A stretch of DNA of 64,000 bases. Source: an uncultured cyanobacterium (GTDB lineage Bacteria; Cyanobacteriota; Cyanobacteriia; PCC-9006; JAAUQQ01). The stretch spans positions 704,001 through 768,000 of the forward strand of contig OY970368.1 in assembly GCA_963718615.1 (NCBI GenBank), in the 5' to 3' direction. Positions 1-64,000 of the stretch are shown here, one piece after another. Each line of letters starts with the position of its first letter. Position 1 is the first letter of the stretch. Position numbers and translations under genes: made by a program. The notes under the pieces are model-generated. The model worked only from the letters and a program-made list of their open reading frames with translations. It was not told the origin of the DNA and made no database searches.

Positions 1-494
1 GTCTGCACCCGCATCAGCAGCGCATCAAGACAATCGCGATCAAAACAAACATGGCGCTGGCGATTCTTTTCACCGATGCTTGCCCCGCTAATGACATGGA
101 GCTGTGTATTTTTCCGCAGCTGATACCACAGCCCCTCAGAAGGCTGACCCGCCGCCTGGGCATAGCGAGACCCACTCGTCATCGAACTCGCCGACATATA
201 GAGCGGATCTAAACTCCCTGCCCCTAGGGTCTGCTCATAGTTGTAGTAATAATGTAGCGGTACCTCCGCCGCAGGCAGATTCAACATCCCTTCATAGAGA
301 TCTCGGGCAACATTCAAATCCGACACCATCACCGTGTGCACCTTCGGCGCACTGCTCAGGAACATCCACATCGCCCCTGCATAAGCTAGCAAAAGCACCA
401 CCATAATGCCCTGGGTCGAGAGCAAACTATCTAGGGCGGGCAGTAGGGACGCTAGGAACGAGGGGGGGATCATTGGACTCAGGATACTGAACAT
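1..494 (-). CDS. Glyoxalase-like (VOC) domain protein, conserved cyanobacterial type; 3' end runs off window
   Basis: Manual minus-strand translation from ATG 494 is open to position 1: ...LDSLLSTQGIMVVLLLAYAGAMWMFLSSAPKVHTVMVSDLNVARDLYEGMLNLPAAEVPLHYYYNYEQ...GLWYQLRKNTQLHVISGAS...RQRHVCFDRDCL. Absent from the ORF track because it is truncated. Confidence 0.8.
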   Translation of the reverse strand, partial: MFSILSPMIPPSFLASLLPALDSLLSTQGIMVVLLLAYAGAMWMFLSSAPKVHTVMVSDLNVARDLYEGMLNLPAAEVPLHYYYNYEQTLGAGSLDPLYMSASSMTSGSRYAQAAGQPSEGLWYQLRKNTQLHVISGASIGEKNRQRHVCFDRDCLDALLMRVQ

Positions 495-749
495 AGACTC
501 CCGATTTGATATAGATAGGTTCTATAAAATACCGAATATCAACTATATTAGCGAACCCATTCCCCCACTTCGGCGGGTTGAGGGGTCGGTTTACCGACAA
601 AGAGATGACTGCCAGCGGACCCGTGAGACTATTTTAACGAGCATTAAGCGATCATCAAGGGAATTATAGAGACAGGTCAGGGGCAACTCGGTGCAGCTTG
701 ATGCGGCACCCAATCAATCACCTCCCATGGACTCAAAAGGGGTTCCCTG

Positions 750-1133
750 ATGAACGACGATCGCAATCAACTCATTTTAGACCAGCTCCAACGCCAGACG
801 GAACTACTTGAACGTCTAATCACCCTTGTAGAACAACGACCTATCCCGGCCCCCAACTACGAGGCCAGTTTAGCCACGTTTGATCGATTTGACTGGCAAA
901 GCATTGGCGCAGCCGTAGAAGAGGACGACGAAGACGGGGTCGCCGTGGTGCGGTGGCGTGGCCATCGCTACCGCCGCCGCAGTGCCGACAACAAATTTGC
1001 CCCTGCCATTTGGTTTAGTCGATCACTGGGTAAAGACGAAGCCGGTAATAACCGCTATGAGCGTCTGATTACGTTCAAGACCCTGGCTGAAACAGAGCCC
1101 CTACCGCAGAAAGTCAAGCAAGAGGCGGCTTAG
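750..1133 (+). CDS. Small cyanobacterial putative single-stranded DNA-binding protein
   Basis: 127 aa with PNY...FDWQSIGA...RRRSADNKFAPAIWFSRSLGKD...YERLITFK, a family usually annotated as ssDNA-binding protein. Confidence 0.6.
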   Translation: MNDDRNQLILDQLQRQTELLERLITLVEQRPIPAPNYEASLATFDRFDWQSIGAAVEEDDEDGVAVVRWRGHRYRRRSADNKFAPAIWFSRSLGKDEAGNNRYERLITFKTLAETEPLPQKVKQEAA

Positions 1134-1151
1134 GACCGAGCCGACAAAAAC

Positions 1152-1201
1152 AAAAAATCCCCAGCCTTGGCCGAGGATTAAGAGTCAGGGTGCATCTACC
1201 A
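1152..1201 (-). ncRNA. nsiR1: NsiR1-like small RNA (single copy)
   Basis: Minus strand reads TGGTAGATGCACCCTGA (NsiR1 5' motif as I recall it), then hairpin ATCCTCGGCC-AA-GGCTGGGGAT and a T-run. Confidence 0.7.
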
Positions 1202-1235
1202 CTTATTACTACTAGGCGGGATGGACCCAGCCGGA
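1202..1235 (-). promoter_or_regulatory. DIF1-like promoter of the NsiR1-like RNA
   Basis: TCCGGC (5/6 match to DIF1 TCCGGA) at about -34..-29 relative to 1201; TAGTAAT in the -10 region. Confidence 0.45.
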
Positions 1236-1311
1236 CAAAATTAGAAAATTCTGAGGTGGCTTCTGAGGCAGCTTAGGTGATTGATATTGCTCAGTGCTGT
1301 CGCGTTTTCCC

Positions 1312-4300
1312 CTAGAACCGAGCTTCATATTCTACCAGCGCCCGATTTTCCCCTTGGAGATCCGTTGTCCCCCGCAGCGTCAGGTTGTCATTGAGCTGAT
1401 ACCGCAGACTAAACTGCGCGGGTAAATCCACCGTCAGCAGCTTTAGGGCCGAGAATGAGACGCTGTTGGTGATGTTGATTCCGATCTCTCCGCCCAGGGC
1501 GAATACCGATTTTTGCTTATCGTCCCCATTGGCCACTTGGTTGCGTTGTTTTTGAGAATCGACGATAGCTGGGAAAAGGCGTACTTCCACCGGCCCGCTG
1601 AGGGCATTGTTAATGGCAGCCTGTAGATTACCTAACAACGCCGAACCGGCTAAATTGGCCAGCGCCAATGTACTATCTCCTCCTCGACCCAGCGTATCCA
1701 CAAAGCCCCCGCCAATGAGTGACACAATTTCGCTCTGGGTACGGGCAGGACTGCTGCTCAAGGTAATATTGTCGAGGAGACTGCTGGCTGAGCCATTCAC
1801 CTGAGCCCTCACCCGCACCGTTTGCAAACTGCCAAAGTCACCGGGCTCAATTTCGTCGCTGATTTCCGAGGTGGAGGTGTTGTCAAACAGACTGCGACGG
1901 CGAGAGACTTCGGTTACCGCCGCGACGAGCTGTAGCTGTAGCTCCGGATCTAGCCCCTGATCGGGGTCAAAAATAGCGACATTGCGGGCTCGACGGGCAA
2001 GGGTGAACCGAGTGGTAAATAGATTGACTTGCCCTTTGGTGAGCAAGATTGCCCCTTCCAATCGAGGATTGGTGAGGTCCCCAGTGAGTCCTAAATCGCC
2101 CTCGGCAAAAAAGCTAAAGACCGGTTCTGCGGCAACCCGTACATTTTGTCCTAACACGAGTTGGAGCCCATTAAAGCTTGGAACTCGAATGGGAATTTCA
2201 CCGCTGCCGATTTGAATGCCGTCTGTGGGGGCAACCGAGTCAAACTCCTGGGCCGCAGCGACGCTCGGATCCGGCAGGAGGACTTGACCATCGGTCAAAA
2301 GAATTTGTCCCGCTAAATCTGGACTGAGGACCGACCCATTGATCTGGACATCACCACTGGCTCCGCCTCGATAGAGACCGCGCAAATTGAGCGCTAACTC
2401 TCTAAAGTTGACCTTGAGCGGGTCGTTGGTTTGGATATCCGATCGCGCAATGGGAATCGTTCCCTCTGCCTGAACTTTGCCGTTGCTAAAATCCGCCTGC
2501 AATCCATCTACCCGCACCCGGTCTTGATTGAACCGAACTAAGCCCGTGACCCCCGTCAGTAATTCGTCCGGTAAAAATTGGGCCGCTAAAACCGCATCTT
2601 CAAATCGCGCGCTGCCCGTGGCGATCGGCTCTGAGAGGGTCCCTGCAACCTGCATTTGGATTTCGCCTTGGCCCTGGAGCCAGCGCACTTGGTCACGGGT
2701 GAGTAAATTGAGAAACGCTAAACCCTCATTTTTGACATCTAGCGTCAGGGCCAACTGGTCACTATCCGGCTGAACCTGACTGAAAGGCAGGGCATAGGGA
2801 ATACTCCCTGAGATTCTGACAGGCTCACGTTCTGCGGCTGTGGTCGGAGGGCTGGGAGGTGTTCCGGAGGCCACCGGGGAGTTGATCTGAGGATCGAGCG
2901 AGGGATCGAGCGGATCGTCGACAAAACTCAGCGCCCCTCTAAAGCTCAGCCTCGCATTGACATAGTTAAACCCGGCCTGCTGGGTCTCGATGCGAGTGCC
3001 GTTGAGTTTGCCATTGGTGAGGTTGAGACTGCCCACGGCCTGGGGATTGTCCGCACTTCCCGATACAGTAGCAGATAGGTCCATTTCACCATCCAAATCC
3101 ACCGGTAAATCAATAAAATTACGAGCCAGGGACAGCGGGACCTGACTGGCGCGCAGTTGGCCGGACTGGCGATCGCCCCCCAACTGACCACTAAAGGCGA
3201 TCGCCGCATCGCCATCCGTCACCCGCACGGGCAACAGCGTCAACACGCCATCGGCAAACTCCCCCTCCGCCTGGACACTATCAATGTCGTATTGTCCCCA
3301 GGCCCAGTCCTGTCCTTGGATTTTGAAGGTTGACTGGATACCACTTTGGAGCGAACCCGAGGCTTCGACCCGCCCTCCAAATTGCCCTTGCAACGCCACC
3401 AGAGAGGGAATTCGCGCTTCATTCCGCTGCTGGGCCTTTTCCTGGGCCACGAGCTGTTCGATTTCGGCAAAGCGGCGCAGTTGGTTGAGCAATGAAGCCT
3501 GGGATAAACCGACGCTGTTGACGGATAGGTCTGCACCTTTGGCATAGGTCGGAGCGATTAATCCTTGGGCCACATCCCCAAACTCAAACCACTGGACCAT
3601 GCGCAACAGTCCCTGGATATCACCGTTGTCGATGGCGATCGCCAAATCAAACTTCGGATCCTTTCCCAGAACGACCTCCCCCTTTTCCACCCGATAGCGG
3701 GTTTGCACAGGCTCTAAACAGCGATCGCCCTGCTGTTGCTTACACAAATCCTGGGTCAGCGCCGCATTTTCCAGCCGCGCCACGTTATTGGCCAAGGAAA
3801 AGTCCCCCGAAAAGGCTGTGCCCTTGAGCGTCCCCAGGGCAGGATTGGTGATCCGCAGATTGCCCCGAGCAGTCAGGGGATTGAGCTGCACCGTGGCATT
3901 GCCAGAGGCAACGCCCTGGAGCGCCACATCCCCTAGGCCCAGGGACGGACGCAGATTGAATGCCGCTAAGGAAAATTCGTCAAGTTTAATCGCATATTGA
4001 TCGTCCCCGGTGCGATTGCCTCGGGCGATCGCCTCTCCCTGTTGCACCAGAAAGCTGCGAGGTTGGAACTGACTGTCGAGATCGAGATTAATGCGATCGC
4101 GATCGCCCGCCACATTCAACACCACCCCCTCAGGGGCATAGCTGATGCGACCATCGAGACTCGACTCAAAGGGCAAATTATTGACCCGAAACTCCCGCAG
4201 GGCCAAGGTTCCCTGGGCACGCAGCGCCTCCAGAGGCCCCTGCACCCTGCCCTCAAAGTTGGCGAATCCCCCCAGATCCAGGGCGACGGGCAAATTGCCC

Positions 4301-6357
4301 GCCGAGGCAAAAGGGAGGGATTGCACATCGAACCCCCGTGCGCTAACCGCTAAATTCAGCCCTGTAACCGTAGGGGTATCGGCGACCGCAGCTTGGACAA
4401 TACCACTCGCCTCTAACCCTGGTGCGGTTGCGCTAGCAACGATAATTTGACTGCGGGCTCCGTCCCAGCGAAAGTTAGCGGTGAGCGGGTCACTCACCAA
4501 GGCGATGCCCTGGGAAAACGTCACCAACCCCTTCGCCTCTAGCCGATTGAGATTAAACCCCTGGACTGGCCCCGAGAGCAGGACATCCCCATTTAAGCTA
4601 CCCCGCAGTTGCTCAGAAAACTGGGTTAGCTGGAGCCCAGAGAGATTGGCCGTCCCGGAGAAGCGATCGCCCGTCCAAGACCCCTGACCGCGAACCGTGC
4701 CTTCCGCAACCCGGAGCAGCAAGTCCTGAACCTGGAGCGTACCCTTCTCCAAAACCGCCTTTCCCCGAGCCGGATAGGTGGATTCGAGGGCCTGAAACTG
4801 AATTGTCGTACGCGGCTGCTCCAGGGGGCCAAACACCCGAGCCTGGGCCGTAATCGGGCCAATGGCAAAGGGCAAACTGCCGGTGCTGTAAAGCTGCACC
4901 AGGTCGTCTCCCTGGAGTCCCGTGGCGTTGGTGTCGATCGCAATCCCACCGCTGGGGCCGGTGATCACTTGGCCGCTACCTGTGATTAGTCCTCCGGAGC
5001 TGGGTTCAGCCCGGATTTCGCTGAGGCTGAGGGTCGAGCCCTGCCACTGAAACCGGCTGGAAGCCGCCGCAAACGGCACTTTATCCACTGTCAGCGTCCG
5101 CAAATTTTTGACCTTACCGGTGATGATCGGTCGTTCCGGTTGGCCCGTGACCTTGAGATCCTCGGCGATCGCCATCCCCGCCACCGTCACCGGTAGCTTC
5201 ACCTGAAACAGATCCAGAACCTTTGGGGCTTCCACGGGTTTCACCTGAGCCGTGAGGTTTAGCCCATTTTCCAGATGGATCAGCCCCTGGGCTTGCAATT
5301 CTAGCGGCCCATAATTGCCCGTGGAACTGAGCAGTTGAATCGCCTGGTTTTTGATCGTGAGCTTGCCCTGGGCATTCTTGACCGGCTGGGGCAATTGCGG
5401 AACCTTGGCAATCACTTGATTAAAATCGATCGTCCCCGCAATTTCGACCGGCTGATTCGGCACATAGCCAATCTTGAGATCCGCATCCACGCGACCTTGG
5501 TCAAACGTGACCTCCGGAAACTGCACCGTTTTGTCCAGCAGGCGCTTCACATCGCTGAGCAGGAGATTTTTGCCCTGAATATCGAAGTTGAGCCGAGGTC
5601 CTGGCGAAGGCGATTTAGCCGATTGGGGTAAATCAGTGGAAGCGTTTGGAGCAGAAGCGTTTGGGGATGGAGCTGGAATTTTAGATTCTCCCTCCGTGCG
5701 CAGCCGTCCGGCCTGACCCACGACTTGGCCATCTGCCTCAAACTTGAGCAGCTTGCCGTCCTCGCGAACCTTCAAAACCCCTTGGACATCATCGAGGGCG
5801 ATCGCCTCCCCTGGATTAGCGCCCTGCGCCCCATAGGGCACCGCTATCACCTTACCCCGCCGCAGCTTGAGCTCATCCAGCTTAATTTGCAGGGGTCCAT
5901 TACCTGGCTCTAGGTTGAGCTGGGTCGCCACCCATTCACCGCTTTGATCCTGTTCAAGATAGAGATCCGGCTCCACCAAGGTCACATCCAGATCGAGCCG
6001 TCCCCCCGTCTGCAACAGTTGCAGCGGATTAAACCCTACCTCGACCTGACGGGTTTCCGCCGTGTCGAGCTCGGTGGGGGTGGCGGGTAGACGCGATCGC
6101 CCGAACGTTATCCCAAAGGGTGTAATCCGCTCGATTTCACCGATTTCAACGGGGCGGTCCAGAATCTTCCCCAGTTGGGTCTCAACCTGGGGCGTTAGAT
6201 CCGTTTGGACATAGCGCCAAAGCCACCAGAGGCCCGCACCACCGGCCCCCGCTAGCAGCACCCCCAACACTAAAAGGGTACGTATCAAGCTCCCCAGACA
6301 GGAACGACGATGCCCTTTAACCGTCGGGGTGGAATTGTCTCCCGGAGTCTGGGTCAT
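1312..6357 (-). CDS. tamB: Translocation/assembly module TamB (DUF490, Tic236-like)
   Basis: 1681 aa, N-terminal TM helix, long beta-taco repeats, C-terminal GQVNLFTTRF...L(S)SSPART(Q)SEIVSLIGG...VEYEARF. Confidence 0.9.
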   Translation of the reverse strand: MTQTPGDNSTPTVKGHRRSCLGSLIRTLLVLGVLLAGAGGAGLWWLWRYVQTDLTPQVETQLGKILDRPVEIGEIERITPFGITFGRSRLPATPTELDTAETRQVEVGFNPLQLLQTGGRLDLDVTLVEPDLYLEQDQSGEWVATQLNLEPGNGPLQIKLDELKLRRGKVIAVPYGAQGANPGEAIALDDVQGVLKVREDGKLLKFEADGQVVGQAGRLRTEGESKIPAPSPNASAPNASTDLPQSAKSPSPGPRLNFDIQGKNLLLSDVKRLLDKTVQFPEVTFDQGRVDADLKIGYVPNQPVEIAGTIDFNQVIAKVPQLPQPVKNAQGKLTIKNQAIQLLSSTGNYGPLELQAQGLIHLENGLNLTAQVKPVEAPKVLDLFQVKLPVTVAGMAIAEDLKVTGQPERPIITGKVKNLRTLTVDKVPFAAASSRFQWQGSTLSLSEIRAEPSSGGLITGSGQVITGPSGGIAIDTNATGLQGDDLVQLYSTGSLPFAIGPITAQARVFGPLEQPRTTIQFQALESTYPARGKAVLEKGTLQVQDLLLRVAEGTVRGQGSWTGDRFSGTANLSGLQLTQFSEQLRGSLNGDVLLSGPVQGFNLNRLEAKGLVTFSQGIALVSDPLTANFRWDGARSQIIVASATAPGLEASGIVQAAVADTPTVTGLNLAVSARGFDVQSLPFASAGNLPVALDLGGFANFEGRVQGPLEALRAQGTLALREFRVNNLPFESSLDGRISYAPEGVVLNVAGDRDRINLDLDSQFQPRSFLVQQGEAIARGNRTGDDQYAIKLDEFSLAAFNLRPSLGLGDVALQGVASGNATVQLNPLTARGNLRITNPALGTLKGTAFSGDFSLANNVARLENAALTQDLCKQQQGDRCLEPVQTRYRVEKGEVVLGKDPKFDLAIAIDNGDIQGLLRMVQWFEFGDVAQGLIAPTYAKGADLSVNSVGLSQASLLNQLRRFAEIEQLVAQEKAQQRNEARIPSLVALQGQFGGRVEASGSLQSGIQSTFKIQGQDWAWGQYDIDSVQAEGEFADGVLTLLPVRVTDGDAAIAFSGQLGGDRQSGQLRASQVPLSLARNFIDLPVDLDGEMDLSATVSGSADNPQAVGSLNLTNGKLNGTRIETQQAGFNYVNARLSFRGALSFVDDPLDPSLDPQINSPVASGTPPSPPTTAAEREPVRISGSIPYALPFSQVQPDSDQLALTLDVKNEGLAFLNLLTRDQVRWLQGQGEIQMQVAGTLSEPIATGSARFEDAVLAAQFLPDELLTGVTGLVRFNQDRVRVDGLQADFSNGKVQAEGTIPIARSDIQTNDPLKVNFRELALNLRGLYRGGASGDVQINGSVLSPDLAGQILLTDGQVLLPDPSVAAAQEFDSVAPTDGIQIGSGEIPIRVPSFNGLQLVLGQNVRVAAEPVFSFFAEGDLGLTGDLTNPRLEGAILLTKGQVNLFTTRFTLARRARNVAIFDPDQGLDPELQLQLVAAVTEVSRRRSLFDNTSTSEISDEIEPGDFGSLQTVRVRAQVNGSASSLLDNITLSSSPARTQSEIVSLIGGGFVDTLGRGGDSTLALANLAGSALLGNLQAAINNALSGPVEVRLFPAIVDSQKQRNQVANGDDKQKSVFALGGEIGINITNSVSFSALKLLTVDLPAQFSLRYQLNDNLTLRGTTDLQGENRALVEYEARF

Positions 6358-6479
6358 TCAAGCCTCTCTAAACCAGCAATTTTAAGATGATACCCATTTT
6401 TTATTTAGGCACGTACTAATGCCGGTGTCACGAGGGCTTGGAGCCAAAACGATGCCGAAATGACGACATAGCAAGGTTT

Positions 6480-7406
6480 TTAGGAAGACAGGTCTCGATG
6501 GGCAACGCACATCAGGGAGAGGGCGGCGGCGGACGTATCCGGATCTAGACCCGATAGCCTTTGACTGAGACGCGTTTTGAAGGGCGATCGCCCCAAGTCT
6601 CCCAAAAAGATCTCGGACCCGACGTCAGGGTTATGGGGATAAAGATGCACTGAAAAGCCCAAAGGTTCCAGTACCTTTCGATAGAGATCGGGCTCTAAGC
6701 CAACCCCTGGCTGGCGATTATGACGTTCTGTCGCGAGCTGCCAGATCCGCTCATCTGGGTTTTCGTCTTCAAACAACCAATCCGGAAGCTGCCACTGCTG
6801 GAGCCAGAGCCCCCACCCCTCTAGGGTCCAGGCACTGCGCTGAGGATCAAGGTCAGTGATGAGAATGCCGCCAGACTTCACCAACCGACCCGCTTCCGCC
6901 AGGACCCGCGCCATATCGTCACAGTGGTGCAGGAGCGCATTGGCCACCACCACATCGGCACAGCCATCCGCCAGCGGCAAGTGGTGGGCATCGGCCAGAA
7001 TGGGCAAATAGCCCTGTTGTTGGGCATGGCGCAACGCGCCATAGCTAATATCAACCCCCATCAGCGCCGCCGGTTGTCCCCCCAGGGTGGCAAAGAGATT
7101 ACCAGGGCCACAGCCCAGATCCACCACAATTTTTTGATCCCAGCCCTGGGCAAGATCTAGACGATGGAGAGCATGTTGCCAGCGATCGCGAAATCCCCTC
7201 CCCCGATGAGCCTCTGCCAAATATTTCTTCGCCCAGCGGGGATGGCCAAAAAAATAGGCATTGGCCAACATACTCTGGCTATAGACCGGCAGTGGCGCAA
7301 GGGCAATCCCATTCGCGTCCCATCTCACGGTTAGTTCAGGCTGGAGATAGGTCTGGAGGCGCTCGGCTTGGGTTGTCCGGGTATCAACAAAGGCAAAGGG
7401 ATGCAT
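6480..7406 (-). CDS. Class I SAM-dependent methyltransferase
   Basis: VVDLGCGPG motif I, GVDIS, ADAHHLPL, ALLHH; ATG 7406 preferred to GTG 7466. Confidence 0.85.
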   Translation of the reverse strand: MHPFAFVDTRTTQAERLQTYLQPELTVRWDANGIALAPLPVYSQSMLANAYFFGHPRWAKKYLAEAHRGRGFRDRWQHALHRLDLAQGWDQKIVVDLGCGPGNLFATLGGQPAALMGVDISYGALRHAQQQGYLPILADAHHLPLADGCADVVVANALLHHCDDMARVLAEAGRLVKSGGILITDLDPQRSAWTLEGWGLWLQQWQLPDWLFEDENPDERIWQLATERHNRQPGVGLEPDLYRKVLEPLGFSVHLYPHNPDVGSEIFLGDLGRSPFKTRLSQRLSGLDPDTSAAALSLMCVAHRDLSS

Positions 7407-7537
7407 CAACAGGCTCCGGGTTGAGCGAGAGAACAGCACAACGAAACAATCACCGGACCCCCTCACGAGAACCGGGGTAGAGACCTGATGGCCTTAGGCT
7501 TCCCCAATCCCACCCAAAGGCGACATCCCCCCTTCCC

Positions 7538-8713
7538 TCAACTCGACCAAGGCGTCTGACGACCCAGATTTTGATTCAGCGCCACCCAATATTCCATATT
7601 GCGCAAAATCGATTGCCACACCCCATACCCCCGTGGATTCAGATGAATGCCATCCGTCGTCAGATCCGCAAACATCGCACCTTTGGCATCTGTAAACTGA
7701 CTATGGAGGTCTAAATAGGTGACCTTTTCCTCCCGGCTGATTTGGGCAAGCTGGGTGTTAATCCGGCGGATGCGATCGTTATCAATCTTGGGCGTGGCGG
7801 TGGGCAAAATCGACTGGACAAAAATTTCAGCCTTGGGATGGTTTTGGCGCAGTTGCCGCATGATTTGCCGCAGATTTGCTGTAATCTCATCATCGCCATA
7901 GCCATTTTTCAAATCATTCACCCCCGCCATGACATAAATACTCTGGGGACGGGTATTTTTGAACGCCGAGAGTCGCTGCAAAATGCCTCGGGTCGTATCG
8001 CCGGAAATGCCTTGGTTCATCCAAAGCTGAGCGCGGGAGAGATCCTGCATCGGCAACCATTGACTAATCGAATCTCCCACCACAATGCTGAGGCGATTGC
8101 TGCCCTGTCCGCCCCCTACGGCCTTGGCCTCTAAGGCTAGCAGGCTTTTCCACTGGTTATAGTCCGGGTGAGCCGTGACATGAGTCCAAGCAGTGCGAAA
8201 GCTATCGGCGGGCAGCCGGGTGTAGAGATGGCCTGCCTTGAGCGCGGCAAGACGTTGATAGTAAAGCTGTGGCCCGGATCGGGGTCCATTAGCACTGGGC
8301 TGACTGGTGCTGAAATTGGGGGTGGTTTGCCAATAAAAGGGATCGCTGAGACGAGAAAGGGGTTGGCTCGTCGCTGTAGCGCGGGCGACGGTGCTGACAC
8401 GCCCCTTTGCCAATTTGGATAACTTCGAATCGGCAACCTTGGCACGGGTCTGGCATTGGGACTCATCCTCAGCCATGCCCCGCCCAGGGCTAAATTCAGC
8501 GGCGGCAAAACTGTGGGAAACCTCGACCGTTTGAGCAAACGCCGGGGAGCTAAAGAGTCCCCAGGAGGGGCGATGGGCGGTGGGTTGATAGGGATGATGC
8601 TTGGCTTGGGGGCTCAGACGATCTAGGGCGATCGGTTCGGGCTCAATGGAAACCGGATGATCTGCCGCCTGCATTTTGGCCACCATGGCGGCAACCAGGC
8701 AAAGTTCGCTCAT
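7538..8713 (-). CDS. SGNH/GDSL hydrolase
   Basis: VGDSI, NQGISGDT, GVND and DGIHL blocks. Confidence 0.9.
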   Translation of the reverse strand: MSELCLVAAMVAKMQAADHPVSIEPEPIALDRLSPQAKHHPYQPTAHRPSWGLFSSPAFAQTVEVSHSFAAAEFSPGRGMAEDESQCQTRAKVADSKLSKLAKGRVSTVARATATSQPLSRLSDPFYWQTTPNFSTSQPSANGPRSGPQLYYQRLAALKAGHLYTRLPADSFRTAWTHVTAHPDYNQWKSLLALEAKAVGGGQGSNRLSIVVGDSISQWLPMQDLSRAQLWMNQGISGDTTRGILQRLSAFKNTRPQSIYVMAGVNDLKNGYGDDEITANLRQIMRQLRQNHPKAEIFVQSILPTATPKIDNDRIRRINTQLAQISREEKVTYLDLHSQFTDAKGAMFADLTTDGIHLNPRGYGVWQSILRNMEYWVALNQNLGRQTPWSS

Positions 8714-9151
8714 TGATCTTTGAGAAGTAGCGAATGGAATCTGTTCTACTTCTCGCTATCTAGAGCATGACATCAGGAAAGTCTGAAAAAGGGCGGGTGA
8801 GGGGACGCCGCCGTTGAGGTGTTTTCCTGTCATCTTTATTACGTTCCTAGGTTTAGAATTTCCCGCTGCTGGACTGGAGTTGCGCGCTTCATCCAAGGCT
8901 CAAGAAATCTTTGCCTCAGCCTTATGGTTGGGTGGGCTGGGGCTGCCGGTATTTTCGTTGCCGCATTCTTTGCCGCAACCGCAGATAACCCCAGGGAATA
9001 CCGGTCCCTCAACAAAATCTCAGCGAATCATTCCGATCCTTTCAGATCTCGCTCATCGTCTTCTCAGCTCTCTCCCCGATAGTCATACTCAACAACCGAG
9101 GCGGTCAGTCCAAGGAATAACCGCCCGTCACACAATCCCGGAGTCACAGCT

Positions 9152-9421
9152 ATGAAACCGATTACCCGCGTTCTTTCTGCCCTCGCATTTGCTGGTACAG
9201 TCTTCGCTGCCACGGCGGCCTTTGCTTCTCCTGTCAGTATTGCGCATCAAGCCTATCGGGGTGAACTGAAAGGTATCCCTGGCTATCAGCAACTGGAACA
9301 GGGCCTCAATTCCCACACCATCAGCATCGATGACATTATCAAGGCCGCTGGCGAAACACCTACGCCAGAGCTAAGAGCCTCTGTCCGCAGCTCTTTGCGG
9401 ACGATTGCTGACCTCAACTAG
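9152..9421 (+). CDS. Small secreted hypothetical protein
   Basis: Signal peptide ending AFA; AYRGELKGIPGY motif seen in cyanobacterial secreted proteins. Confidence 0.75.
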   Translation: MKPITRVLSALAFAGTVFAATAAFASPVSIAHQAYRGELKGIPGYQQLEQGLNSHTISIDDIIKAAGETPTPELRASVRSSLRTIADLN

Positions 9422-9471
9422 ACCATTCCTCGGAACAAGTTAGGACACCGATTTTTCAGGAGACCTTCACG

Positions 9472-9648
9472 ATGAAATCCTTCACCCGCACGTTTTCGGC
9501 TCTGATGTTTACAGCTACGCTCTTAGCAACCCAAGCATCCTTTGCGGCAACACCGACGCAAAATCTTAGCCAAAGACCCCAAGGGCAAAGCTTGATTGAA
9601 TATCAGTTCGGTTTGTTCTCCAGTGCCCACGAAAAGAATAACGATTGA
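9472..9648 (+). CDS. 58-aa secreted peptide (not in ORF track)
   Basis: AGGAG RBS at 9458-9462; MKSFTRTFSALMFTATLLATQASFA signal peptide resembles that of the upstream gene; followed by a terminator. Confidence 0.6.
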   Translation: MKSFTRTFSALMFTATLLATQASFAATPTQNLSQRPQGQSLIEYQFGLFSSAHEKNND

Positions 9649-9715
9649 GGTTACAACTGCTTCACGTTTCTTTTCGGTTGATTTAAATTAGAACGACAAA
9701 TTTTCTATGCCAGTC

Positions 9716-9748
9716 TGGCTCCTACTCCATGGGTAGGAGCCATTTATT
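9716..9748 (+). terminator. Intrinsic terminator
   Basis: TGGCTCCTAC-N7-GTAGGAGCCA followed by TTTATT. Confidence 0.6.
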
Positions 9749-9865
9749 GTTCATGGTATAGATTTACTGTGATGAAGCTCTACCTCTAGTCCTAAAGCCT
9801 GCACGGTTTTTGCACGGTCCATCCGGCAAGGTAGAACTATCCACGCTCCACCTGGATACTCACCC

Positions 9866-10189
9866 ATGGTTTCATCGCCCCTCACCTCGACAACGCCAAT
9901 TGCTAAAACTCCAGTTTCTGTTTCCCCCACCTCTGGAAGCCAGCGAAATCATTTGATTAGCAAACTAGCTGATTGCATTGAGTCCGTTTGGCAGCAATTT
10001 CTTGATCTTTCGCCCTACGAAATTCCTGACGATTTAGGATACGTCGAAGGCACCCTGGAAGGCGATCGCCTCGTCATCGAAAACCGCTGTTATCAAACCC
10101 CTCAATTCCGCAAACTCCATCTTGAGCTGGCGAGGGTGAGCGATCGCCTCCATATCCTTCACTGCGTCATGTTCCCCCGAATTACCTAC
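9866..10189 (+). pseudogene. pcyA: pcyA (phycocyanobilin:ferredoxin oxidoreductase), 5' part, interrupted by IS
   Basis: [34 protein letters not shown]...[13 protein letters not shown]; reads into the IS left end and stops at 10240. Confidence 0.9.
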
Positions 10190-10265
10190 CAGAAATTTCC
10201 GCAGTGCTCCGCCTATACCCGAAGGGTTAGGGGGTGGTGAAGCGGAGCGCGACCGCAGGAAGCAA

Positions 10266-10679
10266 CTAATCAATCTCGGCCTGCTGTTGAATATATTGCC
10301 TGAGAACAGATATGGGGGCTCCGCCACAAGAAATAATGCAGTAGGAACGACTCCAAAAAATCGGCTTATCTTGGTAGATCTGATTAAGGTGTTCACCAAA
10401 CTCTTTCCTGAGTAACCGACTAGAGACAGTTTTTAAGTTGTTCACCAACTTTGACGGCTGAACCTTGGGATTGATCGAGATAAGAAGATGAACATGGTCA
10501 GCCTCCCCATTAAACTCAAGCAGGTCGCCATCCCACTTAACGAGCGTCTGTGCGAATATCTCTCGCATCCTTTCCAGCATGGGTTTCGTGATGCACTTTC
10601 GTCGGTACTTAGTGCAAGCGACTAAGTGGAATTGAAGATTATAGGAGCAGTGGTGGAGGGTGTTTAACTGTTGCGACAT
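10266..10679 (-). CDS. tnpA: IS200/IS605 Y1 HUH transposase
   Basis: HLVACTKYRR, HUH motif DHVHLL, FWSRSY, catalytic Tyr in YIQQQ. Confidence 0.95.
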   Translation of the reverse strand: MSQQLNTLHHCSYNLQFHLVACTKYRRKCITKPMLERMREIFAQTLVKWDGDLLEFNGEADHVHLLISINPKVQPSKLVNNLKTVSSRLLRKEFGEHLNQIYQDKPIFWSRSYCIISCGGAPISVLRQYIQQQAEID

Positions 10680-10706
10680 TGTGGGCGACTAAGCTAGAAT
10701 AAGACC

Positions 10707-11894
10707 ATGCTAACACTGACCTATGAGTACAAGCTGAAGCCAACCGCTCAGCAGATTGAGGAGCTAGAAAATAGCTTGGATGTTTGCCGAAAAGTCTGGA
10801 ATTATGCCCTCAAAGAGCGCAAGGACTGGATTGCTTCAAGAAAGTGTCCTATCAATGCTTGCTCAATTCGGGGTGAGTACATCATGGCGGCGGATGCTCC
10901 CTATCCCGGTTTTGCTCACCAGTGCAAATCCCTGACCCAAGCCAAGAAGACTAATCCTGAGCTCAAGTCTGTCAATGCTCAATCCCTTCAGCAAGTGCTG
11001 AAGACTTTAGAAAAGGCATTCAAGGATAGGGCAGAGCGGGGGTTTGGGTTTCCTCGGTTTAAGAAGTCGGGGCAAATGAAGTCGTTTCTGTTTCCTCAAT
11101 TGGGCAAGACTCCACTGGGAGACGGGTGGGTAAATCTTCCCAGTATCGGGGAAATTGCTATCCGGCAGTCTCGGCCCTATCCCGAAGGCTTCCAGGTGAA
11201 GCAGGCCAGGATAGTGAAGCGGGCGTCAGGGTTTTATGTGATGCTCTGTTTTCAAGCGGAGTTGTCCATTCCCGATGTGCCATTGGTAGGTCAGTGTGTG
11301 GGTGTCGATGTGGGGTTGGAATATTTCCTGTCAGCCTCGGATGGGCTGCAAGTTCATCGTCCTCGGTTTTTCGTTGACCTGCAAAGCGAGCTGAAATTGC
11401 TGCAACGCAGACTCAAGAAAAAGGTGCTGGGGTCGAAGAACTGGAAAAAGCTTCAACTCAAGAGCGCAAAGCTGCATGAACGAATCAGCAACACTCGCAA
11501 GGATTTTCACTTCAAGATTGCTCATCTGCTCTGTGACCGGAGCGATGTGATTGTGGTGGAGAATCTGAATCTAGTGGGCTTGTCCCGTGGCATGTTGGGT
11601 AAACACATGCTCGATGCTGGCTTGGGACAGTTCCTGAATCAGATTTTGCCCTGGGTGTGTTTTAAGCGAGGGAAGGGGTATCTAAAAGTGGATGCCCGTG
11701 GAACCTCTCAGCAATGCCCTGATTGTGGTCATGCTGTCAAAAAGACGCTTTCAGACCGTTGGCATAATTGTCCCCATTGCGGGTCATCGATGCCTCGGGA
11801 CATTGCGAGTGCAATTGTAATCAAACAAAGAGCCGTGGGGCGCACGGTTCAAGAAAAGGCTTGTGGAGACGGTCTAGCGGGGGTGGCGGCATGA
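10707..11894 (+). CDS. tnpB: RNA-guided endonuclease TnpB
   Basis: YEYKLKP HTH start, GFPRFKK, RuvC I VGVDVG, RuvC II IVVENL, Zn finger CPDC/CPHC, RuvC III RDIASA. Confidence 0.95.
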   Translation: MLTLTYEYKLKPTAQQIEELENSLDVCRKVWNYALKERKDWIASRKCPINACSIRGEYIMAADAPYPGFAHQCKSLTQAKKTNPELKSVNAQSLQQVLKTLEKAFKDRAERGFGFPRFKKSGQMKSFLFPQLGKTPLGDGWVNLPSIGEIAIRQSRPYPEGFQVKQARIVKRASGFYVMLCFQAELSIPDVPLVGQCVGVDVGLEYFLSASDGLQVHRPRFFVDLQSELKLLQRRLKKKVLGSKNWKKLQLKSAKLHERISNTRKDFHFKIAHLLCDRSDVIVVENLNLVGLSRGMLGKHMLDAGLGQFLNQILPWVCFKRGKGYLKVDARGTSQQCPDCGHAVKKTLSDRWHNCPHCGSSMPRDIASAIVIKQRAVGRTVQEKACGDGLAGVAA

Positions 11895-11974
11895 ATGTGC
11901 TGTTATCTAGCCAAGAGTCTGTGAAACAGGAATCTCCATCCATATCGCCTAGCGATTGGGTGGATGAGCGTCAA

Positions 11975-12436
11975 GATTTGCCAATCTTTGGGGCCGATCT
12001 CGTGGGCCAAACCCATTCTATTAGTGCTGCGATCGCCGATCTTTCACCGGTCCAGAGCGATCGCCAGCTTCCCGCAGCCTATCAAACCGCCCTCAAATCA
12101 CTGCCCGAGATACAGTTTTCTGAACCTCGTGCCTTGCCAGACTGGGGAGATATTTTTTCTGATTTCTGTTTATTTGTGCGGCCTCAAACCCCGGAGGAAG
12201 AAGCGTTGTTCTTTGAGCGAGTCCGGAGCTTTTTAAGCTTACATTGCCAAATCGCAACCGCCTCAAAACCGCTGCAATCGCAATCGGCGATCGCCCCTAT
12301 CCAAGCCGGACACCAACATTACTGCGATCGCCAGCGCCAAAACGACAAAACCCGCCGCGTCCTCGTAATGTCCTTTGGAGAAGCCTGGGCCGATCGCTAT
12401 ATGAAAACCATGCTGTTTGACGATCCAGCCTCTTGA
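11975..12436 (+). pseudogene. pcyA: pcyA 3' part (after IS)
   Basis: DLPIFGADLVG...ISAAIADLSP...RALPDWGDIFSDFCLFVRP...QRQNDKTRRVL...FGEAWADRYM; no stop codon or frameshift. Confidence 0.9.
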
Positions 12437-13015
12437 GAGAGATTTATAGATTTTTAAGTCCGTTTTCAAGACCTTAATATTCTCCAATCTTGACGCTAAC
12501 CCAAGGATAAGAAGAATTAAGGAACAAAGAATAGGGAAATCAAGGGCGAACCATACCAAATTTTCTTTGAACTTGCCTTTTCTTATTGTTTTTTCACATT
12601 TTCCGAAACAATTGTTTACTGCTTTTACAGAACTTTATCTTCTATAATTGCACAAGAATTGCACAATCAGGTTGCTTTAATCGAAATCAGGTTCAAATGG
12701 CACTTAGTTCTTGACTGTCTCCAGACAAGAATTAACCGCTAGGCTCCGCTGGCGGAGTTTCGATTCTGCCAGTGTCGTCTTAGCGGGGCTACCGCGAACA
12801 CCTGGGTCCGACAAAGGGATTTGTTGTCCAGATTTCAGCATAACCATTGCCGAGCGACCTTGAATTAAAGCAAGATTTCATCTTTCCAATCGAGTCCAAA
12901 GGCTTGATCGCTGATTGCTCGGTTGGAGGGTGTTTTCATCAAGAGCGTTCGCGGATTGAGCGGATTAAATCAATATCCACCCTTTTTAATAAGGTTTATT
13001 AGGAGAACAACAAGA

Positions 13016-13534
13016 ATGCTAGACGCTTTCACCAAGGTAGTTGCCCAAGCTGATGCTCGCGGCGAATTCATCAGCGGTAGCCAAATCGATGCTCTTAACG
13101 CCATGGTTGCCGATGGCAGCAAGCGTATGGACGCTGTCAACCGGATGACCGGAAATGCCTCCACGATCGTTGCAAACGCAGCTCGTGCACTGTTTGCTGA
13201 GCAGCCCGCTCTGATCGCTCCCGGTGGTAATGCTTACACCAACCGCCGCATGGCTGCTTGTCTGCGGGACATGGAAATCATCCTGCGCTACGTCACCTAC
13301 GCAACCTTTGCAGGTGATTCTTCCGTACTAGAAGATCGCTGCCTCAATGGCCTGCGTGAAACCTACCTCGCTCTGGGCGTTCCCGGCGCGTCTGTTTCAG
13401 AAGGCGTGAACAAAATGAAGGCTGCCGCTCTCGACATCGTCAACGACCGTAACGGTATCACCCCTGGCGATTGCAGCGCTTTGGTTTCCGAAATCGGTGG
13501 CTATTTCGATCGCGCTGCTGCTGCGGTCGGCTAA
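13016..13534 (+). CDS. cpcB: C-phycocyanin beta subunit
   Basis: [18 protein letters not shown]...[16 protein letters not shown]...GDCSAL; AGGAG RBS; 172 aa. Confidence 0.98.
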
Positions 13535-13601
13535 ACGTCACATCGATTTAGATGCTGACTTTAACTTTCGAATTTTTGTAAAACATCGAGACATACCATC
13601 A

Positions 13602-14090
13602 ATGAAAACCCCTCTTACTGAAGCCGTCGCTGCTGCTGATTCCCAAGGCCGTTTCCTGAGCAGCACCGAAATGCAAGCTGCCTTTGGCCGTTTTCGCCAA
13701 GCCACTTCTGGTCTGCAAGCCGCTAAAGCACTGAGCGACAAGGCTGACTCCTTGGTCAACGGCGCAGCTCAAGCCGTTTATGGCAAGTTCCCCTACACCA
13801 CCCAAATGCAGGGCAACAACTTCGCAGCGTCTTCGGAAGGCAAAGCGAAGTGCGCTCGTGACATCGGTTACTACCTCCGCATGGTCACCTACTGCCTCGT
13901 TGCAGGCGGCACTGGCCCCATGGATGAGTACCTGCTTGCCGGTCTCGACGAGATCAACAAGACCTTTGATCTCTCCCCCAGCTGGTATGTTGAAGCGCTG
14001 AAGTACATCAAAGCAAACCATGGTTTGTCTGGTGACCCCGCTGTTGAAGCGAACTCCTACCTCGACTACGCCATCAACGCACTGAGCTAA
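13602..14090 (+). CDS. cpcA: C-phycocyanin alpha subunit
   Basis: [20 protein letters not shown]...[11 protein letters not shown]...YAINALS; 162 aa. Confidence 0.98.
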
Positions 14091-14135
14091 TCTCTCATTG
14101 CCTGTTCTTGAGATTTTCTTGAATTAGTGAGAGTT

Positions 14136-14197
14136 GAGTTCGGGACAGTTTGAGATGGCTTTGATCGGCGATCTCTTGCTGTTCCGACTCGTTTTTT
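14136..14197 (+). terminator. Stem-loop after cpcA (partial terminator or mRNA stabiliser)
   Basis: GAGTTCGGGACAG...CTGTTCCGACTC followed by GTTTTTT. Confidence 0.5.
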
Positions 14198-14248
14198 AGA
14201 GCGTTTTTTGTGTTGCGGTTAATTGTGTTGCAATTAAGGAGTTAAACC

Positions 14249-15067
14249 ATGTCTAGTTTGACGGCTGCCCGCCAGCTTGGGTTTGAGCCCTATGCCAACA
14301 CCTCTCCGGTCGAGTTGCGGGAAAAACAGACCGAAGAAGATGTGCAGGCAGTCATCCAAGCTTCCTACCGGCAGATCTTCGGTAATGCACATTTGATGGA
14401 AATGGAGCGGCTTAGCAGTGCTGAGTCGCTTCTTCGTCAAGGGAACATTCGCGTTCGAGACTTTGTGCGACAGCTTGCCCTGTCGGAGCTCTATCGCAAC
14501 AAGTTCTTTTACTCAACCCCCCAGGTTCGGTTCATTGAGCTGAACTTTAAGCATTTGCTGGGTCGCGCTCCCTATGATGAGTCTGAGATCGCTTACCATG
14601 TTGATCTCTACGTCAATGAAGGCTATGAAGCAGAGATCGATTCTTATATTGATTCTGCCGAATACGAGGATAGCTTTGGAGATTCGGTCGTCCCCTATTA
14701 TCGGGGTTTTGAAAGCCAGAACGGTCAAAAAACTGTAGGTTTCAACCGAATGTTTCAGCTGTATCGCGGTTATGCCAATAGCGATCGCTCCCAGGGTAAA
14801 AACAAATCTGCTTGGCTTACGCAATCCTTGGCTATGAATCTGGCCAATGCGATTCAAACGCCGGAGTTTGGTAAGGCGCTGGCGGGTACAACCAAGGGCG
14901 ATCGCAGTAAGTTCTTCCGGGTTCAGGTCAACCAAGGGAGCAGCAAAGGTGCAGCCCAGCGTCGTCGCAGCATGGGCGAATATGTGGTGACCTATGAGCA
15001 GCTCTCGCCAACGCTTCAGCGTTTAAATCAGCGCGGCGCGCGCATCGTCAGCATTTCACCCGCTTAG
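14249..15067 (+). CDS. cpcC: Phycocyanin rod linker polypeptide
   Basis: PBS linker domain ([15 protein letters not shown]) plus C-terminal CpcD-like domain. Confidence 0.93.
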
Positions 15068-15159
15068 CTTAGGCCAAATGAGCTCAATTTGGCGCGCTCA
15101 CGAAGGGATAAACCATTCCCTTCCCCTCATCTTTCCATTTTGTCCAAGGAGAAGAATCT

Positions 15160-16029
15160 GTGGCCATCACAACCGGAGCATCCCGTTTAGGAACTAGTGC
15201 ATTTAGCAATGCTAGCCCAACGGAATTGCGCCCTAACTTTACCCAAGCTGAAGCTCAAAGTGTGATTAATGCCGTTTATCGGCATGTGCTCGGCAATGAC
15301 TATGTCATGAGCAGTGAGCGTCTTGTTGCACTGGAATCGTTGCTCTGTAACGGACAACTCACCGTGCGAGAATTTGTACGGGCCGTGGCGAAGTCTGATC
15401 TGTACAAAACGAAGTTTCTCTATCCTCATTTTCAAACGCGGGTGATTGAGCTCAACTTCAAACATTTGTTGGGTCGCGCTCCCTACGATGAATCTGAGGT
15501 CATTGAGCACCTCGATCGCTATCAAACTGAAGGGTTTGAAGCCGATATCGATTCCTACATTAATTCCGCTGAATATGAGGAAAACTTTGGCGATGCCATT
15601 GTGCCTTATTATCGCGGTTTTACCACTCAAACCTCGCAGAAAATGGCTGGGTTTACGCGCATGTTCCGTCTCTATCGGGGCTACGCCAATAGCGATCGCG
15701 CCCAGATCGGCGGTGCATCTTCGCGTCTCGCCACCGAATTGGCTCAAAATAGCGTTTCCCCCATCGTTGCGCCCTCGGGCGGCAGTTCTGGCTTCGCTTA
15801 CAAGCCTTCGGAACGCAATACGGCACCCAAGCGAGCCTTTGGCCAATCTTCGTTTAATGCGTCGAAGAATCTTTATCGGATTGAGGTGGCAGGTCTTGCC
15901 CTGTCTCGCTATCCGAAAGTGCGTCGTAGCAATCGGGAATTTATCGTTCCCTACGAACAGCTATCCAGCACATTGCAAAAGATTCAGCGGTTAGGTGGCA
16001 AAGTCGCCAGTGTTACACTTGCTCAATAG
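15160..16029 (+). CDS. cpcC: Phycocyanin rod linker polypeptide (second paralog)
   Basis: [11 protein letters not shown]...[21 protein letters not shown]...[22 protein letters not shown]. Confidence 0.93.
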
Positions 16030-16051
16030 ATTATTATTCGGGAGGATTGCT

Positions 16052-16300
16052 ATGTTAGGACAATCGACATTGACAAATGCAGCCAGTTCCTCAGCAAACA
16101 ATCGCTTGTTTGTTTATGAGGTCGAAGGGTTGCGGCAAAATGATCAAACGGAGCAATCCGCTCATGCGATTCGCCAAAGCGGAACGGTTTCCATTGCGGT
16201 TCCCTATAGTCGAATGAATGAAGAAATGCGTCGGATTAGTCGTCTTGGTGGCAAGATTGTAGCGATCCGGTCGGCGGATGCGGCTGCGACTGAATCCTAG
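16052..16300 (+). CDS. cpcD: Rod-capping linker
   Basis: MLGQS...RLFVYEVEGL...VPYSRMNEEMRRISRLGGKIV; GGAGG RBS. Confidence 0.95.
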   Translation: MLGQSTLTNAASSSANNRLFVYEVEGLRQNDQTEQSAHAIRQSGTVSIAVPYSRMNEEMRRISRLGGKIVAIRSADAAATES

Positions 16301-16334
16301 AAGTTTGCTGGCAAGAAGTTATCTAGAAGTTGAG

Positions 16335-16363
16335 AGAAAGGTGCGATCGCACCTTTCTTTTTT
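16335..16363 (+). terminator. cpc operon terminator (24-bp perfect palindrome centred on HIP1)
   Basis: AGAAAGGTGCGATCGCACCTTTCT followed by a T-run. Confidence 0.75.
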
Positions 16364-16453
16364 ATATTTTCCTTTTTTATACTTTTCGTTTTAGATTCTT
16401 TTCTATGTGAAATATGATGGTGCTGACCCTATTAGCATTAATAGCCTCAAGCT

Positions 16454-16906
16454 TTAGCCCAAACCAAACTCCTGCATCGCCGGTAAAAAGTTATGATTTT
16501 CATGACTCGGACGACTCAGTTTGATCAGGGCAAAGCGCTGTAGCGGCGTTAACTGAATCCAATCAGAGAGCGATAGGGTCAAGTCAAATTCCTGTGCCTT
16601 CTGCAAAACAGCTGGGGGCACTTGGGCGGTATCTAGCCAAGCAGGATGGGCATCAATCACTAAGGTTTTAGCGGGTGACCCCGTTTGTTCTGTGATTAGG
16701 GTTTGTAGATAATCTCGATAGGCAGCAGAGGTTTCCGCCGTTTCACAAGGCTGGTCAATGAGCATTTGTTTTTGAGCCGTGGTAAACCCATTCCAATGGG
16801 AAAGTTTGAGTTTCACACCACAGGTATCAAGATTCAGTCGAACCTGCATGGGAATGCAGCGAAGCGACTCGATAAACTCAGTTTCAAACTTAAAAAATTG
16901 CGCCAT
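16454..16906 (-). CDS. narM: Nitrate reductase-associated protein
   Basis: [32 protein letters not shown]...[19 protein letters not shown]; overlaps the narB end. Confidence 0.9.
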
Positions 16907-19136
16907 ACTTTTGCTCGATTGTAAGCGATCGCACCAAACCGAACAACAGGCCCGTCTCCACCCCCAGCCCTTTCGAGTCCTCCACCTCAATCGGCAATAG
17001 CTGTACCGCACAAGCCTTCAACTCCGGCTGCAACGAGATCGGGCACACTTCGCCATGGGTTAAGGCATTGGCTTCCGCATCGTTTGCCCATAAAAAACCC
17101 CAATGCATCGGCACAAACACCATACCAGGGCAAATCGCTCTGGTCACCAACAAGGGAAGTCGGGCGGTGCCCCGTTTCGAGCGAACCTCGATCACCTGAT
17201 TCGCCCTAAATCCTAACCGCTCCGCATCCCGAGGATGGATTTCAAGCTGGGCTTGGGGATGCAGCTTGCGAATCTTTTCAATATGCCCTGTTCGGGTCTG
17301 GGTATGCCAATGACCATACAACCGTCCCGTTGTCAGAACAAAGGGATACTCTGAATCCGGCGGTTCGGCCAAGCCCTTAGCATGGAACGCAACAAATCTA
17401 GCGCGTCCACTGGGCGTGTAAAAGCGATGGTCCGTATAGAGACGCTTATTCAACTTTTCTGCTGCCGTTGCCTCCGTTTCTATCTGGGGCAACGGCCATT
17501 GCAGTGGCCCCGTAGCTAACCGCTCATGACTCATGCCGCTCATGTCACAGGGACGACCCGCCGTGAGCGCGACAAATTCAGCATGAACCTCTGCCGCCGT
17601 GGTTGCTTCAAACTGGGCCGCAAAACCCAACCGTCGTCCCACCTCCGCAAAAATTTGCCAATCCGCTTTGGCCTGACCTCGCGGTCGCTTAAAGGCCTTG
17701 CACAGCGTCACGACCCGTTCAGAATTAGTCATCACCCCCGTCTTTTCGCCCCACTGGGCCGCAGGCAAAAGCACATGGGCAAACTCGGTGGTTTCGGTGG
17801 GGAAATAGGCATCCTGACAAATAGTAAAGGGCGAATTGCGCAGCGCTTTCTTCGTTCGCTCTAAGTCCGGCATACTCACCGCCGGATTCGTTGCCGCCAC
17901 CCAAAACACCTCCACCTCGCCTCGCTCTAAGGCCAAAATCATCTCCCAAGCAGCCAATCCCGGCTGGGGTGAAATTGAGTTTGCTGGCAATTGCCAAGCT
18001 TGTTCTAGGACCCGGCGGTCCTCGGCGTTTTGAACCAAGCGATACCCTGGCAAAATATGGGACAGTCCCCCGGCTTCGCGACCGCCCATGGCATTGGGTT
18101 GCCCTGTCAACGAAAACGGTCCAGCCCCTGGACGACCCATATTGCCGGTCAGCAAATGGAGGTTGATAATGCTGCAAACCTTGGCGGTCCCTTCGCTAGA
18201 CTGATTAACCCCCATAGACCAGAGCGATAAAACCCGTTTTGATTTAGCCCAGAGTCGGGCGGCGGCGGCGAGATGCTGGATTGAGATCCCACAGACTTCT
18301 GCAACGACGTCCGGTGGATAATGCTGAACCGTTTCAGCATAGGATTTGAAGTCTTCAGTACAACTCTCAATGTAGCCGTAGTCAATTTTGCCCCACTTTA
18401 ACAGCAAATGCGCAATGCCATTAAGGAGCGTGATATCGGTTCCCGGCTGAATGGCTAAATGTAGCGTCGCTGCTTCAGCGGTTTTTGTACGACGCGGGTC
18501 TACGACAATTAAAGTCGCCGTTCGACGATTTTTCTTCAGATGTTTGTGCAAGCGATTAAAAATAATCGGGTGACAGTCTGCGGTGTTGGTGCCGATGAGA
18601 AAAGCACAGTCGGTTTCTTCTAAATCGTCATAGCAACAGGGGGGGCCATCCGCGCCAAAGTTTTGGATATATCCGGCCACGGCTGAAGACATGCAGAGCC
18701 GAGAATTAGCATCAAAATTATTCGTACCCAGACAGCCCTTGATCAGTTTTTGCGCTGTGTAATAATCCTCAGTTTGGAATTGGCCTGAGCCATACATACA
18801 AATTGAATCGGGGCCTTTTGTGGCGATCGCCCGCCGAATTTTCGACACAACCAAACCATAAGCCTCTTCCCATTCCACTTGCCGAAAGGGTTGATCCAAC
18901 GATTCCCTCACCATTGGGTAGAGCAAACGGCTTTTGTCCAATGCTTCTCCCACCGTTGCCCCTTTAACACAGACGAGGCCCTTGCTAGAAGGATGGGTGC
19001 GATCGCCCCGCGCTTGCCAAAGGGGGGTTCCTTCCGAGTCTCGGTTGATCGCTTTTCCCGGCTGAGCTGGGGGCACCACTTCAAGACCACAGCCTACGCC
19101 ACAGTAAGGACATTGGGTTTTCGTAAACTCAGCCAT
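16890..19136 (-). CDS. narB: Ferredoxin-nitrate reductase
   Basis: [11 protein letters not shown] Fe-S motif, [23 protein letters not shown], molybdopterin-binding C-terminus. Confidence 0.96.
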
Positions 19137-19176
19137 TGACCCGACTCCATGTTACCCATGGGCGAAATGCTTCACG

Positions 19177-19218
19177 AGCGTAGAAGGTTCAGAACAGGGA
19201 CTTTGTTACAACAGCTAC
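19177..19218 (-). promoter_or_regulatory. NtcA-type promoter of narB
   Basis: Minus strand GTA-GCTGTTGT-AAC, 22 nt, then TACGCT (TAN3T); AT-N11-AT (possible NtcB box) at 19247-19261. Confidence 0.65.
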
Positions 19219-19285
19219 TCAAAAATCATCAATTTGCTTTCTATTCATAAATAATATGCATTTTTTGAATTACCTGAAACGGCAA

Positions 19286-20596
19286 CTAAGTCCACTCTTT
19301 TAAAGCAAATGCTACTCCTGCAAACCATTGCTCCGATGCTTGTTCACCCGGCTCTTGCGATGCTTGAAGCGCTTGAAGACGCTCTTTTCCGCTGTAGATA
19401 TCTAGACGCTTGAGAGCAGTTAGGACATGCCATCGTACCCCTACATGGGGAATAGCAAGATATGTGACCAAAGGATCAAAGGCGATCGCCTGGGAAAGTT
19501 GACCGAGACTGTGGGCGATCGCCTGCTGAAGCTGTATGGTCCCCTGCTGCTGAACGGGGATTAAAACCGCCAGCAAAATCTCTGTCGCTTGTACCTTTAG
19601 GGACGGAGAGGGAGGGGCAGCATCTTCCACTCGACCCAAAACTTGAATGATTTCTAAGGCAAGTCGTGCTGCTCCAGGATCGGTTTTGAGGTGACCCACC
19701 CGTCTCACAAGCTGCCGTTGCAAGATTTGCAATCCTAGGCCTGAATGGCTCCAGCCCAAGGCACGGATAACCTGGACGAACAGCCGTTCTGGGACAGGGA
19801 AAGCCCCGTGAGGCGGACGAGCAGCGGGGTCCGCTCTGCACAAAAGTTGCTCTAGAGGCATCAGGGCTGCAGCGGTACCCAGACGACCCAGAACCATGGC
19901 CGCTTGTTCCGCAATCTCCAGATTGCCGTCGCCCAAATGCTCCTCCAAAACAGGGATTAACTCTAGGCTTTGAGTCTGAGGATCCAGTGCGGCTAAGCGT
20001 GAACCCAGTCCTCGCAATGCGGCTAGCCTGACAGGCGATTCGTCATCCTGGAGCGACTGGATCAAGATCGAATCAATGGGGCGATCGCGAAATCCGCTCA
20101 AGGCTTCTACCGCCGCTGCCCGCACTGAGGGATTGGGGTCTTGGGCCACCTCCAGCAACAGCGCCATTGCCTCCGGTAAATACAATTGCGCGAGGGCCTG
20201 TACCGCTAATAGTCGCGTTTCTGATGCGTTAAGCAAGGCTTGCAAGGGGGGAATCGCTAGGCGATCGCTTTCAATCAACGCCATTGCCGCCACAGAAGCC
20301 AACTCGGGTTGCTCCGCTTGAGACACTAAATCGGCGAGGATGGCGATCGCTCTAGGGTGTTTGAGTTCTCCAAGTATCCGCGCAATAAACCAACATAATT
20401 CTGCATCCTCTGCCTCTGTCTCCAGCAACATCACCAGCTTCGGTAAAATTTCAACCCCATACCCGATGAGTTGCTTGGCAACGTCCCATCGCACCTGGAA
20501 ATCCCCTTGCAATAATTTCTCAATGAGCCTTGCGACCTGGGGCTCATCCCGAATCGGTGGCTGAAAAGATAAGGAAACAGAAGATAGATCAGTCAT
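19286..20596 (-). CDS. HEAT-repeat protein, NirB-like
   Basis: GDFQVRWDVAK, WFIARILG, multiple PBS-lyase HEAT repeats; divergent from nirA. Confidence 0.75.
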   Translation of the reverse strand: MTDLSSVSLSFQPPIRDEPQVARLIEKLLQGDFQVRWDVAKQLIGYGVEILPKLVMLLETEAEDAELCWFIARILGELKHPRAIAILADLVSQAEQPELASVAAMALIESDRLAIPPLQALLNASETRLLAVQALAQLYLPEAMALLLEVAQDPNPSVRAAAVEALSGFRDRPIDSILIQSLQDDESPVRLAALRGLGSRLAALDPQTQSLELIPVLEEHLGDGNLEIAEQAAMVLGRLGTAAALMPLEQLLCRADPAARPPHGAFPVPERLFVQVIRALGWSHSGLGLQILQRQLVRRVGHLKTDPGAARLALEIIQVLGRVEDAAPPSPSLKVQATEILLAVLIPVQQQGTIQLQQAIAHSLGQLSQAIAFDPLVTYLAIPHVGVRWHVLTALKRLDIYSGKERLQALQASQEPGEQASEQWFAGVAFALKEWT

Positions 20597-20768
20597 GAAA
20601 ACACCTTAATCAGGGTCTCGAATACCCGGTCAAACTACCCAATACTGTTATTAACGGGCCATCCCCAGAGCATTGTTGCAGCCCAGACTGGTTATAAAAG
20701 TCTCAAAAGCAGATCAAGACAAAAAACGCATTGCCATCATGCACATTACTCAATCCAGACAGATTTCT

Positions 20769-20810
20769 GTAGCATCAGCTACCAAGAATTTCGAGGGAGT
20801 TTTCTACATT
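20769..20810 (+). promoter_or_regulatory. NtcA-activated promoter of nirA
   Basis: GTA-GCATCAGC-TAC, 22 nt, then TACATT: canonical GTAN8TAC-N22-TAN3T. Confidence 0.85.
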
Positions 20811-20948
20811 TTCTCTAGCTCTAAAAAACTAATTCAAGTGAAGTAAGGACAAAAAGAACCTTTGCGCCACGACAAAATGGTCTTTGTGCAACGTTCTTCA
20901 AGAGCTTTGCCTCTTGCCTCGCGCTCAAGCTGTTTCAAGGGTAAACCT

Positions 20949-22493
20949 GTGTTGAGTACTGAAAACGTTCCCACCAAACTTAATCGATTTGAGCAATACA
21001 AAGTTGATAAGGATGGTCTAGAGGTTAAGAACGATCTCGATCGCTTTGCTCAAATGGGCTGGGAAGCTATTGATGATGACGATCGCAATCGTTTGAAATG
21101 GCTAGGCGTTTTCTTTCGCCCAGTGACTCCTGGCAAATTTATGCTGCGGTTGCGATTACCCAATGGCGTTTTAAATGCAACTCAAGTTCGGACCTTAGCG
21201 GAAATTGTCCAACGCTACGGCGAAGAGGGCAGTGCCGATATTACAACCCGACAAAATCTACAGCTTCGCGGCATTCAAATTGGCGATATTCCTGACATTT
21301 TTAGACGGATGCAGGCCACCGGCCTGACGTCGATTCAATCAGGCATGGATAACGTGCGTAATATCACAGGATCGCCCGTGGCTGGCATTGATGCAGATGA
21401 GCTCTTTGATACACGAGCACTCATTCAGCAAGTTCAAGACATGATTACAGCCAGTGGAGAGGGCAACCGAGCCTTTAGCAATTTACCCCGAAAATTCAAT
21501 ATTGCAATTGAAGGCGGACGGGACAATTCCATCCACGCCGAAATCAATGATATTGCCTTTATTCCAGCATTCAAAACGGTTTTAAAGGGTCAACAATTTG
21601 GCTTCAATGTATTGGTCGGAGGTTTCTTTTCCGCTACTCGCGTGGCCGCTGCACTTCCCCTCAATGCCTGGGTCTTACCCGATGACGTAACGGAGCTATG
21701 CCGCGTTATTCTCGAACTTTTTCGAGACCATGGATCTCGGGCCAATCGGCAGAGAGCTCGCTTGATGTGGCTCATTGATGAATGGGGCATGGATCGCTTT
21801 CGAGCTGAAATTGAAACCCAGCTGGGGCATCCCCTACAAACCGCTGCTTCGAAGGATGAAATGGACTGGGACAAGCGCGATCATTTAGGGATTTATAAGC
21901 AAAAGCAAGCGGGGCTGAATTATGTCGGTCTACTGGTCCCGGTGGGTCGGTTGTCTGCGGAGGATTTGTTTGAGCTGTCGCGGTTAGCAGAGGTCTATGG
22001 CGATAGTGATGTGCGTCTCACGGTGGAACAGAACGTTATTTTAGCGGGGATTCCTGACTCACGTTTGGATGCATTGTGCCAAGAACCGCTGCTGCAAAAG
22101 TTCACGGTAAAGCCGACACCGCTGATGCGATCGCTCGTCTCCTGCACCGGTGCTCAATTCTGCAAGTTTGCCTTGGTCGAGACCAAGCAGCGAGCCTTGG
22201 CGATCGCCCGCGAAGTCGAAGCTGAACTGGAGATTCCCCAATCCGTGCGAATGCATTGGACCGGCTGTCCCAATTCCTGTGGTCAACCCCAGGTGGCGGA
22301 TATTGGATTGATGGGCGCTAAAACCCGCAAGGACGGCAAAACTGTCGAAGCCGTTGATATTTTTCTGGGGGGCCAAGTCGGCAAAGAAGCCAAGCTTGGA
22401 GCCAAGGTCATGAAAGGAATTCCCTGTGAGGATCTTAAGCCAGTGCTGCGGCAACTCCTCATTGAACAGTTTGGAGCGAGTCTCAAATGCTAG
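20949..22493 (+). CDS. nirA: Ferredoxin-nitrite reductase (start uncertain)
   Basis: KLNRFEQYK, ADITTRQNLQLRG, GMDNVRN, NLPRKFN, SCTGAQFC, HWTGCPNSCG. Confidence 0.95.
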   Translation: MLSTENVPTKLNRFEQYKVDKDGLEVKNDLDRFAQMGWEAIDDDDRNRLKWLGVFFRPVTPGKFMLRLRLPNGVLNATQVRTLAEIVQRYGEEGSADITTRQNLQLRGIQIGDIPDIFRRMQATGLTSIQSGMDNVRNITGSPVAGIDADELFDTRALIQQVQDMITASGEGNRAFSNLPRKFNIAIEGGRDNSIHAEINDIAFIPAFKTVLKGQQFGFNVLVGGFFSATRVAAALPLNAWVLPDDVTELCRVILELFRDHGSRANRQRARLMWLIDEWGMDRFRAEIETQLGHPLQTAASKDEMDWDKRDHLGIYKQKQAGLNYVGLLVPVGRLSAEDLFELSRLAEVYGDSDVRLTVEQNVILAGIPDSRLDALCQEPLLQKFTVKPTPLMRSLVSCTGAQFCKFALVETKQRALAIAREVEAELEIPQSVRMHWTGCPNSCGQPQVADIGLMGAKTRKDGKTVEAVDIFLGGQVGKEAKLGAKVMKGIPCEDLKPVLRQLLIEQFGASLKC

Positions 22494-22711
22494 CGGGCGA
22501 AGTCACCGATGATGGCTCACCGGATGCCTTGCATGACGAAGAAAAGCTGCAGGGCTATGGGCTACCAGGATTTGCTCATCCCAAGTTATCTCAAGGGCAA
22601 CGTAGTGCTTGATCTTGTTTGATTGGGGGGACGCTAGGGAACTCTAGAAACGTCTCCTGAATTTGCCTTCAGCGTCTACCCTTGAAATCGGCGTCCGCCG
22701 CATCTACACCC

Positions 22712-23362
22712 GTGAGCCAGAAAATTAAAGTTCTCGTCATTGACGATAGCACTAGCACACGTGCCTATCTTCGGCAAATGCTGCCCGACTCAGCGGAAAT
22801 CGTCGAGGCAGCCAATGGGCTAGAGGGCCTCCACAGCATTGAAACCAGTCAGCCCAATTTGGTCCTACTCGACTGCCAAATGCCGAAGATGGATGGGATT
22901 ACGCTCTTGCAGCAAATTCAAGAGCATTCCCAGTTTCGCCACATTCCGGTGGTCCTGATGTCCGCCCGTCCAGATGAAGTGTTGACGGTTTTGAAGGAAA
23001 TTCCACCGGAGATTGAGTTTCTCAGCAAGCCGTTTACCTCCGTGCAGTTGCTGAAGGCAAGTCACCAGGCTATCAAAAAAGCACGACAGCGGCGGGAAGC
23101 AACAACTCGTCAGCGTGACCCAGTCGCAGGCCAACCGGTGAGCCAAACCCAGGGAGAAGCGACCCAGGGGTTTATGCGAGAGTCGTCTTCCCCGAGAAGC
23201 CGAGATTCAGCCCGTCCGGTGGAGTCTTGGCAATATGCGGTGCGTGGCATTCAACAGGAGGTGGTGATGCTGCGGAGGCAAAATGAATCCTTGGAAGAGA
23301 CCGTGAAGGAATTGCGATCGCAGCTCAATCAAGTCATCCGTATCGTTCGGGCGCTCAAGTAA
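22712..23362 (+). CDS. Response regulator (REC domain plus C-terminal coiled coil)
   Basis: VLVIDDS, LLDCQMPKMDG, LSKPF. Confidence 0.85.
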   Translation: MSQKIKVLVIDDSTSTRAYLRQMLPDSAEIVEAANGLEGLHSIETSQPNLVLLDCQMPKMDGITLLQQIQEHSQFRHIPVVLMSARPDEVLTVLKEIPPEIEFLSKPFTSVQLLKASHQAIKKARQRREATTRQRDPVAGQPVSQTQGEATQGFMRESSSPRSRDSARPVESWQYAVRGIQQEVVMLRRQNESLEETVKELRSQLNQVIRIVRALK

Positions 23363-23400
23363 GCATCAGCGACATTGGCTATATTGGTTGTATACAAATA

Positions 23401-23433
23401 AGCGGTTAGACAGCTTCAAGCCATCTAACCGCT
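23401..23433. terminator. Hairpin between convergent genes
   Basis: AGCGGTTAGA...TCTAACCGCT. Confidence 0.5.
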
Positions 23434-23481
23434 AGACCGACTGTCTTGATGCAGTTTCTACAAAAATCCCTCCAGAAGTTC

Positions 23482-24888
23482 TTACAACTGCTTGATTTCC
23501 GCCACCAGTCCAGCCACCGCTTCCTTGGCGCTGCCAAAGTACATCATCGTATTGTCACGATAGAACAACTGGTTATCCACGCCTGCATAGCCCGGACTCA
23601 TCCCCCGCTTGATAACAATCGTGTTTTTTGCCTTTTCGACTTCTAGAATGGGCATACCGTAGATTGGGCTCGCCGGGTCTTCCTTCGCATCGGGGTTGAC
23701 CACGTCGTTGGCACCAATGACCAACGCCACATCAGTGCGCTCAAACTCTGGATTGATATCGTCCATATCGTAGAGCTGGGCGTAGGAAACATTGGCCTCC
23801 GCCAAGAGCACATTCATATGACCCGGCATCCGTCCGGCTACGGGGTGAATGGCGTATTTGACCTCAACCCCTTTCTTTTCCAGTTGGTCGGCCAACTCTC
23901 GCACACTATGCTGGGCTTGGGCAACGGCCATACCGTAGCCAGGGACAATCACGACCGATCGCGCATACCCCAACATCATGGCCCCCGCTTCTGCATCGAT
24001 CTGATGAATCGATTGGTCGCGGCCATCCGATCCGGCTCCACTAGCGCCACCCGCAGGCGCACCGCCAAAGGCCGAGAACAGCACGTTCGGCAAGGAGCGA
24101 TTCATGCCCTTACACATGATTTCCGTCAGAATTAAACCCGACGCCCCCACCAAAGCCCCGGCAACGATGAGCACATTGTTCATCACCACAAAGCCCGCCG
24201 CACTCGCCGCCAAACCGGAGAGCGAGTTGAGGAGTGAAATCACCACGGGCATATCGCCTCCGCCAATGGGTAACACCAGGAAAAGGCCCAAGACCAGCGA
24301 AATTCCGGTGATACTCAAAAACGCCAGGGTATTCATGGGATCCACGAGCAAATAGCCCGACCCCACTAAGAACCCAGCAAACAAGGTCGCGTTAATAATG
24401 TGTTGTCCCGGCAACGAGACCGGCTTGCCTGTAATCAAGCCCTGCAACTTAGCAAAGGCCACCAAACTGCCTGTAAACGTCACGCCACCAATCAGACTGC
24501 CCAGAATTGCTGTGACCGTGGCATTGATCGGCACATGACCGTCTGCAAAGAGGCGATAAAACTCGGCGACCGCCACTAGGGCAGAGGCTGCCCCGCCCAA
24601 GCCATTGAGCAGACCCACCATTTGGGGCATCGCGGTCATGGCTACTTTTTGGGCCGCCACAATGCCAATGATTGTACCGAGGGCGATCGCCCCCCCAATC
24701 ATGCCGTAGTTCACCACCTGCAAATCTAGCAAGGTTGCAATCACGGCTATCAGCATCCCCGCCGCCGCCAAACCATTTCCTTGGCGAGCCGTCGCCGGAG
24801 AGCCAAGTTTCTTGAGCCCTAGAAAGAAGAGGGCCGTCGCGACGATATAGCTCAGTTGAATCCCCGTCGGGATAAAAGTCATGTCCAT
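23482..24888 (-). CDS. pntB: NAD(P) transhydrogenase beta subunit
   Basis: MTAMPQMV, IGGGDMPVVISLLNS, VPGYGMAVAQAQH, HPVAGRMPGHMNVLLAEA. Confidence 0.97.
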   Translation of the reverse strand: MDMTFIPTGIQLSYIVATALFFLGLKKLGSPATARQGNGLAAAGMLIAVIATLLDLQVVNYGMIGGAIALGTIIGIVAAQKVAMTAMPQMVGLLNGLGGAASALVAVAEFYRLFADGHVPINATVTAILGSLIGGVTFTGSLVAFAKLQGLITGKPVSLPGQHIINATLFAGFLVGSGYLLVDPMNTLAFLSITGISLVLGLFLVLPIGGGDMPVVISLLNSLSGLAASAAGFVVMNNVLIVAGALVGASGLILTEIMCKGMNRSLPNVLFSAFGGAPAGGASGAGSDGRDQSIHQIDAEAGAMMLGYARSVVIVPGYGMAVAQAQHSVRELADQLEKKGVEVKYAIHPVAGRMPGHMNVLLAEANVSYAQLYDMDDINPEFERTDVALVIGANDVVNPDAKEDPASPIYGMPILEVEKAKNTIVIKRGMSPGYAGVDNQLFYRDNTMMYFGSAKEAVAGLVAEIKQL

Positions 24889-24897
24889 CGAGAGTCC

Positions 24898-25176
24898 CTA
24901 TTTCTTAAACATTTGCAGCATGCGATCGGTCACCAAAAAGCCACCCACCACGTTGACCGTGGCCAAGACGATGGCAATGAGTCCCAGCACCACCGTCAAA
25001 TTCAAATGGTCTGGTCCAGCCACAACGATCGCCCCAATCACCGCGATCCCCGAAATTGCATTGGCCCCCGACATCAGGGGCGTATGGAGCGTCGGTGGCA
25101 CCTTCGTAATTACTTCTAATCCTGCAAACGACGCCAGCACAAAGACAAACAGCGCCGAAATCAACGTTTCAGACAT
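24898..25176 (-). CDS. pntA: NAD(P) transhydrogenase alpha subunit, membrane part
   Basis: VPPTLHTPLMSGANAISG...GGFLVTDRMLQMFK. Confidence 0.95.
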   Translation of the reverse strand: MSETLISALFVFVLASFAGLEVITKVPPTLHTPLMSGANAISGIAVIGAIVVAGPDHLNLTVVLGLIAIVLATVNVVGGFLVTDRMLQMFKK

Positions 25177-25261
25177 GAATTCACCATTCCTTCAACAGAA
25201 CCGATTACGTCTCCGGTCGGGGCGCGCCGTCTGCGCCCTGGGTGGGGAAAGCTCCATCCCC

Positions 25262-26416
25262 CTAGACCGTCGCACCCTCCAACAGCGATTTCACTCGACT
25301 ATTGCAAATTTCACCTCCATGGGTGACACAGGCTCCGCTGATAATTTCGTCTTCAAAGTTCAGCGTTAGTTCATCCGCCGGAACCAAGAGTTTTAGCAAA
25401 GCCGAAATATTTCGTGTATAAAGCTGGCTCGCATCCGCCGCCACGGTCGAGGGCAAATTTAACGGCCCCATAATCGTGACGCCATCGTGAACCACCGTGC
25501 CGCCAGGTTCGCTATAGGCACAGTTGCCCCCCTGATCCGCCGCCATATCGACGATCACCGCACCGGGGTGCATGCCGCCAATCATCTCCTCTGTGACGAT
25601 CCGAGGTGCTTTTTTGCCGGGAACTTGGGCCGTCGTGATTACCACATCGGAGCGCTGGACATGATCCGTCAAAACCTGCTGGGTGTGGGCCTGGGCCGCT
25701 TGGGAAAGCTCCTTGGCATAACCCCCTTCCCCTCGGGTCTCTTCCTCAAACGTAATATCAATGAACTGAGCGCCTAAACTTTGGACCTGCTCCTTCACCT
25801 CTGGGCGGACATCAAAGGCTTCAACCACGGCTCCCAGACGACGGGCGGTGGCGATCGCCTGCAAACCCGCCACCCCCGCACCAATCACCAGCACCTTGGC
25901 TGGAGCCACCGTCCCAGCGGCAGTCGTGAGCATGGGGAAATACTTGGGCAGTTGGGTCGCCGCCAACAGCACCGCCTTATAGCCGGCAATACTGGCCTGG
26001 GACGAAAGGGCATCCATACTTTGGGCGCGGCTGATGCGCGGCACCAGCTCCATGCTAAAGGCCGTGATCCCCTGCTGCGCCATGCGCTGCACTAGCTCCG
26101 GTGAACCTAAGGGATTCAAAAAGCTAATCAGGACCGCGTGGGACGAAAGCTGCTGTAGCCGCTCTGGCTGCTCGGCCAAAAGCCGCGAGGCCGAGACAGC
26201 CAATAGCACATCCACCTCGGACCAGAGGGCATCTGCCGGAACCAAACGAGCACCGGCAGCCTCATATTCCGTATCGGGATGGGATGCGCCTAAACCGGCC
26301 CCCGGTTCGACCCACACCTCCAAGCCCTGCTTGACCATCCGGCGAACGCCGTCCGGCACCAGCGCAACGCGCTGTTCTCCCTCAATTTCCTTGGGGACGC
26401 CTAACTTCAACGTCAT
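25262..26416 (-). CDS. pntA: NAD(P) transhydrogenase alpha subunit, soluble domain I
   Basis: RISRAQSMDALSSQA, GAGVAGLQA, GEGGYAKE. Confidence 0.95.
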   Translation of the reverse strand: MTLKLGVPKEIEGEQRVALVPDGVRRMVKQGLEVWVEPGAGLGASHPDTEYEAAGARLVPADALWSEVDVLLAVSASRLLAEQPERLQQLSSHAVLISFLNPLGSPELVQRMAQQGITAFSMELVPRISRAQSMDALSSQASIAGYKAVLLAATQLPKYFPMLTTAAGTVAPAKVLVIGAGVAGLQAIATARRLGAVVEAFDVRPEVKEQVQSLGAQFIDITFEEETRGEGGYAKELSQAAQAHTQQVLTDHVQRSDVVITTAQVPGKKAPRIVTEEMIGGMHPGAVIVDMAADQGGNCAYSEPGGTVVHDGVTIMGPLNLPSTVAADASQLYTRNISALLKLLVPADELTLNFEDEIISGACVTHGGEICNSRVKSLLEGATV

Positions 26417-26792
26417 GAAAATACCCCACAAAGCGCAGAATGATCTCGCTGCTCCAGCACACCTAAAACCGCAGCGATACCTTCGGATCCTAGGCTGATC
26501 CCCTGGGGAGGGAAAACATCGTTACGTTCCTTGAACATTCTCAAGGAACAGAAATATAAATTTAACCGGATGTTAGCAGCGGCGTGCCTTTGTTTATCTT
26601 TGGTAATCTTCTGGGCGATCGCTGGGCGATCGCGGCTAGAGGTGGGAAGGCGATCCCATTTCTCGATGCCCTCTCCGCATTTCCAGCAGTAAAACGATAA
26701 ATGTCACGGTTAATTCTAGCAATCTCTCGGCAACATTTTCTTACAAGAAGCCGTCATAATTAAACAGATGTGCCTTATTGACGCAGGAGTTC

Positions 26793-27401
26793 ATGCTGCC
26801 TATGTTGCCTAAATCGTTTGTCAAGCCCGCTTTCTCCGCAATGGCGATCGCCGCCTGCGTCCTAACCGGTGGTCTTGTCACCGAGCAGGGCTTTACCGGA
26901 GGCACCCAGGCCAATGCCCAAGGGTTACCGGGGATCACCTTTCGCTGGAACAACCGCGAAGGCTTCCATGAACTGTCCCATGTGATCGAACTGAGTAATT
27001 CGCCGAATAACTATGGTCGCTATCGGTTGCAGCTCAAGGCCAGCGACATGAAGCTTGCAGCCTCCCAGTTTACGGTCAATATTCCCGATCACTTTGACGG
27101 CAAATTTGACGAGAAAGAAATCGAGCTGCGCGTTTGCTCTACCCCTGGCAACTTCCTGCGCCGCGCAAAATGCGAAGCTGTTCCCGTGGATGATGTTCGG
27201 GTTGATATGGAGGCTCGGCAAATTGCCATCTATCCCGCCCAGCCCATCCCCGCCAAGACGAATGTAGAGCTCGTGTTTAGCAATGTGAAAAATCCTCGCA
27301 GTCCAGGGATGTACCAATTTAACGGGCTCGTGGAAGTGCCCGGTGATGTTCCCCTACTGCGTCCGCTGGGAGCCTGGATCTTGACCTTCGATCGCGGCTA
27401 A
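26793..27401 (+). CDS. DUF2808 family protein
   Basis: Signal peptide; VFSNVKNPRSPGMYQFN...LGAWIL. Confidence 0.75.
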   Translation: MLPMLPKSFVKPAFSAMAIAACVLTGGLVTEQGFTGGTQANAQGLPGITFRWNNREGFHELSHVIELSNSPNNYGRYRLQLKASDMKLAASQFTVNIPDHFDGKFDEKEIELRVCSTPGNFLRRAKCEAVPVDDVRVDMEARQIAIYPAQPIPAKTNVELVFSNVKNPRSPGMYQFNGLVEVPGDVPLLRPLGAWILTFDRG

Positions 27402-27482
27402 GGGACGGAAGACTGAGTCTAACCAGAATCAGTTACAGGGTCGGCATTCCCGGCCCTGCAAAGCACCCCAAAAACTAGAACA

Positions 27483-28361
27483 TCACCCCATCACCTCATA
27501 AGACGTCACCACCACTTCCGTAATCTTGCCTCGACGCCCCCCCTTCGAATTAATTACCCGTCCAGCAGTAATTGTATGGATTGGAAAGTCTCGATACAAC
27601 TCCCGAATAAAGGGACAGTCTGAATTGGAGAGCATCACTTTAACCCCGTTCTGAGCCAATACGCCAAAGACCTCGCGCAACTGCCGCTGTTCCGCCTCAC
27701 CAAAGGCTGCGCGACTATAGGCCGTAAAACTGCTGGTGGGGCTTAGGGGAAAATAAGGGGGATCAAAATAGACAAAATCGGTTGGACCTTGGGCTTGGTC
27801 GAGAATCGCCGTAAAGCCCTGCCGTTGTAGCTGAGTGCCTTGTAACGCGACTGAGGCCGTTCGCAATCGCTCCGGATCATAAATGGCCGGTTTTTTATAT
27901 TGACCCATGGGCACGTTGAACTGTCCCTGGCGATTTTCGCGGTAGAGCCCGTTGTAACAGGTTTTGTTGAGATAGATAAAGCGGGCTGCATGGTCGAGAC
28001 CCGAGAGATCGTGTTGCGATCGCACCTGATAATAATACTCCCGGCAATGCAGACGCTGATGTATTTGCAAGCGTTCCAACAGGGCATCCCCCTGGTCTCG
28101 CACGCAGCGATAGACATTCACTAAGGCCGGATTGATATCTGATAGATACGCACCTTGTTCCCCCGGACCCATCAGCCCCTGGGGTTGCAGATGAAAGAAA
28201 ACGGCCCCTCCCCCCAAAAACGGCTCGTGATAGCGCTGCCAATCCTGGGGGAAAAGCGCTGCGTACTGGTCCAGCAAGCGACCTTTTCCCCCCGCCCATT
28301 TAATAAAGGGACGCGGTTCAACAACGGACACAGATGGGGATAAATTGAGCGGAACAGCCAT
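27483..28361 (-). CDS. dam: Dam-family DNA adenine methyltransferase (orphan)
   Basis: PFIKWAGGK, EPFLGGG, YLNKTCYNGLYRENR, FVYFDPPY. Confidence 0.92.
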   Translation of the reverse strand: MAVPLNLSPSVSVVEPRPFIKWAGGKGRLLDQYAALFPQDWQRYHEPFLGGGAVFFHLQPQGLMGPGEQGAYLSDINPALVNVYRCVRDQGDALLERLQIHQRLHCREYYYQVRSQHDLSGLDHAARFIYLNKTCYNGLYRENRQGQFNVPMGQYKKPAIYDPERLRTASVALQGTQLQRQGFTAILDQAQGPTDFVYFDPPYFPLSPTSSFTAYSRAAFGEAEQRQLREVFGVLAQNGVKVMLSNSDCPFIRELYRDFPIHTITAGRVINSKGGRRGKITEVVVTSYEVMG

Positions 28362-28643
28362 CACGAACGATCGACCAATCAATCAATAAATGAATCAAAA
28401 TCGCAAACTCGTCACCTATCGTCTCACCCATTCTTTAGGGGCCAGAACAGGCGATCTATTAATCCTCTGCAATTAGCCTAGCCCATTGGGTCGCGAAAAG
28501 CTGCAAGCAGAGCTGCAAAGTTTACAAGACTGTCTAGCGTCCTGCACAAGCGTTCAGGGGTGAGGATTCAGATAAAATCCTGCAATTCGCAGCGGGGCTG
28601 ATCAAAGGCGCTAGAATTGTTGGGGTTACTCCCCAAAACAGTC

Positions 28644-28877
28644 ATGAAGGACTTTTTCGTCAACGTCTCTCGCTACCCTCGGTATTTCATCACCTTCCTC
28701 GCCGGAATTTTTTATTCCATCTACCAGTGGGTCAAGCCGATGATCAAAAGCCGGACCACGGTTGTGGCGCTGGCCGGAATCCTGATGACAGGCTTTTTGT
28801 TCATTACCTTTACACTACGGGCCATGCTGGGCATGACCGATACGGGGTTGACCCCACCTCCCGTTGATTTTTTCTAG
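28644..28877 (+). CDS. DUF751 family membrane protein
   Basis: FFVNVSRYPRYFIT...FTLRAMLG; typical position upstream of rbfA. Confidence 0.85.
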   Translation: MKDFFVNVSRYPRYFITFLAGIFYSIYQWVKPMIKSRTTVVALAGILMTGFLFITFTLRAMLGMTDTGLTPPPVDFF

Positions 28878-28914
28878 GTTGATTTTTCTGGGTTGATTTT
28901 TTTAGGAGGATGCC

Positions 28915-29334
28915 ATGGCTAACAATCGTCGCGTGGAGCGGGTGGCTTCTCTGATTAAACGGGAAGTCAGTCAGATGCTGATGTCAGATATCAAGGACGA
29001 TCGCGTCGGCGCAGGCATGGCCAGCGTCACGGATGTTGAAGTCTCTGGCGATTTACAACATGCCAAAATTTTCGTCAGCATCTACGGGGACGAAGCGGCT
29101 CGGGCCTCGACGATGGCGGGGCTACAGTCGGCAACGGGCTATGTACGTCGAGAAATTGGCAAGCGGGTGCGGCTGCGCCGGACACCGGAGGTAATCTTTG
29201 CGGAAGATCTGGGGATTGAACGCGGTAGCAATGTGCTGAATTTACTCAGCCAACTTTCCTATGCACGGGCAGAGAGAGGCGATGACCCGGACTTAGAAGC
29301 CGAGGACGCTGCCTGGGCGGATGAAGAGGAATAG
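28915..29334 (+). CDS. rbfA: Ribosome-binding factor A
   Basis: [15 protein letters not shown]...[13 protein letters not shown]...LRRTPE. Confidence 0.96.
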
Positions 29335-31597
29335 GGTGCTGGATCTAACGAACTGCGATCGCGAACCCATCCACATTCCCAACGCTATCCAACCCCACGG
29401 GGTTTTGCTAGTAGTGGAACCGGAGGACTTTTGCATTCTCCAGGTGAGCGACAACACCGAGGCATGGCTGGGTCAACCGGCTGAAACACTGCTACGGTCA
29501 GCCCTCGCCAATTGGATTGATTCCGCTGCCATCGAGCAGATTCAGCGCTGCTTATCCGCTGATTTTGAGGTGGTTAATCCGCTGCGGTTGGTGGTGAGCG
29601 ATCGCCCCTTTGATGCCATTGTCCATGGGGTGGACGGCTTGATTGTGCTCGAACTCGAACCCACAGCCGCCGAGCCTGCAATTAACTTTTTTGATTTTTA
29701 TCGGTTTGTCAAATCCCCACTCGACCGGTTTCAACAAGCCGATAATCTTGACTACCTTTGTCAGGCGATCGTGCAGACCGTAAAAGAAATAACGGGCTTT
29801 GACCGAGTCATGGTCTATCGCTTTCACAAAGATGGTGTGGGCTCTGTCATCGCTGAAGCTTGTCAGGCTGAGCTAGAACCGTTTTTAGGACTGCACTATC
29901 CCGCCACTGACATTCCTAATCAGGCCCGAGCGCTCTATCAACGCAACCCGCTGCGGCTGATTCCCGATGCAACCTATCGCCCCGTAACCTTGGTCCCCGA
30001 GATCAATCCGGTGACCCAGCAACCTCTGAACATGAGTCAGTGTGTCCTGCGCAGCGTGTCGCCATTACATCTAGAATATCTGCACAATATGCAGGTAACT
30101 GCCTCCATGTCGATTTCGCTGGTGCAAGGGCAACACCTTTGGGGGCTGATTGCCTGTCATCACGCGTCGCCCAAACGCATTCCCTACTCCACAAGGACGC
30201 TGTGTGAATTTATTGGACAGGTGGCGGCGATCGAAATCAAAAACAAGGAAGAAAGCCAAAGTCTGGACTATCGCCTTAAACTGGCGATGACGGAATCTCG
30301 GTTGATTGAATCCATCGCCCAAGCCAAAGATCTTTTCCAAATTTTGGAACAGTATCCCCAAGAATTACTGTCTTTGGTCAACGCAACCGGAGCAGTGATC
30401 TACTATCAAAATCAACAAATTTGCCTGGGAACAACGCCCCAGTCCGAGCAAGTCAGTGCCTTGATTCAATGGCTGGAACACCCCCTCAGCCAAGAGACCT
30501 GCTATTGCACCACCTCGCTGAGCAAAGACTATCCTGACGCAACAGACTTTGCCGATGTTGGCAGTGGCCTCTTGGCACTGACGCTCTCTCGGTTACAAAA
30601 TATCTACATTTTGTGGTTTCGACCTGAGGTCGTTCAAACCATTCATTGGGGCGGACAACCGGACAAACGCCAGACCCGAGCAGAAGACGGAACGATTCAG
30701 ATTTCGCCTCGCACCTCCTTTGCCCTTTGGCAGGAAATCATGGGTGGGCAATCGGAGCCATGGCTGGACTGTGAGCTGGAAATCGCCCAGGAGTTTCGCA
30801 GCAGCCTGCTCAGTTTGCTCATGAGAAATGCGGATGAATTAGTCCAGGTCAACCGCGAACTGAGCCGCAGCAACGATGAGCTCGATGCCTTCGCCTATAT
30901 TGCCTCCCATGATTTGAAAGAGCCGCTGCGTGGCATTCACAACTATGCCAGTTTCCTGATTGAGGACTATGGCGATCGCCTCGATGAAGACGGGGTCCAC
31001 AAGCTCAACACCCTTATGCGGCTGACCCAACGCATGGAGGACTTAATCAATTCACTGCTGCATTTTTCCCGTCTCGGTCGAGTGGAGCTCAATCTTATTC
31101 AAACCGATTTAAATCTTCTGGTTAGGGATGTTTTAGAAACTCTCAAGGTTAGTCGAAAAACTGATGAAGCTGAAATTTTGGTTCCGCAATTGCTTCCTGT
31201 GATTCGGTGCGATCGCATCCAAATCAACGAACTCTTTTCCAATTTACTCAGCAACGCCATTAAATACAACGAAAGTCCTCAAAAACGGATTGAGGTTGGC
31301 TGGCTATCTGACGAATTAGCCCAGGAGAAGCTTGCCCAGCAGGGCATTACCACCCCATCGGGACAGGTGCCGCAGGTTTTTTATGTGATGGATAATGGCA
31401 TTGGAATTCGCGATCGCCATCTCGACACCATCTTTCGCATCTTTAAGCGCCTGCATGGTCCCCAACGCTACGGCGGCGGCACAGGCGCGGGCTTAACCAT
31501 TGTCAAAAAAATTGTTGAACGTCACAGTGGAATAATTTGGGTAGAATCAATCTATGGAGAAGGAACCACCTTCTACTTTACGCTTCAAGCAGGCTAG
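29321..31597 (+). CDS. Bacteriophytochrome-type (biliverdin-binding, BphB/CphB-like) histidine kinase
   Basis: PAS-GAF-PHY-HisKA-HATPase; N-terminal Cys in [10 protein letters not shown]; PATDIP; GAF reads SVSPLH (no Cys); [10 protein letters not shown]. Confidence 0.9.
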
Positions 31598-31638
31598 TCC
31601 TCTTCTTGCGGTATTCCTTGTCTCGGGTTGTAGTTCCT

Positions 31639-32145
31639 ATGGGCCAAGCTCCTTCACCGATCGATCCCTCAGGATTGGTCCCACAAGTTATTGCCGACCC
31701 TAGTCGGTCCTTGCTTGTGGTCGAAGATAGTGATGAAGATTTTGAAGCCCTCACTCGCTTGATGCGAAACGCGCAGCTCAGCAATTCAATCCATCGCTGT
31801 ATCGATGGCGAAGAAGCCTTGGACTTTTTGCATCGGCGAGGACCCTACGCCCAATCGACATCCCTTCAGAGTCCTTCGATCATTTTGCTCGACCTCAATT
31901 TGCCTGGGACAGATGGACGGGAAGTCTTACGAGAGATTAAGGAAGATAAAATTCTGCGAAAAATTCCTGTTGTGATTTTAACCACATCTTCTAGCCCCAA
32001 GGACATCGAAACCTGCTACAGCTACGGCGTGAACAGCTATCTACTCAAACCCATGGATCTCAAAGCATTTAAGCGGCTCATCCAGGTATTCATCGAGTAT
32101 TGGTTCAGCATTGTCGTCTTACCAGATGCAAAGACTATACTCTAG
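31639..32145 (+). CDS. Rcp1-like response regulator
   Basis: LVVEDSDED, LLDLNLPGTDG, LTTSS, YLLKP. Confidence 0.9.
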   Translation: MGQAPSPIDPSGLVPQVIADPSRSLLVVEDSDEDFEALTRLMRNAQLSNSIHRCIDGEEALDFLHRRGPYAQSTSLQSPSIILLDLNLPGTDGREVLREIKEDKILRKIPVVILTTSSSPKDIETCYSYGVNSYLLKPMDLKAFKRLIQVFIEYWFSIVVLPDAKTIL

Positions 32146-32327
32146 CAAAGGGGTCTTACTCATATAAGAATCCCTATAGATTGGTAAAGCCGTTCTGCTG
32201 CCCTATACTGATTAAGTAAGCGAACCAAGACTGCATGGCAGAGCAATTCATCCTCTCCGGCTCTTCGTTTTAATGAGATTGAAATTCCCTGAGTGGCTTT
32301 CTTTCTTGAACTGGACGCCTGATCATT

Positions 32328-33962
32328 ATGACTGTGGTAAAAACACCAACTGTTTTATTGGTAGAGGATTCGAGCGAAGACCGGGAAACCTATCGTCGCT
32401 ACTTGGCTCGGGATAGCTACTTTCACTGGAAATTTCTTGAGGCAGAAGGGGGGGAGCAGGGACTAGCGCTTGCGATCTCCGCCAAACCGGATTTGATTGT
32501 GCTGGACTACAATCTGCCTGATCTCAACGGTCTCGAATTTATTCAAGAGCTCCGACGGCTGAGTTTTCCCATCGTCCCCACCCTGCTTATGCCTCCTATT
32601 ATTATGGTGACCGGTGAAGGCAGCGAGTCAGTGGCCGTTGCGTCTATGAAAGCGGGCGCAAAGGACTATCTCGTCAAAGGAAGTATGACGCCAGAGAGTT
32701 TAGCGCGGATTGGTCGTTACGTTTTGGAGGAGCATAATTTACAGCGATCGCTCCAAATCGCTGAGGAGCGCTTCCGAACCTCTATTGCCAACATTCTAGA
32801 TTGCTTTGGCATCTACGTCAGCCTTCGGGATGAGGCAGGCAAAATCTATGGCTTCCAGACGGAATACATCAACCAATCCGCCTGTGAACGAGACCAAGTG
32901 GTGCTCTCGGTGGGCTCATCCTCACTTACGGACTCCTCTCCAGCAGACCCACCCCAATGGACTCAGGAGCTCTTTCGAGACTATTGTCAACTGGTTGAAA
33001 CCGGCATCCCGCTCAGTCGAGAGGTGCTAGTTAGGGATGCTTCAGGTGTCGCGCCCTTTGGCATCCAGCAAGCCTTTGATATCCGCGCCACTAAGCTAGG
33101 AGATGGATTTGTTGCCACTTGGCGAGAAATTACGGATCGCAAGCGCACGGAGTTAGAAAACCAACAGTTATTAGCTGCTGCCCAAGCTGCTCGGGAAGAG
33201 GCGGAAGCGGCCAATCGGGCTAAGGACGAATTCGTTGCGATGGTTTCCCACGACCTGCGAAATCCACTCAATTCGATTCTGGGTTGGGTACAAATCTTGC
33301 AGCGGAGCAAGGATGAAACTAAGGTGAAACGGGCGATCGAAATCATCCGCCAAAGTGCACTTAAACAGGTTGCCCTAGTGGATGATCTGCTGGATATGTC
33401 GCGTATTTTACGGGGGACCTTGGAAATTTATCTTCAGCCCATTGACTTTTTGACAGTTCTAAAAGATACGCTGATGTTGATGTTGCCCATGATTCAGCAA
33501 GGAACTTTGCAGTTTTATTTGCGACTGCCGCAACTCACTCTAGAAATTAAACAGGCTAGTGATTTAGAGGCATTAGACCAACTGGGTAAGACTTTGATGA
33601 TTGAAGGGGATACCAATCGCTTAAGCCAAGTCCTCGGGAATCTGCTCACCAATGCGCTCAAGTTTACGCCGGAAAATGGCCAGATCCAGGTCGAGCTCAA
33701 GATCTTTGAGTTTTCTCTACAACTCAGCATTCGTGATAGCGGGCGAGGGATTGCGCCCGAGCTGTTACCCGTCATTTTTGATCGATTTCACCAGGGAGAG
33801 GGGTTAACCAAGAGTCAAGGATTGGGATTGGGGCTGGCGATCGCCCAATCCCTCATTCAGCTTCACCACGGACGGATTTGGGCAGAAAGTGATGGCCCCA
33901 ATCAGGGAGCCACGTTTACAATTGAGCTTCCCTTAGTGGCATCCTTCCGCCTTGCGACCTAG
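32328..33962 (+). CDS. Hybrid sensor kinase (REC-PAS-HisKA-HATPase)
   Basis: LLVEDS, LDYNLPD, VSHDLRNPL, NLLTNALKFT, GLGLGLAI. Confidence 0.9.
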   Translation: MTVVKTPTVLLVEDSSEDRETYRRYLARDSYFHWKFLEAEGGEQGLALAISAKPDLIVLDYNLPDLNGLEFIQELRRLSFPIVPTLLMPPIIMVTGEGSESVAVASMKAGAKDYLVKGSMTPESLARIGRYVLEEHNLQRSLQIAEERFRTSIANILDCFGIYVSLRDEAGKIYGFQTEYINQSACERDQVVLSVGSSSLTDSSPADPPQWTQELFRDYCQLVETGIPLSREVLVRDASGVAPFGIQQAFDIRATKLGDGFVATWREITDRKRTELENQQLLAAAQAAREEAEAANRAKDEFVAMVSHDLRNPLNSILGWVQILQRSKDETKVKRAIEIIRQSALKQVALVDDLLDMSRILRGTLEIYLQPIDFLTVLKDTLMLMLPMIQQGTLQFYLRLPQLTLEIKQASDLEALDQLGKTLMIEGDTNRLSQVLGNLLTNALKFTPENGQIQVELKIFEFSLQLSIRDSGRGIAPELLPVIFDRFHQGEGLTKSQGLGLGLAIAQSLIQLHHGRIWAESDGPNQGATFTIELPLVASFRLAT

Positions 33963-34025
33963 GCCCAAACTCAAGGATCTGTCGATCCATTGGGCCAAAA
34001 ATCTGCCTTGACGTAGCTCAAATCT

Positions 34026-34748
34026 ATGGCTCCCGACAGAGAGCAGACCAATAATTTTGGGGGAAACTGGGAAAGATACCCGAGAACCGTGGCTAAGCGA
34101 TCCGTGGCTAAGCAATCCGCTCCCCAATCTGTGACATCGACCTCAATGGGCTCCATTGTAATTAATGGAGAACGGTATCCGTTGCCCAAACAGGTGGTCA
34201 GAAATATCAAGGCCATCATCCAGGTACAGGCTAAACAAGAACGGAATCTTCCGTTTCACGAGCGCTTGCTGGGAAAGATTGCGACGGTGTTGGGTAAACC
34301 ACAATTCTTATATTTTCAAACCTTTTTCTTTCTAATCTGGGCACTCTTGAGCCGACTGGTTGAGCTGCAACTTCTGCATTGGCAAATCCCACTCTTGCGT
34401 TTCCAAGACCAAGGTATTGACGTCGCTTCGCTAATGATTGCAACGGGGGTTTTAATCTACCAAAGTCGTCAGGAAAAACTCTCTGAGCAGCGATCGCACC
34501 TAATGCTGCAAATTAATTTACTAAATGAACAAAAGATTGCAAAACTAATCGGCCTAGTCGAAGAGCTACGTCGAGATCTACCCGATGTGTGCGATCGCCA
34601 CGACTGGGAGGCCAATATCATGCAGCAATCCACTGATCCGCAGGTTGTCCTGAATATTTTGCAAGAGAACCTGTTACAGCAGGAACCCTCATCAACAGCA
34701 GCAAGTTCTGATGAAGAGAGAGCAGAATTTGTCCAGATCAGTATCTAG
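34026..34748 (+). CDS. DUF1003 family membrane protein
   Basis: Two TM segments; EQRSHLMLQINLLNEQKIAKLIGLVEELRRDLP. Confidence 0.75.
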   Translation: MAPDREQTNNFGGNWERYPRTVAKRSVAKQSAPQSVTSTSMGSIVINGERYPLPKQVVRNIKAIIQVQAKQERNLPFHERLLGKIATVLGKPQFLYFQTFFFLIWALLSRLVELQLLHWQIPLLRFQDQGIDVASLMIATGVLIYQSRQEKLSEQRSHLMLQINLLNEQKIAKLIGLVEELRRDLPDVCDRHDWEANIMQQSTDPQVVLNILQENLLQQEPSSTAASSDEERAEFVQISI

Positions 34749-35043
34749 CTATTAAATTTCATATAATTTCATATAATTGTATCCGTAATCATAAAAGAAT
34801 TACTTTTACTAGCCAAACTTTTATCGATCAAGCCTTCGATAAGATAGATCTTTAGGATATATCTTTAGGCGGACAAGGTTTAGGAGAAAGCAACCTATTG
34901 TAAAAAGCTGAGAAGGTTATTCGGCGATCGCACCTGGCAGTCCAGCCCTGAAACCCTAGCAGCCTTCTAGACCATTACAGAACTTGTAGCCCCCTAAAGG
35001 CCGATCATAATCCTTTCTACTTTTTGACCACTAGGACAAATGT

Positions 35044-36522
35044 ATGTCTGATCTAAATGGCGTCATGATGCAGTATTTCCATTGGTATCTCCCTCCCGAT
35101 GGAACGTTGTGGAATGAATTGGCCGAAAATGCCGAAGAACTTGCAAAAGTTGGTATTACATCGCTTTGGCTACCCCCTGCTTACAAGGGCACGGGAGGCG
35201 GCTACGATGTGGGTTATGGCGTCTATGACATGTATGACTTGGGAGAGTTTGATCAAAAGGGTTCGGTGCGTACCAAATACGGTACAAAAGATGAATATGT
35301 AAATGCCATCAAAACAGCGAAGAAAGCGGGTTTACAAGTTTATGCAGACGTGGTGTTTAATCACAAGCTAGGTGGTGATGCGGAAGAAGAAGCCATGGCA
35401 ACACCCTTTAGCAATGATAATCGTCATGAGGCGATCGGCGAGTTTCAAAAAATCAAAGCCTGGACCAATTTCACATTCCCAGGACGACAAGGTAAGTATT
35501 CGGATCTGGAATGGCATTGGTGGCATTTTACTGCGGTTGACTACAATGCCTACAATCAAGAAATGACTGCGGTTTATCTGTTTGAAGGCAAAGTTTTTGA
35601 TGAGCAGGTTGATTTAGAAAATGGTTGTTTTGATTATTTGATGGGCTGTGACTTAGATGTTAATCATCCTGAAGTTCGAGAGGATTTGAACAACTGGGGG
35701 GCCTGGTATGTTGATACGGTAGATATCGATGGTGTACGCTTCGATGCCGTCAAACATGTTAGAGCTGGTTACTTTCCAGAATGGCTGAATCATGTTCGGA
35801 AACATGCAGGTCGTCGACTCTTTGCAGTAGGCGAGTATTGGTCCTATGACGTGGAAGCGTTGCACTACTTTTTAGAGGTCACCGGTGGCGATGTGGCGCT
35901 GTTTGATGCGCCGCTGCACCGCAATTTTAGCGAGGCGAGTAAGGCGGGCAATGGCTATGATATGCGCCAGATTTTTGATCACACGTTGGTGCAGGATCAA
36001 CCGGCTTTAGCGGTAACACTGGTGGCGAATCACGATACTCAACCCTTGCAATCCTTGGAATCTGTAGTTGAGGGCTGGTTTAAACCCTTAGCCTATGCCT
36101 TAATTCTGTTGCGTCGAGATGGCTATCCCTGCATCTTTTACGCGGATTACTATGGTACTCATTACAAGGATTATGGCAATGATGGCGGTGAGTACGAAAT
36201 TTGGATGGATAGTCACCGTTGGTTAATTGACAAGTTTCTAGAAGCTCGTCAAGCCTATGCCTATGGCGATCAGTATGACTATTTCGACCATGCCAATACC
36301 CTCGGTTGGACACGTTTGGGAGATGAGGAACATCCGGGCGGTATGGCTGTGGTTTTGAGCAATGGTGATGCCGGGAGCAAATGGATGGAGGTGGGGTATC
36401 CCAATCAAGTCTATGTGGACCTGACGGAGCATATTGACAAACCGATTACGACAAATGAGGAGGGCTGGGCTGATTTTTGCTGTGAGGCGGGTTCGGTGTC
36501 GGTTTGGGTTCCGAAACTGTAA
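35044..36522 (+). CDS. amyA: Alpha-amylase (GH13)
   Basis: NGVMMQYFHW, DVVFNH, GVRFDAVKH, VGEYW, VANHDTQP. Confidence 0.95.
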   Translation: MSDLNGVMMQYFHWYLPPDGTLWNELAENAEELAKVGITSLWLPPAYKGTGGGYDVGYGVYDMYDLGEFDQKGSVRTKYGTKDEYVNAIKTAKKAGLQVYADVVFNHKLGGDAEEEAMATPFSNDNRHEAIGEFQKIKAWTNFTFPGRQGKYSDLEWHWWHFTAVDYNAYNQEMTAVYLFEGKVFDEQVDLENGCFDYLMGCDLDVNHPEVREDLNNWGAWYVDTVDIDGVRFDAVKHVRAGYFPEWLNHVRKHAGRRLFAVGEYWSYDVEALHYFLEVTGGDVALFDAPLHRNFSEASKAGNGYDMRQIFDHTLVQDQPALAVTLVANHDTQPLQSLESVVEGWFKPLAYALILLRRDGYPCIFYADYYGTHYKDYGNDGGEYEIWMDSHRWLIDKFLEARQAYAYGDQYDYFDHANTLGWTRLGDEEHPGGMAVVLSNGDAGSKWMEVGYPNQVYVDLTEHIDKPITTNEEGWADFCCEAGSVSVWVPKL

Positions 36523-36735
36523 TTCAATGGCGTGCGGGGCATGGTGTAACTTCCATGTCCTGCTTTATGCGGCAGCAGGTTGCGATCGCATCGCAACCTG
36601 CCCCAAATCACGCAACACCTGCAACACCTGATACAAGTCATGACTTTTGCCGAACATCTGACCTGAGGCTTGACGGGCAGTCCCCTCTAGACGGACGCTA
36701 CTGCTACAGCATTGTGCCTTGGCAGGCTTTCGTTT

Positions 36736-38508
36736 ATGCAGCGCATTCTCCCCGACTGGCAAACCCTTTCCCTCGAACAGCAGGTTGCTCAACTTTTTGT
36801 TGTGCGTACCACAGGCCATCTATTTGACCACCAGATTCGCTATCCCCAATGGGAAGCGCCGAATGCCACACTCAAGCATTGGATTCAAGATCTGGGAGTT
36901 GGGGGTGTCATTTTATTGGGGGGAAGTGCAGCGGAACTGGCCTTGCGGACCCAGCAACTGCAAGACTGGGCAGACTTGCCCCTGTTCCTGGCTGCGGATA
37001 TTGAAGAAGGCGTGGGTCAACGGTTTGCTGGGGCGATTTGGATGCCGCCGCCCATGGCCCTGGGGGCGATCGCCCAAACCCACCTCAACCTCGCCCTCAA
37101 CCTCGCCGAGCAGTTCGGGTCCACCACCGCCGAAGAAGCCCATGCCATTGGTCTCAACTGGGTCTTAGCCCCCGTCGTGGATGTCAATAATAATCCCCTC
37201 AATCCCGTCATCAATGTGCGGGCCTTTGGCGAAGATCCAGCAATGGTCAGTCAGCTCACCACGGCCTTTATTCGTGGAGTTCAATCCCATCCCGTTCTCG
37301 CCACCGCCAAGCATTTTCCCGGCCACGGCGACACCGCGACGGATTCCCATTTGGACCTGCCCCAAATTCGCCATGCTTGGGAGCGGCTGCACGCAGTGGA
37401 GTTGGAACCCTTTCGGGCGGCGATCGCCACCTCCGTCGCCTCGATCATGACCGCCCACCTGCTGCTCCCCAGCCTCGACACAGAATATCCCGCTACCCTT
37501 TCCCCAAAAATTCTCACCGATTTACTGCGGGAAAACCTGGGATTTGATGGCCTAATCGTCACCGATGCCCTCGTAATGCAGGCCATTACCCAGCGCTATG
37601 GTCCCTACGAGGCCCCCGTGCTCGCCTTCGAGGCGGGAGCCGATGTGCTGCTCATGCCCGTAGACCCCGTGGGCGCGATCGAGGCGGTGTGTGAGGCCCT
37701 GCGGGTGGGGCGGATTCCGGTAGAGCGCCTGCACTACTCCCTCGAACGGATTTGGCGGGCGAAAATGCGCATCAACGACGTTCCTGAAAGCCTGGGCTCC
37801 TGTCACGCTTGGGAGGGAGAACCACCGCCCACGATCAGCCTTGCGCCGCTGGCACAGCCCGAAACCCTGGCCCTGCGGGACCAGATTTTACAAACCGCTC
37901 AGCAAACCAGCGGGGCAATCCCATTGGCAGCTCTGGAACAGGCCGGTCGCAATCTTGTGCTGGTGGACAATCTCCTGGAAACCCCCTTTTTGAATAGCGC
38001 CAGTCCGGCGATCGCCCTACCCCCAACCTACGGCTATCGCTCCCAATGGTTCGATCAGCAATCCATCCACGCGCTCCCCACGGACCCCAGCTTGAACCCA
38101 CCCACCCTGGTCCAACTGTTTATTCGCGGCAATCCGTTTCGGGGCTCCGCTGGATCTTCAGCCTCGGCGATCGCTCTGTTACAAACTCTCCTAGACCAAA
38201 ATCATCTACGGGGCCTCGTGGTTTACGGCAGTCCCTACGTTTGGCAGCAGCTTCTGGCCATTTTGCCGCAGGATTTACCGGCAGTGTTTAGCTATGGACA
38301 AATGCCAGCGGCCCAGGCGATCGCGTTGCAGACGCTTTTTCAGGGGGATCAAGAGGGTCAGGGCGATCGCCCTCTCCCTGGTAAAAGCCTCCCTCATGCT
38401 GTTCCTGGATTTTTGTCTGAAAATCGACCTGAAAAAAGGACCGAAATGACATCGGAAACTCATAAAAAAGTGCGATTTGAAACTCCAATTCAGGCTTTTA
38501 CGGATTGA
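36736..38508 (+). CDS. GH3 glycoside hydrolase (NagZ-like beta-N-acetylglucosaminidase)
   Basis: ADIEEGVG, APVVDVN, KHFPGHGDTATDSH, IVTDALVM. Confidence 0.9.
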   Translation: MQRILPDWQTLSLEQQVAQLFVVRTTGHLFDHQIRYPQWEAPNATLKHWIQDLGVGGVILLGGSAAELALRTQQLQDWADLPLFLAADIEEGVGQRFAGAIWMPPPMALGAIAQTHLNLALNLAEQFGSTTAEEAHAIGLNWVLAPVVDVNNNPLNPVINVRAFGEDPAMVSQLTTAFIRGVQSHPVLATAKHFPGHGDTATDSHLDLPQIRHAWERLHAVELEPFRAAIATSVASIMTAHLLLPSLDTEYPATLSPKILTDLLRENLGFDGLIVTDALVMQAITQRYGPYEAPVLAFEAGADVLLMPVDPVGAIEAVCEALRVGRIPVERLHYSLERIWRAKMRINDVPESLGSCHAWEGEPPPTISLAPLAQPETLALRDQILQTAQQTSGAIPLAALEQAGRNLVLVDNLLETPFLNSASPAIALPPTYGYRSQWFDQQSIHALPTDPSLNPPTLVQLFIRGNPFRGSAGSSASAIALLQTLLDQNHLRGLVVYGSPYVWQQLLAILPQDLPAVFSYGQMPAAQAIALQTLFQGDQEGQGDRPLPGKSLPHAVPGFLSENRPEKRTEMTSETHKKVRFETPIQAFTD

Positions 38509-38765
38509 GGACCTAATTGTCGAATCATTAGCCCAAATTTCGGACATTCTCAGATTTCTCAATCCCGCGCAAACTGCCGTAACAATTGACGGTTTTGTTT
38601 GACTTTTTAAGTTTCTCTGTTACCGTTTGATAAAGTAAATGTGAGTTAGCGCTTGTAGTCGTCGTGGCTTTAGGACACTACAGTTTCGCAACGCTACTGG
38701 GTGAGCAGGGGCATCTACCATTCATTCATCGACTGTGCTCTCTCAGGGATTCAATTGTATTCATC

Positions 38766-40127
38766 ATGATGGCTTCTGCAAATACGACTCAGGCCGACTC
38801 TGCCGATTTGCCCACGGTGTTGCCGAGCATCGTCAATTCTGGTGCCCGCTATCAGTTTACGATCGGGGAAATCGGCATCCTGGGCGGTAGCTTAGGGGAT
38901 GATCAAATCACGGGTGATCAAAACGAAAATTGGATCTTTGGGTTCGACGGTGATGATCAATTGGATGGCCAAGGGGGGAGCGATCGCCTCTTTGGGGGGG
39001 AGGGCAATGACCAGCTTTTTGGGGGAGCAGGGGACGACCAGCTCTTTGGGGAAGCGGGGGATGATCAGCTGGATGGGGGTGCTGGAAATGATTATCTCCA
39101 GGGGGGCCTAGGGGCCGATCGCCTGAATGGGGGCGAGGGCATCGATACAGCGGACTACAGTGATTTGGGGCGGGCTATCACCCTGCGCTATGCCTTTGAC
39201 TTTGTCCCTTCTCCGCCCTCAGATCCTCAGGCCACCAGCACAACCAGCGCGACCAACAATGCTTTAGTGGCCATTCCCCAGTGGCAGCTCACCAAGCTTG
39301 CACCCACAAATTCCGCAGCCTCTCGCTATGGGCGAGGCGATGCTGATAGTTTGAGAACGAAACCCAATAGCGATACCCTCAGCGCCATCGAAGTCATCAT
39401 CGCGCCCCAGAGCCAAACCAACACCTTGGACTTTTCCTATCGCACCGTGGCCTCCCAGTTTGACCCCACGCCTGCGGTTTCAGCCCCTGCGATCGCCGTA
39501 GACCTGGCGACAGGAGCGCTGTCCTTTGATGTAGCGGGAACGCCCCAGTCGCTTACGGTCAAGAACTTCGTGCAGGTCATCGGTTCCTATGGGAACGATC
39601 AGATCACTGGAGACAGCAACGCTAATTATCTGGATGGGGGGGCCGGGGAGGATGTTTTGATCGGGGGCGAGGGGAACGACATCTTGCGCACAACTGAACA
39701 GGATTCCCTTACGGGAGGTCTAGGAGCCGACCAGTTTCAGATTGGGGCGGTTTGGGCGGCTTATTCTGGCCGATCAGGCTTTAAGCCTCGCTCGATTCAG
39801 CCAAGTACGATTGAGGATTTTAACTCAGCGGAACAGGATCGACTGGTGTTATCGAGTAAATTTGAGACGGGTCTGATTCTCGCAGATAATCGCGCGTTGC
39901 AATACATTCCCTTTTATCGGCTCACGCCAGGAGCGCTATCGGAAGCTGAGTTTCTCATTCAAGGCCAAGGTAGCACGACGGATGCGACGCGCATTATTTA
40001 CGACAATCAAACGGGTGATGTGTTTTATCAAGGACCTGGGCTTTATCGCGGTCTCACTAGTCCTGTTAAGATAGCCGTTTTGGCTGGCGCACCGACGCTG
40101 CAAGCCAGCGACATCGTCGTGATCTGA
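38766..40127 (+). CDS. RTX/hemolysin-type calcium-binding protein
   Basis: Tandem GGxGxDxLx nonapeptides; C-terminus typical of T1SS substrates. Confidence 0.88.
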   Translation: MMASANTTQADSADLPTVLPSIVNSGARYQFTIGEIGILGGSLGDDQITGDQNENWIFGFDGDDQLDGQGGSDRLFGGEGNDQLFGGAGDDQLFGEAGDDQLDGGAGNDYLQGGLGADRLNGGEGIDTADYSDLGRAITLRYAFDFVPSPPSDPQATSTTSATNNALVAIPQWQLTKLAPTNSAASRYGRGDADSLRTKPNSDTLSAIEVIIAPQSQTNTLDFSYRTVASQFDPTPAVSAPAIAVDLATGALSFDVAGTPQSLTVKNFVQVIGSYGNDQITGDSNANYLDGGAGEDVLIGGEGNDILRTTEQDSLTGGLGADQFQIGAVWAAYSGRSGFKPRSIQPSTIEDFNSAEQDRLVLSSKFETGLILADNRALQYIPFYRLTPGALSEAEFLIQGQGSTTDATRIIYDNQTGDVFYQGPGLYRGLTSPVKIAVLAGAPTLQASDIVVI

Positions 40128-40136
40128 TTTACGGGG

Positions 40137-40487
40137 TCACGACAGAAGTAATGGCTCGATCTTTGCCTGTACTTCCTCAATGACACTTACTGGAACAGAC
40201 TCAACAAACTGAACACCACGGGCTTTCCAATCCAGACACTTGATTTGATCGGCAAGAATCACGCCTTGAATCTGCAACTCAAGCGGTAGAGGGACTTCAA
40301 AGGGATATCCTTTTTGCTGTTTAGTGATGGGCATAAACAGGGCTAGAGAACTTTTGGCGTTGTAACTCCGAGGTGAAATCACAAAAGCAGGTCGATGCCC
40401 TCTTTGTTCGTGACCTTTGGTTGGATCAAAGTTCAGGTAGACAATGTCTCCCCGATCTGGGATATAGCGATCGGTTGGTGCTACCAA
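40137..40487 (-). CDS. mazF: MazF/PemK endoribonuclease toxin
   Basis: RGDIVYLNFDPTKGHEQRGHRPA...ILADQIKCLDWKAR. Confidence 0.95.
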   Translation of the reverse strand: MVAPTDRYIPDRGDIVYLNFDPTKGHEQRGHRPAFVISPRSYNAKSSLALFMPITKQQKGYPFEVPLPLELQIQGVILADQIKCLDWKARGVQFVESVPVSVIEEVQAKIEPLLLS

Positions 40488-40723
40488 GATTCATTCCCCA
40501 CCGGCGTACCACTCTCAATCTCAGTATGTAGATTTTCTGGTGTAATGGCAGAAATCAAATCCTCTAAGGAGTACCGCTTTCGGGTTTTGGGTTTGATGAC
40601 GAGATTACCATCGATCACTACCAGATCGACCTCGACACCTTCGGTGAGGTGGACCTCTTTAAGTAAGTGCTGGGGAAGTCGAATCGCTAAACTATTTCCC
40701 CACCTTGCCACTGTCGTCACCAT
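40481..40723 (-). CDS. mazE: MazE/AbrB antitoxin
   Basis: RWGNSLAIRLP...YSLEDL...ITPENLH; overlaps the mazF start. Confidence 0.95.
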   Translation of the reverse strand: MVTTVARWGNSLAIRLPQHLLKEVHLTEGVEVDLVVIDGNLVIKPKTRKRYSLEDLISAITPENLHTEIESGTPVGNESW

Positions 40724-40909
40724 AGGTTTAACCTTACTCTTGGTTGAGTTGAAGCACTGCGTAATTTGCTCCTTTGAAGAAACGTATATACAGAGTATCT
40801 ACATTGTAGTGGCTTGGCAGAGGCTTGGCAATTATGGGAAGAAAGAGATCTGAATCTTGAATATCTCACCAAAGACTTACGATGCTGCCCCTAGCGACAA
40901 CTTGAAGCA

Positions 40910-40988
40910 GTCCAACACTCCCAATCAACCGATGCAGATAACCTTGAACTCTATCCGATGACTTCTCAGCGGTCGGTGTGCGTTAGGA
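40910..40988 (-). repeat. attC-like imperfect inverted repeat
   Basis: Starts 1 nt after the stop of 40990..41616: TCCTAAC...GTTGGAC (GTTRRRY), 79 bp. Confidence 0.35.
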
Positions 40989-40989
40989 T

Positions 40990-41616
40990 TTATGCTTCTT
41001 CGAGTTGCAGAATAGCAATCAGTTCTGCAAGCAAAACATCTAGATACTGAGAGAAGTTAACTTGTAAAGAACTAGGAAGAACTTCTTTTTTCCGAATTTG
41101 AACATGAAGATGAGAATCTGCTATTTTTCTGCCTCCATTTTCAAGGTGCTGCATTATATTCTTAAAACTCCTTCCGCCATATTCCGAAGCTACTTCCTTA
41201 AATGAAGCTTTAGAGAAAATAGGAGGAACATGATCTAATATTGCCCTTAAAAGCATTGCTGTAGCTAAGTTAAGATCATTAGCATGAGCGATATTAAGTT
41301 CCTCACACAGTCTTATTAATTTCGTCAAATCAACTCGCTTCGATTTTATTATCTTCAACTCCTGAATCCGTGTTGCACTCACATACCCAAAACTCTCAGC
41401 TAAGCTAGCCATCAAACTCTGATCAGATAATTGGCTTTCTTTCCCAGATCCAGAGTTATTTTTAATGATCTCTTGTTGCCGAAGACTCAACAAAACCTGA
41501 ATTTTTTTGTCGTAAGCTTCTTTCGCGCTCGGATCACCGAAACCACCGCCATGTTCTGTTAATGAGATGAGATGCTCAATCTCTTGGTCTATATCCTCTA
41601 TCTTTCTTCTTTCCAT
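40990..41616 (-). CDS. AT-rich hypothetical protein, possibly HEPN-like
   Basis: 208 aa; helical LLRAILDH segment and RKIADSHLH (R-x5-H). Confidence 0.6.
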   Translation of the reverse strand: MERRKIEDIDQEIEHLISLTEHGGGFGDPSAKEAYDKKIQVLLSLRQQEIIKNNSGSGKESQLSDQSLMASLAESFGYVSATRIQELKIIKSKRVDLTKLIRLCEELNIAHANDLNLATAMLLRAILDHVPPIFSKASFKEVASEYGGRSFKNIMQHLENGGRKIADSHLHVQIRKKEVLPSSLQVNFSQYLDVLLAELIAILQLEEA

Positions 41617-41753
41617 CAGATTTCCAAGACCTGTAATTTAGAGAAGCATAAAAAGTAATTTTTATGCTTAATGCCTGATAACTCCTCCCCCTCAAGTATT
41701 TTCAAGCGCCAACGCCGTATAATCCCCAGCCTCAGCCTCTTATCCACACAATC

Positions 41754-41792
41754 ATGCTGGATAACACCCCAGAACAGGAATTATCCAGCATG
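41754..41792. repeat. 11-bp inverted repeat
   Basis: ATGCTGGATAA...TTATCCAGCAT. Confidence 0.5.
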
Positions 41793-41875
41793 TCTCATTA
41801 TAATCACCCCATTGAAATCAGCGTAGAAAATTACAAAATCTTCACCACTAATTCAGGGCCTCTAATCTCTCAGTC

Positions 41876-42865
41876 TCACTCCCCCTGCAACCCCAACAAC
41901 ACCTCAATCACCGCCCCATGCAAAACCCCATTACTCGCCACAATCCCCGTATTGTTGGCTAGCGTACTGCCCTGGGTGAAATCCAGCGGATTGCCGTGGC
42001 GATCGCTCACCTTTCCCCCCGCCTCTTCCAACACCACCACCCCAGCCGCATGGTCCCAGATATTTTCCTTACGGTTGATATACTTACCCGACGGTAACCG
42101 CAAATAGAGATCCGCTTCGCCTCGGGCGATCGCCCCATATTTCCCCAAACTATCCATACAGAAAGGCTCTGCCGTAATCCCCACCGCCTTCGCCGCCGCT
42201 TCCTGCTCCGTCGGTGTACCGTGGGATTTTTCCACACTTTGAACTAACCGGAACTGAGCCGCTTGGCTGGCATCATTGACCTTGAGATCGCGGATAAATT
42301 CCCCCTCAATGGTCAACAGCTTGGCACCCGTGCCGCGCACCCCTAGGAACAGCACACCGCGTCCAGCCTCTGGATTTGCTGGGTCTACCGCCATGGCCGG
42401 TGCACCCACCACCCCGACCTTGACCTCGCCATTTTCGATCAGAGCTAGGGCGATCGCATACTGATCCCCCCGCACATACCCCTTCGTCCCATCAATCGGA
42501 TCCAGCGTCCAAAACCGAGGGCCGGATCCTCCCTTACCGCGCCCCACCCAGGAAACCACTTGGTCAGATGTCGCGCCGGATACATACTCCGCCACCCGCG
42601 TTGTCACCAAAGCCAAACAGTCGGCCATGTCGGGCTGTCGCAACAGCGTCGCATCTTCTTCCCCCACAATCGGGTCATCAGGAAAGACTTCGTCTAAAAC
42701 CCGGCAAATCATAGCCTGAGAGCCATAGTCGGCGATCGTCACCGGGCTCTCATCGGGTTTTTCAATGGCATCGGATAGGTTCTCTGCGCGGACCTTTTCG
42801 CAAAGTTGGGCAGCGGCGGCGACTGCCTGGATAGCGATTTTTTGTTCTAATTCGTAGGGCATCAT
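41876..42865 (-). CDS. 3'(2'),5'-bisphosphate nucleotidase (HAL2-like)
   Basis: SPVTIADYGSQA, VGEED, WTLDPIDGTKG, ENIWDHAAG. Confidence 0.9.
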   Translation of the reverse strand: MMPYELEQKIAIQAVAAAAQLCEKVRAENLSDAIEKPDESPVTIADYGSQAMICRVLDEVFPDDPIVGEEDATLLRQPDMADCLALVTTRVAEYVSGATSDQVVSWVGRGKGGSGPRFWTLDPIDGTKGYVRGDQYAIALALIENGEVKVGVVGAPAMAVDPANPEAGRGVLFLGVRGTGAKLLTIEGEFIRDLKVNDASQAAQFRLVQSVEKSHGTPTEQEAAAKAVGITAEPFCMDSLGKYGAIARGEADLYLRLPSGKYINRKENIWDHAAGVVVLEEAGGKVSDRHGNPLDFTQGSTLANNTGIVASNGVLHGAVIEVLLGLQGE

Positions 42866-43044
42866 AGGTCTATTTTACTACTGCGATCGCCCCTGGGGAT
42901 AGGGAGACAACCCCATTCTAAGCTTGGTCTTTACCCCCCTCGACCCTTTTGAGCAGATTCTGCATCTTCTGTGCATTGAGCGATCTCCGGATAAAACCGA
43001 CTCGCCCCCACGGTCAACTTAGGAAGTCTTTTCCCTAAATCCCT

Positions 43045-46002
43045 ATGTCAAACACTGTAGAAACTGCCGACAACCAAGCCCTAGAGAGCCTTTCAGCCAA
43101 GCTGAACCAGTGGTTTGGATTAGCAAAGTCGGAACTGGAGAATGAAGCGATCGCAGCAGAGCAGGCCACCGAAATGAACACTGTAGAGATTGCAGAAACA
43201 GAAGTCGCAGAAACAGCAGTCGCAGAAACAGAAATCGCAGCAATCGAAAACCTGGGAGACCTAGCAGAGCTTGCATTGACCCCTGCGGATATTGAGCAAT
43301 TGGAAGATGTCGCGGAACCGGCGATCGCCTTTGCCGATGAGGATTTTACAGAGTTCCATCAGGCTGAGTCCTTGAACAACGCTGAACCCCTAACGGATGC
43401 GGCGATTGAAATGGCGATCGCAGCGGTTCAAGAAGCGGCGATCGCAGCCACCATCGAAGCCAAAACTGAAACTGAAACTGAGCCAGAAACCTTATCTGAG
43501 GCAGCAGTAGAGGAGTGGCTGGGAGATGCGATCGCCCTAGAATCATTGCCAACTGTCCATGAAGCGGTTACTGAAGAAACGGTTACTGAAGAAACGGTTA
43601 CTGCTGAAGAAATCACCGCTGAAGCTACTGAAACTGCCGAAACCACTGTAATTGAAGCAGTTACAACTGAAGTGGTTACGACTGACGCGGCTACAACTGA
43701 AGAGATCTCGCCGGAAGCAGGCATCATCGCCGAACCCGCTACCCCTGAAGATCTAGCTACCGAATTAGCAGAGTCCGTTGAACTAGAGATTGCACCAGAG
43801 GCGATCGTAGAAGTTGTATCAGAGATTGAACTAAAGATCGCGCCAGAGACAGAGAGCGTTGCAAACACAGCGGAAACCATTGCGCTAGAAGAGGTTACTC
43901 AAGAAAAAGTAGCCCAGGTAGAGATTGCTCAAGAGGAGATTTCCCAAGAAGAACTTGCCCAGGAAGAACTTGCTCAAGCAGCGATTCCTCCACAAGTATC
44001 AATCCAAGAAGTGATTGCCGAAGAACCGATTGCGGAAGAACTGGCCACCGAAGAATTGGCTACCGAAGAATTGGCCACTGAAGAAACAGTTGCCGCAGCA
44101 CTAGACACTGAAGAACCAGTATCCGAAGAACCGATTGCCGAAGAATTAGTCTCAGAAGAACTCGCTACCGAAGCAACAATGGCTGAGGAGATTGTGCCGG
44201 AAGCAATGGTTCTCGAAGCAACGCCAGAGATAGCAGCAGCAGCAGTAGTGCCAGAAACAATTGCAGCAGCAGTTGAAGAAGAAAAAGAAGAAGCTCAAGG
44301 AACAGAAATTGCAGTAGTCGAGGCGATCGCAGACGAAACACCCATCACCGTTCAAGAACCCGTCACAGAACCGCCCGTCACAGAAACACCTGTTACAGAA
44401 ACACCCGACGCACCTCTGCTCACCTACAATGGCCCCACGGAACTTCTGATCAAAACACCTATTCTGCTCCAGGGCACCTACAATCCTCAAAAAGTTGTAA
44501 AGGTAACCGTTACAGCGGAAGACAAGTATGATTTCACCGTTGTCCTAGATGCCACCGCCGGTTCTTGGAAAGTCGAGCTCAGCGATGGCTTCTATCAAGC
44601 CGGTGCCCGTTGGGTACGCATTGAGGCATTGGATGGGGGTGATCGCGTCCTCAATAGCCAAGTGGTAAACCTCATCGTCAGTTCCAATCCCCTTAGCGTC
44701 GGCAAAGCCCTCAAACTTACCGTTTTGCGACCCACGTTCTTTAAACCAACGCCCACTGACTCCCGCTCCCAGCGCAAGAATGCTCTTGTAGCCGTGCCCG
44801 CAGGCGAGAGCTTCACGGTGCAGCGTTATAGCTATACCGATGGTCATGTGTTGGTTGAACTCGATCGCAGCTTTGACGGCATTGGCAACACCGGCTACTT
44901 CTACGCCAGCCATGTGGAACTGCGCAAGGGACAGCAAATTTTGGCCTTTGAAATTGGTCAGGTTCCTGTCATCATTCCCGGTGCCTGCCAGGTACTGATT
45001 ACCCAGGAAACGTTGCTCAAGCAAAAACCCGTCGATTCTATTGATTTGAGCGAAGATCAAGCCTTTGTGCTCAAGCAAGGTCAGCATTTTGAAATTACGG
45101 GCTATGCCTGCATTCGAGGCCATTTCCGCGTCACACTCCTCCAAGAAATCCCTGGTTTTGGCCGCACGGGCTATGTGTTCTTTGACCATGCACAAATCAA
45201 ACGCAATGAAAAGTTGGTTGAGTTTGATGCCGATGCCCTGCTTCTGTCGGTGTTGGAACCCACGGTGTTCAAGAAGCGCCCGGTGAATTCTAGCAACCTC
45301 TTAGATGAGCAAAAGTGCTCACTACCCCAAGGCCAGGTCTATGGTGTGTTGGCCTACGAACCCGCTGAAGATGACCACATTGCGGTTACACTCAGCGAGA
45401 ATCTGCCGGGGTTTGGCAATACGGGCTATGTGCATCCTAGCCATGTGCAACTGAATCGGGGTGCGAAGGTGATTGAGGCGATCGCCTCCCAAATCGAGCT
45501 CAATGTCCCCTACTTCTGTCAGCGAGACAACTATTTTCGTCCCCTCAGTACCTGCAATGTCACAGCCCTAGCAATGGTCATGCATTACTACGGCGTCCAG
45601 CCTCGCTGGGGTCAACTCGAAGACGAGCTCTACGAGTGGTGCGTTAACAACTATGGTGCTGACGCTCAAACGGAAAATGTAGTGCTGGTGCGCTTGGCCC
45701 AAGCCTATGGATTCAAGGCCAGTTTTGCCACCAATCGCACTTGGTCCGAGGTTCGGGCTCAGTTGCGCAAAAAACAGCCGGTGGTTTTGGGCGGCTACTT
45801 TACCGCTGGAGGCCACATCCTAACGGTGATTGGCTTTAACAGCGAAGGTTATATCGTCAACGATCCCTGGGGCGACGCGCTGACAGGCTATCACAGCGCC
45901 TATGGCCGCAAGCTGTTCTATCCGAAGGCTTACATGGAGAAAATGTGTAGCCCAGAAGGAGATGGCCATGTTTGGGCACATTTTATTGAGCCGCAGGGCT
46001 AG
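43045..46002 (+). CDS. C39-like cysteine peptidase with long acidic low-complexity N-terminus
   Basis: VPYFCQRDN...TCNVT, GHILTVIG, VNDPWG; about 450 aa E/A/T-rich N-terminus; three T-x-x-K-x-x-P repeats. Confidence 0.85.
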   Translation: MSNTVETADNQALESLSAKLNQWFGLAKSELENEAIAAEQATEMNTVEIAETEVAETAVAETEIAAIENLGDLAELALTPADIEQLEDVAEPAIAFADEDFTEFHQAESLNNAEPLTDAAIEMAIAAVQEAAIAATIEAKTETETEPETLSEAAVEEWLGDAIALESLPTVHEAVTEETVTEETVTAEEITAEATETAETTVIEAVTTEVVTTDAATTEEISPEAGIIAEPATPEDLATELAESVELEIAPEAIVEVVSEIELKIAPETESVANTAETIALEEVTQEKVAQVEIAQEEISQEELAQEELAQAAIPPQVSIQEVIAEEPIAEELATEELATEELATEETVAAALDTEEPVSEEPIAEELVSEELATEATMAEEIVPEAMVLEATPEIAAAAVVPETIAAAVEEEKEEAQGTEIAVVEAIADETPITVQEPVTEPPVTETPVTETPDAPLLTYNGPTELLIKTPILLQGTYNPQKVVKVTVTAEDKYDFTVVLDATAGSWKVELSDGFYQAGARWVRIEALDGGDRVLNSQVVNLIVSSNPLSVGKALKLTVLRPTFFKPTPTDSRSQRKNALVAVPAGESFTVQRYSYTDGHVLVELDRSFDGIGNTGYFYASHVELRKGQQILAFEIGQVPVIIPGACQVLITQETLLKQKPVDSIDLSEDQAFVLKQGQHFEITGYACIRGHFRVTLLQEIPGFGRTGYVFFDHAQIKRNEKLVEFDADALLLSVLEPTVFKKRPVNSSNLLDEQKCSLPQGQVYGVLAYEPAEDDHIAVTLSENLPGFGNTGYVHPSHVQLNRGAKVIEAIASQIELNVPYFCQRDNYFRPLSTCNVTALAMVMHYYGVQPRWGQLEDELYEWCVNNYGADAQTENVVLVRLAQAYGFKASFATNRTWSEVRAQLRKKQPVVLGGYFTAGGHILTVIGFNSEGYIVNDPWGDALTGYHSAYGRKLFYPKAYMEKMCSPEGDGHVWAHFIEPQG

Positions 46003-46038
46003 AGGTTGGGCGATCGCCTAGACGCTCCAACTCTCGTG

Positions 46039-46083
46039 AAACCCAACAGCAATGAGGAGCGATCCTTGGCCTGTTGGGTTTTT
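46039..46083 (+). terminator. Intrinsic terminator
   Basis: AAACCCAACAG...CTGTTGGGTTT(TT). Confidence 0.55.
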
Positions 46084-46140
46084 CATGTTGGGCTTTTTAT
46101 GTTGGTTTTGTCAGTAGAATGGACAGTAACCTTCCCCCAA

Positions 46141-46309
46141 GAAAGTGGCAGAACCAACCGCATTGAGTGGTTCAACTATACCCTCAGACAACGGGTGTCG
46201 AGATTGGTGCGTAAGATGCTTTCATTCTCGAAAAAGCTCGAAAACCACATCGTTGCAATTTGATATTTCGTCCAAGATTACAATGCGTCCTTACGCGTTT
46301 AGGACTAAC
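46141..46309 (+). pseudogene. IS1-family transposase C-terminal remnant
   Basis: GRTNRIEWFNYTLRQRVSRLVRKMLSFSKKLENHIVAI*YFVQDYN with an internal stop. Confidence 0.8.
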
Positions 46310-46375
46310 GGGAGAAGAGCCTTTATCTGCCAGAGCAACTCCTGCCTCATCCGCATTCACTAATTCAGCAATGTT

Positions 46376-46552
46376 GATCTAGACAGCGAATCAGGCCGTA
46401 ATGTGGTGAAGTTGACGCAGAAACCGGCACGGGAGCGAGGATGTACAATTTTGTTGGTGACCCACGACAACCGGATTTTGGGTATTGCCGATCGCATTGT
46501 TCACTTCGAAGATGGCCACCTTACCTCCACCCCAGCGATCTTGCCAGTTTAA
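46376..46552 (+). pseudogene. DevA-type ABC ATPase C-terminal remnant
   Basis: Manual translation DLDSESGRNVVKL...GCTILLVTHDNRILGIADRIVHFEDG; no 5' part. Confidence 0.75.
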
Positions 46553-46625
46553 GGTCGCTAGAAAACACGGTGCATGTTCCTATAAATCAGCACATCAGTG
46601 GAGTGATCACTCTTCTGTAGCTCAA

Positions 46626-49016
46626 TTACTGAATTACTCTAAAAACTGTTCGGAATACTTTAAGACTAAATATGCTTGGCAAAATTAAGCCAAGAAGACT
46701 TGGAACTATTGGAAGGAAGCCATTCCAGAAGATGAGTGTCCCCCAGGAAACAGTACAGAGTAAACAAAATAAAGCTACTCGTAAAAGAAGGCGCAACTTT
46801 GTTGCCGGTAGACCTAGGGCTAAAATAACACCATTGCAACTCCAAAAAAGAATCCAGAGATTGTCTGCTAACATTGGCCAGAACCAGAGCAACGGACGAT
46901 GCCCGACAGCAGCATCGATAATTTGACTGGTTACATGGGCTTGTAGCACAACCCCTGGAAGATCGTACCGGAAAGGCGTTCTATGGTAATCTCTATAGCT
47001 AGCTGCTGTGGTACCAATGAGCACAATCCGGTTTTTAATCGATTGTGCTGCAATTTCGCCATCGAGGACCTGTGAGAGTGAGACTGTCTCAAAGCTATTG
47101 ACCGGAGATGAACCTGGAATTTTCCGATACCGAAGCAAAATCTGTAATCCTCTAACATCAGCATTCAAGTAAATGCCTGGGCGAGTTTTGAGAGATGTTA
47201 GGGTAGCTTCTCCCAACTGCCAAGAATTACCTGTTGGAAACTGAAGCTGTATATCTTTTTCGCTTAAGTATCTTAGTGCGAGTTGTAAATTAAGAGAATA
47301 GGGAGGGACGCATTGACCAACTTCTGGCTGCATGGCGATCAGAGCACGCCGAACGACTCTATCTTGGTCGCTCATCGTATCGCTAAATCCGACAGATTTT
47401 AGGGGAAAGTTTTGGGGGGGAATGACTTCCGGCTTTGATGCAGCTATATCTCTAACTCGACAGGTTGTGATGAGAGGTGAGTTTGTGTTAGCCCATTTTG
47501 AAATATCATTAGGATTTGATAGATGAGGTTTCACTTCCTTAAGTAGCAAAGATTCATTCTCTCCTTGCTCAAAGGATCGATCGCGATAAATATCTAGGCC
47601 AATTACGGCTGCTTCTGCCTGATTCAATATCGTGAGTAATTGATTGAGAGCAGTAGGCGAAAGAGAATCAATCCTATCCTTCTGAGTAGGATGATAAAGG
47701 TCGTCTTCAGTAACTTCTACGATCAAGATACTGGGGTCGTATTCATCATTTGCAGGGCTCAATCGCACTATTACGTCATAGCTCCAGAGTTCAAGCTGTT
47801 GTAAAGCTCCGCTAAAGCGTAATCCGAGAACAGCGGCGGTTATCCCAATGCTTAGGGCTGCAATATAAAATACTTGGTGATAAGTTGGTAATCTTCGGAG
47901 AAAATCTCTCGATTGCAACGGAATCTCGGCGTTGTCTGACTGTAGATCGTGCCAAGTTGGGGGAGAGAAAGCGGGATTTTGGCAGATAATCGGAAGCCAA
48001 GTTGCACAAGGGAAATCATTTTCTAAGCTTTCTAGGCGATCGCGTGCCTGTCGCACTGCTGTATAAAGTGTTTTACCCCCAGCATAATCATGTAAAAAAT
48101 ACTGTAGGAACTTCTGAGCAACAATATCTGGTACCAGCTCCCGCATAAGAATGAGCTGAGGAATATTGAGTTCCTCTAGTTCCCAGGCTAATCCTAAGCC
48201 ATCACAGGAATTGAAAATAGCGAGCTGTAGCCCTCGACTAATTGCTTGTTTGAGAGATTTTCTAAGTTGTCCTATGGAAAGACTATCAGTTTCATTTAGC
48301 TGTATATACCCTATTGCATTGGATGTTTGACTGTGACCTGCAAAAAAGAGAATATCCCATGACTGGTGCCACAGCTTATCTGAAAATTCCTGGCGAGAAG
48401 GTTTGCGTAAAATTTCAACGTTGGCATTAGACAGTGCTCGTAGATCTATCTCATCTATCTCTGTATTAATACCCTGATTGTCACCAAAGATAGCTAAAAT
48501 ATTTACCTTTGGTGTTACTGGAGACTTAAGGCTTACGAATTTTGAATAGTCATTTTTGCAAAAACCCAGCTCTAATGTCGGGTATTGCTCCAGCTCCTCC
48601 CAGAGATGCCAAGGTAGTCGCCACAACTGTGGGTCATTGGCCTGAATGAGGATTCGACATTCCTGATCTGAAGCGAGTTCTCGATACAGCTCTCGTCGAA
48701 CTGGGTTAAAGCCGGGGTCAGCAAGCCACGTATCAATATCAGCCTTAAGACTGGCTGAGAGCTGTCTACATTCTTGGCGAAGAGAAGCCGCAGAGCTATC
48801 AATTCTCGCTGCTTTTGTTTTGATAGCCCGAACCTGCTTTCCGAGGGCTCGATAACTTTTACTCCATTCACAATAATGAGTTGCTAATTGTGGATAGAAA
48901 GGTAGGGATCCTGTCGATTGAAGATAGGGGGAACCCTGTTCTTCTCTGGCTTGGATTATGACTTTAAAGCCAGACTCTAAAGAACCATCAAAACTAAGTA
49001 TAATGAGCTTAGGCAT
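46626..49016 (-). CDS. CHAT (caspase/HetF-like) protease - TM - CHASE2 - 3TM membrane protein
   Basis: RLPWHLW, catalytic His ILFFAGHS and Cys IFNSCDG; TM helix; CHASE2 motifs IGLDIYRD, VGFSD, RIVLIG, PGVVLQA; C-terminal TMs with no further output domain. Confidence 0.9.
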   Translation of the reverse strand: MPKLIILSFDGSLESGFKVIIQAREEQGSPYLQSTGSLPFYPQLATHYCEWSKSYRALGKQVRAIKTKAARIDSSAASLRQECRQLSASLKADIDTWLADPGFNPVRRELYRELASDQECRILIQANDPQLWRLPWHLWEELEQYPTLELGFCKNDYSKFVSLKSPVTPKVNILAIFGDNQGINTEIDEIDLRALSNANVEILRKPSRQEFSDKLWHQSWDILFFAGHSQTSNAIGYIQLNETDSLSIGQLRKSLKQAISRGLQLAIFNSCDGLGLAWELEELNIPQLILMRELVPDIVAQKFLQYFLHDYAGGKTLYTAVRQARDRLESLENDFPCATWLPIICQNPAFSPPTWHDLQSDNAEIPLQSRDFLRRLPTYHQVFYIAALSIGITAAVLGLRFSGALQQLELWSYDVIVRLSPANDEYDPSILIVEVTEDDLYHPTQKDRIDSLSPTALNQLLTILNQAEAAVIGLDIYRDRSFEQGENESLLLKEVKPHLSNPNDISKWANTNSPLITTCRVRDIAASKPEVIPPQNFPLKSVGFSDTMSDQDRVVRRALIAMQPEVGQCVPPYSLNLQLALRYLSEKDIQLQFPTGNSWQLGEATLTSLKTRPGIYLNADVRGLQILLRYRKIPGSSPVNSFETVSLSQVLDGEIAAQSIKNRIVLIGTTAASYRDYHRTPFRYDLPGVVLQAHVTSQIIDAAVGHRPLLWFWPMLADNLWILFWSCNGVILALGLPATKLRLLLRVALFCLLCTVSWGTLIFWNGFLPIVPSLLGLILPSIFSLKVFRTVFRVIQ

Positions 49017-49044
49017 CGGCTAATACTATCAATGAAGTATAGAC

Positions 49045-50148
49045 CTAAAGAACGATCTTTTCTTCAAAAGTAAGACCATTCAAGCTGAGGTGCAGAATCA
49101 CAGCATCACCTTTCGTCCCTGAGAATTCCAATTGAAGATGACGATTATGCTGTTGGGCACAGGCGGCGAGCAGTTCAGAACGATTCGTATCTAGCAAGGC
49201 TAGTTTTAGGTTCTGGGGCAAGTACTCTCGACGAGGGCCTGGAATTGCATCAATAGAGATTTCAAGTGGTTCCTCAATGCCCTCAGCAGCACGAATTACC
49301 AATGCTACTGTCTGGTCAATATCCTCGTCGAGGTTTGGTGCCATTGTACCTCCATGTAAATTAGGATATAACGAAATAAGTTTATATCCAGAAACACAGT
49401 TAGATGGAGTGTGATGAAACTTAGATTGGAGCGAGTGGCCTCCAAAAAAGTCTTCCATTTTTTGTTGAAGCTCGATATTTTCTAGAGTTCGATAGGCGTA
49501 TGTAAGGGTTGACGGGTTGGAAGAAGTGGGATGTATGACTGCGTCGAGAGAAGACCAGCCAGAGGCAAAGAAGTCAGACCACCATTGTCTCAGCTCGACA
49601 AATGGTGATTTGGCAGTCGCAAGAAACTCAGGAAACTCATCTATACCTCGGAAGTTTTCAATAGAAAACAATTCAGAGTTCCGAGCTCCTGTCGTCTCTG
49701 GATTAAGGCAATTCAGAAAGCCGAGTAATATAGCTTGGTGTTGATCTAAATCGATTTCTACAGCAAAATATGCGATCCGGTTTTCCCAAGACTCCGCTGG
49801 CACTCGAATATGATGACTTCCCGGAAGAACTGGACAGCATTCAACGATCCCTAGATCAGGTAGGCGAATATCTGCAATGTCTAAGAGAATTCGCCGAAAC
49901 GGTTCCTGAAACTCGGTTGCTTGAGTATCAGATTCTATTCCTAAACATTGGAAATAGTGGTTGACAGCAAATCTCGCTAGGGCATTGTGATAGATCTGTT
50001 GCTGTCTAGGCATTGGACAGTTTTGAGCAAGTCGCTTCGCTTCTTGTTCAGCTTTGGCTGTGAGGACGATCGGAAAACTTGGTGTTGGTAAGGATTCAGG
50101 GCTGTACAAGAGCGATGAGTTCATAGTATATGGGGTGATAAGCTGCAT
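49045..50148 (-). CDS. DUF1822 family protein (candidate anti-sigma factor)
   Basis: QIYHNALARFAVNHYF, DIADIRLPDLGIVECCPV, VPAESWENRIAYFAVEI, ILLGF, YLPQNLKL, LQLEFSG. Confidence 0.85.
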   Translation of the reverse strand: MQLITPYTMNSSLLYSPESLPTPSFPIVLTAKAEQEAKRLAQNCPMPRQQQIYHNALARFAVNHYFQCLGIESDTQATEFQEPFRRILLDIADIRLPDLGIVECCPVLPGSHHIRVPAESWENRIAYFAVEIDLDQHQAILLGFLNCLNPETTGARNSELFSIENFRGIDEFPEFLATAKSPFVELRQWWSDFFASGWSSLDAVIHPTSSNPSTLTYAYRTLENIELQQKMEDFFGGHSLQSKFHHTPSNCVSGYKLISLYPNLHGGTMAPNLDEDIDQTVALVIRAAEGIEEPLEISIDAIPGPRREYLPQNLKLALLDTNRSELLAACAQQHNRHLQLEFSGTKGDAVILHLSLNGLTFEEKIVL

Positions 50149-50205
50149 TGTGGTGATGTGACAAAGGGCGGTGAAGATACCAATCGTTAGCTATTTGGAT
50201 GGTTT

Positions 50206-51396
50206 CTATTCTGGGTTTCGTACTGAATTCAGTTCGGGATTCCTATCTGAGAACGTTTGTGGCCACAGTACCATCATACTCCTTTCATAAAAGCTTCTAA
50301 GCTTCGTGGGGTCTACCTTTAGGGCATCACTAGGAATCTGCCAGAGATGTCCGGCATCTAAAAGGATTTTTGTTAACTCAGAAAATGTGATGCTTGGATA
50401 GTCTGGCATGACAATTTTGTACCGCTCATTACGAGTGACATCACGATAGCTAGGAAATCGCTTAACTCGGCTCCGGTGATCACTTTCCAGTTTCGCTTCA
50501 TCAATCTTAAATTTCTGCGCAATGTTTTCCCAGGACTCACCCTCAAACCGAGAAAACCGAATGGCATGAAGGGTTGATTTAGACTGCCCTTCAACGACTG
50601 GTGTCAAAAGATTATCAAGCCAGTTGCTTAAAAAGTTTCTGGGCGTCGTTAGTCTGTTAAAGCCGTATTGGTCAGCAATGTCTTGCCATGTTTTATTTTT
50701 TATTCGAGCTAGAACAATGTCTAGGAAGGTAATGTGTGGCTTATCTCGATTGGGAATTCGAAAAATATAGTCTTCTTTTAACCAGTCTAAAAGGTTACTT
50801 GTTGTAAAATCCGATGAATGACTAGGAACACGATCGAAATCAAAGTCTTGAACTGGTTTCCCGAATCTTTCTTGTCTTTTCAGATCAGTAGCCTGAGGGA
50901 TATGAGTTCGGTCAAAGCGAAAGTTAATCCACTTAATGAATTCACCTCGCTCAGCATCAAATTTATGGATGTTTTTACAAATCCAAAGCTGAAGAATGTT
51001 CTGAGCTTCGCGATAGGCTTCGTCTGAGGCAAAGTCGGGCCGTTTTTTGAGCCGATTGCTGAGGAATAGAGCTCGAAAGAGAATGTCAATCGCTGTTTGA
51101 AACTCCGGAGTTCCGAGTGCGTAACTTTGGACATGGAGAGCGATCGCCTTCATCTGTCGCTCTCCCAGTACGGCTTGCCAGGTCTTGGCAAGAAGCAAAG
51201 ATGAAATTTCGCTAAACCTTTGCTCGGAAAGCGGCCCTTGCTGTATCGTTTCTAGTAGAAGCACAGAAAGAGACTGACTTGCCAGTCTACTAATCTCTTG
51301 GTAGATATAAGGAGGTTTTCCCCGCTGGAGTAAGCGATAGAAAGCATTATGGCGGAGAAGCGCCTCAGCCATCTCCATGGAATCGAAATCAGTCAT
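50206..51396 (-). CDS. Cyanobacterial sigma-70-like factor with repeated C-terminal HTH modules
   Basis: Sigma2-like AYREAQ..LQLWICKNIHKFDAERGEFIKWINFRF; HTH-like TFLDIVLARIKNKTWQDIA and AIRFSRFEGESWENIA; ATG 51396 preferred because GTG 51423 lies inside the promoter motif. Confidence 0.7.
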   Translation of the reverse strand: MTDFDSMEMAEALLRHNAFYRLLQRGKPPYIYQEISRLASQSLSVLLLETIQQGPLSEQRFSEISSLLLAKTWQAVLGERQMKAIALHVQSYALGTPEFQTAIDILFRALFLSNRLKKRPDFASDEAYREAQNILQLWICKNIHKFDAERGEFIKWINFRFDRTHIPQATDLKRQERFGKPVQDFDFDRVPSHSSDFTTSNLLDWLKEDYIFRIPNRDKPHITFLDIVLARIKNKTWQDIADQYGFNRLTTPRNFLSNWLDNLLTPVVEGQSKSTLHAIRFSRFEGESWENIAQKFKIDEAKLESDHRSRVKRFPSYRDVTRNERYKIVMPDYPSITFSELTKILLDAGHLWQIPSDALKVDPTKLRSFYERSMMVLWPQTFSDRNPELNSVRNPE

Positions 51397-51416
51397 GCTA
51401 TGCCTATTGCATGGAA

Positions 51417-51460
51417 CCTTCACAAACTTAATCCTCGTCTACATGGGTAATTTACACGTT
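51417..51460 (-). promoter_or_regulatory. Shared promoter motif, copy 1 (sigma-like operon)
   Basis: AACGTGTAAA-TTACCCATGTAGACGA-GGATTAA-GTTT-GTGAAGG. Confidence 0.7.
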
Positions 51461-51653
51461 CTGCTTTAGAATTTTCAAATTATTTTGCGGATGAAGAAAA
51501 TATTTCCTGTAATCTAATGTCATAGTATGTATTATTTCTACAGTAAACTCGTTTGCATTATCTCCCAATTTGGCGTCAGATCTACTAGATAGCCCGTATA
51601 AATAAATTCGTGATCGTTGCTAAAATTACTGAGAATATTGCCAAAGGTATCAT

Positions 51654-52475
51654 ATGAGAAAATTATTGCCCTTGATGATTTTGTTCTCTGGGATTGTGGT
51701 TGCTTCCACGTCACTAGCCCTAGGACAGCCCGAATTGATCCAATCGGCTGAGACGAAAGCTACGAAGAAAAAAACGCCCTATGTCCCCCCGGACCCCCCT
51801 CCAGGTTTGAATGCTCCCGGAAATCGTAGCGAGGCTGGGAGTCGGGGTAGTGATGGACAGATTTTGCCGCTGGCTCAGCAATTGGTTGCCATTGTTCCTG
51901 AGTTTGAGCGGGTAGTAGAGTCTTTGCCTATTCCACAGGTATGGGTCCTCACGGCTTCTCGCTATCCGACTTTTTGGTTTTATGTTCCCCTTGCTGAAGA
52001 TCCTACGCTTAGGTTTGTAATTGAACGTAGGAACCCATCGGAACGCGGTCGGAAATACATAACCGTTTACCAGCAGGAAATCCCTATTTCTCGGGAAGGA
52101 TTCCTCTCTATTACGCCTGCTGATTCATTTGAAGGGTTAAAAGAAGGGGAGCTCTATCGTTGGTCTTTGAGTTCGATTAAGCCTAGTTTAACGAAAAGTT
52201 ATCGTTCGTTAAAGCCGATTAAGGGTTGGGTTGAGCTGCGATCGTTACCGAAAAATATGAGTGAACAGCTCAAGCTTGCTTCTCCATCAGAAGCTATAGA
52301 GATTTATGGGCGGAATGGAATTTGGCTGGACAGTTTTGATGCTGTAGCCCAGCACTACCGTACTGCTCCGGACCGTTACATCATCTTGTGGCAGGATTTT
52401 TTAGAAGGGGTTGGACTTGAGGCGTTATCAAAGAAACCAGTATCAAGTGGTGGCTCAGTCGTTCGCCACGATTAA
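51654..52475 (+). CDS. DUF928 family secreted protein
   Basis: Signal peptide; PGNRSEAGSRG, PTFWFYVP, YRWS, GWV, YGRNGIWLD. Confidence 0.88.
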   Translation: MRKLLPLMILFSGIVVASTSLALGQPELIQSAETKATKKKTPYVPPDPPPGLNAPGNRSEAGSRGSDGQILPLAQQLVAIVPEFERVVESLPIPQVWVLTASRYPTFWFYVPLAEDPTLRFVIERRNPSERGRKYITVYQQEIPISREGFLSITPADSFEGLKEGELYRWSLSSIKPSLTKSYRSLKPIKGWVELRSLPKNMSEQLKLASPSEAIEIYGRNGIWLDSFDAVAQHYRTAPDRYIILWQDFLEGVGLEALSKKPVSSGGSVVRHD

Positions 52476-52538
52476 GTCATCATTCTGATCTTTTACTCAG
52501 AACCGTCACAAGGTAATCTTTCGATCAATTTTTCAAGC

Positions 52539-52582
52539 AACCTGTAAAAACTCAGTATCCTCACTGATTAACTAAGTGCAGC
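52539..52582 (+). promoter_or_regulatory. Shared promoter motif, copy 2 (FG-GAP gene)
   Basis: AACCTGTAAA-AACTCAGTATCCTCAC-TGATTAA-CTAA-GTGCAGC. Confidence 0.7.
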
Positions 52583-52620
52583 TTCCCGAAGGGAGTTAAA
52601 TCTTAGCCAGGGTAATACAA

Positions 52621-54864
52621 ATGAGTTTTGGACCAACGTTTGATCTTGCTAGCCTTAACGGCTTCAATGGATTTTTTATTGATGGAATCAGCACAGGCGA
52701 CGGATTGGGTCGTTCAGTTAGCACAGCAGGGGACTTTAACGGAGATGGTATTGATGACCTGCTGATTGGAGCACCTGGAGCGCTGGGTGCTAGACCTAGC
52801 GGTAGTTTGGCGGCAGGTGAGAGTTATATTATTTTTGGTGCGAGAGGAATTGGTAACAGTGGAAGCTTTAACCTGAGTAACTTAAATGGCAGTAACGGTT
52901 TTGCGCTAAAGGGCATTGACTCTCAAGACGATTCTGGTTACTCGGTGAGTGGGATTGGTGATATTAATAATGATGGTTTCGATGACATTATTATTGGTGC
53001 CTATAATGCGGATGCACCTGAGGCTTTTTCGGGGGAAAGTTATGTCGTTTTTGGGCGTCAGAGTGTTGGCTTGGGCGCTAGCTTAAACCTCAGCAGCTTA
53101 AACGGAAGCAATGGTTTTATTGTCAGGGGCCTTAATAACAGCGATTTTTCTGGTGTTTCTGTGAGCGGGGCTGGAGATGTCAATGGCGATGGCTTTGACG
53201 ATTTCATTGTTGGAGCTCCCGGAGCTAATCCGAATGGCTTTGACTCGGGACAAAGCTATGTAATATTTGGTGGTAGAGGCATTGGCATCACAGGCAGTTT
53301 TGATCTCAGGAGTTTGAATGGTAGCAATGGTTTTGCCCTAAACGGCAGTCGCTTCAGTAATTTCTCAGATCGCGCTGGAGCCTCGGTCAGCAGCGCTGGA
53401 GATTTCAATGGAGATGGATTTGATGATTTAATCATCGGGGCTCCTGATGGTGAGGTCAACGGCGTCAAGACAGGCAAAAGCTACATTGTCTTTGGCCGTA
53501 GCAGCTTTACGAGTGGCACGATTGAGTTAGCGAGTTTGAATGGCAACAATGGTTTTGTGCTAAGAGGTGTCGATCGCCTCGATGACACCGGCTCAGAAGT
53601 CAGCAGCGCCGGAGATATCAATAATGATGGCTTTGATGATGTTTTGATCCATTCGGAAAATAATGGAGGAGAAACCTATGTTGTCTTTGGAGGAAGCAAC
53701 GTTGGTCTTAGCGGTAGTTTTAACTTAGCTGACCTCAACGGCAGTAACGGATTTGTCATTCGTGGGAATGGTGGAGGGGGGTATGGTCGAGATGTGAGCG
53801 AGGTTGGCGATGTAAACAATGATGGGATTGATGACATCATTATTGGCTCATCTTTTTTCGGCAGCTATGTGATTTTTGGGGGTAGTGGGATTGGCAGCAG
53901 TGGCAGTTTTAACCTCAGTGATCTCAATAGCCAGAATGGTTTTGCACTCAGCGTTGAGTCTCGTTATCCAGGCCGCGCCGTTAGCGGTCTGGGTGATATC
54001 AATGGTGATGGGATTGATGATCTGATCACTGCAAATCGTTCCACAGGAGCGAATGCAGGGCGAAGTTATGTTGTGTTTGGCCGCGATACGACGGCACGGG
54101 TTCCATTTGCTAAGTTCTTCAGTTTTGACCAGTGGGTCAAGTTTCAGCGGTTTGATGATGGTGTCAACATTCCATTGACGCCTGCGGAAGTGGGAGGGGT
54201 TTCGCTTCAGTCTTTGTTTGATGAGGCGTTTTATCTCGATCGCAACAGAGATGTGAAAGCGGTAGTGGAAAACGGTGCTCTAACCTCTGGTTATGAACAT
54301 TTCATCAGACATGGACGATTTGAAGGGCGTGACCCTAGCGTACTCTACAGCGAAGAAGCCTATTTGCGCCAATATGCAGATGTGGTGGCGGCGGTGAGAG
54401 CTGGAGCCTTTAGCAGCGGTTTTGAGCACTATATCAACTATGGTCATATCGAAAATCGAGTTGCCAGCACTGCGTTTAATCCAATTGATTATCTAACTCA
54501 AAATCCAGACGTCGCTGGAGCTGTTACCCAGGGCTTCCTGAGTAGTGGTTTTGAGCATTTTGTCGAAAGTGGTGCCAATGAGGGGCGCGTTTCGGGGGTG
54601 ATGTTGTTTGAGGAGGCGTTTTATTTGGCCCAAAATCCGGATGTGGCGCAGGTTGTAACTGGGGGGAGCTTCAGCTCTGGGCTTGAGCACTTTGCACGCT
54701 ATGGTCAACGGGAAGGACGAATTTCCAGCAGCACCTATCGTGAAGGTGGCTACCTGGGTGCAAATTCTGATGTGGCGGCAGCGGTGAGTGGCGGCGGTTT
54801 TTCAAGTGGCTTTGAACATTTTGTGGAATTTGGGCGAATTGAGGGGCGATCGCTAGGCCTATAG
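52621..54864 (+). CDS. FG-GAP/integrin-alpha beta-propeller surface protein with C-terminal FDEAFYL...EGR repeats
   Basis: Seven GD(F/I/V)N(G/N)DG(F/I)DD repeats; five YLxxxxDV...SGxEH repeats. Confidence 0.88.
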   Translation: MSFGPTFDLASLNGFNGFFIDGISTGDGLGRSVSTAGDFNGDGIDDLLIGAPGALGARPSGSLAAGESYIIFGARGIGNSGSFNLSNLNGSNGFALKGIDSQDDSGYSVSGIGDINNDGFDDIIIGAYNADAPEAFSGESYVVFGRQSVGLGASLNLSSLNGSNGFIVRGLNNSDFSGVSVSGAGDVNGDGFDDFIVGAPGANPNGFDSGQSYVIFGGRGIGITGSFDLRSLNGSNGFALNGSRFSNFSDRAGASVSSAGDFNGDGFDDLIIGAPDGEVNGVKTGKSYIVFGRSSFTSGTIELASLNGNNGFVLRGVDRLDDTGSEVSSAGDINNDGFDDVLIHSENNGGETYVVFGGSNVGLSGSFNLADLNGSNGFVIRGNGGGGYGRDVSEVGDVNNDGIDDIIIGSSFFGSYVIFGGSGIGSSGSFNLSDLNSQNGFALSVESRYPGRAVSGLGDINGDGIDDLITANRSTGANAGRSYVVFGRDTTARVPFAKFFSFDQWVKFQRFDDGVNIPLTPAEVGGVSLQSLFDEAFYLDRNRDVKAVVENGALTSGYEHFIRHGRFEGRDPSVLYSEEAYLRQYADVVAAVRAGAFSSGFEHYINYGHIENRVASTAFNPIDYLTQNPDVAGAVTQGFLSSGFEHFVESGANEGRVSGVMLFEEAFYLAQNPDVAQVVTGGSFSSGLEHFARYGQREGRISSSTYREGGYLGANSDVAAAVSGGGFSSGFEHFVEFGRIEGRSLGL

Positions 54865-54995
54865 TGCCCTCAATCATCTAGCACCCCATTGGAATGCGCA
54901 GGGAATGCGCAAGAATACTCAGAGCGTGCGGGCTTGGCCGAAAGCCTGCATGCTTATGTCTCGTGTTCAGGCCATCCCAAAAATATTTTTGCACC

Positions 54996-55039
54996 AACGT
55001 GTAAAAGCTCAGTGCTCCCACGGATTAATAGAGTGAAGG
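54996..55039 (+). promoter_or_regulatory. Shared promoter motif, copy 3 (CsgG-like gene)
   Basis: AACGTGTAAA-AGCTCAGTGCTCCCAC-GGATTAA-TAGA-GTGAAGG. Confidence 0.7.
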
Positions 55040-55096
55040 CCCGCACAGGGAATACAGCAGCCTTTACTGATACATTTCTACGAGGTTTACGATTCT

Positions 55097-55861
55097 ATGA
55101 CCCCGACAGCATTGAAAGTGTTAAGTCATCACGCGACAGCCGCGTTATTCGCTGTGAGTGTAAGCTTGGTCGGAGCAACCCAAACCCTAGCACAGACTAA
55201 ACCCACCATTTCTGTGCCCGAATTTAAGAATGAAAGCACTTGGTGGTGGTGGCGGGGAGGCACATCCAGAGAACTAGCGGATGCCTTGAGCAATGAGTTG
55301 AGTTCAACTGGCAGCTTTACGGTTGTTGAACGTCAAAAGCTAGATACGGTTCGAGATGAGCAAGTCCTGAATAATGAGGGTCTTGTACGGCAAGGAACTG
55401 GGGCTAAAACGGGGCAGCTAACGGGCGCACAATATATTGTTATGGGTAAGGTGACGTCCTATGAGGAAGGTGTCAACGGGGAAGAAAGCAAGAACAGAAC
55501 CTGTGTTCTCGGCATTTGTCGTGGTGGTGCCAAGCAAAAGCAGCAAGCTTATGTGGCGATCGATCTGCGTGTCGTCAACTCAACAACCGGAGAAGTAGCC
55601 TATGCGCGAACAGTTGAAGGACTCGCGACTTCAGAATCTGAGTCCAAATCAGGCGGAATTACTATTGGCCCTATCACTACGGGCGGAAGCTCTAGCAAAA
55701 CCACGAAAGCCCCGGTTGGAAAAGCGCTTCGTTCTGCGCTGGTCGAAGCCACTAATTACCTTGACTGTGTGATGGTGAAAAAAGGAAGCTGTATTGCAGA
55801 ATTTGAGAGAAAAGAAGCAGTTCGCCGTGAGAATACTGGTGGTGTTCTAGATCTGCAATGA
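55097..55861 (+). CDS. CsgG/HfaB family protein
   Basis: Signal peptide; ISVPEFKN, FTVVERQKL, GQLTGAQYIVMG, AIDLRVVNSTTGEV. Confidence 0.88.
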   Translation: MTPTALKVLSHHATAALFAVSVSLVGATQTLAQTKPTISVPEFKNESTWWWWRGGTSRELADALSNELSSTGSFTVVERQKLDTVRDEQVLNNEGLVRQGTGAKTGQLTGAQYIVMGKVTSYEEGVNGEESKNRTCVLGICRGGAKQKQQAYVAIDLRVVNSTTGEVAYARTVEGLATSESESKSGGITIGPITTGGSSSKTTKAPVGKALRSALVEATNYLDCVMVKKGSCIAEFERKEAVRRENTGGVLDLQ

Positions 55862-55991
55862 CTCTTAGCCTTTGCTTTCTTAGCTTAGTCCTTTAGCTTT
55901 TCACATGTCATGAGAATTGTCAATTGTATGGCAATGTTTTCCATCAGGAGTTTTTATGCTCTTAAAAGCTTTTAGATGAGCAGTATACATC

Positions 55992-56016
55992 TAGGGCGAA
56001 CGCGATTCGCCCCTAC
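55992..56016 (-). repeat. GTAG-type REP-like palindrome
   Basis: Minus strand GTAGGGGCGAATCGCGTTCGCCCTA. Confidence 0.55.
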
Positions 56017-56329
56017 GAAGATTATCAGTTTTGAAGGATGTTTGAGAGTACGCCAAAGCCAAAGATTCGACACTAAAACAGGGCAATCTTTTGCTTAACG
56101 TTGAGCAAGCGTAAGAGATTTTTAGCTCATTCAGCTACAGTCTAAGCCATTCTCGAACATCCTATTAGGAATAAACCGCATTATTAATTTAGTGGTTTCC
56201 TAAGAAATACGAAGTAATGTAGTTGTTGTCATAGCAGCAAAATCCTCTGCCTTTTTTATTACTAGACTCATCTCTCATTTAGCATGAGCTGATGCTATCA
56301 CGTGCGTTTTTTATCCTGGAGTTTTCATC

Positions 56330-56935
56330 GTGAAGCTTTTTTCTTGCAGCATGAAGAGTTCGCTAACAAGCTTGACAATTGCCTTCTTTGGTATTGGATA
56401 CTTTTCAAGTATAGCCATTGCTCAACAGCCTCAAATCGCTCGAACCGAATCTAACTTAATTCCACTGGAACAGGCCGATTATATTCTTGAACTTCCAAAG
56501 GGAACCTATCGTATTGATGTGGTTTCGTCCAGAGTTTCTAGCCCATTCATCGCTATTTTTGAGGAAGACACTGACAGACAAGTTAAGTCGTCTACCGCAG
56601 ACGCTCACACATTTATATCTGTCAATTTATCTGGGGGTAAATACCGGGTCAGAGTAGGTTTTATAGAGTGTCTTTCGGCAAACCATCGATGCTCTGCTGA
56701 CATCTATTTCAGAAATTCTTCTGGATCTTATTTTGTTCCAAAACTAGACATAGAGCCTCGGAGTTTGAAGCTTGCCCGACAAGTATATCAAGAAAGAAAG
56801 TCTGAACTGAGTGAAGCGCGTCAAGGATGTCACAGTCATTCAAGTATTTTCAATAATACATGTGGCCGAGTACAGCAGTTAGAAGATGCTATACGAAATA
56901 GTGGAATGTCTCCATCTTTGTTTAGAGGATTTTAG
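56330..56935 (+). CDS. Secreted hypothetical protein (possible PPC-like beta domain)
   Basis: Signal peptide ending AIA; GTYRIDV and GKYRVRV strands; Cys pairs. Confidence 0.6.
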   Translation: MKLFSCSMKSSLTSLTIAFFGIGYFSSIAIAQQPQIARTESNLIPLEQADYILELPKGTYRIDVVSSRVSSPFIAIFEEDTDRQVKSSTADAHTFISVNLSGGKYRVRVGFIECLSANHRCSADIYFRNSSGSYFVPKLDIEPRSLKLARQVYQERKSELSEARQGCHSHSSIFNNTCGRVQQLEDAIRNSGMSPSLFRGF

Positions 56936-57055
56936 TAGCTAATGTGGAAAACAAAAAATCAGTAGATTTTCACTCTAATACAAGAATCGAATTTCAGAAA
57001 TCATAAAGTTCTCACTTCTACACCTCACTCACTACAATCGCATCAAGCTAGAAAG

Positions 57056-57583
57056 ATGATGAAAATGCACAAGTTTGGTCTCTATGCTTCTACAGCAATT
57101 TTATTGAGTGGTGTGATTGCTAGCTCGGCGATCGCTCAAACAAAATTAGCACTGACCCTCAAACCCTACGACGAAAAACACAAATATGTTGACTTCTCTT
57201 CAGACTCCGGCACCTGTGAAGGTACAGTCATGCAAGCTGGCATGGCTTGCGTTCTTAATATTAAAAAAAACGACTCGAAATTTAGTCGCGTGGCAGTGCT
57301 AAGTCTAGTGAATGTTGTTCAGACACTAAGATCTCGAACCGATATTAATGTTCGTGAATTTAAACCAAATAAAGCAAACATTGCTTTTTTGATAACGGTT
57401 AACATGTACGTTGACTATACAAAAAGTACAGTGCCGCTGGCACAGGCGGGCTTGACGAATCAAGGAGAATTAATCGTGATCCCAGAATATGGTGAATACG
57501 GGCTTGAAGAATCTAAAAATGTTCTAGAACGAGAGTCGAAGGCGATCGCCATTCTAATCAAAGCCCTAAAAGAAACAAAATAA
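57056..57583 (+). CDS. Secreted hypothetical protein
   Basis: Signal peptide ending AIA; 175 aa ORF. Confidence 0.6.
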   Translation: MMKMHKFGLYASTAILLSGVIASSAIAQTKLALTLKPYDEKHKYVDFSSDSGTCEGTVMQAGMACVLNIKKNDSKFSRVAVLSLVNVVQTLRSRTDINVREFKPNKANIAFLITVNMYVDYTKSTVPLAQAGLTNQGELIVIPEYGEYGLEESKNVLERESKAIAILIKALKETK

Positions 57584-57646
57584 TCAGACATTGCTACTTC
57601 AAGGAACGCTCACCATTGGAACGAACCGTATTCGTCCGGCTTTCGC

Positions 57647-60600
57647 TCAGAGCCAATTACCGACTAAAACAAATGCGGCCCAAAAATAGGGCTCCGATGT
57701 ATCCAGTTCATCCGAGTCCTTCACATAAAGCTGAGCCCGACGCAACGCCTCAGCACGGCTCACAGAGCTATCTGCAAGTTCTTGGTAAAACCGCTGCATC
57801 AGAAATGCTGTAGACCGGTCATCAACAAACCAAAGGCTGCCCAGCGTACTCCTTGCGCCCGATCGCACTGCAATCCCCGCCAAACCCAGTCCTGCCAGTT
57901 CATCCCCCTTGGCGGTTTCGCAGGCACTCAGTACCAAAAGTTCGATAGGCTGGTCAGAGCCCAGCCCCTTGCCCTGGAGAAGAGCACTCAGCTCATTCGC
58001 ATTTAGCCGATCATCCGCCGTGACAACATAGGTGTCTTCTAACGTCGAGCCAAAAACACCATGGGTTGCCAAATGAACCACCGGGAATGAGAGTTCATTG
58101 ACCTTAGTTTCGAGATTTGTCTGCGTAAAGTCTCCGTCTAATAAGACCTGGCTACCTGGGGCTTGAGCCTGAATTGATTCAACTTCAGGTTTGGCGAAGC
58201 CTAGTGCTTTAAAAGGTCCATTATCTACCGTTAGCCCACCTAGAATTACCTTAACATTACGACGGGATAGCGATCGCGAATCCAAAAGCTGTAGACTTGG
58301 GGAGGTAGCGATCGCATACTTCTCAATCAAGTACTTCTCTTCCCGTTGGTCATACAAAACCGCCATGGGAATATTCTGAAGCGAACCACTCGACAGAAAC
58401 AAGAGTGTTTCTACACCGCTTGCTTCTAGATCCGCTTCAAAGGGTCGAATGAGAATATCGTAGAGTTGTCCGCCAATGAGTACTGTCTCGTCTCTCGCTT
58501 CTTGGGGTTGCTTCAGGCCAACTTGCAAAATTTCTTCTCCATCGCTTCTAGAGCAGTTGGTACTAGACAATTCGTTAGTATCATCAAACTCAGCTTGCTG
58601 ACAGGCCGTGCCCCGAGAAGAGACAAGACTTCTCAGTGAGAACAAATCTTGATCAAACTCGACTAAATTAACCGAACTACTTTGATGCTTCCAGATAGTA
58701 TTGTTTGATAAATCATTGACTTTATTAGAGACATTACTTTTTGTTCTAGAAACTTTTGTATTCGGCAAGCCAACGACAACTTCGACTCGATCTTTGATGA
58801 TAATTGGGTAAATAATCGCGGCTTTTGGATCAATGTCTTCAATCTTAATCTCACTAGCCAGTAGACAGTCAGATCGAAAGAAATTGGTCAATTCTGCGAC
58901 CTGAAGCGAATCTGCAATCTGAATAGCCCGATCCAAATAGGAATTAAAGTTTTCTTGAACTAAATTTATCGTCTGGCCTGTCAACTGTTTTTGAGTCTGT
59001 TTCTTTTTCGAATGCTCTAAAATAGAATATTGACTTGGTTCTAATGATACTTTTTGATGGTTTGCTTCAATCAACAGCTCAATTAAACCTTGATAGATAG
59101 GTTTAATCTGATTTTGAAAAGAGAGCTGGTTCTGACGATTGATTGTAATTAGATCACCCTTCAAAAGATTGATTTGAGTCACCGAGGACTCGTAGGCGGC
59201 GATCGCCTCCATCAAAAGCTGATCCCGTTTCTCAAGCTGATCGATTGGTAAAAGCGATCGTTTGAACCTGAGCAACCTCCCCTGCTGCCAAAGCCAGGGG
59301 TAAGTCATAAACCCAAGATTGAGGCCCTCCGCTCGTTCTAATGCCTGCTTGGTGAAAGCCTCTGCCTGGGCTAATTGCTGCTGTTTTTCGATAGGTGCGA
59401 GCGCCTCCAGAAATCGATATTCATACAGTCTTCCCCAGTACCCTAGAGCATAGGCTTCAAACTGACCGTCCTGGAGTGATTTCGATTCTGCAAGTAGCTG
59501 CTGAATTAGCCTTTCTACTGTTTTTTCTGAAATGATATCGTATTGATTTTTTCCATCTCTGGGCTTCATTAGATTTAATGCATCAGCGATCAAGGTGACT
59601 TGTAATCGAAACTTGGCGCGGTTGGCTGGAATAGTTTCTAGTAATGCGATCGCTTGAGTGATTTCTGAGGCGATCGCTTGACCCGAACGGAGTTGGCTCG
59701 CAGTATCAGGTTTAAGCTGTTGCTGAGTTCGCTGTTGAATCATCTGCTGAATCAGATTGATTTGGGCTTGTAGTTCAATCTCAGGGGGAATAGACAGAGC
59801 CATCGCCTGCCGCAGAGAGGCTTGCGCATCTTCTGAGTTTGCTGCCATGCTGCTGATGCTGATCAGGGAGAGTGCAGCTTCGATGGGGAAATTTTCCTGT
59901 TGCGCGATCGTCAAACTTTGTTCTAAGCAATCCTGGGCACTCTGACATAATCCCGTTTCATTCCGGCCAGAGAACTGATACAGTAAGTTACCTAACTGCC
60001 TCAGGACTAAAGCTTTGTTCTGAGGATCAATCAATGTATTAGTCTGAGAAACTAGCATCTGACCAGCTGAATTGAGACTTTCCATCGCCTGTGGATACAA
60101 ACCACTCAGACGCAAAAGTTCAGCTTGATTAAGCCGATTGCGCAGGAAAGCACTAGCATTTTTGGGCAGTTTTAGATTGAGCCGCTGATAGGACTTTTCA
60201 GCGGTACGGAGTTTCTGTAAGGCAGTTTGGTATTGCCCCTGCGCGCGATAGAGCTGCCCTTCGGTACTGAAGCTCTGGGCCAAGACTCGTTGTTGTGCCG
60301 TGCTAGGAGATAATTTTTCAAGCTGGGTTTGGGCTTGAGTGAGAATTTGTTCAGCGGCTCCATAATCCCCAAGCTGGAGATGGGCAAGGGCGATGTTGTT
60401 GAGGGCGATCGCCTGGGCCAGCCTATCACCCTTTTGCTCAGCCCACTGCTCAGCTTTTTCCCAGTGTATCTTGGCTTCAAAAAATCGACCCGATTGGTAG
60501 GCTGCACGTCCAGCCTCCAAAAAATTCTGATTAGAAGTTTCTACAACTGATGGAGAAGACTGATTAAGTTCCAGGAAAAATCCCACAGGTGTCTGTTGGG

Positions 60601-60679
60601 CTAAGCTCGGAGCGCTGATGCATAGCCACAGGGTTAGACTCATCCAAGCGATGAATCTCCAGATGCGAGAATCGGTCAT
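57647..60679 (-). CDS. Exported TPR-CHAT (caspase-like) protease
   Basis: Signal peptide MTDSRIWRFIAWMSLTLWLCISAPSLA; TPRs; VVHLATHG (His), LLVLSACETA (Cys), LGSLWFVDD, PYFWAAFVLVGNWL; ATG overlaps the upstream stop (ATGA). Confidence 0.92.
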   Translation of the reverse strand: MTDSRIWRFIAWMSLTLWLCISAPSLAQQTPVGFFLELNQSSPSVVETSNQNFLEAGRAAYQSGRFFEAKIHWEKAEQWAEQKGDRLAQAIALNNIALAHLQLGDYGAAEQILTQAQTQLEKLSPSTAQQRVLAQSFSTEGQLYRAQGQYQTALQKLRTAEKSYQRLNLKLPKNASAFLRNRLNQAELLRLSGLYPQAMESLNSAGQMLVSQTNTLIDPQNKALVLRQLGNLLYQFSGRNETGLCQSAQDCLEQSLTIAQQENFPIEAALSLISISSMAANSEDAQASLRQAMALSIPPEIELQAQINLIQQMIQQRTQQQLKPDTASQLRSGQAIASEITQAIALLETIPANRAKFRLQVTLIADALNLMKPRDGKNQYDIISEKTVERLIQQLLAESKSLQDGQFEAYALGYWGRLYEYRFLEALAPIEKQQQLAQAEAFTKQALERAEGLNLGFMTYPWLWQQGRLLRFKRSLLPIDQLEKRDQLLMEAIAAYESSVTQINLLKGDLITINRQNQLSFQNQIKPIYQGLIELLIEANHQKVSLEPSQYSILEHSKKKQTQKQLTGQTINLVQENFNSYLDRAIQIADSLQVAELTNFFRSDCLLASEIKIEDIDPKAAIIYPIIIKDRVEVVVGLPNTKVSRTKSNVSNKVNDLSNNTIWKHQSSSVNLVEFDQDLFSLRSLVSSRGTACQQAEFDDTNELSSTNCSRSDGEEILQVGLKQPQEARDETVLIGGQLYDILIRPFEADLEASGVETLLFLSSGSLQNIPMAVLYDQREEKYLIEKYAIATSPSLQLLDSRSLSRRNVKVILGGLTVDNGPFKALGFAKPEVESIQAQAPGSQVLLDGDFTQTNLETKVNELSFPVVHLATHGVFGSTLEDTYVVTADDRLNANELSALLQGKGLGSDQPIELLVLSACETAKGDELAGLGLAGIAVRSGARSTLGSLWFVDDRSTAFLMQRFYQELADSSVSRAEALRRAQLYVKDSDELDTSEPYFWAAFVLVGNWL

Positions 60680-63600
60680 GATTTTGTCTCCTGGATTTGG
60701 GTGCGATCGCCTGAACAAACCTGTGGGGAATGGTTTGGATAAACTGGTCGGGCTGCTAAAAGCTGAATATTTCCACGGGCATCTCGACTCCAGTCTTGGG
60801 CTTCTAAAATGGGGATTGGCAGAAGAGAGACAGACTCTTGAATCGTGGGAGTGGGCTGTGCTAGCGCTACAGATTCGATCTGTAAATCTGGTCCTAAATC
60901 GGCTTGAAACGGAGCGTCTTGGGCGGAACGTTCGGGGCTACTGGGAATTCCCCAGCGTCCGCGTTGCACAAAGCGACTGCTACGGGTAGGATTTGCCACT
61001 AGCTCACAGCGCCGATCGATCAGTGCTGTTGGGTCAACTAGGCTGCTAGGCAATTCGCTTAATCCTTGGGAGGGATCCGCATCAATAATATCGAGCGCGA
61101 TGTTGCCCTGGGCTCCAAATTCTGAGCTGGCTGTGATATCGCTTAGAAGCGTCAGTTGCGGACGAAACTTTAGGCCAATAATTGACTGCCCGGTGATGTT
61201 GATATTACCTCCGTTTCCTCGCACAGCATTGGCAGTGATGTCGCTGTTCTCACGCGGTATGCCCAGCAGGAAGGGAACAGTCAGGTCGATGTTGCCGCCG
61301 TTGCCACTGCCCCCAGCATTCGTGGCAATTTTGCTTCCGTGCCTCAACAGCAAGGTTTCGTCAACGCTGAAACGAAGGTTGCCGCCTTCGCCGGAGGCCG
61401 TGGAGGCGCTGAGGCGGCTTTGGTCGTAGAGGGCGATCGCCCGTGCATCAATTTCTAAATTGCCACCATCACCGACTCCAGAACTGCTGACGCTGGCTTC
61501 GGCTTGCCGCAGATTGAGCTGCCCTGTTTCGATCTCCAAATTTCCGGCCTTACCTGCGCTAGAGGATCGCGCCACAACCTGAGCCTGATTTTGCAAGGTA
61601 ATGCTTTGGGGCGCAATTAGACGCAAGTTGCCACCGTTGCCCTCTCCTGTCGTGGAGGTGGAAAGTTGCGCATTGTTTTGCAGTGTAAATCTTTGGGTCT
61701 CAACCATAAGGTTACCCGCAAGGCCACTACCGCTGGTTTCAGCAGAAAGGCTGCCTTCGCCACTAATACTGACGGAGTTGGGTGCCGTGATTAACAAGCT
61801 GCCGCCCTTGCCGCTGCTAGAAGTTGAGGCCGAAACACGGGATTGCTCTCGGAGGTTGATGGTGAGGTCATCGCTGGTATTAGACCGCAGCGTGAGCCGC
61901 CCCGCCTGAGCTTCTCCTTGGGTTTCGGAGAGCACTTGGACGGTGCCAAATAGGTTCATTTCGTTGGCGTTGAGGGTGATGTTGGCGCTGGGTTCGAGGG
62001 TATTGGCCGGTGGTGTAGCGGTGGCGGTGGCAGTGGTGGTGAGGCGGGTACCTTGGTCGAGGGTGAAGCGATCGGTGGTGACGGTGACGTTGCCTGCGGA
62101 GCCGGTAGCGCTGGTTTGAGCGTTGAGCACACCGTTACCTGTGATATTGATGGCTGTCGGAGCTGCGAGAATGATATTGCCCCCGTTGCCGGTACTTCGG
62201 GTCTCAGCTGTAATTTGGCTAACGAATTGGCTAGTATCCGGAATACTTGAGAGATTATTCTGAAAATTTATATTGAGAATATCGCTATTGAAGGCAGAAA
62301 GGGTGATGTTACCTGCTTTGCCGCTGCCTGTGGCAGAAGTAGCGATTTGACCGCCATCAAGCAGTGAGATTTGTGGGGTTTCAATAAAGATATTTCCTGC
62401 GTTGCCAGAACTTTGAGATTGAGCAGAAAAACCTGTACTAACTGGCAAACTGTCAGTTAGTTGAACATTCAAGATATATTCGCCAGGGTCATAAGAAACA
62501 ATTCGTAGTGCATAACGTCCTGGTTTCTCAAAAATAAATTCTCCTAGACTGAAGTCAAAGCGGGAACCATTCGAATCATCTTGATCGTTCAGAATCTGAC
62601 CATTTTCGTCAATTAGGTCAACAAATAAAAATCGAGAAGTTGAGTCAAGAGGCGTTTTCCATCTAAGTCGCACGCCAGCTGAGGCCACATTAAAAGCATA
62701 AACATCTTTGTCTCCAAATTCTAGATATTCTGTTCCGGAAATATCACTCTCATCAAGATAGCCTTCAATAGACACGTAAGGTACTTGGTTGGAAAGCTCA
62801 ATTTCAGGATTATCAGCATCGTTTATATCTACACCAAAGGCAGAATCTAAGTCTTGAGCATTCTTAAAATCATCGTTAAATCCTGAACGTTCTTGAATTT
62901 TGGCATTTGCAGATAACTGCTTTGAAGGAAATATCAAAGCAGTTCTACCATCCACCACTAAACCTTCTAATGATTGAACAATGATATTTCCTCCACTCCC
63001 CCGAGAACCAGGGAGAGATGCCGTAGAAACCACACTATTTCCAAATAGATCTAATGTTCCTTCAGAGAGCAAAATAACGTCGCCAGCATCTCCCAATCCA
63101 CCAGTAATAGTGACAATACTGCTATCCAGAATCGTGATATCTTTCTTAGAGAGCAACACTACATTACCGGCAATTTCATCTCCAAAGTTAGTTGTGTCAA
63201 CTAAGGTAAATCCTTTTAGAAGAATTGACTCTCCTTCAAGTTCAATGTTCCCCCCTTTACCATTTGCACCTGGTTCAATAGCTGTCGTTAACCGGGAGTT
63301 GTCAAGACTTACGGTCTTCTCAGAACTCAGATAAATCCCTCCCGAAGAGCCTTCTCCAGCTATGCTTGTAGATGCCGTAAAGTTTTTCAATTCGATAGAT
63401 GGAGACAAGATTTGTATCTCTCCTGAATCTCCATTCATATTGATAACACTAGAACTGAAATCAATATTGCGTAAGGCTAATACTCCATTGTATTGAGAGA
63501 CACTGATCTTGCCAGACTGCGCAGTTTCTCTTATGGTTCCTGAGATGCCTGTCTCTCCAGTAAAATCTTCAAGCGTATAAAAACTCCCAAATCTCTTTTC

Positions 63601-64000
63601 AACATTTACAGATGCAGAGGTTTCATGAAGTCCTTCTACAAAAGACCTGACATTGCCAATTCTTATGCTATCTCCCGATTTTACTGAAATATCTCCACCA
63701 TTAGAAGAGACTTCAATATTATCAGTACTTCCTCCTGTTAGTTCATCAGAAGTTGGATATTGTATCTGACCTAAAAATGAAACGGCACTTGAGCTAATTA
63801 GAGTGCTAGTATATGTAGACAAATTCCCGATATCGACCGAACTGTCCGAGTCAATGATGATATCTCCTGCGGCAGCCGATAATTGAATTTCTCCAATTTT
63901 CCCACCTTTTCCGGACCAGTAAGAGAGTAGGTCTGAAGATGCAGATAAGGTTATATCAGAATTTATATACGAAGATATATCTTCCGTTTTAGTTAGGCTT
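60676..64000 (-). CDS. Filamentous haemagglutinin-like (two-partner secretion) exoprotein; 5' end outside window
   Basis: Frame is open to the window edge; GxGGNI beta-helix repeats; C-terminal SDITANA..GNGGNI, SDITASS, C...SRFVQRGRWGIP, EAQDW. Confidence 0.9.
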   Translation of the reverse strand, partial: SLTKTEDISSYINSDITLSASSDLLSYWSGKGGKIGEIQLSAAAGDIIIDSDSSVDIGNLSTYTSTLISSSAVSFLGQIQYPTSDELTGGSTDNIEVSSNGGDISVKSGDSIRIGNVRSFVEGLHETSASVNVEKRFGSFYTLEDFTGETGISGTIRETAQSGKISVSQYNGVLALRNIDFSSSVINMNGDSGEIQILSPSIELKNFTASTSIAGEGSSGGIYLSSEKTVSLDNSRLTTAIEPGANGKGGNIELEGESILLKGFTLVDTTNFGDEIAGNVVLLSKKDITILDSSIVTITGGLGDAGDVILLSEGTLDLFGNSVVSTASLPGSRGSGGNIIVQSLEGLVVDGRTALIFPSKQLSANAKIQERSGFNDDFKNAQDLDSAFGVDINDADNPEIELSNQVPYVSIEGYLDESDISGTEYLEFGDKDVYAFNVASAGVRLRWKTPLDSTSRFLFVDLIDENGQILNDQDDSNGSRFDFSLGEFIFEKPGRYALRIVSYDPGEYILNVQLTDSLPVSTGFSAQSQSSGNAGNIFIETPQISLLDGGQIATSATGSGKAGNITLSAFNSDILNINFQNNLSSIPDTSQFVSQITAETRSTGNGGNIILAAPTAINITGNGVLNAQTSATGSAGNVTVTTDRFTLDQGTRLTTTATATATPPANTLEPSANITLNANEMNLFGTVQVLSETQGEAQAGRLTLRSNTSDDLTINLREQSRVSASTSSSGKGGSLLITAPNSVSISGEGSLSAETSGSGLAGNLMVETQRFTLQNNAQLSTSTTGEGNGGNLRLIAPQSITLQNQAQVVARSSSAGKAGNLEIETGQLNLRQAEASVSSSGVGDGGNLEIDARAIALYDQSRLSASTASGEGGNLRFSVDETLLLRHGSKIATNAGGSGNGGNIDLTVPFLLGIPRENSDITANAVRGNGGNINITGQSIIGLKFRPQLTLLSDITASSEFGAQGNIALDIIDADPSQGLSELPSSLVDPTALIDRRCELVANPTRSSRFVQRGRWGIPSSPERSAQDAPFQADLGPDLQIESVALAQPTPTIQESVSLLPIPILEAQDWSRDARGNIQLLAARPVYPNHSPQVCSGDRTQIQETKS

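Follow-up and report, generated by a model that had tools for sequence, protein, structure and literature searches.

Regulated proteolysis of anti-sigma factors is the classical route by which ECF sigma factors are controlled, as for RseA with DegS and RseP. The type III-E CRISPR Craspase reportedly consists of Cas7-11 with Csx29 (TPR-CHAT), Csx30 and CASP-sigma; its CHAT-family protease probably cuts a protein restraining an ECF-like sigma factor. HetF, with an N-terminal CHAT, a transmembrane (TM) segment and periplasmic TPR, cleaves PatU3 at NYR↓S, on the C-terminal side of Arg117 (Xing et al., PNAS 2022, PMC9457339). In Anabaena PCC 7120, HetZ is an ECF-type sigma factor with insertion domains, and PatU3, co-transcribed downstream of hetZ, inhibits HetZ and is likely an anti-sigma factor (Hu et al., PNAS 2026, PMC13342950). 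The three-step HetF-PatU3-HetZ pathway is our combination of the two papers, the cited text of Hu et al. containing no mention of HetF; as far as those passages go, it gives full experimental precedent to the logic of the preliminary description of this locus, in which a protease cuts an inhibitor and a sigma factor is freed. In a computational study, Kaur, Iyer, Burroughs and Aravind (eLife 2021, PMC8195603) reported EACC2-caspase proteins near ECF sigma and DUF1822 genes, the EACC2 and caspase domains being followed by a variable C-terminus, for example TM plus CHASE2.

The locus compared here lies in the window, the whole 64,000-nucleotide stretch of DNA that was analysed. Its gene content was taken from the list of open reading frames and a Pfam scan, as follows.

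46626..49016, minus strand: sensor-protease, 796 aa (Pfam CHAT and CHASE2)
49045..50148, minus strand: DUF1822 protein, 367 aa, proposed anti-sigma factor or adaptor (Pfam DUF1822, 1e-36)
50206..51396, minus strand: divergent ECF-like sigma protein, 396 aa from ATG 51396 (profile similarity)
51429..51460, minus strand: motif copy 1, exact, candidate autoregulated promoter (pattern match and conserved intergenic block)
51654..52475, plus strand: secreted DUF928 protein, 273 aa, proposed periplasmic CHASE2 partner (Pfam DUF928, 4e-31)
52539..52570, plus strand: motif copy 2, one mismatch (pattern match)
52621..54864, plus strand: FG-GAP repeat protein, 747 aa, candidate regulon member (Pfam FG-GAP, 1.3e-48, seven stretches; motif upstream)
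54996..55027, plus strand: motif copy 3, exact (pattern match)
55097..55861, plus strand: CsgG-like envelope protein, 254 aa, candidate regulon member (Pfam CsgG, 3.8e-48; motif upstream)
56330..57583, plus strand: two small ORFs, 201 aa and 175 aa, with signal-peptide-like N-termini (translations, hydropathy)
57647..60679, minus strand: exported TPR-CHAT protease, 1010 aa from ATG 60679 (Pfam CHAT, 5.5e-59, and TPR_12)
60676..64000, minus strand: TpsA-type (filamentous-haemagglutinin-like, FHA-like) exoprotein, C-terminal 1107 aa of 1931 aa (repeat-rich translation)

The minus-strand operon at 46626-51396 encodes the sigma-like protein, DUF1822 and a protein that runs from a conserved N-terminal domain through CHAT, TM and CHASE2 to three further TM helices, with 57 nt between the sigma-like and DUF1822 genes and 28 nt between DUF1822 and the CHAT gene. 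Each gene that the preliminary description assigned to this operon was found in place, as were the divergent secreted DUF928 protein, the exported TPR-CHAT protein with its dyad motifs and the FHA-like exoprotein beside it. The FG-GAP and CsgG-like genes, which share an upstream motif with the sigma operon, did not figure in that description.

This gene set is the composition predicted by Kaur et al. in 2021 (PMC8195603): in the passages cited, a constant N-terminal domain precedes a caspase and a variable C-terminus, both neighbours (ECF sigma and DUF1822) are present, and the proposal likewise couples proteolysis to transcription output by a sigma factor. Two differences are that DUF1822 is called a TPR protein and autopeptidase activation is proposed there; a third lies in the sigma-like protein of the window, which has diverged much further than the sigma-70-family proteins encoded in the paralogous modules. 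The claim that no characterised pathway has such a composition overstated its novelty, because the same passages set out precisely these genes from computational evidence. They name neither a promoter nor target genes and mention no cleavage site and no connection to DUF928; our literature search found no experiment on EACC2-caspase/sigma/DUF1822 modules. New here are a private motif, a conserved arginine in DUF1822, and the pairing of DUF928 with CHASE2 regardless of output domain.

Pfam assigns two domains to the 796-residue sensor-protease, CHAT at residues 98-340 (E 3e-13) and CHASE2 at 393-730 (E 3e-58), and nothing else. The catalytic dyad is intact in the translation (His228 in FFAGHS, Cys271 in FNSCDG), in agreement with the earlier reading of a protease with an intact dyad as the only output domain. 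Hydropathy places one TM segment at 381-399 and three C-terminal TM helices at 720-779. The N-terminal region of about 100 residues is EACC2-like; 8/8 aligned proteins, namely the window protein and seven relatives bearing other C-termini, keep this region together with FFAGHS and the FNSC cysteine. In both this protease and HetF, an N-terminal CHAT in the cytoplasm is joined through a TM segment to a domain in the periplasm; however, the latter is CHASE2 here and TPR in HetF. With 16.6 bits on NF045509, whose cut-off is 1200, the window's protein is no orthologue of HetF, and hetF is not encoded beside hetZ-patU. In contrast to DegS and RseP, the protease is a sensor-fused Cys-His caspase-fold enzyme and not a serine protease or site-2 metalloprotease. 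The trigger would likewise differ from that of Craspase, being a membrane sensor rather than RNA-guided target binding, and no Cas family occurs among the window ORFs scanned with Pfam, NCBIfam and PADLOC.

The weakest of the gene assignments is that of the sigma-like protein, a label that is upheld by profile similarity but not by any curated family. At E<=0.01 the protein has no Pfam or NCBIfam match, and it fails every curated sigma model (best match E 0.11); the type III-E sigma model NF041236 does not match it and gives a paralogue 20.7 bits against a cut-off of 100. An exhaustive profile search with the sigma-like family returned 293 relatives, and 31 of the 50 scanned had weak Sigma70_r2 and/or r4 matches. 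The best matches of profile A4 against the PDB are ECF sigma factors (SigK, E 0.0031 across sigma2-sigma4), and the Atlas neighbours of orthologue P0011 carry sigma-70 family names. Alignment by hhalign to the sigma-r4-bearing paralogues gave a probability of 0.35% for the close family (A2), and 51% was obtained with the broader A4 profile. The approximate layout comprises an N-terminal extension, a sigma2-like region (~125-175), a sigma4-like HTH (~215-265) and two more sigma4-like repeats (268-396), with internal repeats detected at z 3.8 and 4.75. The ORF can alternatively be read from GTG 51423. As with hetZ and patU3, which are co-transcribed in Anabaena, the gene for the proposed inhibitor lies downstream of that for a putative, atypical ECF-type sigma factor with extra domains (PMC13342950, in the text cited).

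The DUF1822 protein matches its Pfam family in two stretches, 28-146 and 281-369, and hydropathy finds no TM segment, a difference between this candidate anti-sigma factor and RseA. Just ahead of a variable linker stands Arg220 (TYAYR↓TLEN, codon 49489-49491), in an alignment column that ranks 12th in conservation and holds R in 48/58 and K in 3/58 family members (R or K in 51/58). Arginine occupies the site at 14/14 loci with a downstream CHAT gene versus 9/15 without, a contrast that rests on related genomes and on an uncertain alignment of a variable region. The position after Arg220 is a candidate cleavage site, by analogy with the HetF cut of PatU3 after Arg117: NYR↓S in PatU3 resembles YR↓T here and the F/L/Y-R-S common in DUF1822. 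The comparison of HetZ/PatU with the sigma-like/DUF1822 pair is one of description, its sole homology lead being a language-model (Atlas) similarity of 0.83 for PatU and DUF1822, under the tool's bar of 0.9; a DUF1822 profile search of Calothrix returned no PatU-like gene at E<=10.

The preliminary description had named a lack of conserved co-localisation as grounds for rejection, and the families do co-localise. Upstream of each of the seven DUF1822 genes of this genome, on the same strand, lies an ORF that the sigma-like profiles match; three of these ORFs pass TIGR02937, scoring 92, 67 and 78 bits where its cut-off is 42.9. In other genomes a sigma-like gene lies upstream of the best DUF1822 gene in 29/29 cases. 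DUF1822 is directly downstream at all six loci related to the window's sigma-like gene and follows 8/9 sigma-like genes in Calothrix NIES-4101, while two close orthologous loci share TPR-CHAT, DUF928, sigma-like, DUF1822 and CHAT-CHASE2 genes. An EACC2-CHAT gene comes after DUF1822 in five of the seven copies here (four with CHASE2, one with a periplasmic-binding domain) and in 14/29 of the best-DUF1822 loci elsewhere. The genome has at least eight paralogous modules in which a sigma-like gene is accompanied by DUF1822, an EACC2-CHAT protease gene or both: the seven with DUF1822, five of them with the protease, and one sigma-like/protease pair alone. One further CHAT-CHASE2 gene lacks both sigma and DUF1822. 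No CHAT gene adjoins 15/29 sigma/DUF1822 pairs in other genomes or 2/7 in this one, so the pair can function either with no protease of its own or with a protease whose gene lies at another locus.

Our best working model is a proteolytic anti-sigma switch like that of HetF, PatU3 and HetZ. We put it forward tentatively and by analogy: that DUF1822 binds the sigma-like protein and is cut, which way control runs and what kind of signal is sensed are all inferences. Periplasmic CHASE2 and secreted DUF928 would sense an extracytoplasmic cue and so activate the cytoplasmic N-terminal CHAT protease, which would cut DUF1822 where its variable linker begins, on the C-terminal side of the conserved Arg220. 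Uncut DUF1822 would keep the divergent ECF-like sigma factor inactive, and cleavage would release it. The freed sigma factor might then transcribe from a private promoter (-35-like GTGTAAA, 17 nt, -10-like GATTA) driving its own operon, a positive feedback, and also the gene for the FG-GAP protein and that for the CsgG-like protein, the latter together with the two small exported proteins. The proposed course, from extracytoplasmic cue through anti-sigma proteolysis to an autoregulated ECF sigma factor acting on envelope genes, resembles that of RseA.

The same components could be wired otherwise, with DUF1822 as adaptor or co-activator and CHAT acting on itself, to release or activate a fragment, or on the sigma-like protein, whose extra HTH repeats at the C-terminus it might, for example, trim off. 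The 130-aa C-terminal extension that bears these two repeats is missing in shorter relatives of 240-290 aa; one module of this genome combines CHAT-CHASE2, DUF928 and a sigma-like gene without DUF1822; one Calothrix sigma-like gene is directly followed by a soluble EACC2-CHAT; and it is autopeptidase activation, not DUF1822 cleavage, that the cited passages of Kaur et al. propose. We nevertheless consider this arrangement unlikely, as the sigma-then-partner order and the experimentally supported PatU3, an inhibitor cut after Arg, fit an anti-sigma role, and the conserved Arg lies at the DUF1822 domain boundary and is invariant wherever a CHAT gene follows.

For the output of the anti-sigma switch, the relevant evidence is the motif AACGTGTAAA-N17-GATTA, whose three best copies in the 6.1-Mb genome all lie at the window locus. 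Each points to a gene 32-69 nt downstream: copies 1, 2 and 3 end 32 nt ahead of the sigma-like ATG, 50 nt ahead of the FG-GAP start codon and 69 nt ahead of the CsgG-like start codon, respectively. Genome-wide there are two exact copies, one with one mismatch and one with two; no other copy at <=1 mismatch was found outside the locus, and 100 shuffles of the window gave no match. Copy 1 forms a conserved block in the aligned intergenic regions of the window and of orthologous loci L016 and L017, which hold two copies each, one of them before the sigma-like gene. A sigma factor with its own non-canonical promoter, for which the motif is the candidate here, would be a further likeness to HetZ as described in the cited text. 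The sigma operon and the FG-GAP and CsgG-like genes all have one private motif in front of them; on this ground the output probably consists of exported or envelope proteins, and the surface-protein output envisaged earlier can be graded probable; the motif points to the envelope genes that the module probably switches on. The CsgG-like protein has a signal-peptide-like N-terminus by hydropathy, and the two small ORFs downstream, neither with any Pfam family match, may be co-transcribed with its gene.

It is improbable, in our estimate, that the motif is instead another regulator's operator or locally duplicated intergenic DNA, with the FG-GAP and CsgG-like genes as unrelated neighbours. Copies 2 and 3 share 11/17 spacer bases and further flanking similarity, so that one duplication is possible and the two are not fully independent; moreover, L016 and L017 lack the FG-GAP and CsgG-like genes, and the second L017 copy precedes a non-homologous 203-aa ORF. 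However, in three genomes the motif stands ahead of the sigma-like gene with fixed spacing, amid intergenic DNA that cannot otherwise be aligned; a second copy stands in promoter position at each orthologous locus; the genome has no further copy with at most one mismatch; and the 17-nt spacing and the distances to start codons suit a promoter.

The TPR-CHAT protein shows HLATHG and LSACE motifs and a signal-peptide-like leader (MTDSRIWRFIAWMSLTLWLCISAPSLAQQ); its start overlaps the stop of the TpsA-type gene as ATGA, and it is translationally coupled to that FHA-like gene. The latter extends 2471 bases beyond the window end, where the N-terminus of the 1931-aa exoprotein carries a TPS secretion domain (E 1.2e-37; L015). 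There is no TpsB gene nearby, the genome's three ShlB genes lying at 1.07, 2.17 and 5.70 Mb. The pair recurs near such modules, a positional tie to the pathway, and the motif is absent upstream of the FHA-like, TPR-CHAT and DUF928 genes. The idea that FHA and TPR-CHAT provide the signal input is not supported beyond this recurrent neighbourhood.

The DUF928 protein has a signal-peptide-like N-terminus, as its translation and hydropathy indicate. Ten of the genome's 19 CHASE2 genes have a DUF928 gene within 5 kb, and conversely a CHASE2 gene is found no more than 5 kb from 11 of the 16 DUF928 genes, whatever the output of the sensor (GGDEF, EAL, cyclase or CHAT). DUF928 thus appears to be a sensor partner; the earlier assignment to this pathway holds for its link to CHASE2 but not for any specificity to a protease-sigma route. 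A conflict or immunity system (abortive infection or programmed cell death), in which the protease is an invader-triggered effector of death or defence and the sigma factor turns on a regulon of defence genes, seems improbable: the cited passages of Kaur et al. (PMC8195603) group EACC systems with those that counter invaders and those that resemble apoptosis in multicellular bacteria, the modules exist in multiple copies whose sensor domains differ (seven DUF1822 genes here, about 13 in Calothrix), some copies are plasmid-borne (one plasmid, in Nostoc punctiforme, being conjugative), and IS605-type and PD-(D/E)XK transposase genes lie just past the FHA gene, but PADLOC defence models match 0/11 proteins scanned, the outputs shared by CHASE2 and DUF928 point to environmental signalling, and the motif-marked targets are envelope or exported proteins (FG-GAP, CsgG-like) rather than nucleases or pore toxins.

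The module comprises three co-oriented minus-strand genes, separated by gaps of 57 nt and 28 nt, the latter running from the end of the DUF1822 gene to the CHAT gene.

Genes of the module, with Pfam matches
46626-49016, minus strand: sensor-protease of 796 aa (CHAT, E 3e-13; CHASE2, E 3e-58)
49045-50148, minus strand: DUF1822 protein (PF08852, E 1.1e-36; 127 bits against a cut-off of 25)
50206-51423, minus strand: sigma-like protein of 396-405 aa, without a family match

The ORF list and the Pfam scan agree on the presence of the genes named in the preliminary description, and the protease dyad is intact as described there, with His228 within FFAGHS and Cys271 within FNSCDG; both residues are kept in all eight aligned protease relatives. 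Hydropathy analysis of the protease gives one transmembrane helix ahead of CHASE2 and three behind it, and this arrangement places CHAT in the cytoplasm and CHASE2 in the periplasm. An N-terminal region of ~100 aa can be aligned across eight proteases, whose C-termini carry CHASE2 (six), a periplasmic-binding domain (one) or a soluble region (one). We equate this region with the published EACC2 domain by matching its description, the EACC2 reference model being absent from the libraries; a search with protease residues 1-135 returned only the protein itself and one orthologue. Transcribed divergently from the operon are the genes of a secreted DUF928 protein, an FG-GAP protein with seven repeats and a CsgG-like protein, together with two small ORFs that match no family and whose products are exported. 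Convergent to all of these are an exported TPR-CHAT gene and a second gene, which runs past the window and has its 3′ part inside it; this second gene encodes a 1931-aa exoprotein, and its stop overlaps the TPR-CHAT start as ATGA. No Rfam family matched within 44-64 kb. Just upstream of the module (43045-46002, plus strand), a 985-aa protein ends in a papain-fold domain of the Peptidase_C39_2 / AvrRpt2-like type (E 6e-19), preceded by a long N-terminal part without a family. Further away (29321-33962, plus strand), the gene of a bacteriophytochrome-type histidine kinase (PAS_2-GAF-PHY-HisKA-HATPase) precedes that of a hybrid response-regulator/kinase, an ordinary signalling context with no relation to the module.

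The module is real and conserved, and of a kind already predicted in print. The genome carries seven DUF1822 genes, each preceded on its own strand by an ORF with a match to the sigma-like profiles, and in five of these seven modules a protein with an EACC2-type N-terminal region and CHAT lies downstream (four with CHASE2, one with a periplasmic-binding domain). Beyond this genome, the 121 genomes sampled from the class include 78 with DUF1822, often in several copies and, at every locus examined, next to a sigma-like gene. When the best DUF1822 locus of each other genome was considered, a sigma-like gene stood upstream in 29/29 and an EACC2-CHAT gene downstream in 14/29; the co-localisation of these families across cyanobacteria, on which the preliminary description depended, is thereby borne out, and a chance neighbourhood is ruled out because the gene order recurs in all 29. 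DUF1822 is directly downstream at 6/6 loci related to the window's sigma-like gene, and in Calothrix NIES-4101 it follows eight of nine sigma-like genes. The two close orthologous loci (49-52% identity) have in common TPR-CHAT, DUF928, sigma-like, DUF1822 and CHAT-CHASE2 genes, and both are missing the FG-GAP, CsgG-like and FHA genes. A plasmid of Nostoc punctiforme carries a corresponding trio, which RefSeq labels sigma-70 family sigma factor, DUF1822 family protein and CHASE2 domain-containing protein, with an FHA-type gene 2.2 kb further on.

Several variants of this arrangement were also seen. An eighth module of the same genome (L022:2343-7488; G000:C1:5649343-5654488) comprises CHAT-CHASE2 (859 aa), DUF928 (300 aa) and sigma-like (477 aa) genes without DUF1822, the next gene being convergent and encoding 319 aa with a weak SH3 match. 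In paralogous module E, the sigma-like gene falls into two ORFs in different frames (G000:C1:2941674-2942976; L013:9174-10476), which match the profile's N- and C-terminal halves (E 1e-135 and 3e-25); this reflects either a frameshift in a pseudogene or an error of sequencing. Three Nostocales genomes (L018, L019, L020) hold distant relatives of the window's sigma-like/DUF1822 pair without a downstream CHAT gene; there, a same-strand pentapeptide-repeat protein of 941-947 aa with a C-terminal CHAT domain is encoded ~1.2-4 kb before the sigma-like gene.

The preliminary description knew of no characterised pathway of such composition. As a claim of an unknown composition this does not stand: the gene set is already described by Kaur et al. 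2021 (PMC8195603). That source predicts the EACC2-caspase/sigma/DUF1822 composition in silico, with a constant N-terminal EACC2, a caspase and a variable C-terminus such as transmembrane helices plus CHASE2; the window agrees with it in its CHAT dyad, constant N-terminus and adjacent DUF1822. A full-text literature search found no experimental study of DUF1822, DUF928, EACC2 or CHASE2-orthocaspase modules. New at this locus are a private promoter-like motif, a conserved DUF1822 arginine, the pairing of DUF928 with CHASE2, and the recurrence of TPS and exported-CHAT genes near the modules.

The window's sigma-like protein is probably a very divergent ECF-like sigma factor, judged by profile comparison, though it fails the curated models. 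Pfam and NCBIfam gave nothing at E≤0.01 (best NCBIfam match at a loose threshold, E 0.11), and the sigma2/sigma4 models Sigma70_r2, Sigma70_r4 and TIGR02937 do not recognise it. Three paralogues encoded in this genome (A, B and C) pass TIGR02937 with 92, 67 and 78 bits (cut-off 42.9), and two further sigma-like paralogues score under that cut-off. Close homologues number only seven in an index of 5.8 billion proteins. The profile of this close family (A2) showed no link by hhalign to that of the paralogues with sigma region 4 (A3; probability 0.35%), and a PDB search with A2 gave nothing relevant. An exhaustive HMMER search with the same profile returned 293 proteins, many of ~210 aa and covering query residues 80-265; 31 of 50 scanned relatives have weak Sigma70_r2 and/or r4 matches in ECF order, four of them exceeding the Pfam cut-off. 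With a broader profile of 74 sequences (A4), the top PDB matches were ECF sigmas, SigK aligning from sigma2 to sigma4 (E 0.0031) in an alignment that shows the D..RG..aW motif region, and hhalign of A4 against the paralogue family reached a probability of 51% on the sigma4 helix-turn-helix. In Atlas comparisons, made with the homologues P0011 (sigma-like) and P0166 (DUF1822) in place of the window's own proteins, P0011 lies near cyanobacterial clusters auto-named sigma-70 family (0.96-0.97). Proteins of the window's type directly precede DUF1822 in six other genomes. The 130-aa C-terminal extension of the window's protein consists of two additional sigma4-like repeats (z 3.8 and 4.75; neither reached in any of 300 shuffles).

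The likeliest mechanism is one in which a caspase-like protease fused to its sensor would lift the block that DUF1822, as anti-sigma, places on a private ECF-like sigma factor. The domains, the dyad, the topology, the gene order, a promoter-like motif and a conserved arginine are observed. Binding, cleavage, the direction of control and the signal we infer: the CHAT protease would act on the DUF1822 anti-sigma, the block on the sigma factor would be lifted, and the freed sigma would drive its own operon and a few envelope genes. An experimental parallel is found in two papers. HetF, with an N-terminal CHAT, a transmembrane segment and periplasmic TPRs, cuts PatU3 between Arg117 and Ser118, and the substitutions R117A, R117D and R117H block cleavage, according to Xing et al. 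2022 (PMC9457339). Cryo-EM and transcription assays by Hu et al. 2026 (PMC13342950) show HetZ to be a sigma factor of the ECF type that has three insertion domains and a promoter of its own; its likely anti-sigma is PatU3, which is encoded downstream of hetZ in the same transcript and both binds and inhibits HetZ. The chain from protease through anti-sigma to sigma is our combination of the two papers, HetF being unmentioned in the available text of PMC13342950. A comparable arginine occurs in the window's DUF1822 protein, where Arg220 (TYAYR/TLEN) lies between a conserved W..GW block and a variable linker. In its column, which ranks twelfth in conservation, 48 of 58 family members have R and 3 have K; R is found at 14/14 loci with a downstream CHAT gene versus 9/15 without, counts that come from related, non-independent genomes and an alignment that is uncertain in this region. 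The same genes could be wired differently, through autoprocessing of the protease or with the sigma factor itself as protease substrate; Kaur et al. 2021 (PMC8195603) propose autopeptidase activation together with sigma-factor output.

The window protease is no HetF orthologue, since it scores 16.6 bits (E 0.0018, CHAT core only) against NF045509, whose cut-off is 1200. With DUF1822 clusters skipped, the Atlas clusters nearest to P0166 are named PatU at 0.83 and 0.82, values below the 0.9 bar that serve as a lead only. The DUF1822 family profile (A5) found DUF1822 genes only, and no PatU-like gene, in Calothrix at E≤10, and neither a HetZ nor a PatU family came up when 17 proteins, sigma-like and DUF1822, were scanned against NCBIfam at E≤10. 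A HetZ chain was absent from the PDB profile search results, and the back-translated PatU3 site TNYRSPET matched in 0/401 cyanobacterial genomes. In Calothrix, the A3 profile detected nine strong sigma-like genes, each of them associated with DUF1822 or EACC2-CHAT, and, more weakly, two short ORFs of 268 and 206 aa; none was identified as HetZ. Type III-E CRISPR Craspase differs in having a Cas7-11 (gRAMP) effector beside CHAT and sigma, whereas Pfam and NCBIfam place no Cas family among the window's 12 ORFs at 43-64 kb.

The intergenic DNA of the window and the two orthologous loci has a single common block, AACGTGTAAA, 17 bases, GATTA. Genome-wide (6.1 Mb), this motif has two exact copies, one with one mismatch and one with two; the best three all fall within 3.6 kb at the window locus and point, one each, to the sigma-like operon, the FG-GAP gene and the CsgG-like gene, whose starts follow after 32-69 nt. 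No match arose in 100 shuffles of the window, and copies 2 and 3 have 11 of 17 spacer bases in common. Each orthologous locus has two copies, one ahead of the sigma-like gene, and the motif-marked target genes are non-homologous between these loci. The conserved bipartite motif in promoter position hints, indirectly, that the sigma-like protein may direct initiation there. Less likely, the motif could belong to another regulator. No copy stands ahead of the DUF928, TPR-CHAT or FHA gene, and a generic sigma-70 promoter scan gave 13 sites against 15.3 expected. A further alternative is a role in defence or cell death; against it, PADLOC matched none of the 11 proteins scanned.

If the model of a sensor-fused protease relieving a DUF1822 block holds, the modules would constitute a third major route by which cyanobacteria signal across the membrane to transcription, in addition to two-component systems and classical ECF/anti-sigma pairs, and one built on a caspase-fold protease. 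The locus offers concrete handles for a first experiment in the 15-base bipartite motif, the candidate cleavage residue R220 and the catalytic C271. A wider conjecture, which we advance tentatively and would sooner doubt than assume, is that the modules form a large diversified family of which HetF acting on PatU3, itself inhibiting sigma-HetZ, is one 'institutionalised' member. DUF1822 would then be a PatU-like anti-sigma cut after one conserved arginine by the sensor-fused protease, and each module would have a private promoter and a small exported-protein regulon. Filamentous and unicellular cyanobacteria might on this conjecture run up to a dozen parallel 'caspase-gated sigma' channels, with inputs via CHASE2 with DUF928 or via other periplasmic domains.

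DUF928 genes accompany CHASE2, not CHAT. A DUF928 gene lies within 5 kb of 10/19 CHASE2 genes in the genome, and a CHASE2 gene within 5 kb of 11/16 DUF928 genes.

CHASE2 genes of the genome with a DUF928 neighbour, by output domain
CHAT: 5 of 6
GGDEF / EAL / cyclase: 4 of 5
No output domain: 1 of 2
Ser/Thr kinase: 0 of 2
His kinase: 0 of 2
AAA_35: 0 of 2

The sixth CHAT-CHASE2 gene (L088; G000:C1:2405761-2408250) has DUF928 adjacent and no sigma-like or DUF1822 gene nearby. In two genes (L094 and L095; G000:C1:2754294-2756777 and 4179970-4182828), an AAA_35 ATPase-like domain at the N-terminus is combined with CHASE2 at the C-terminus, which is unusual for CHASE2 proteins; neither has a DUF928 gene as neighbour.

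As regards secretion, the window's FHA-like exoprotein is a TpsA, its TPS domain (PF05860, E 1.2e-37) covering residues 27-207 of 1931. No TpsB adjoins it, the three ShlB genes of the genome lying at 1.07, 2.17 and 5.70 Mb and the window at 0.70-0.77 Mb. Among the paralogous modules, C has an adjacent TpsB and a protein with a C-terminal CHAT, E has a TpsA nearby, and F has two TPR-CHAT genes. Just past the window end, after the start of the FHA-like gene, IS605 OrfB/TnpB-type and PD-(D/E)XK transposase-family genes are found (L015:7054-8993), and beyond them L015:13548-17134 carries a further DUF928 and TPR-CHAT pair.
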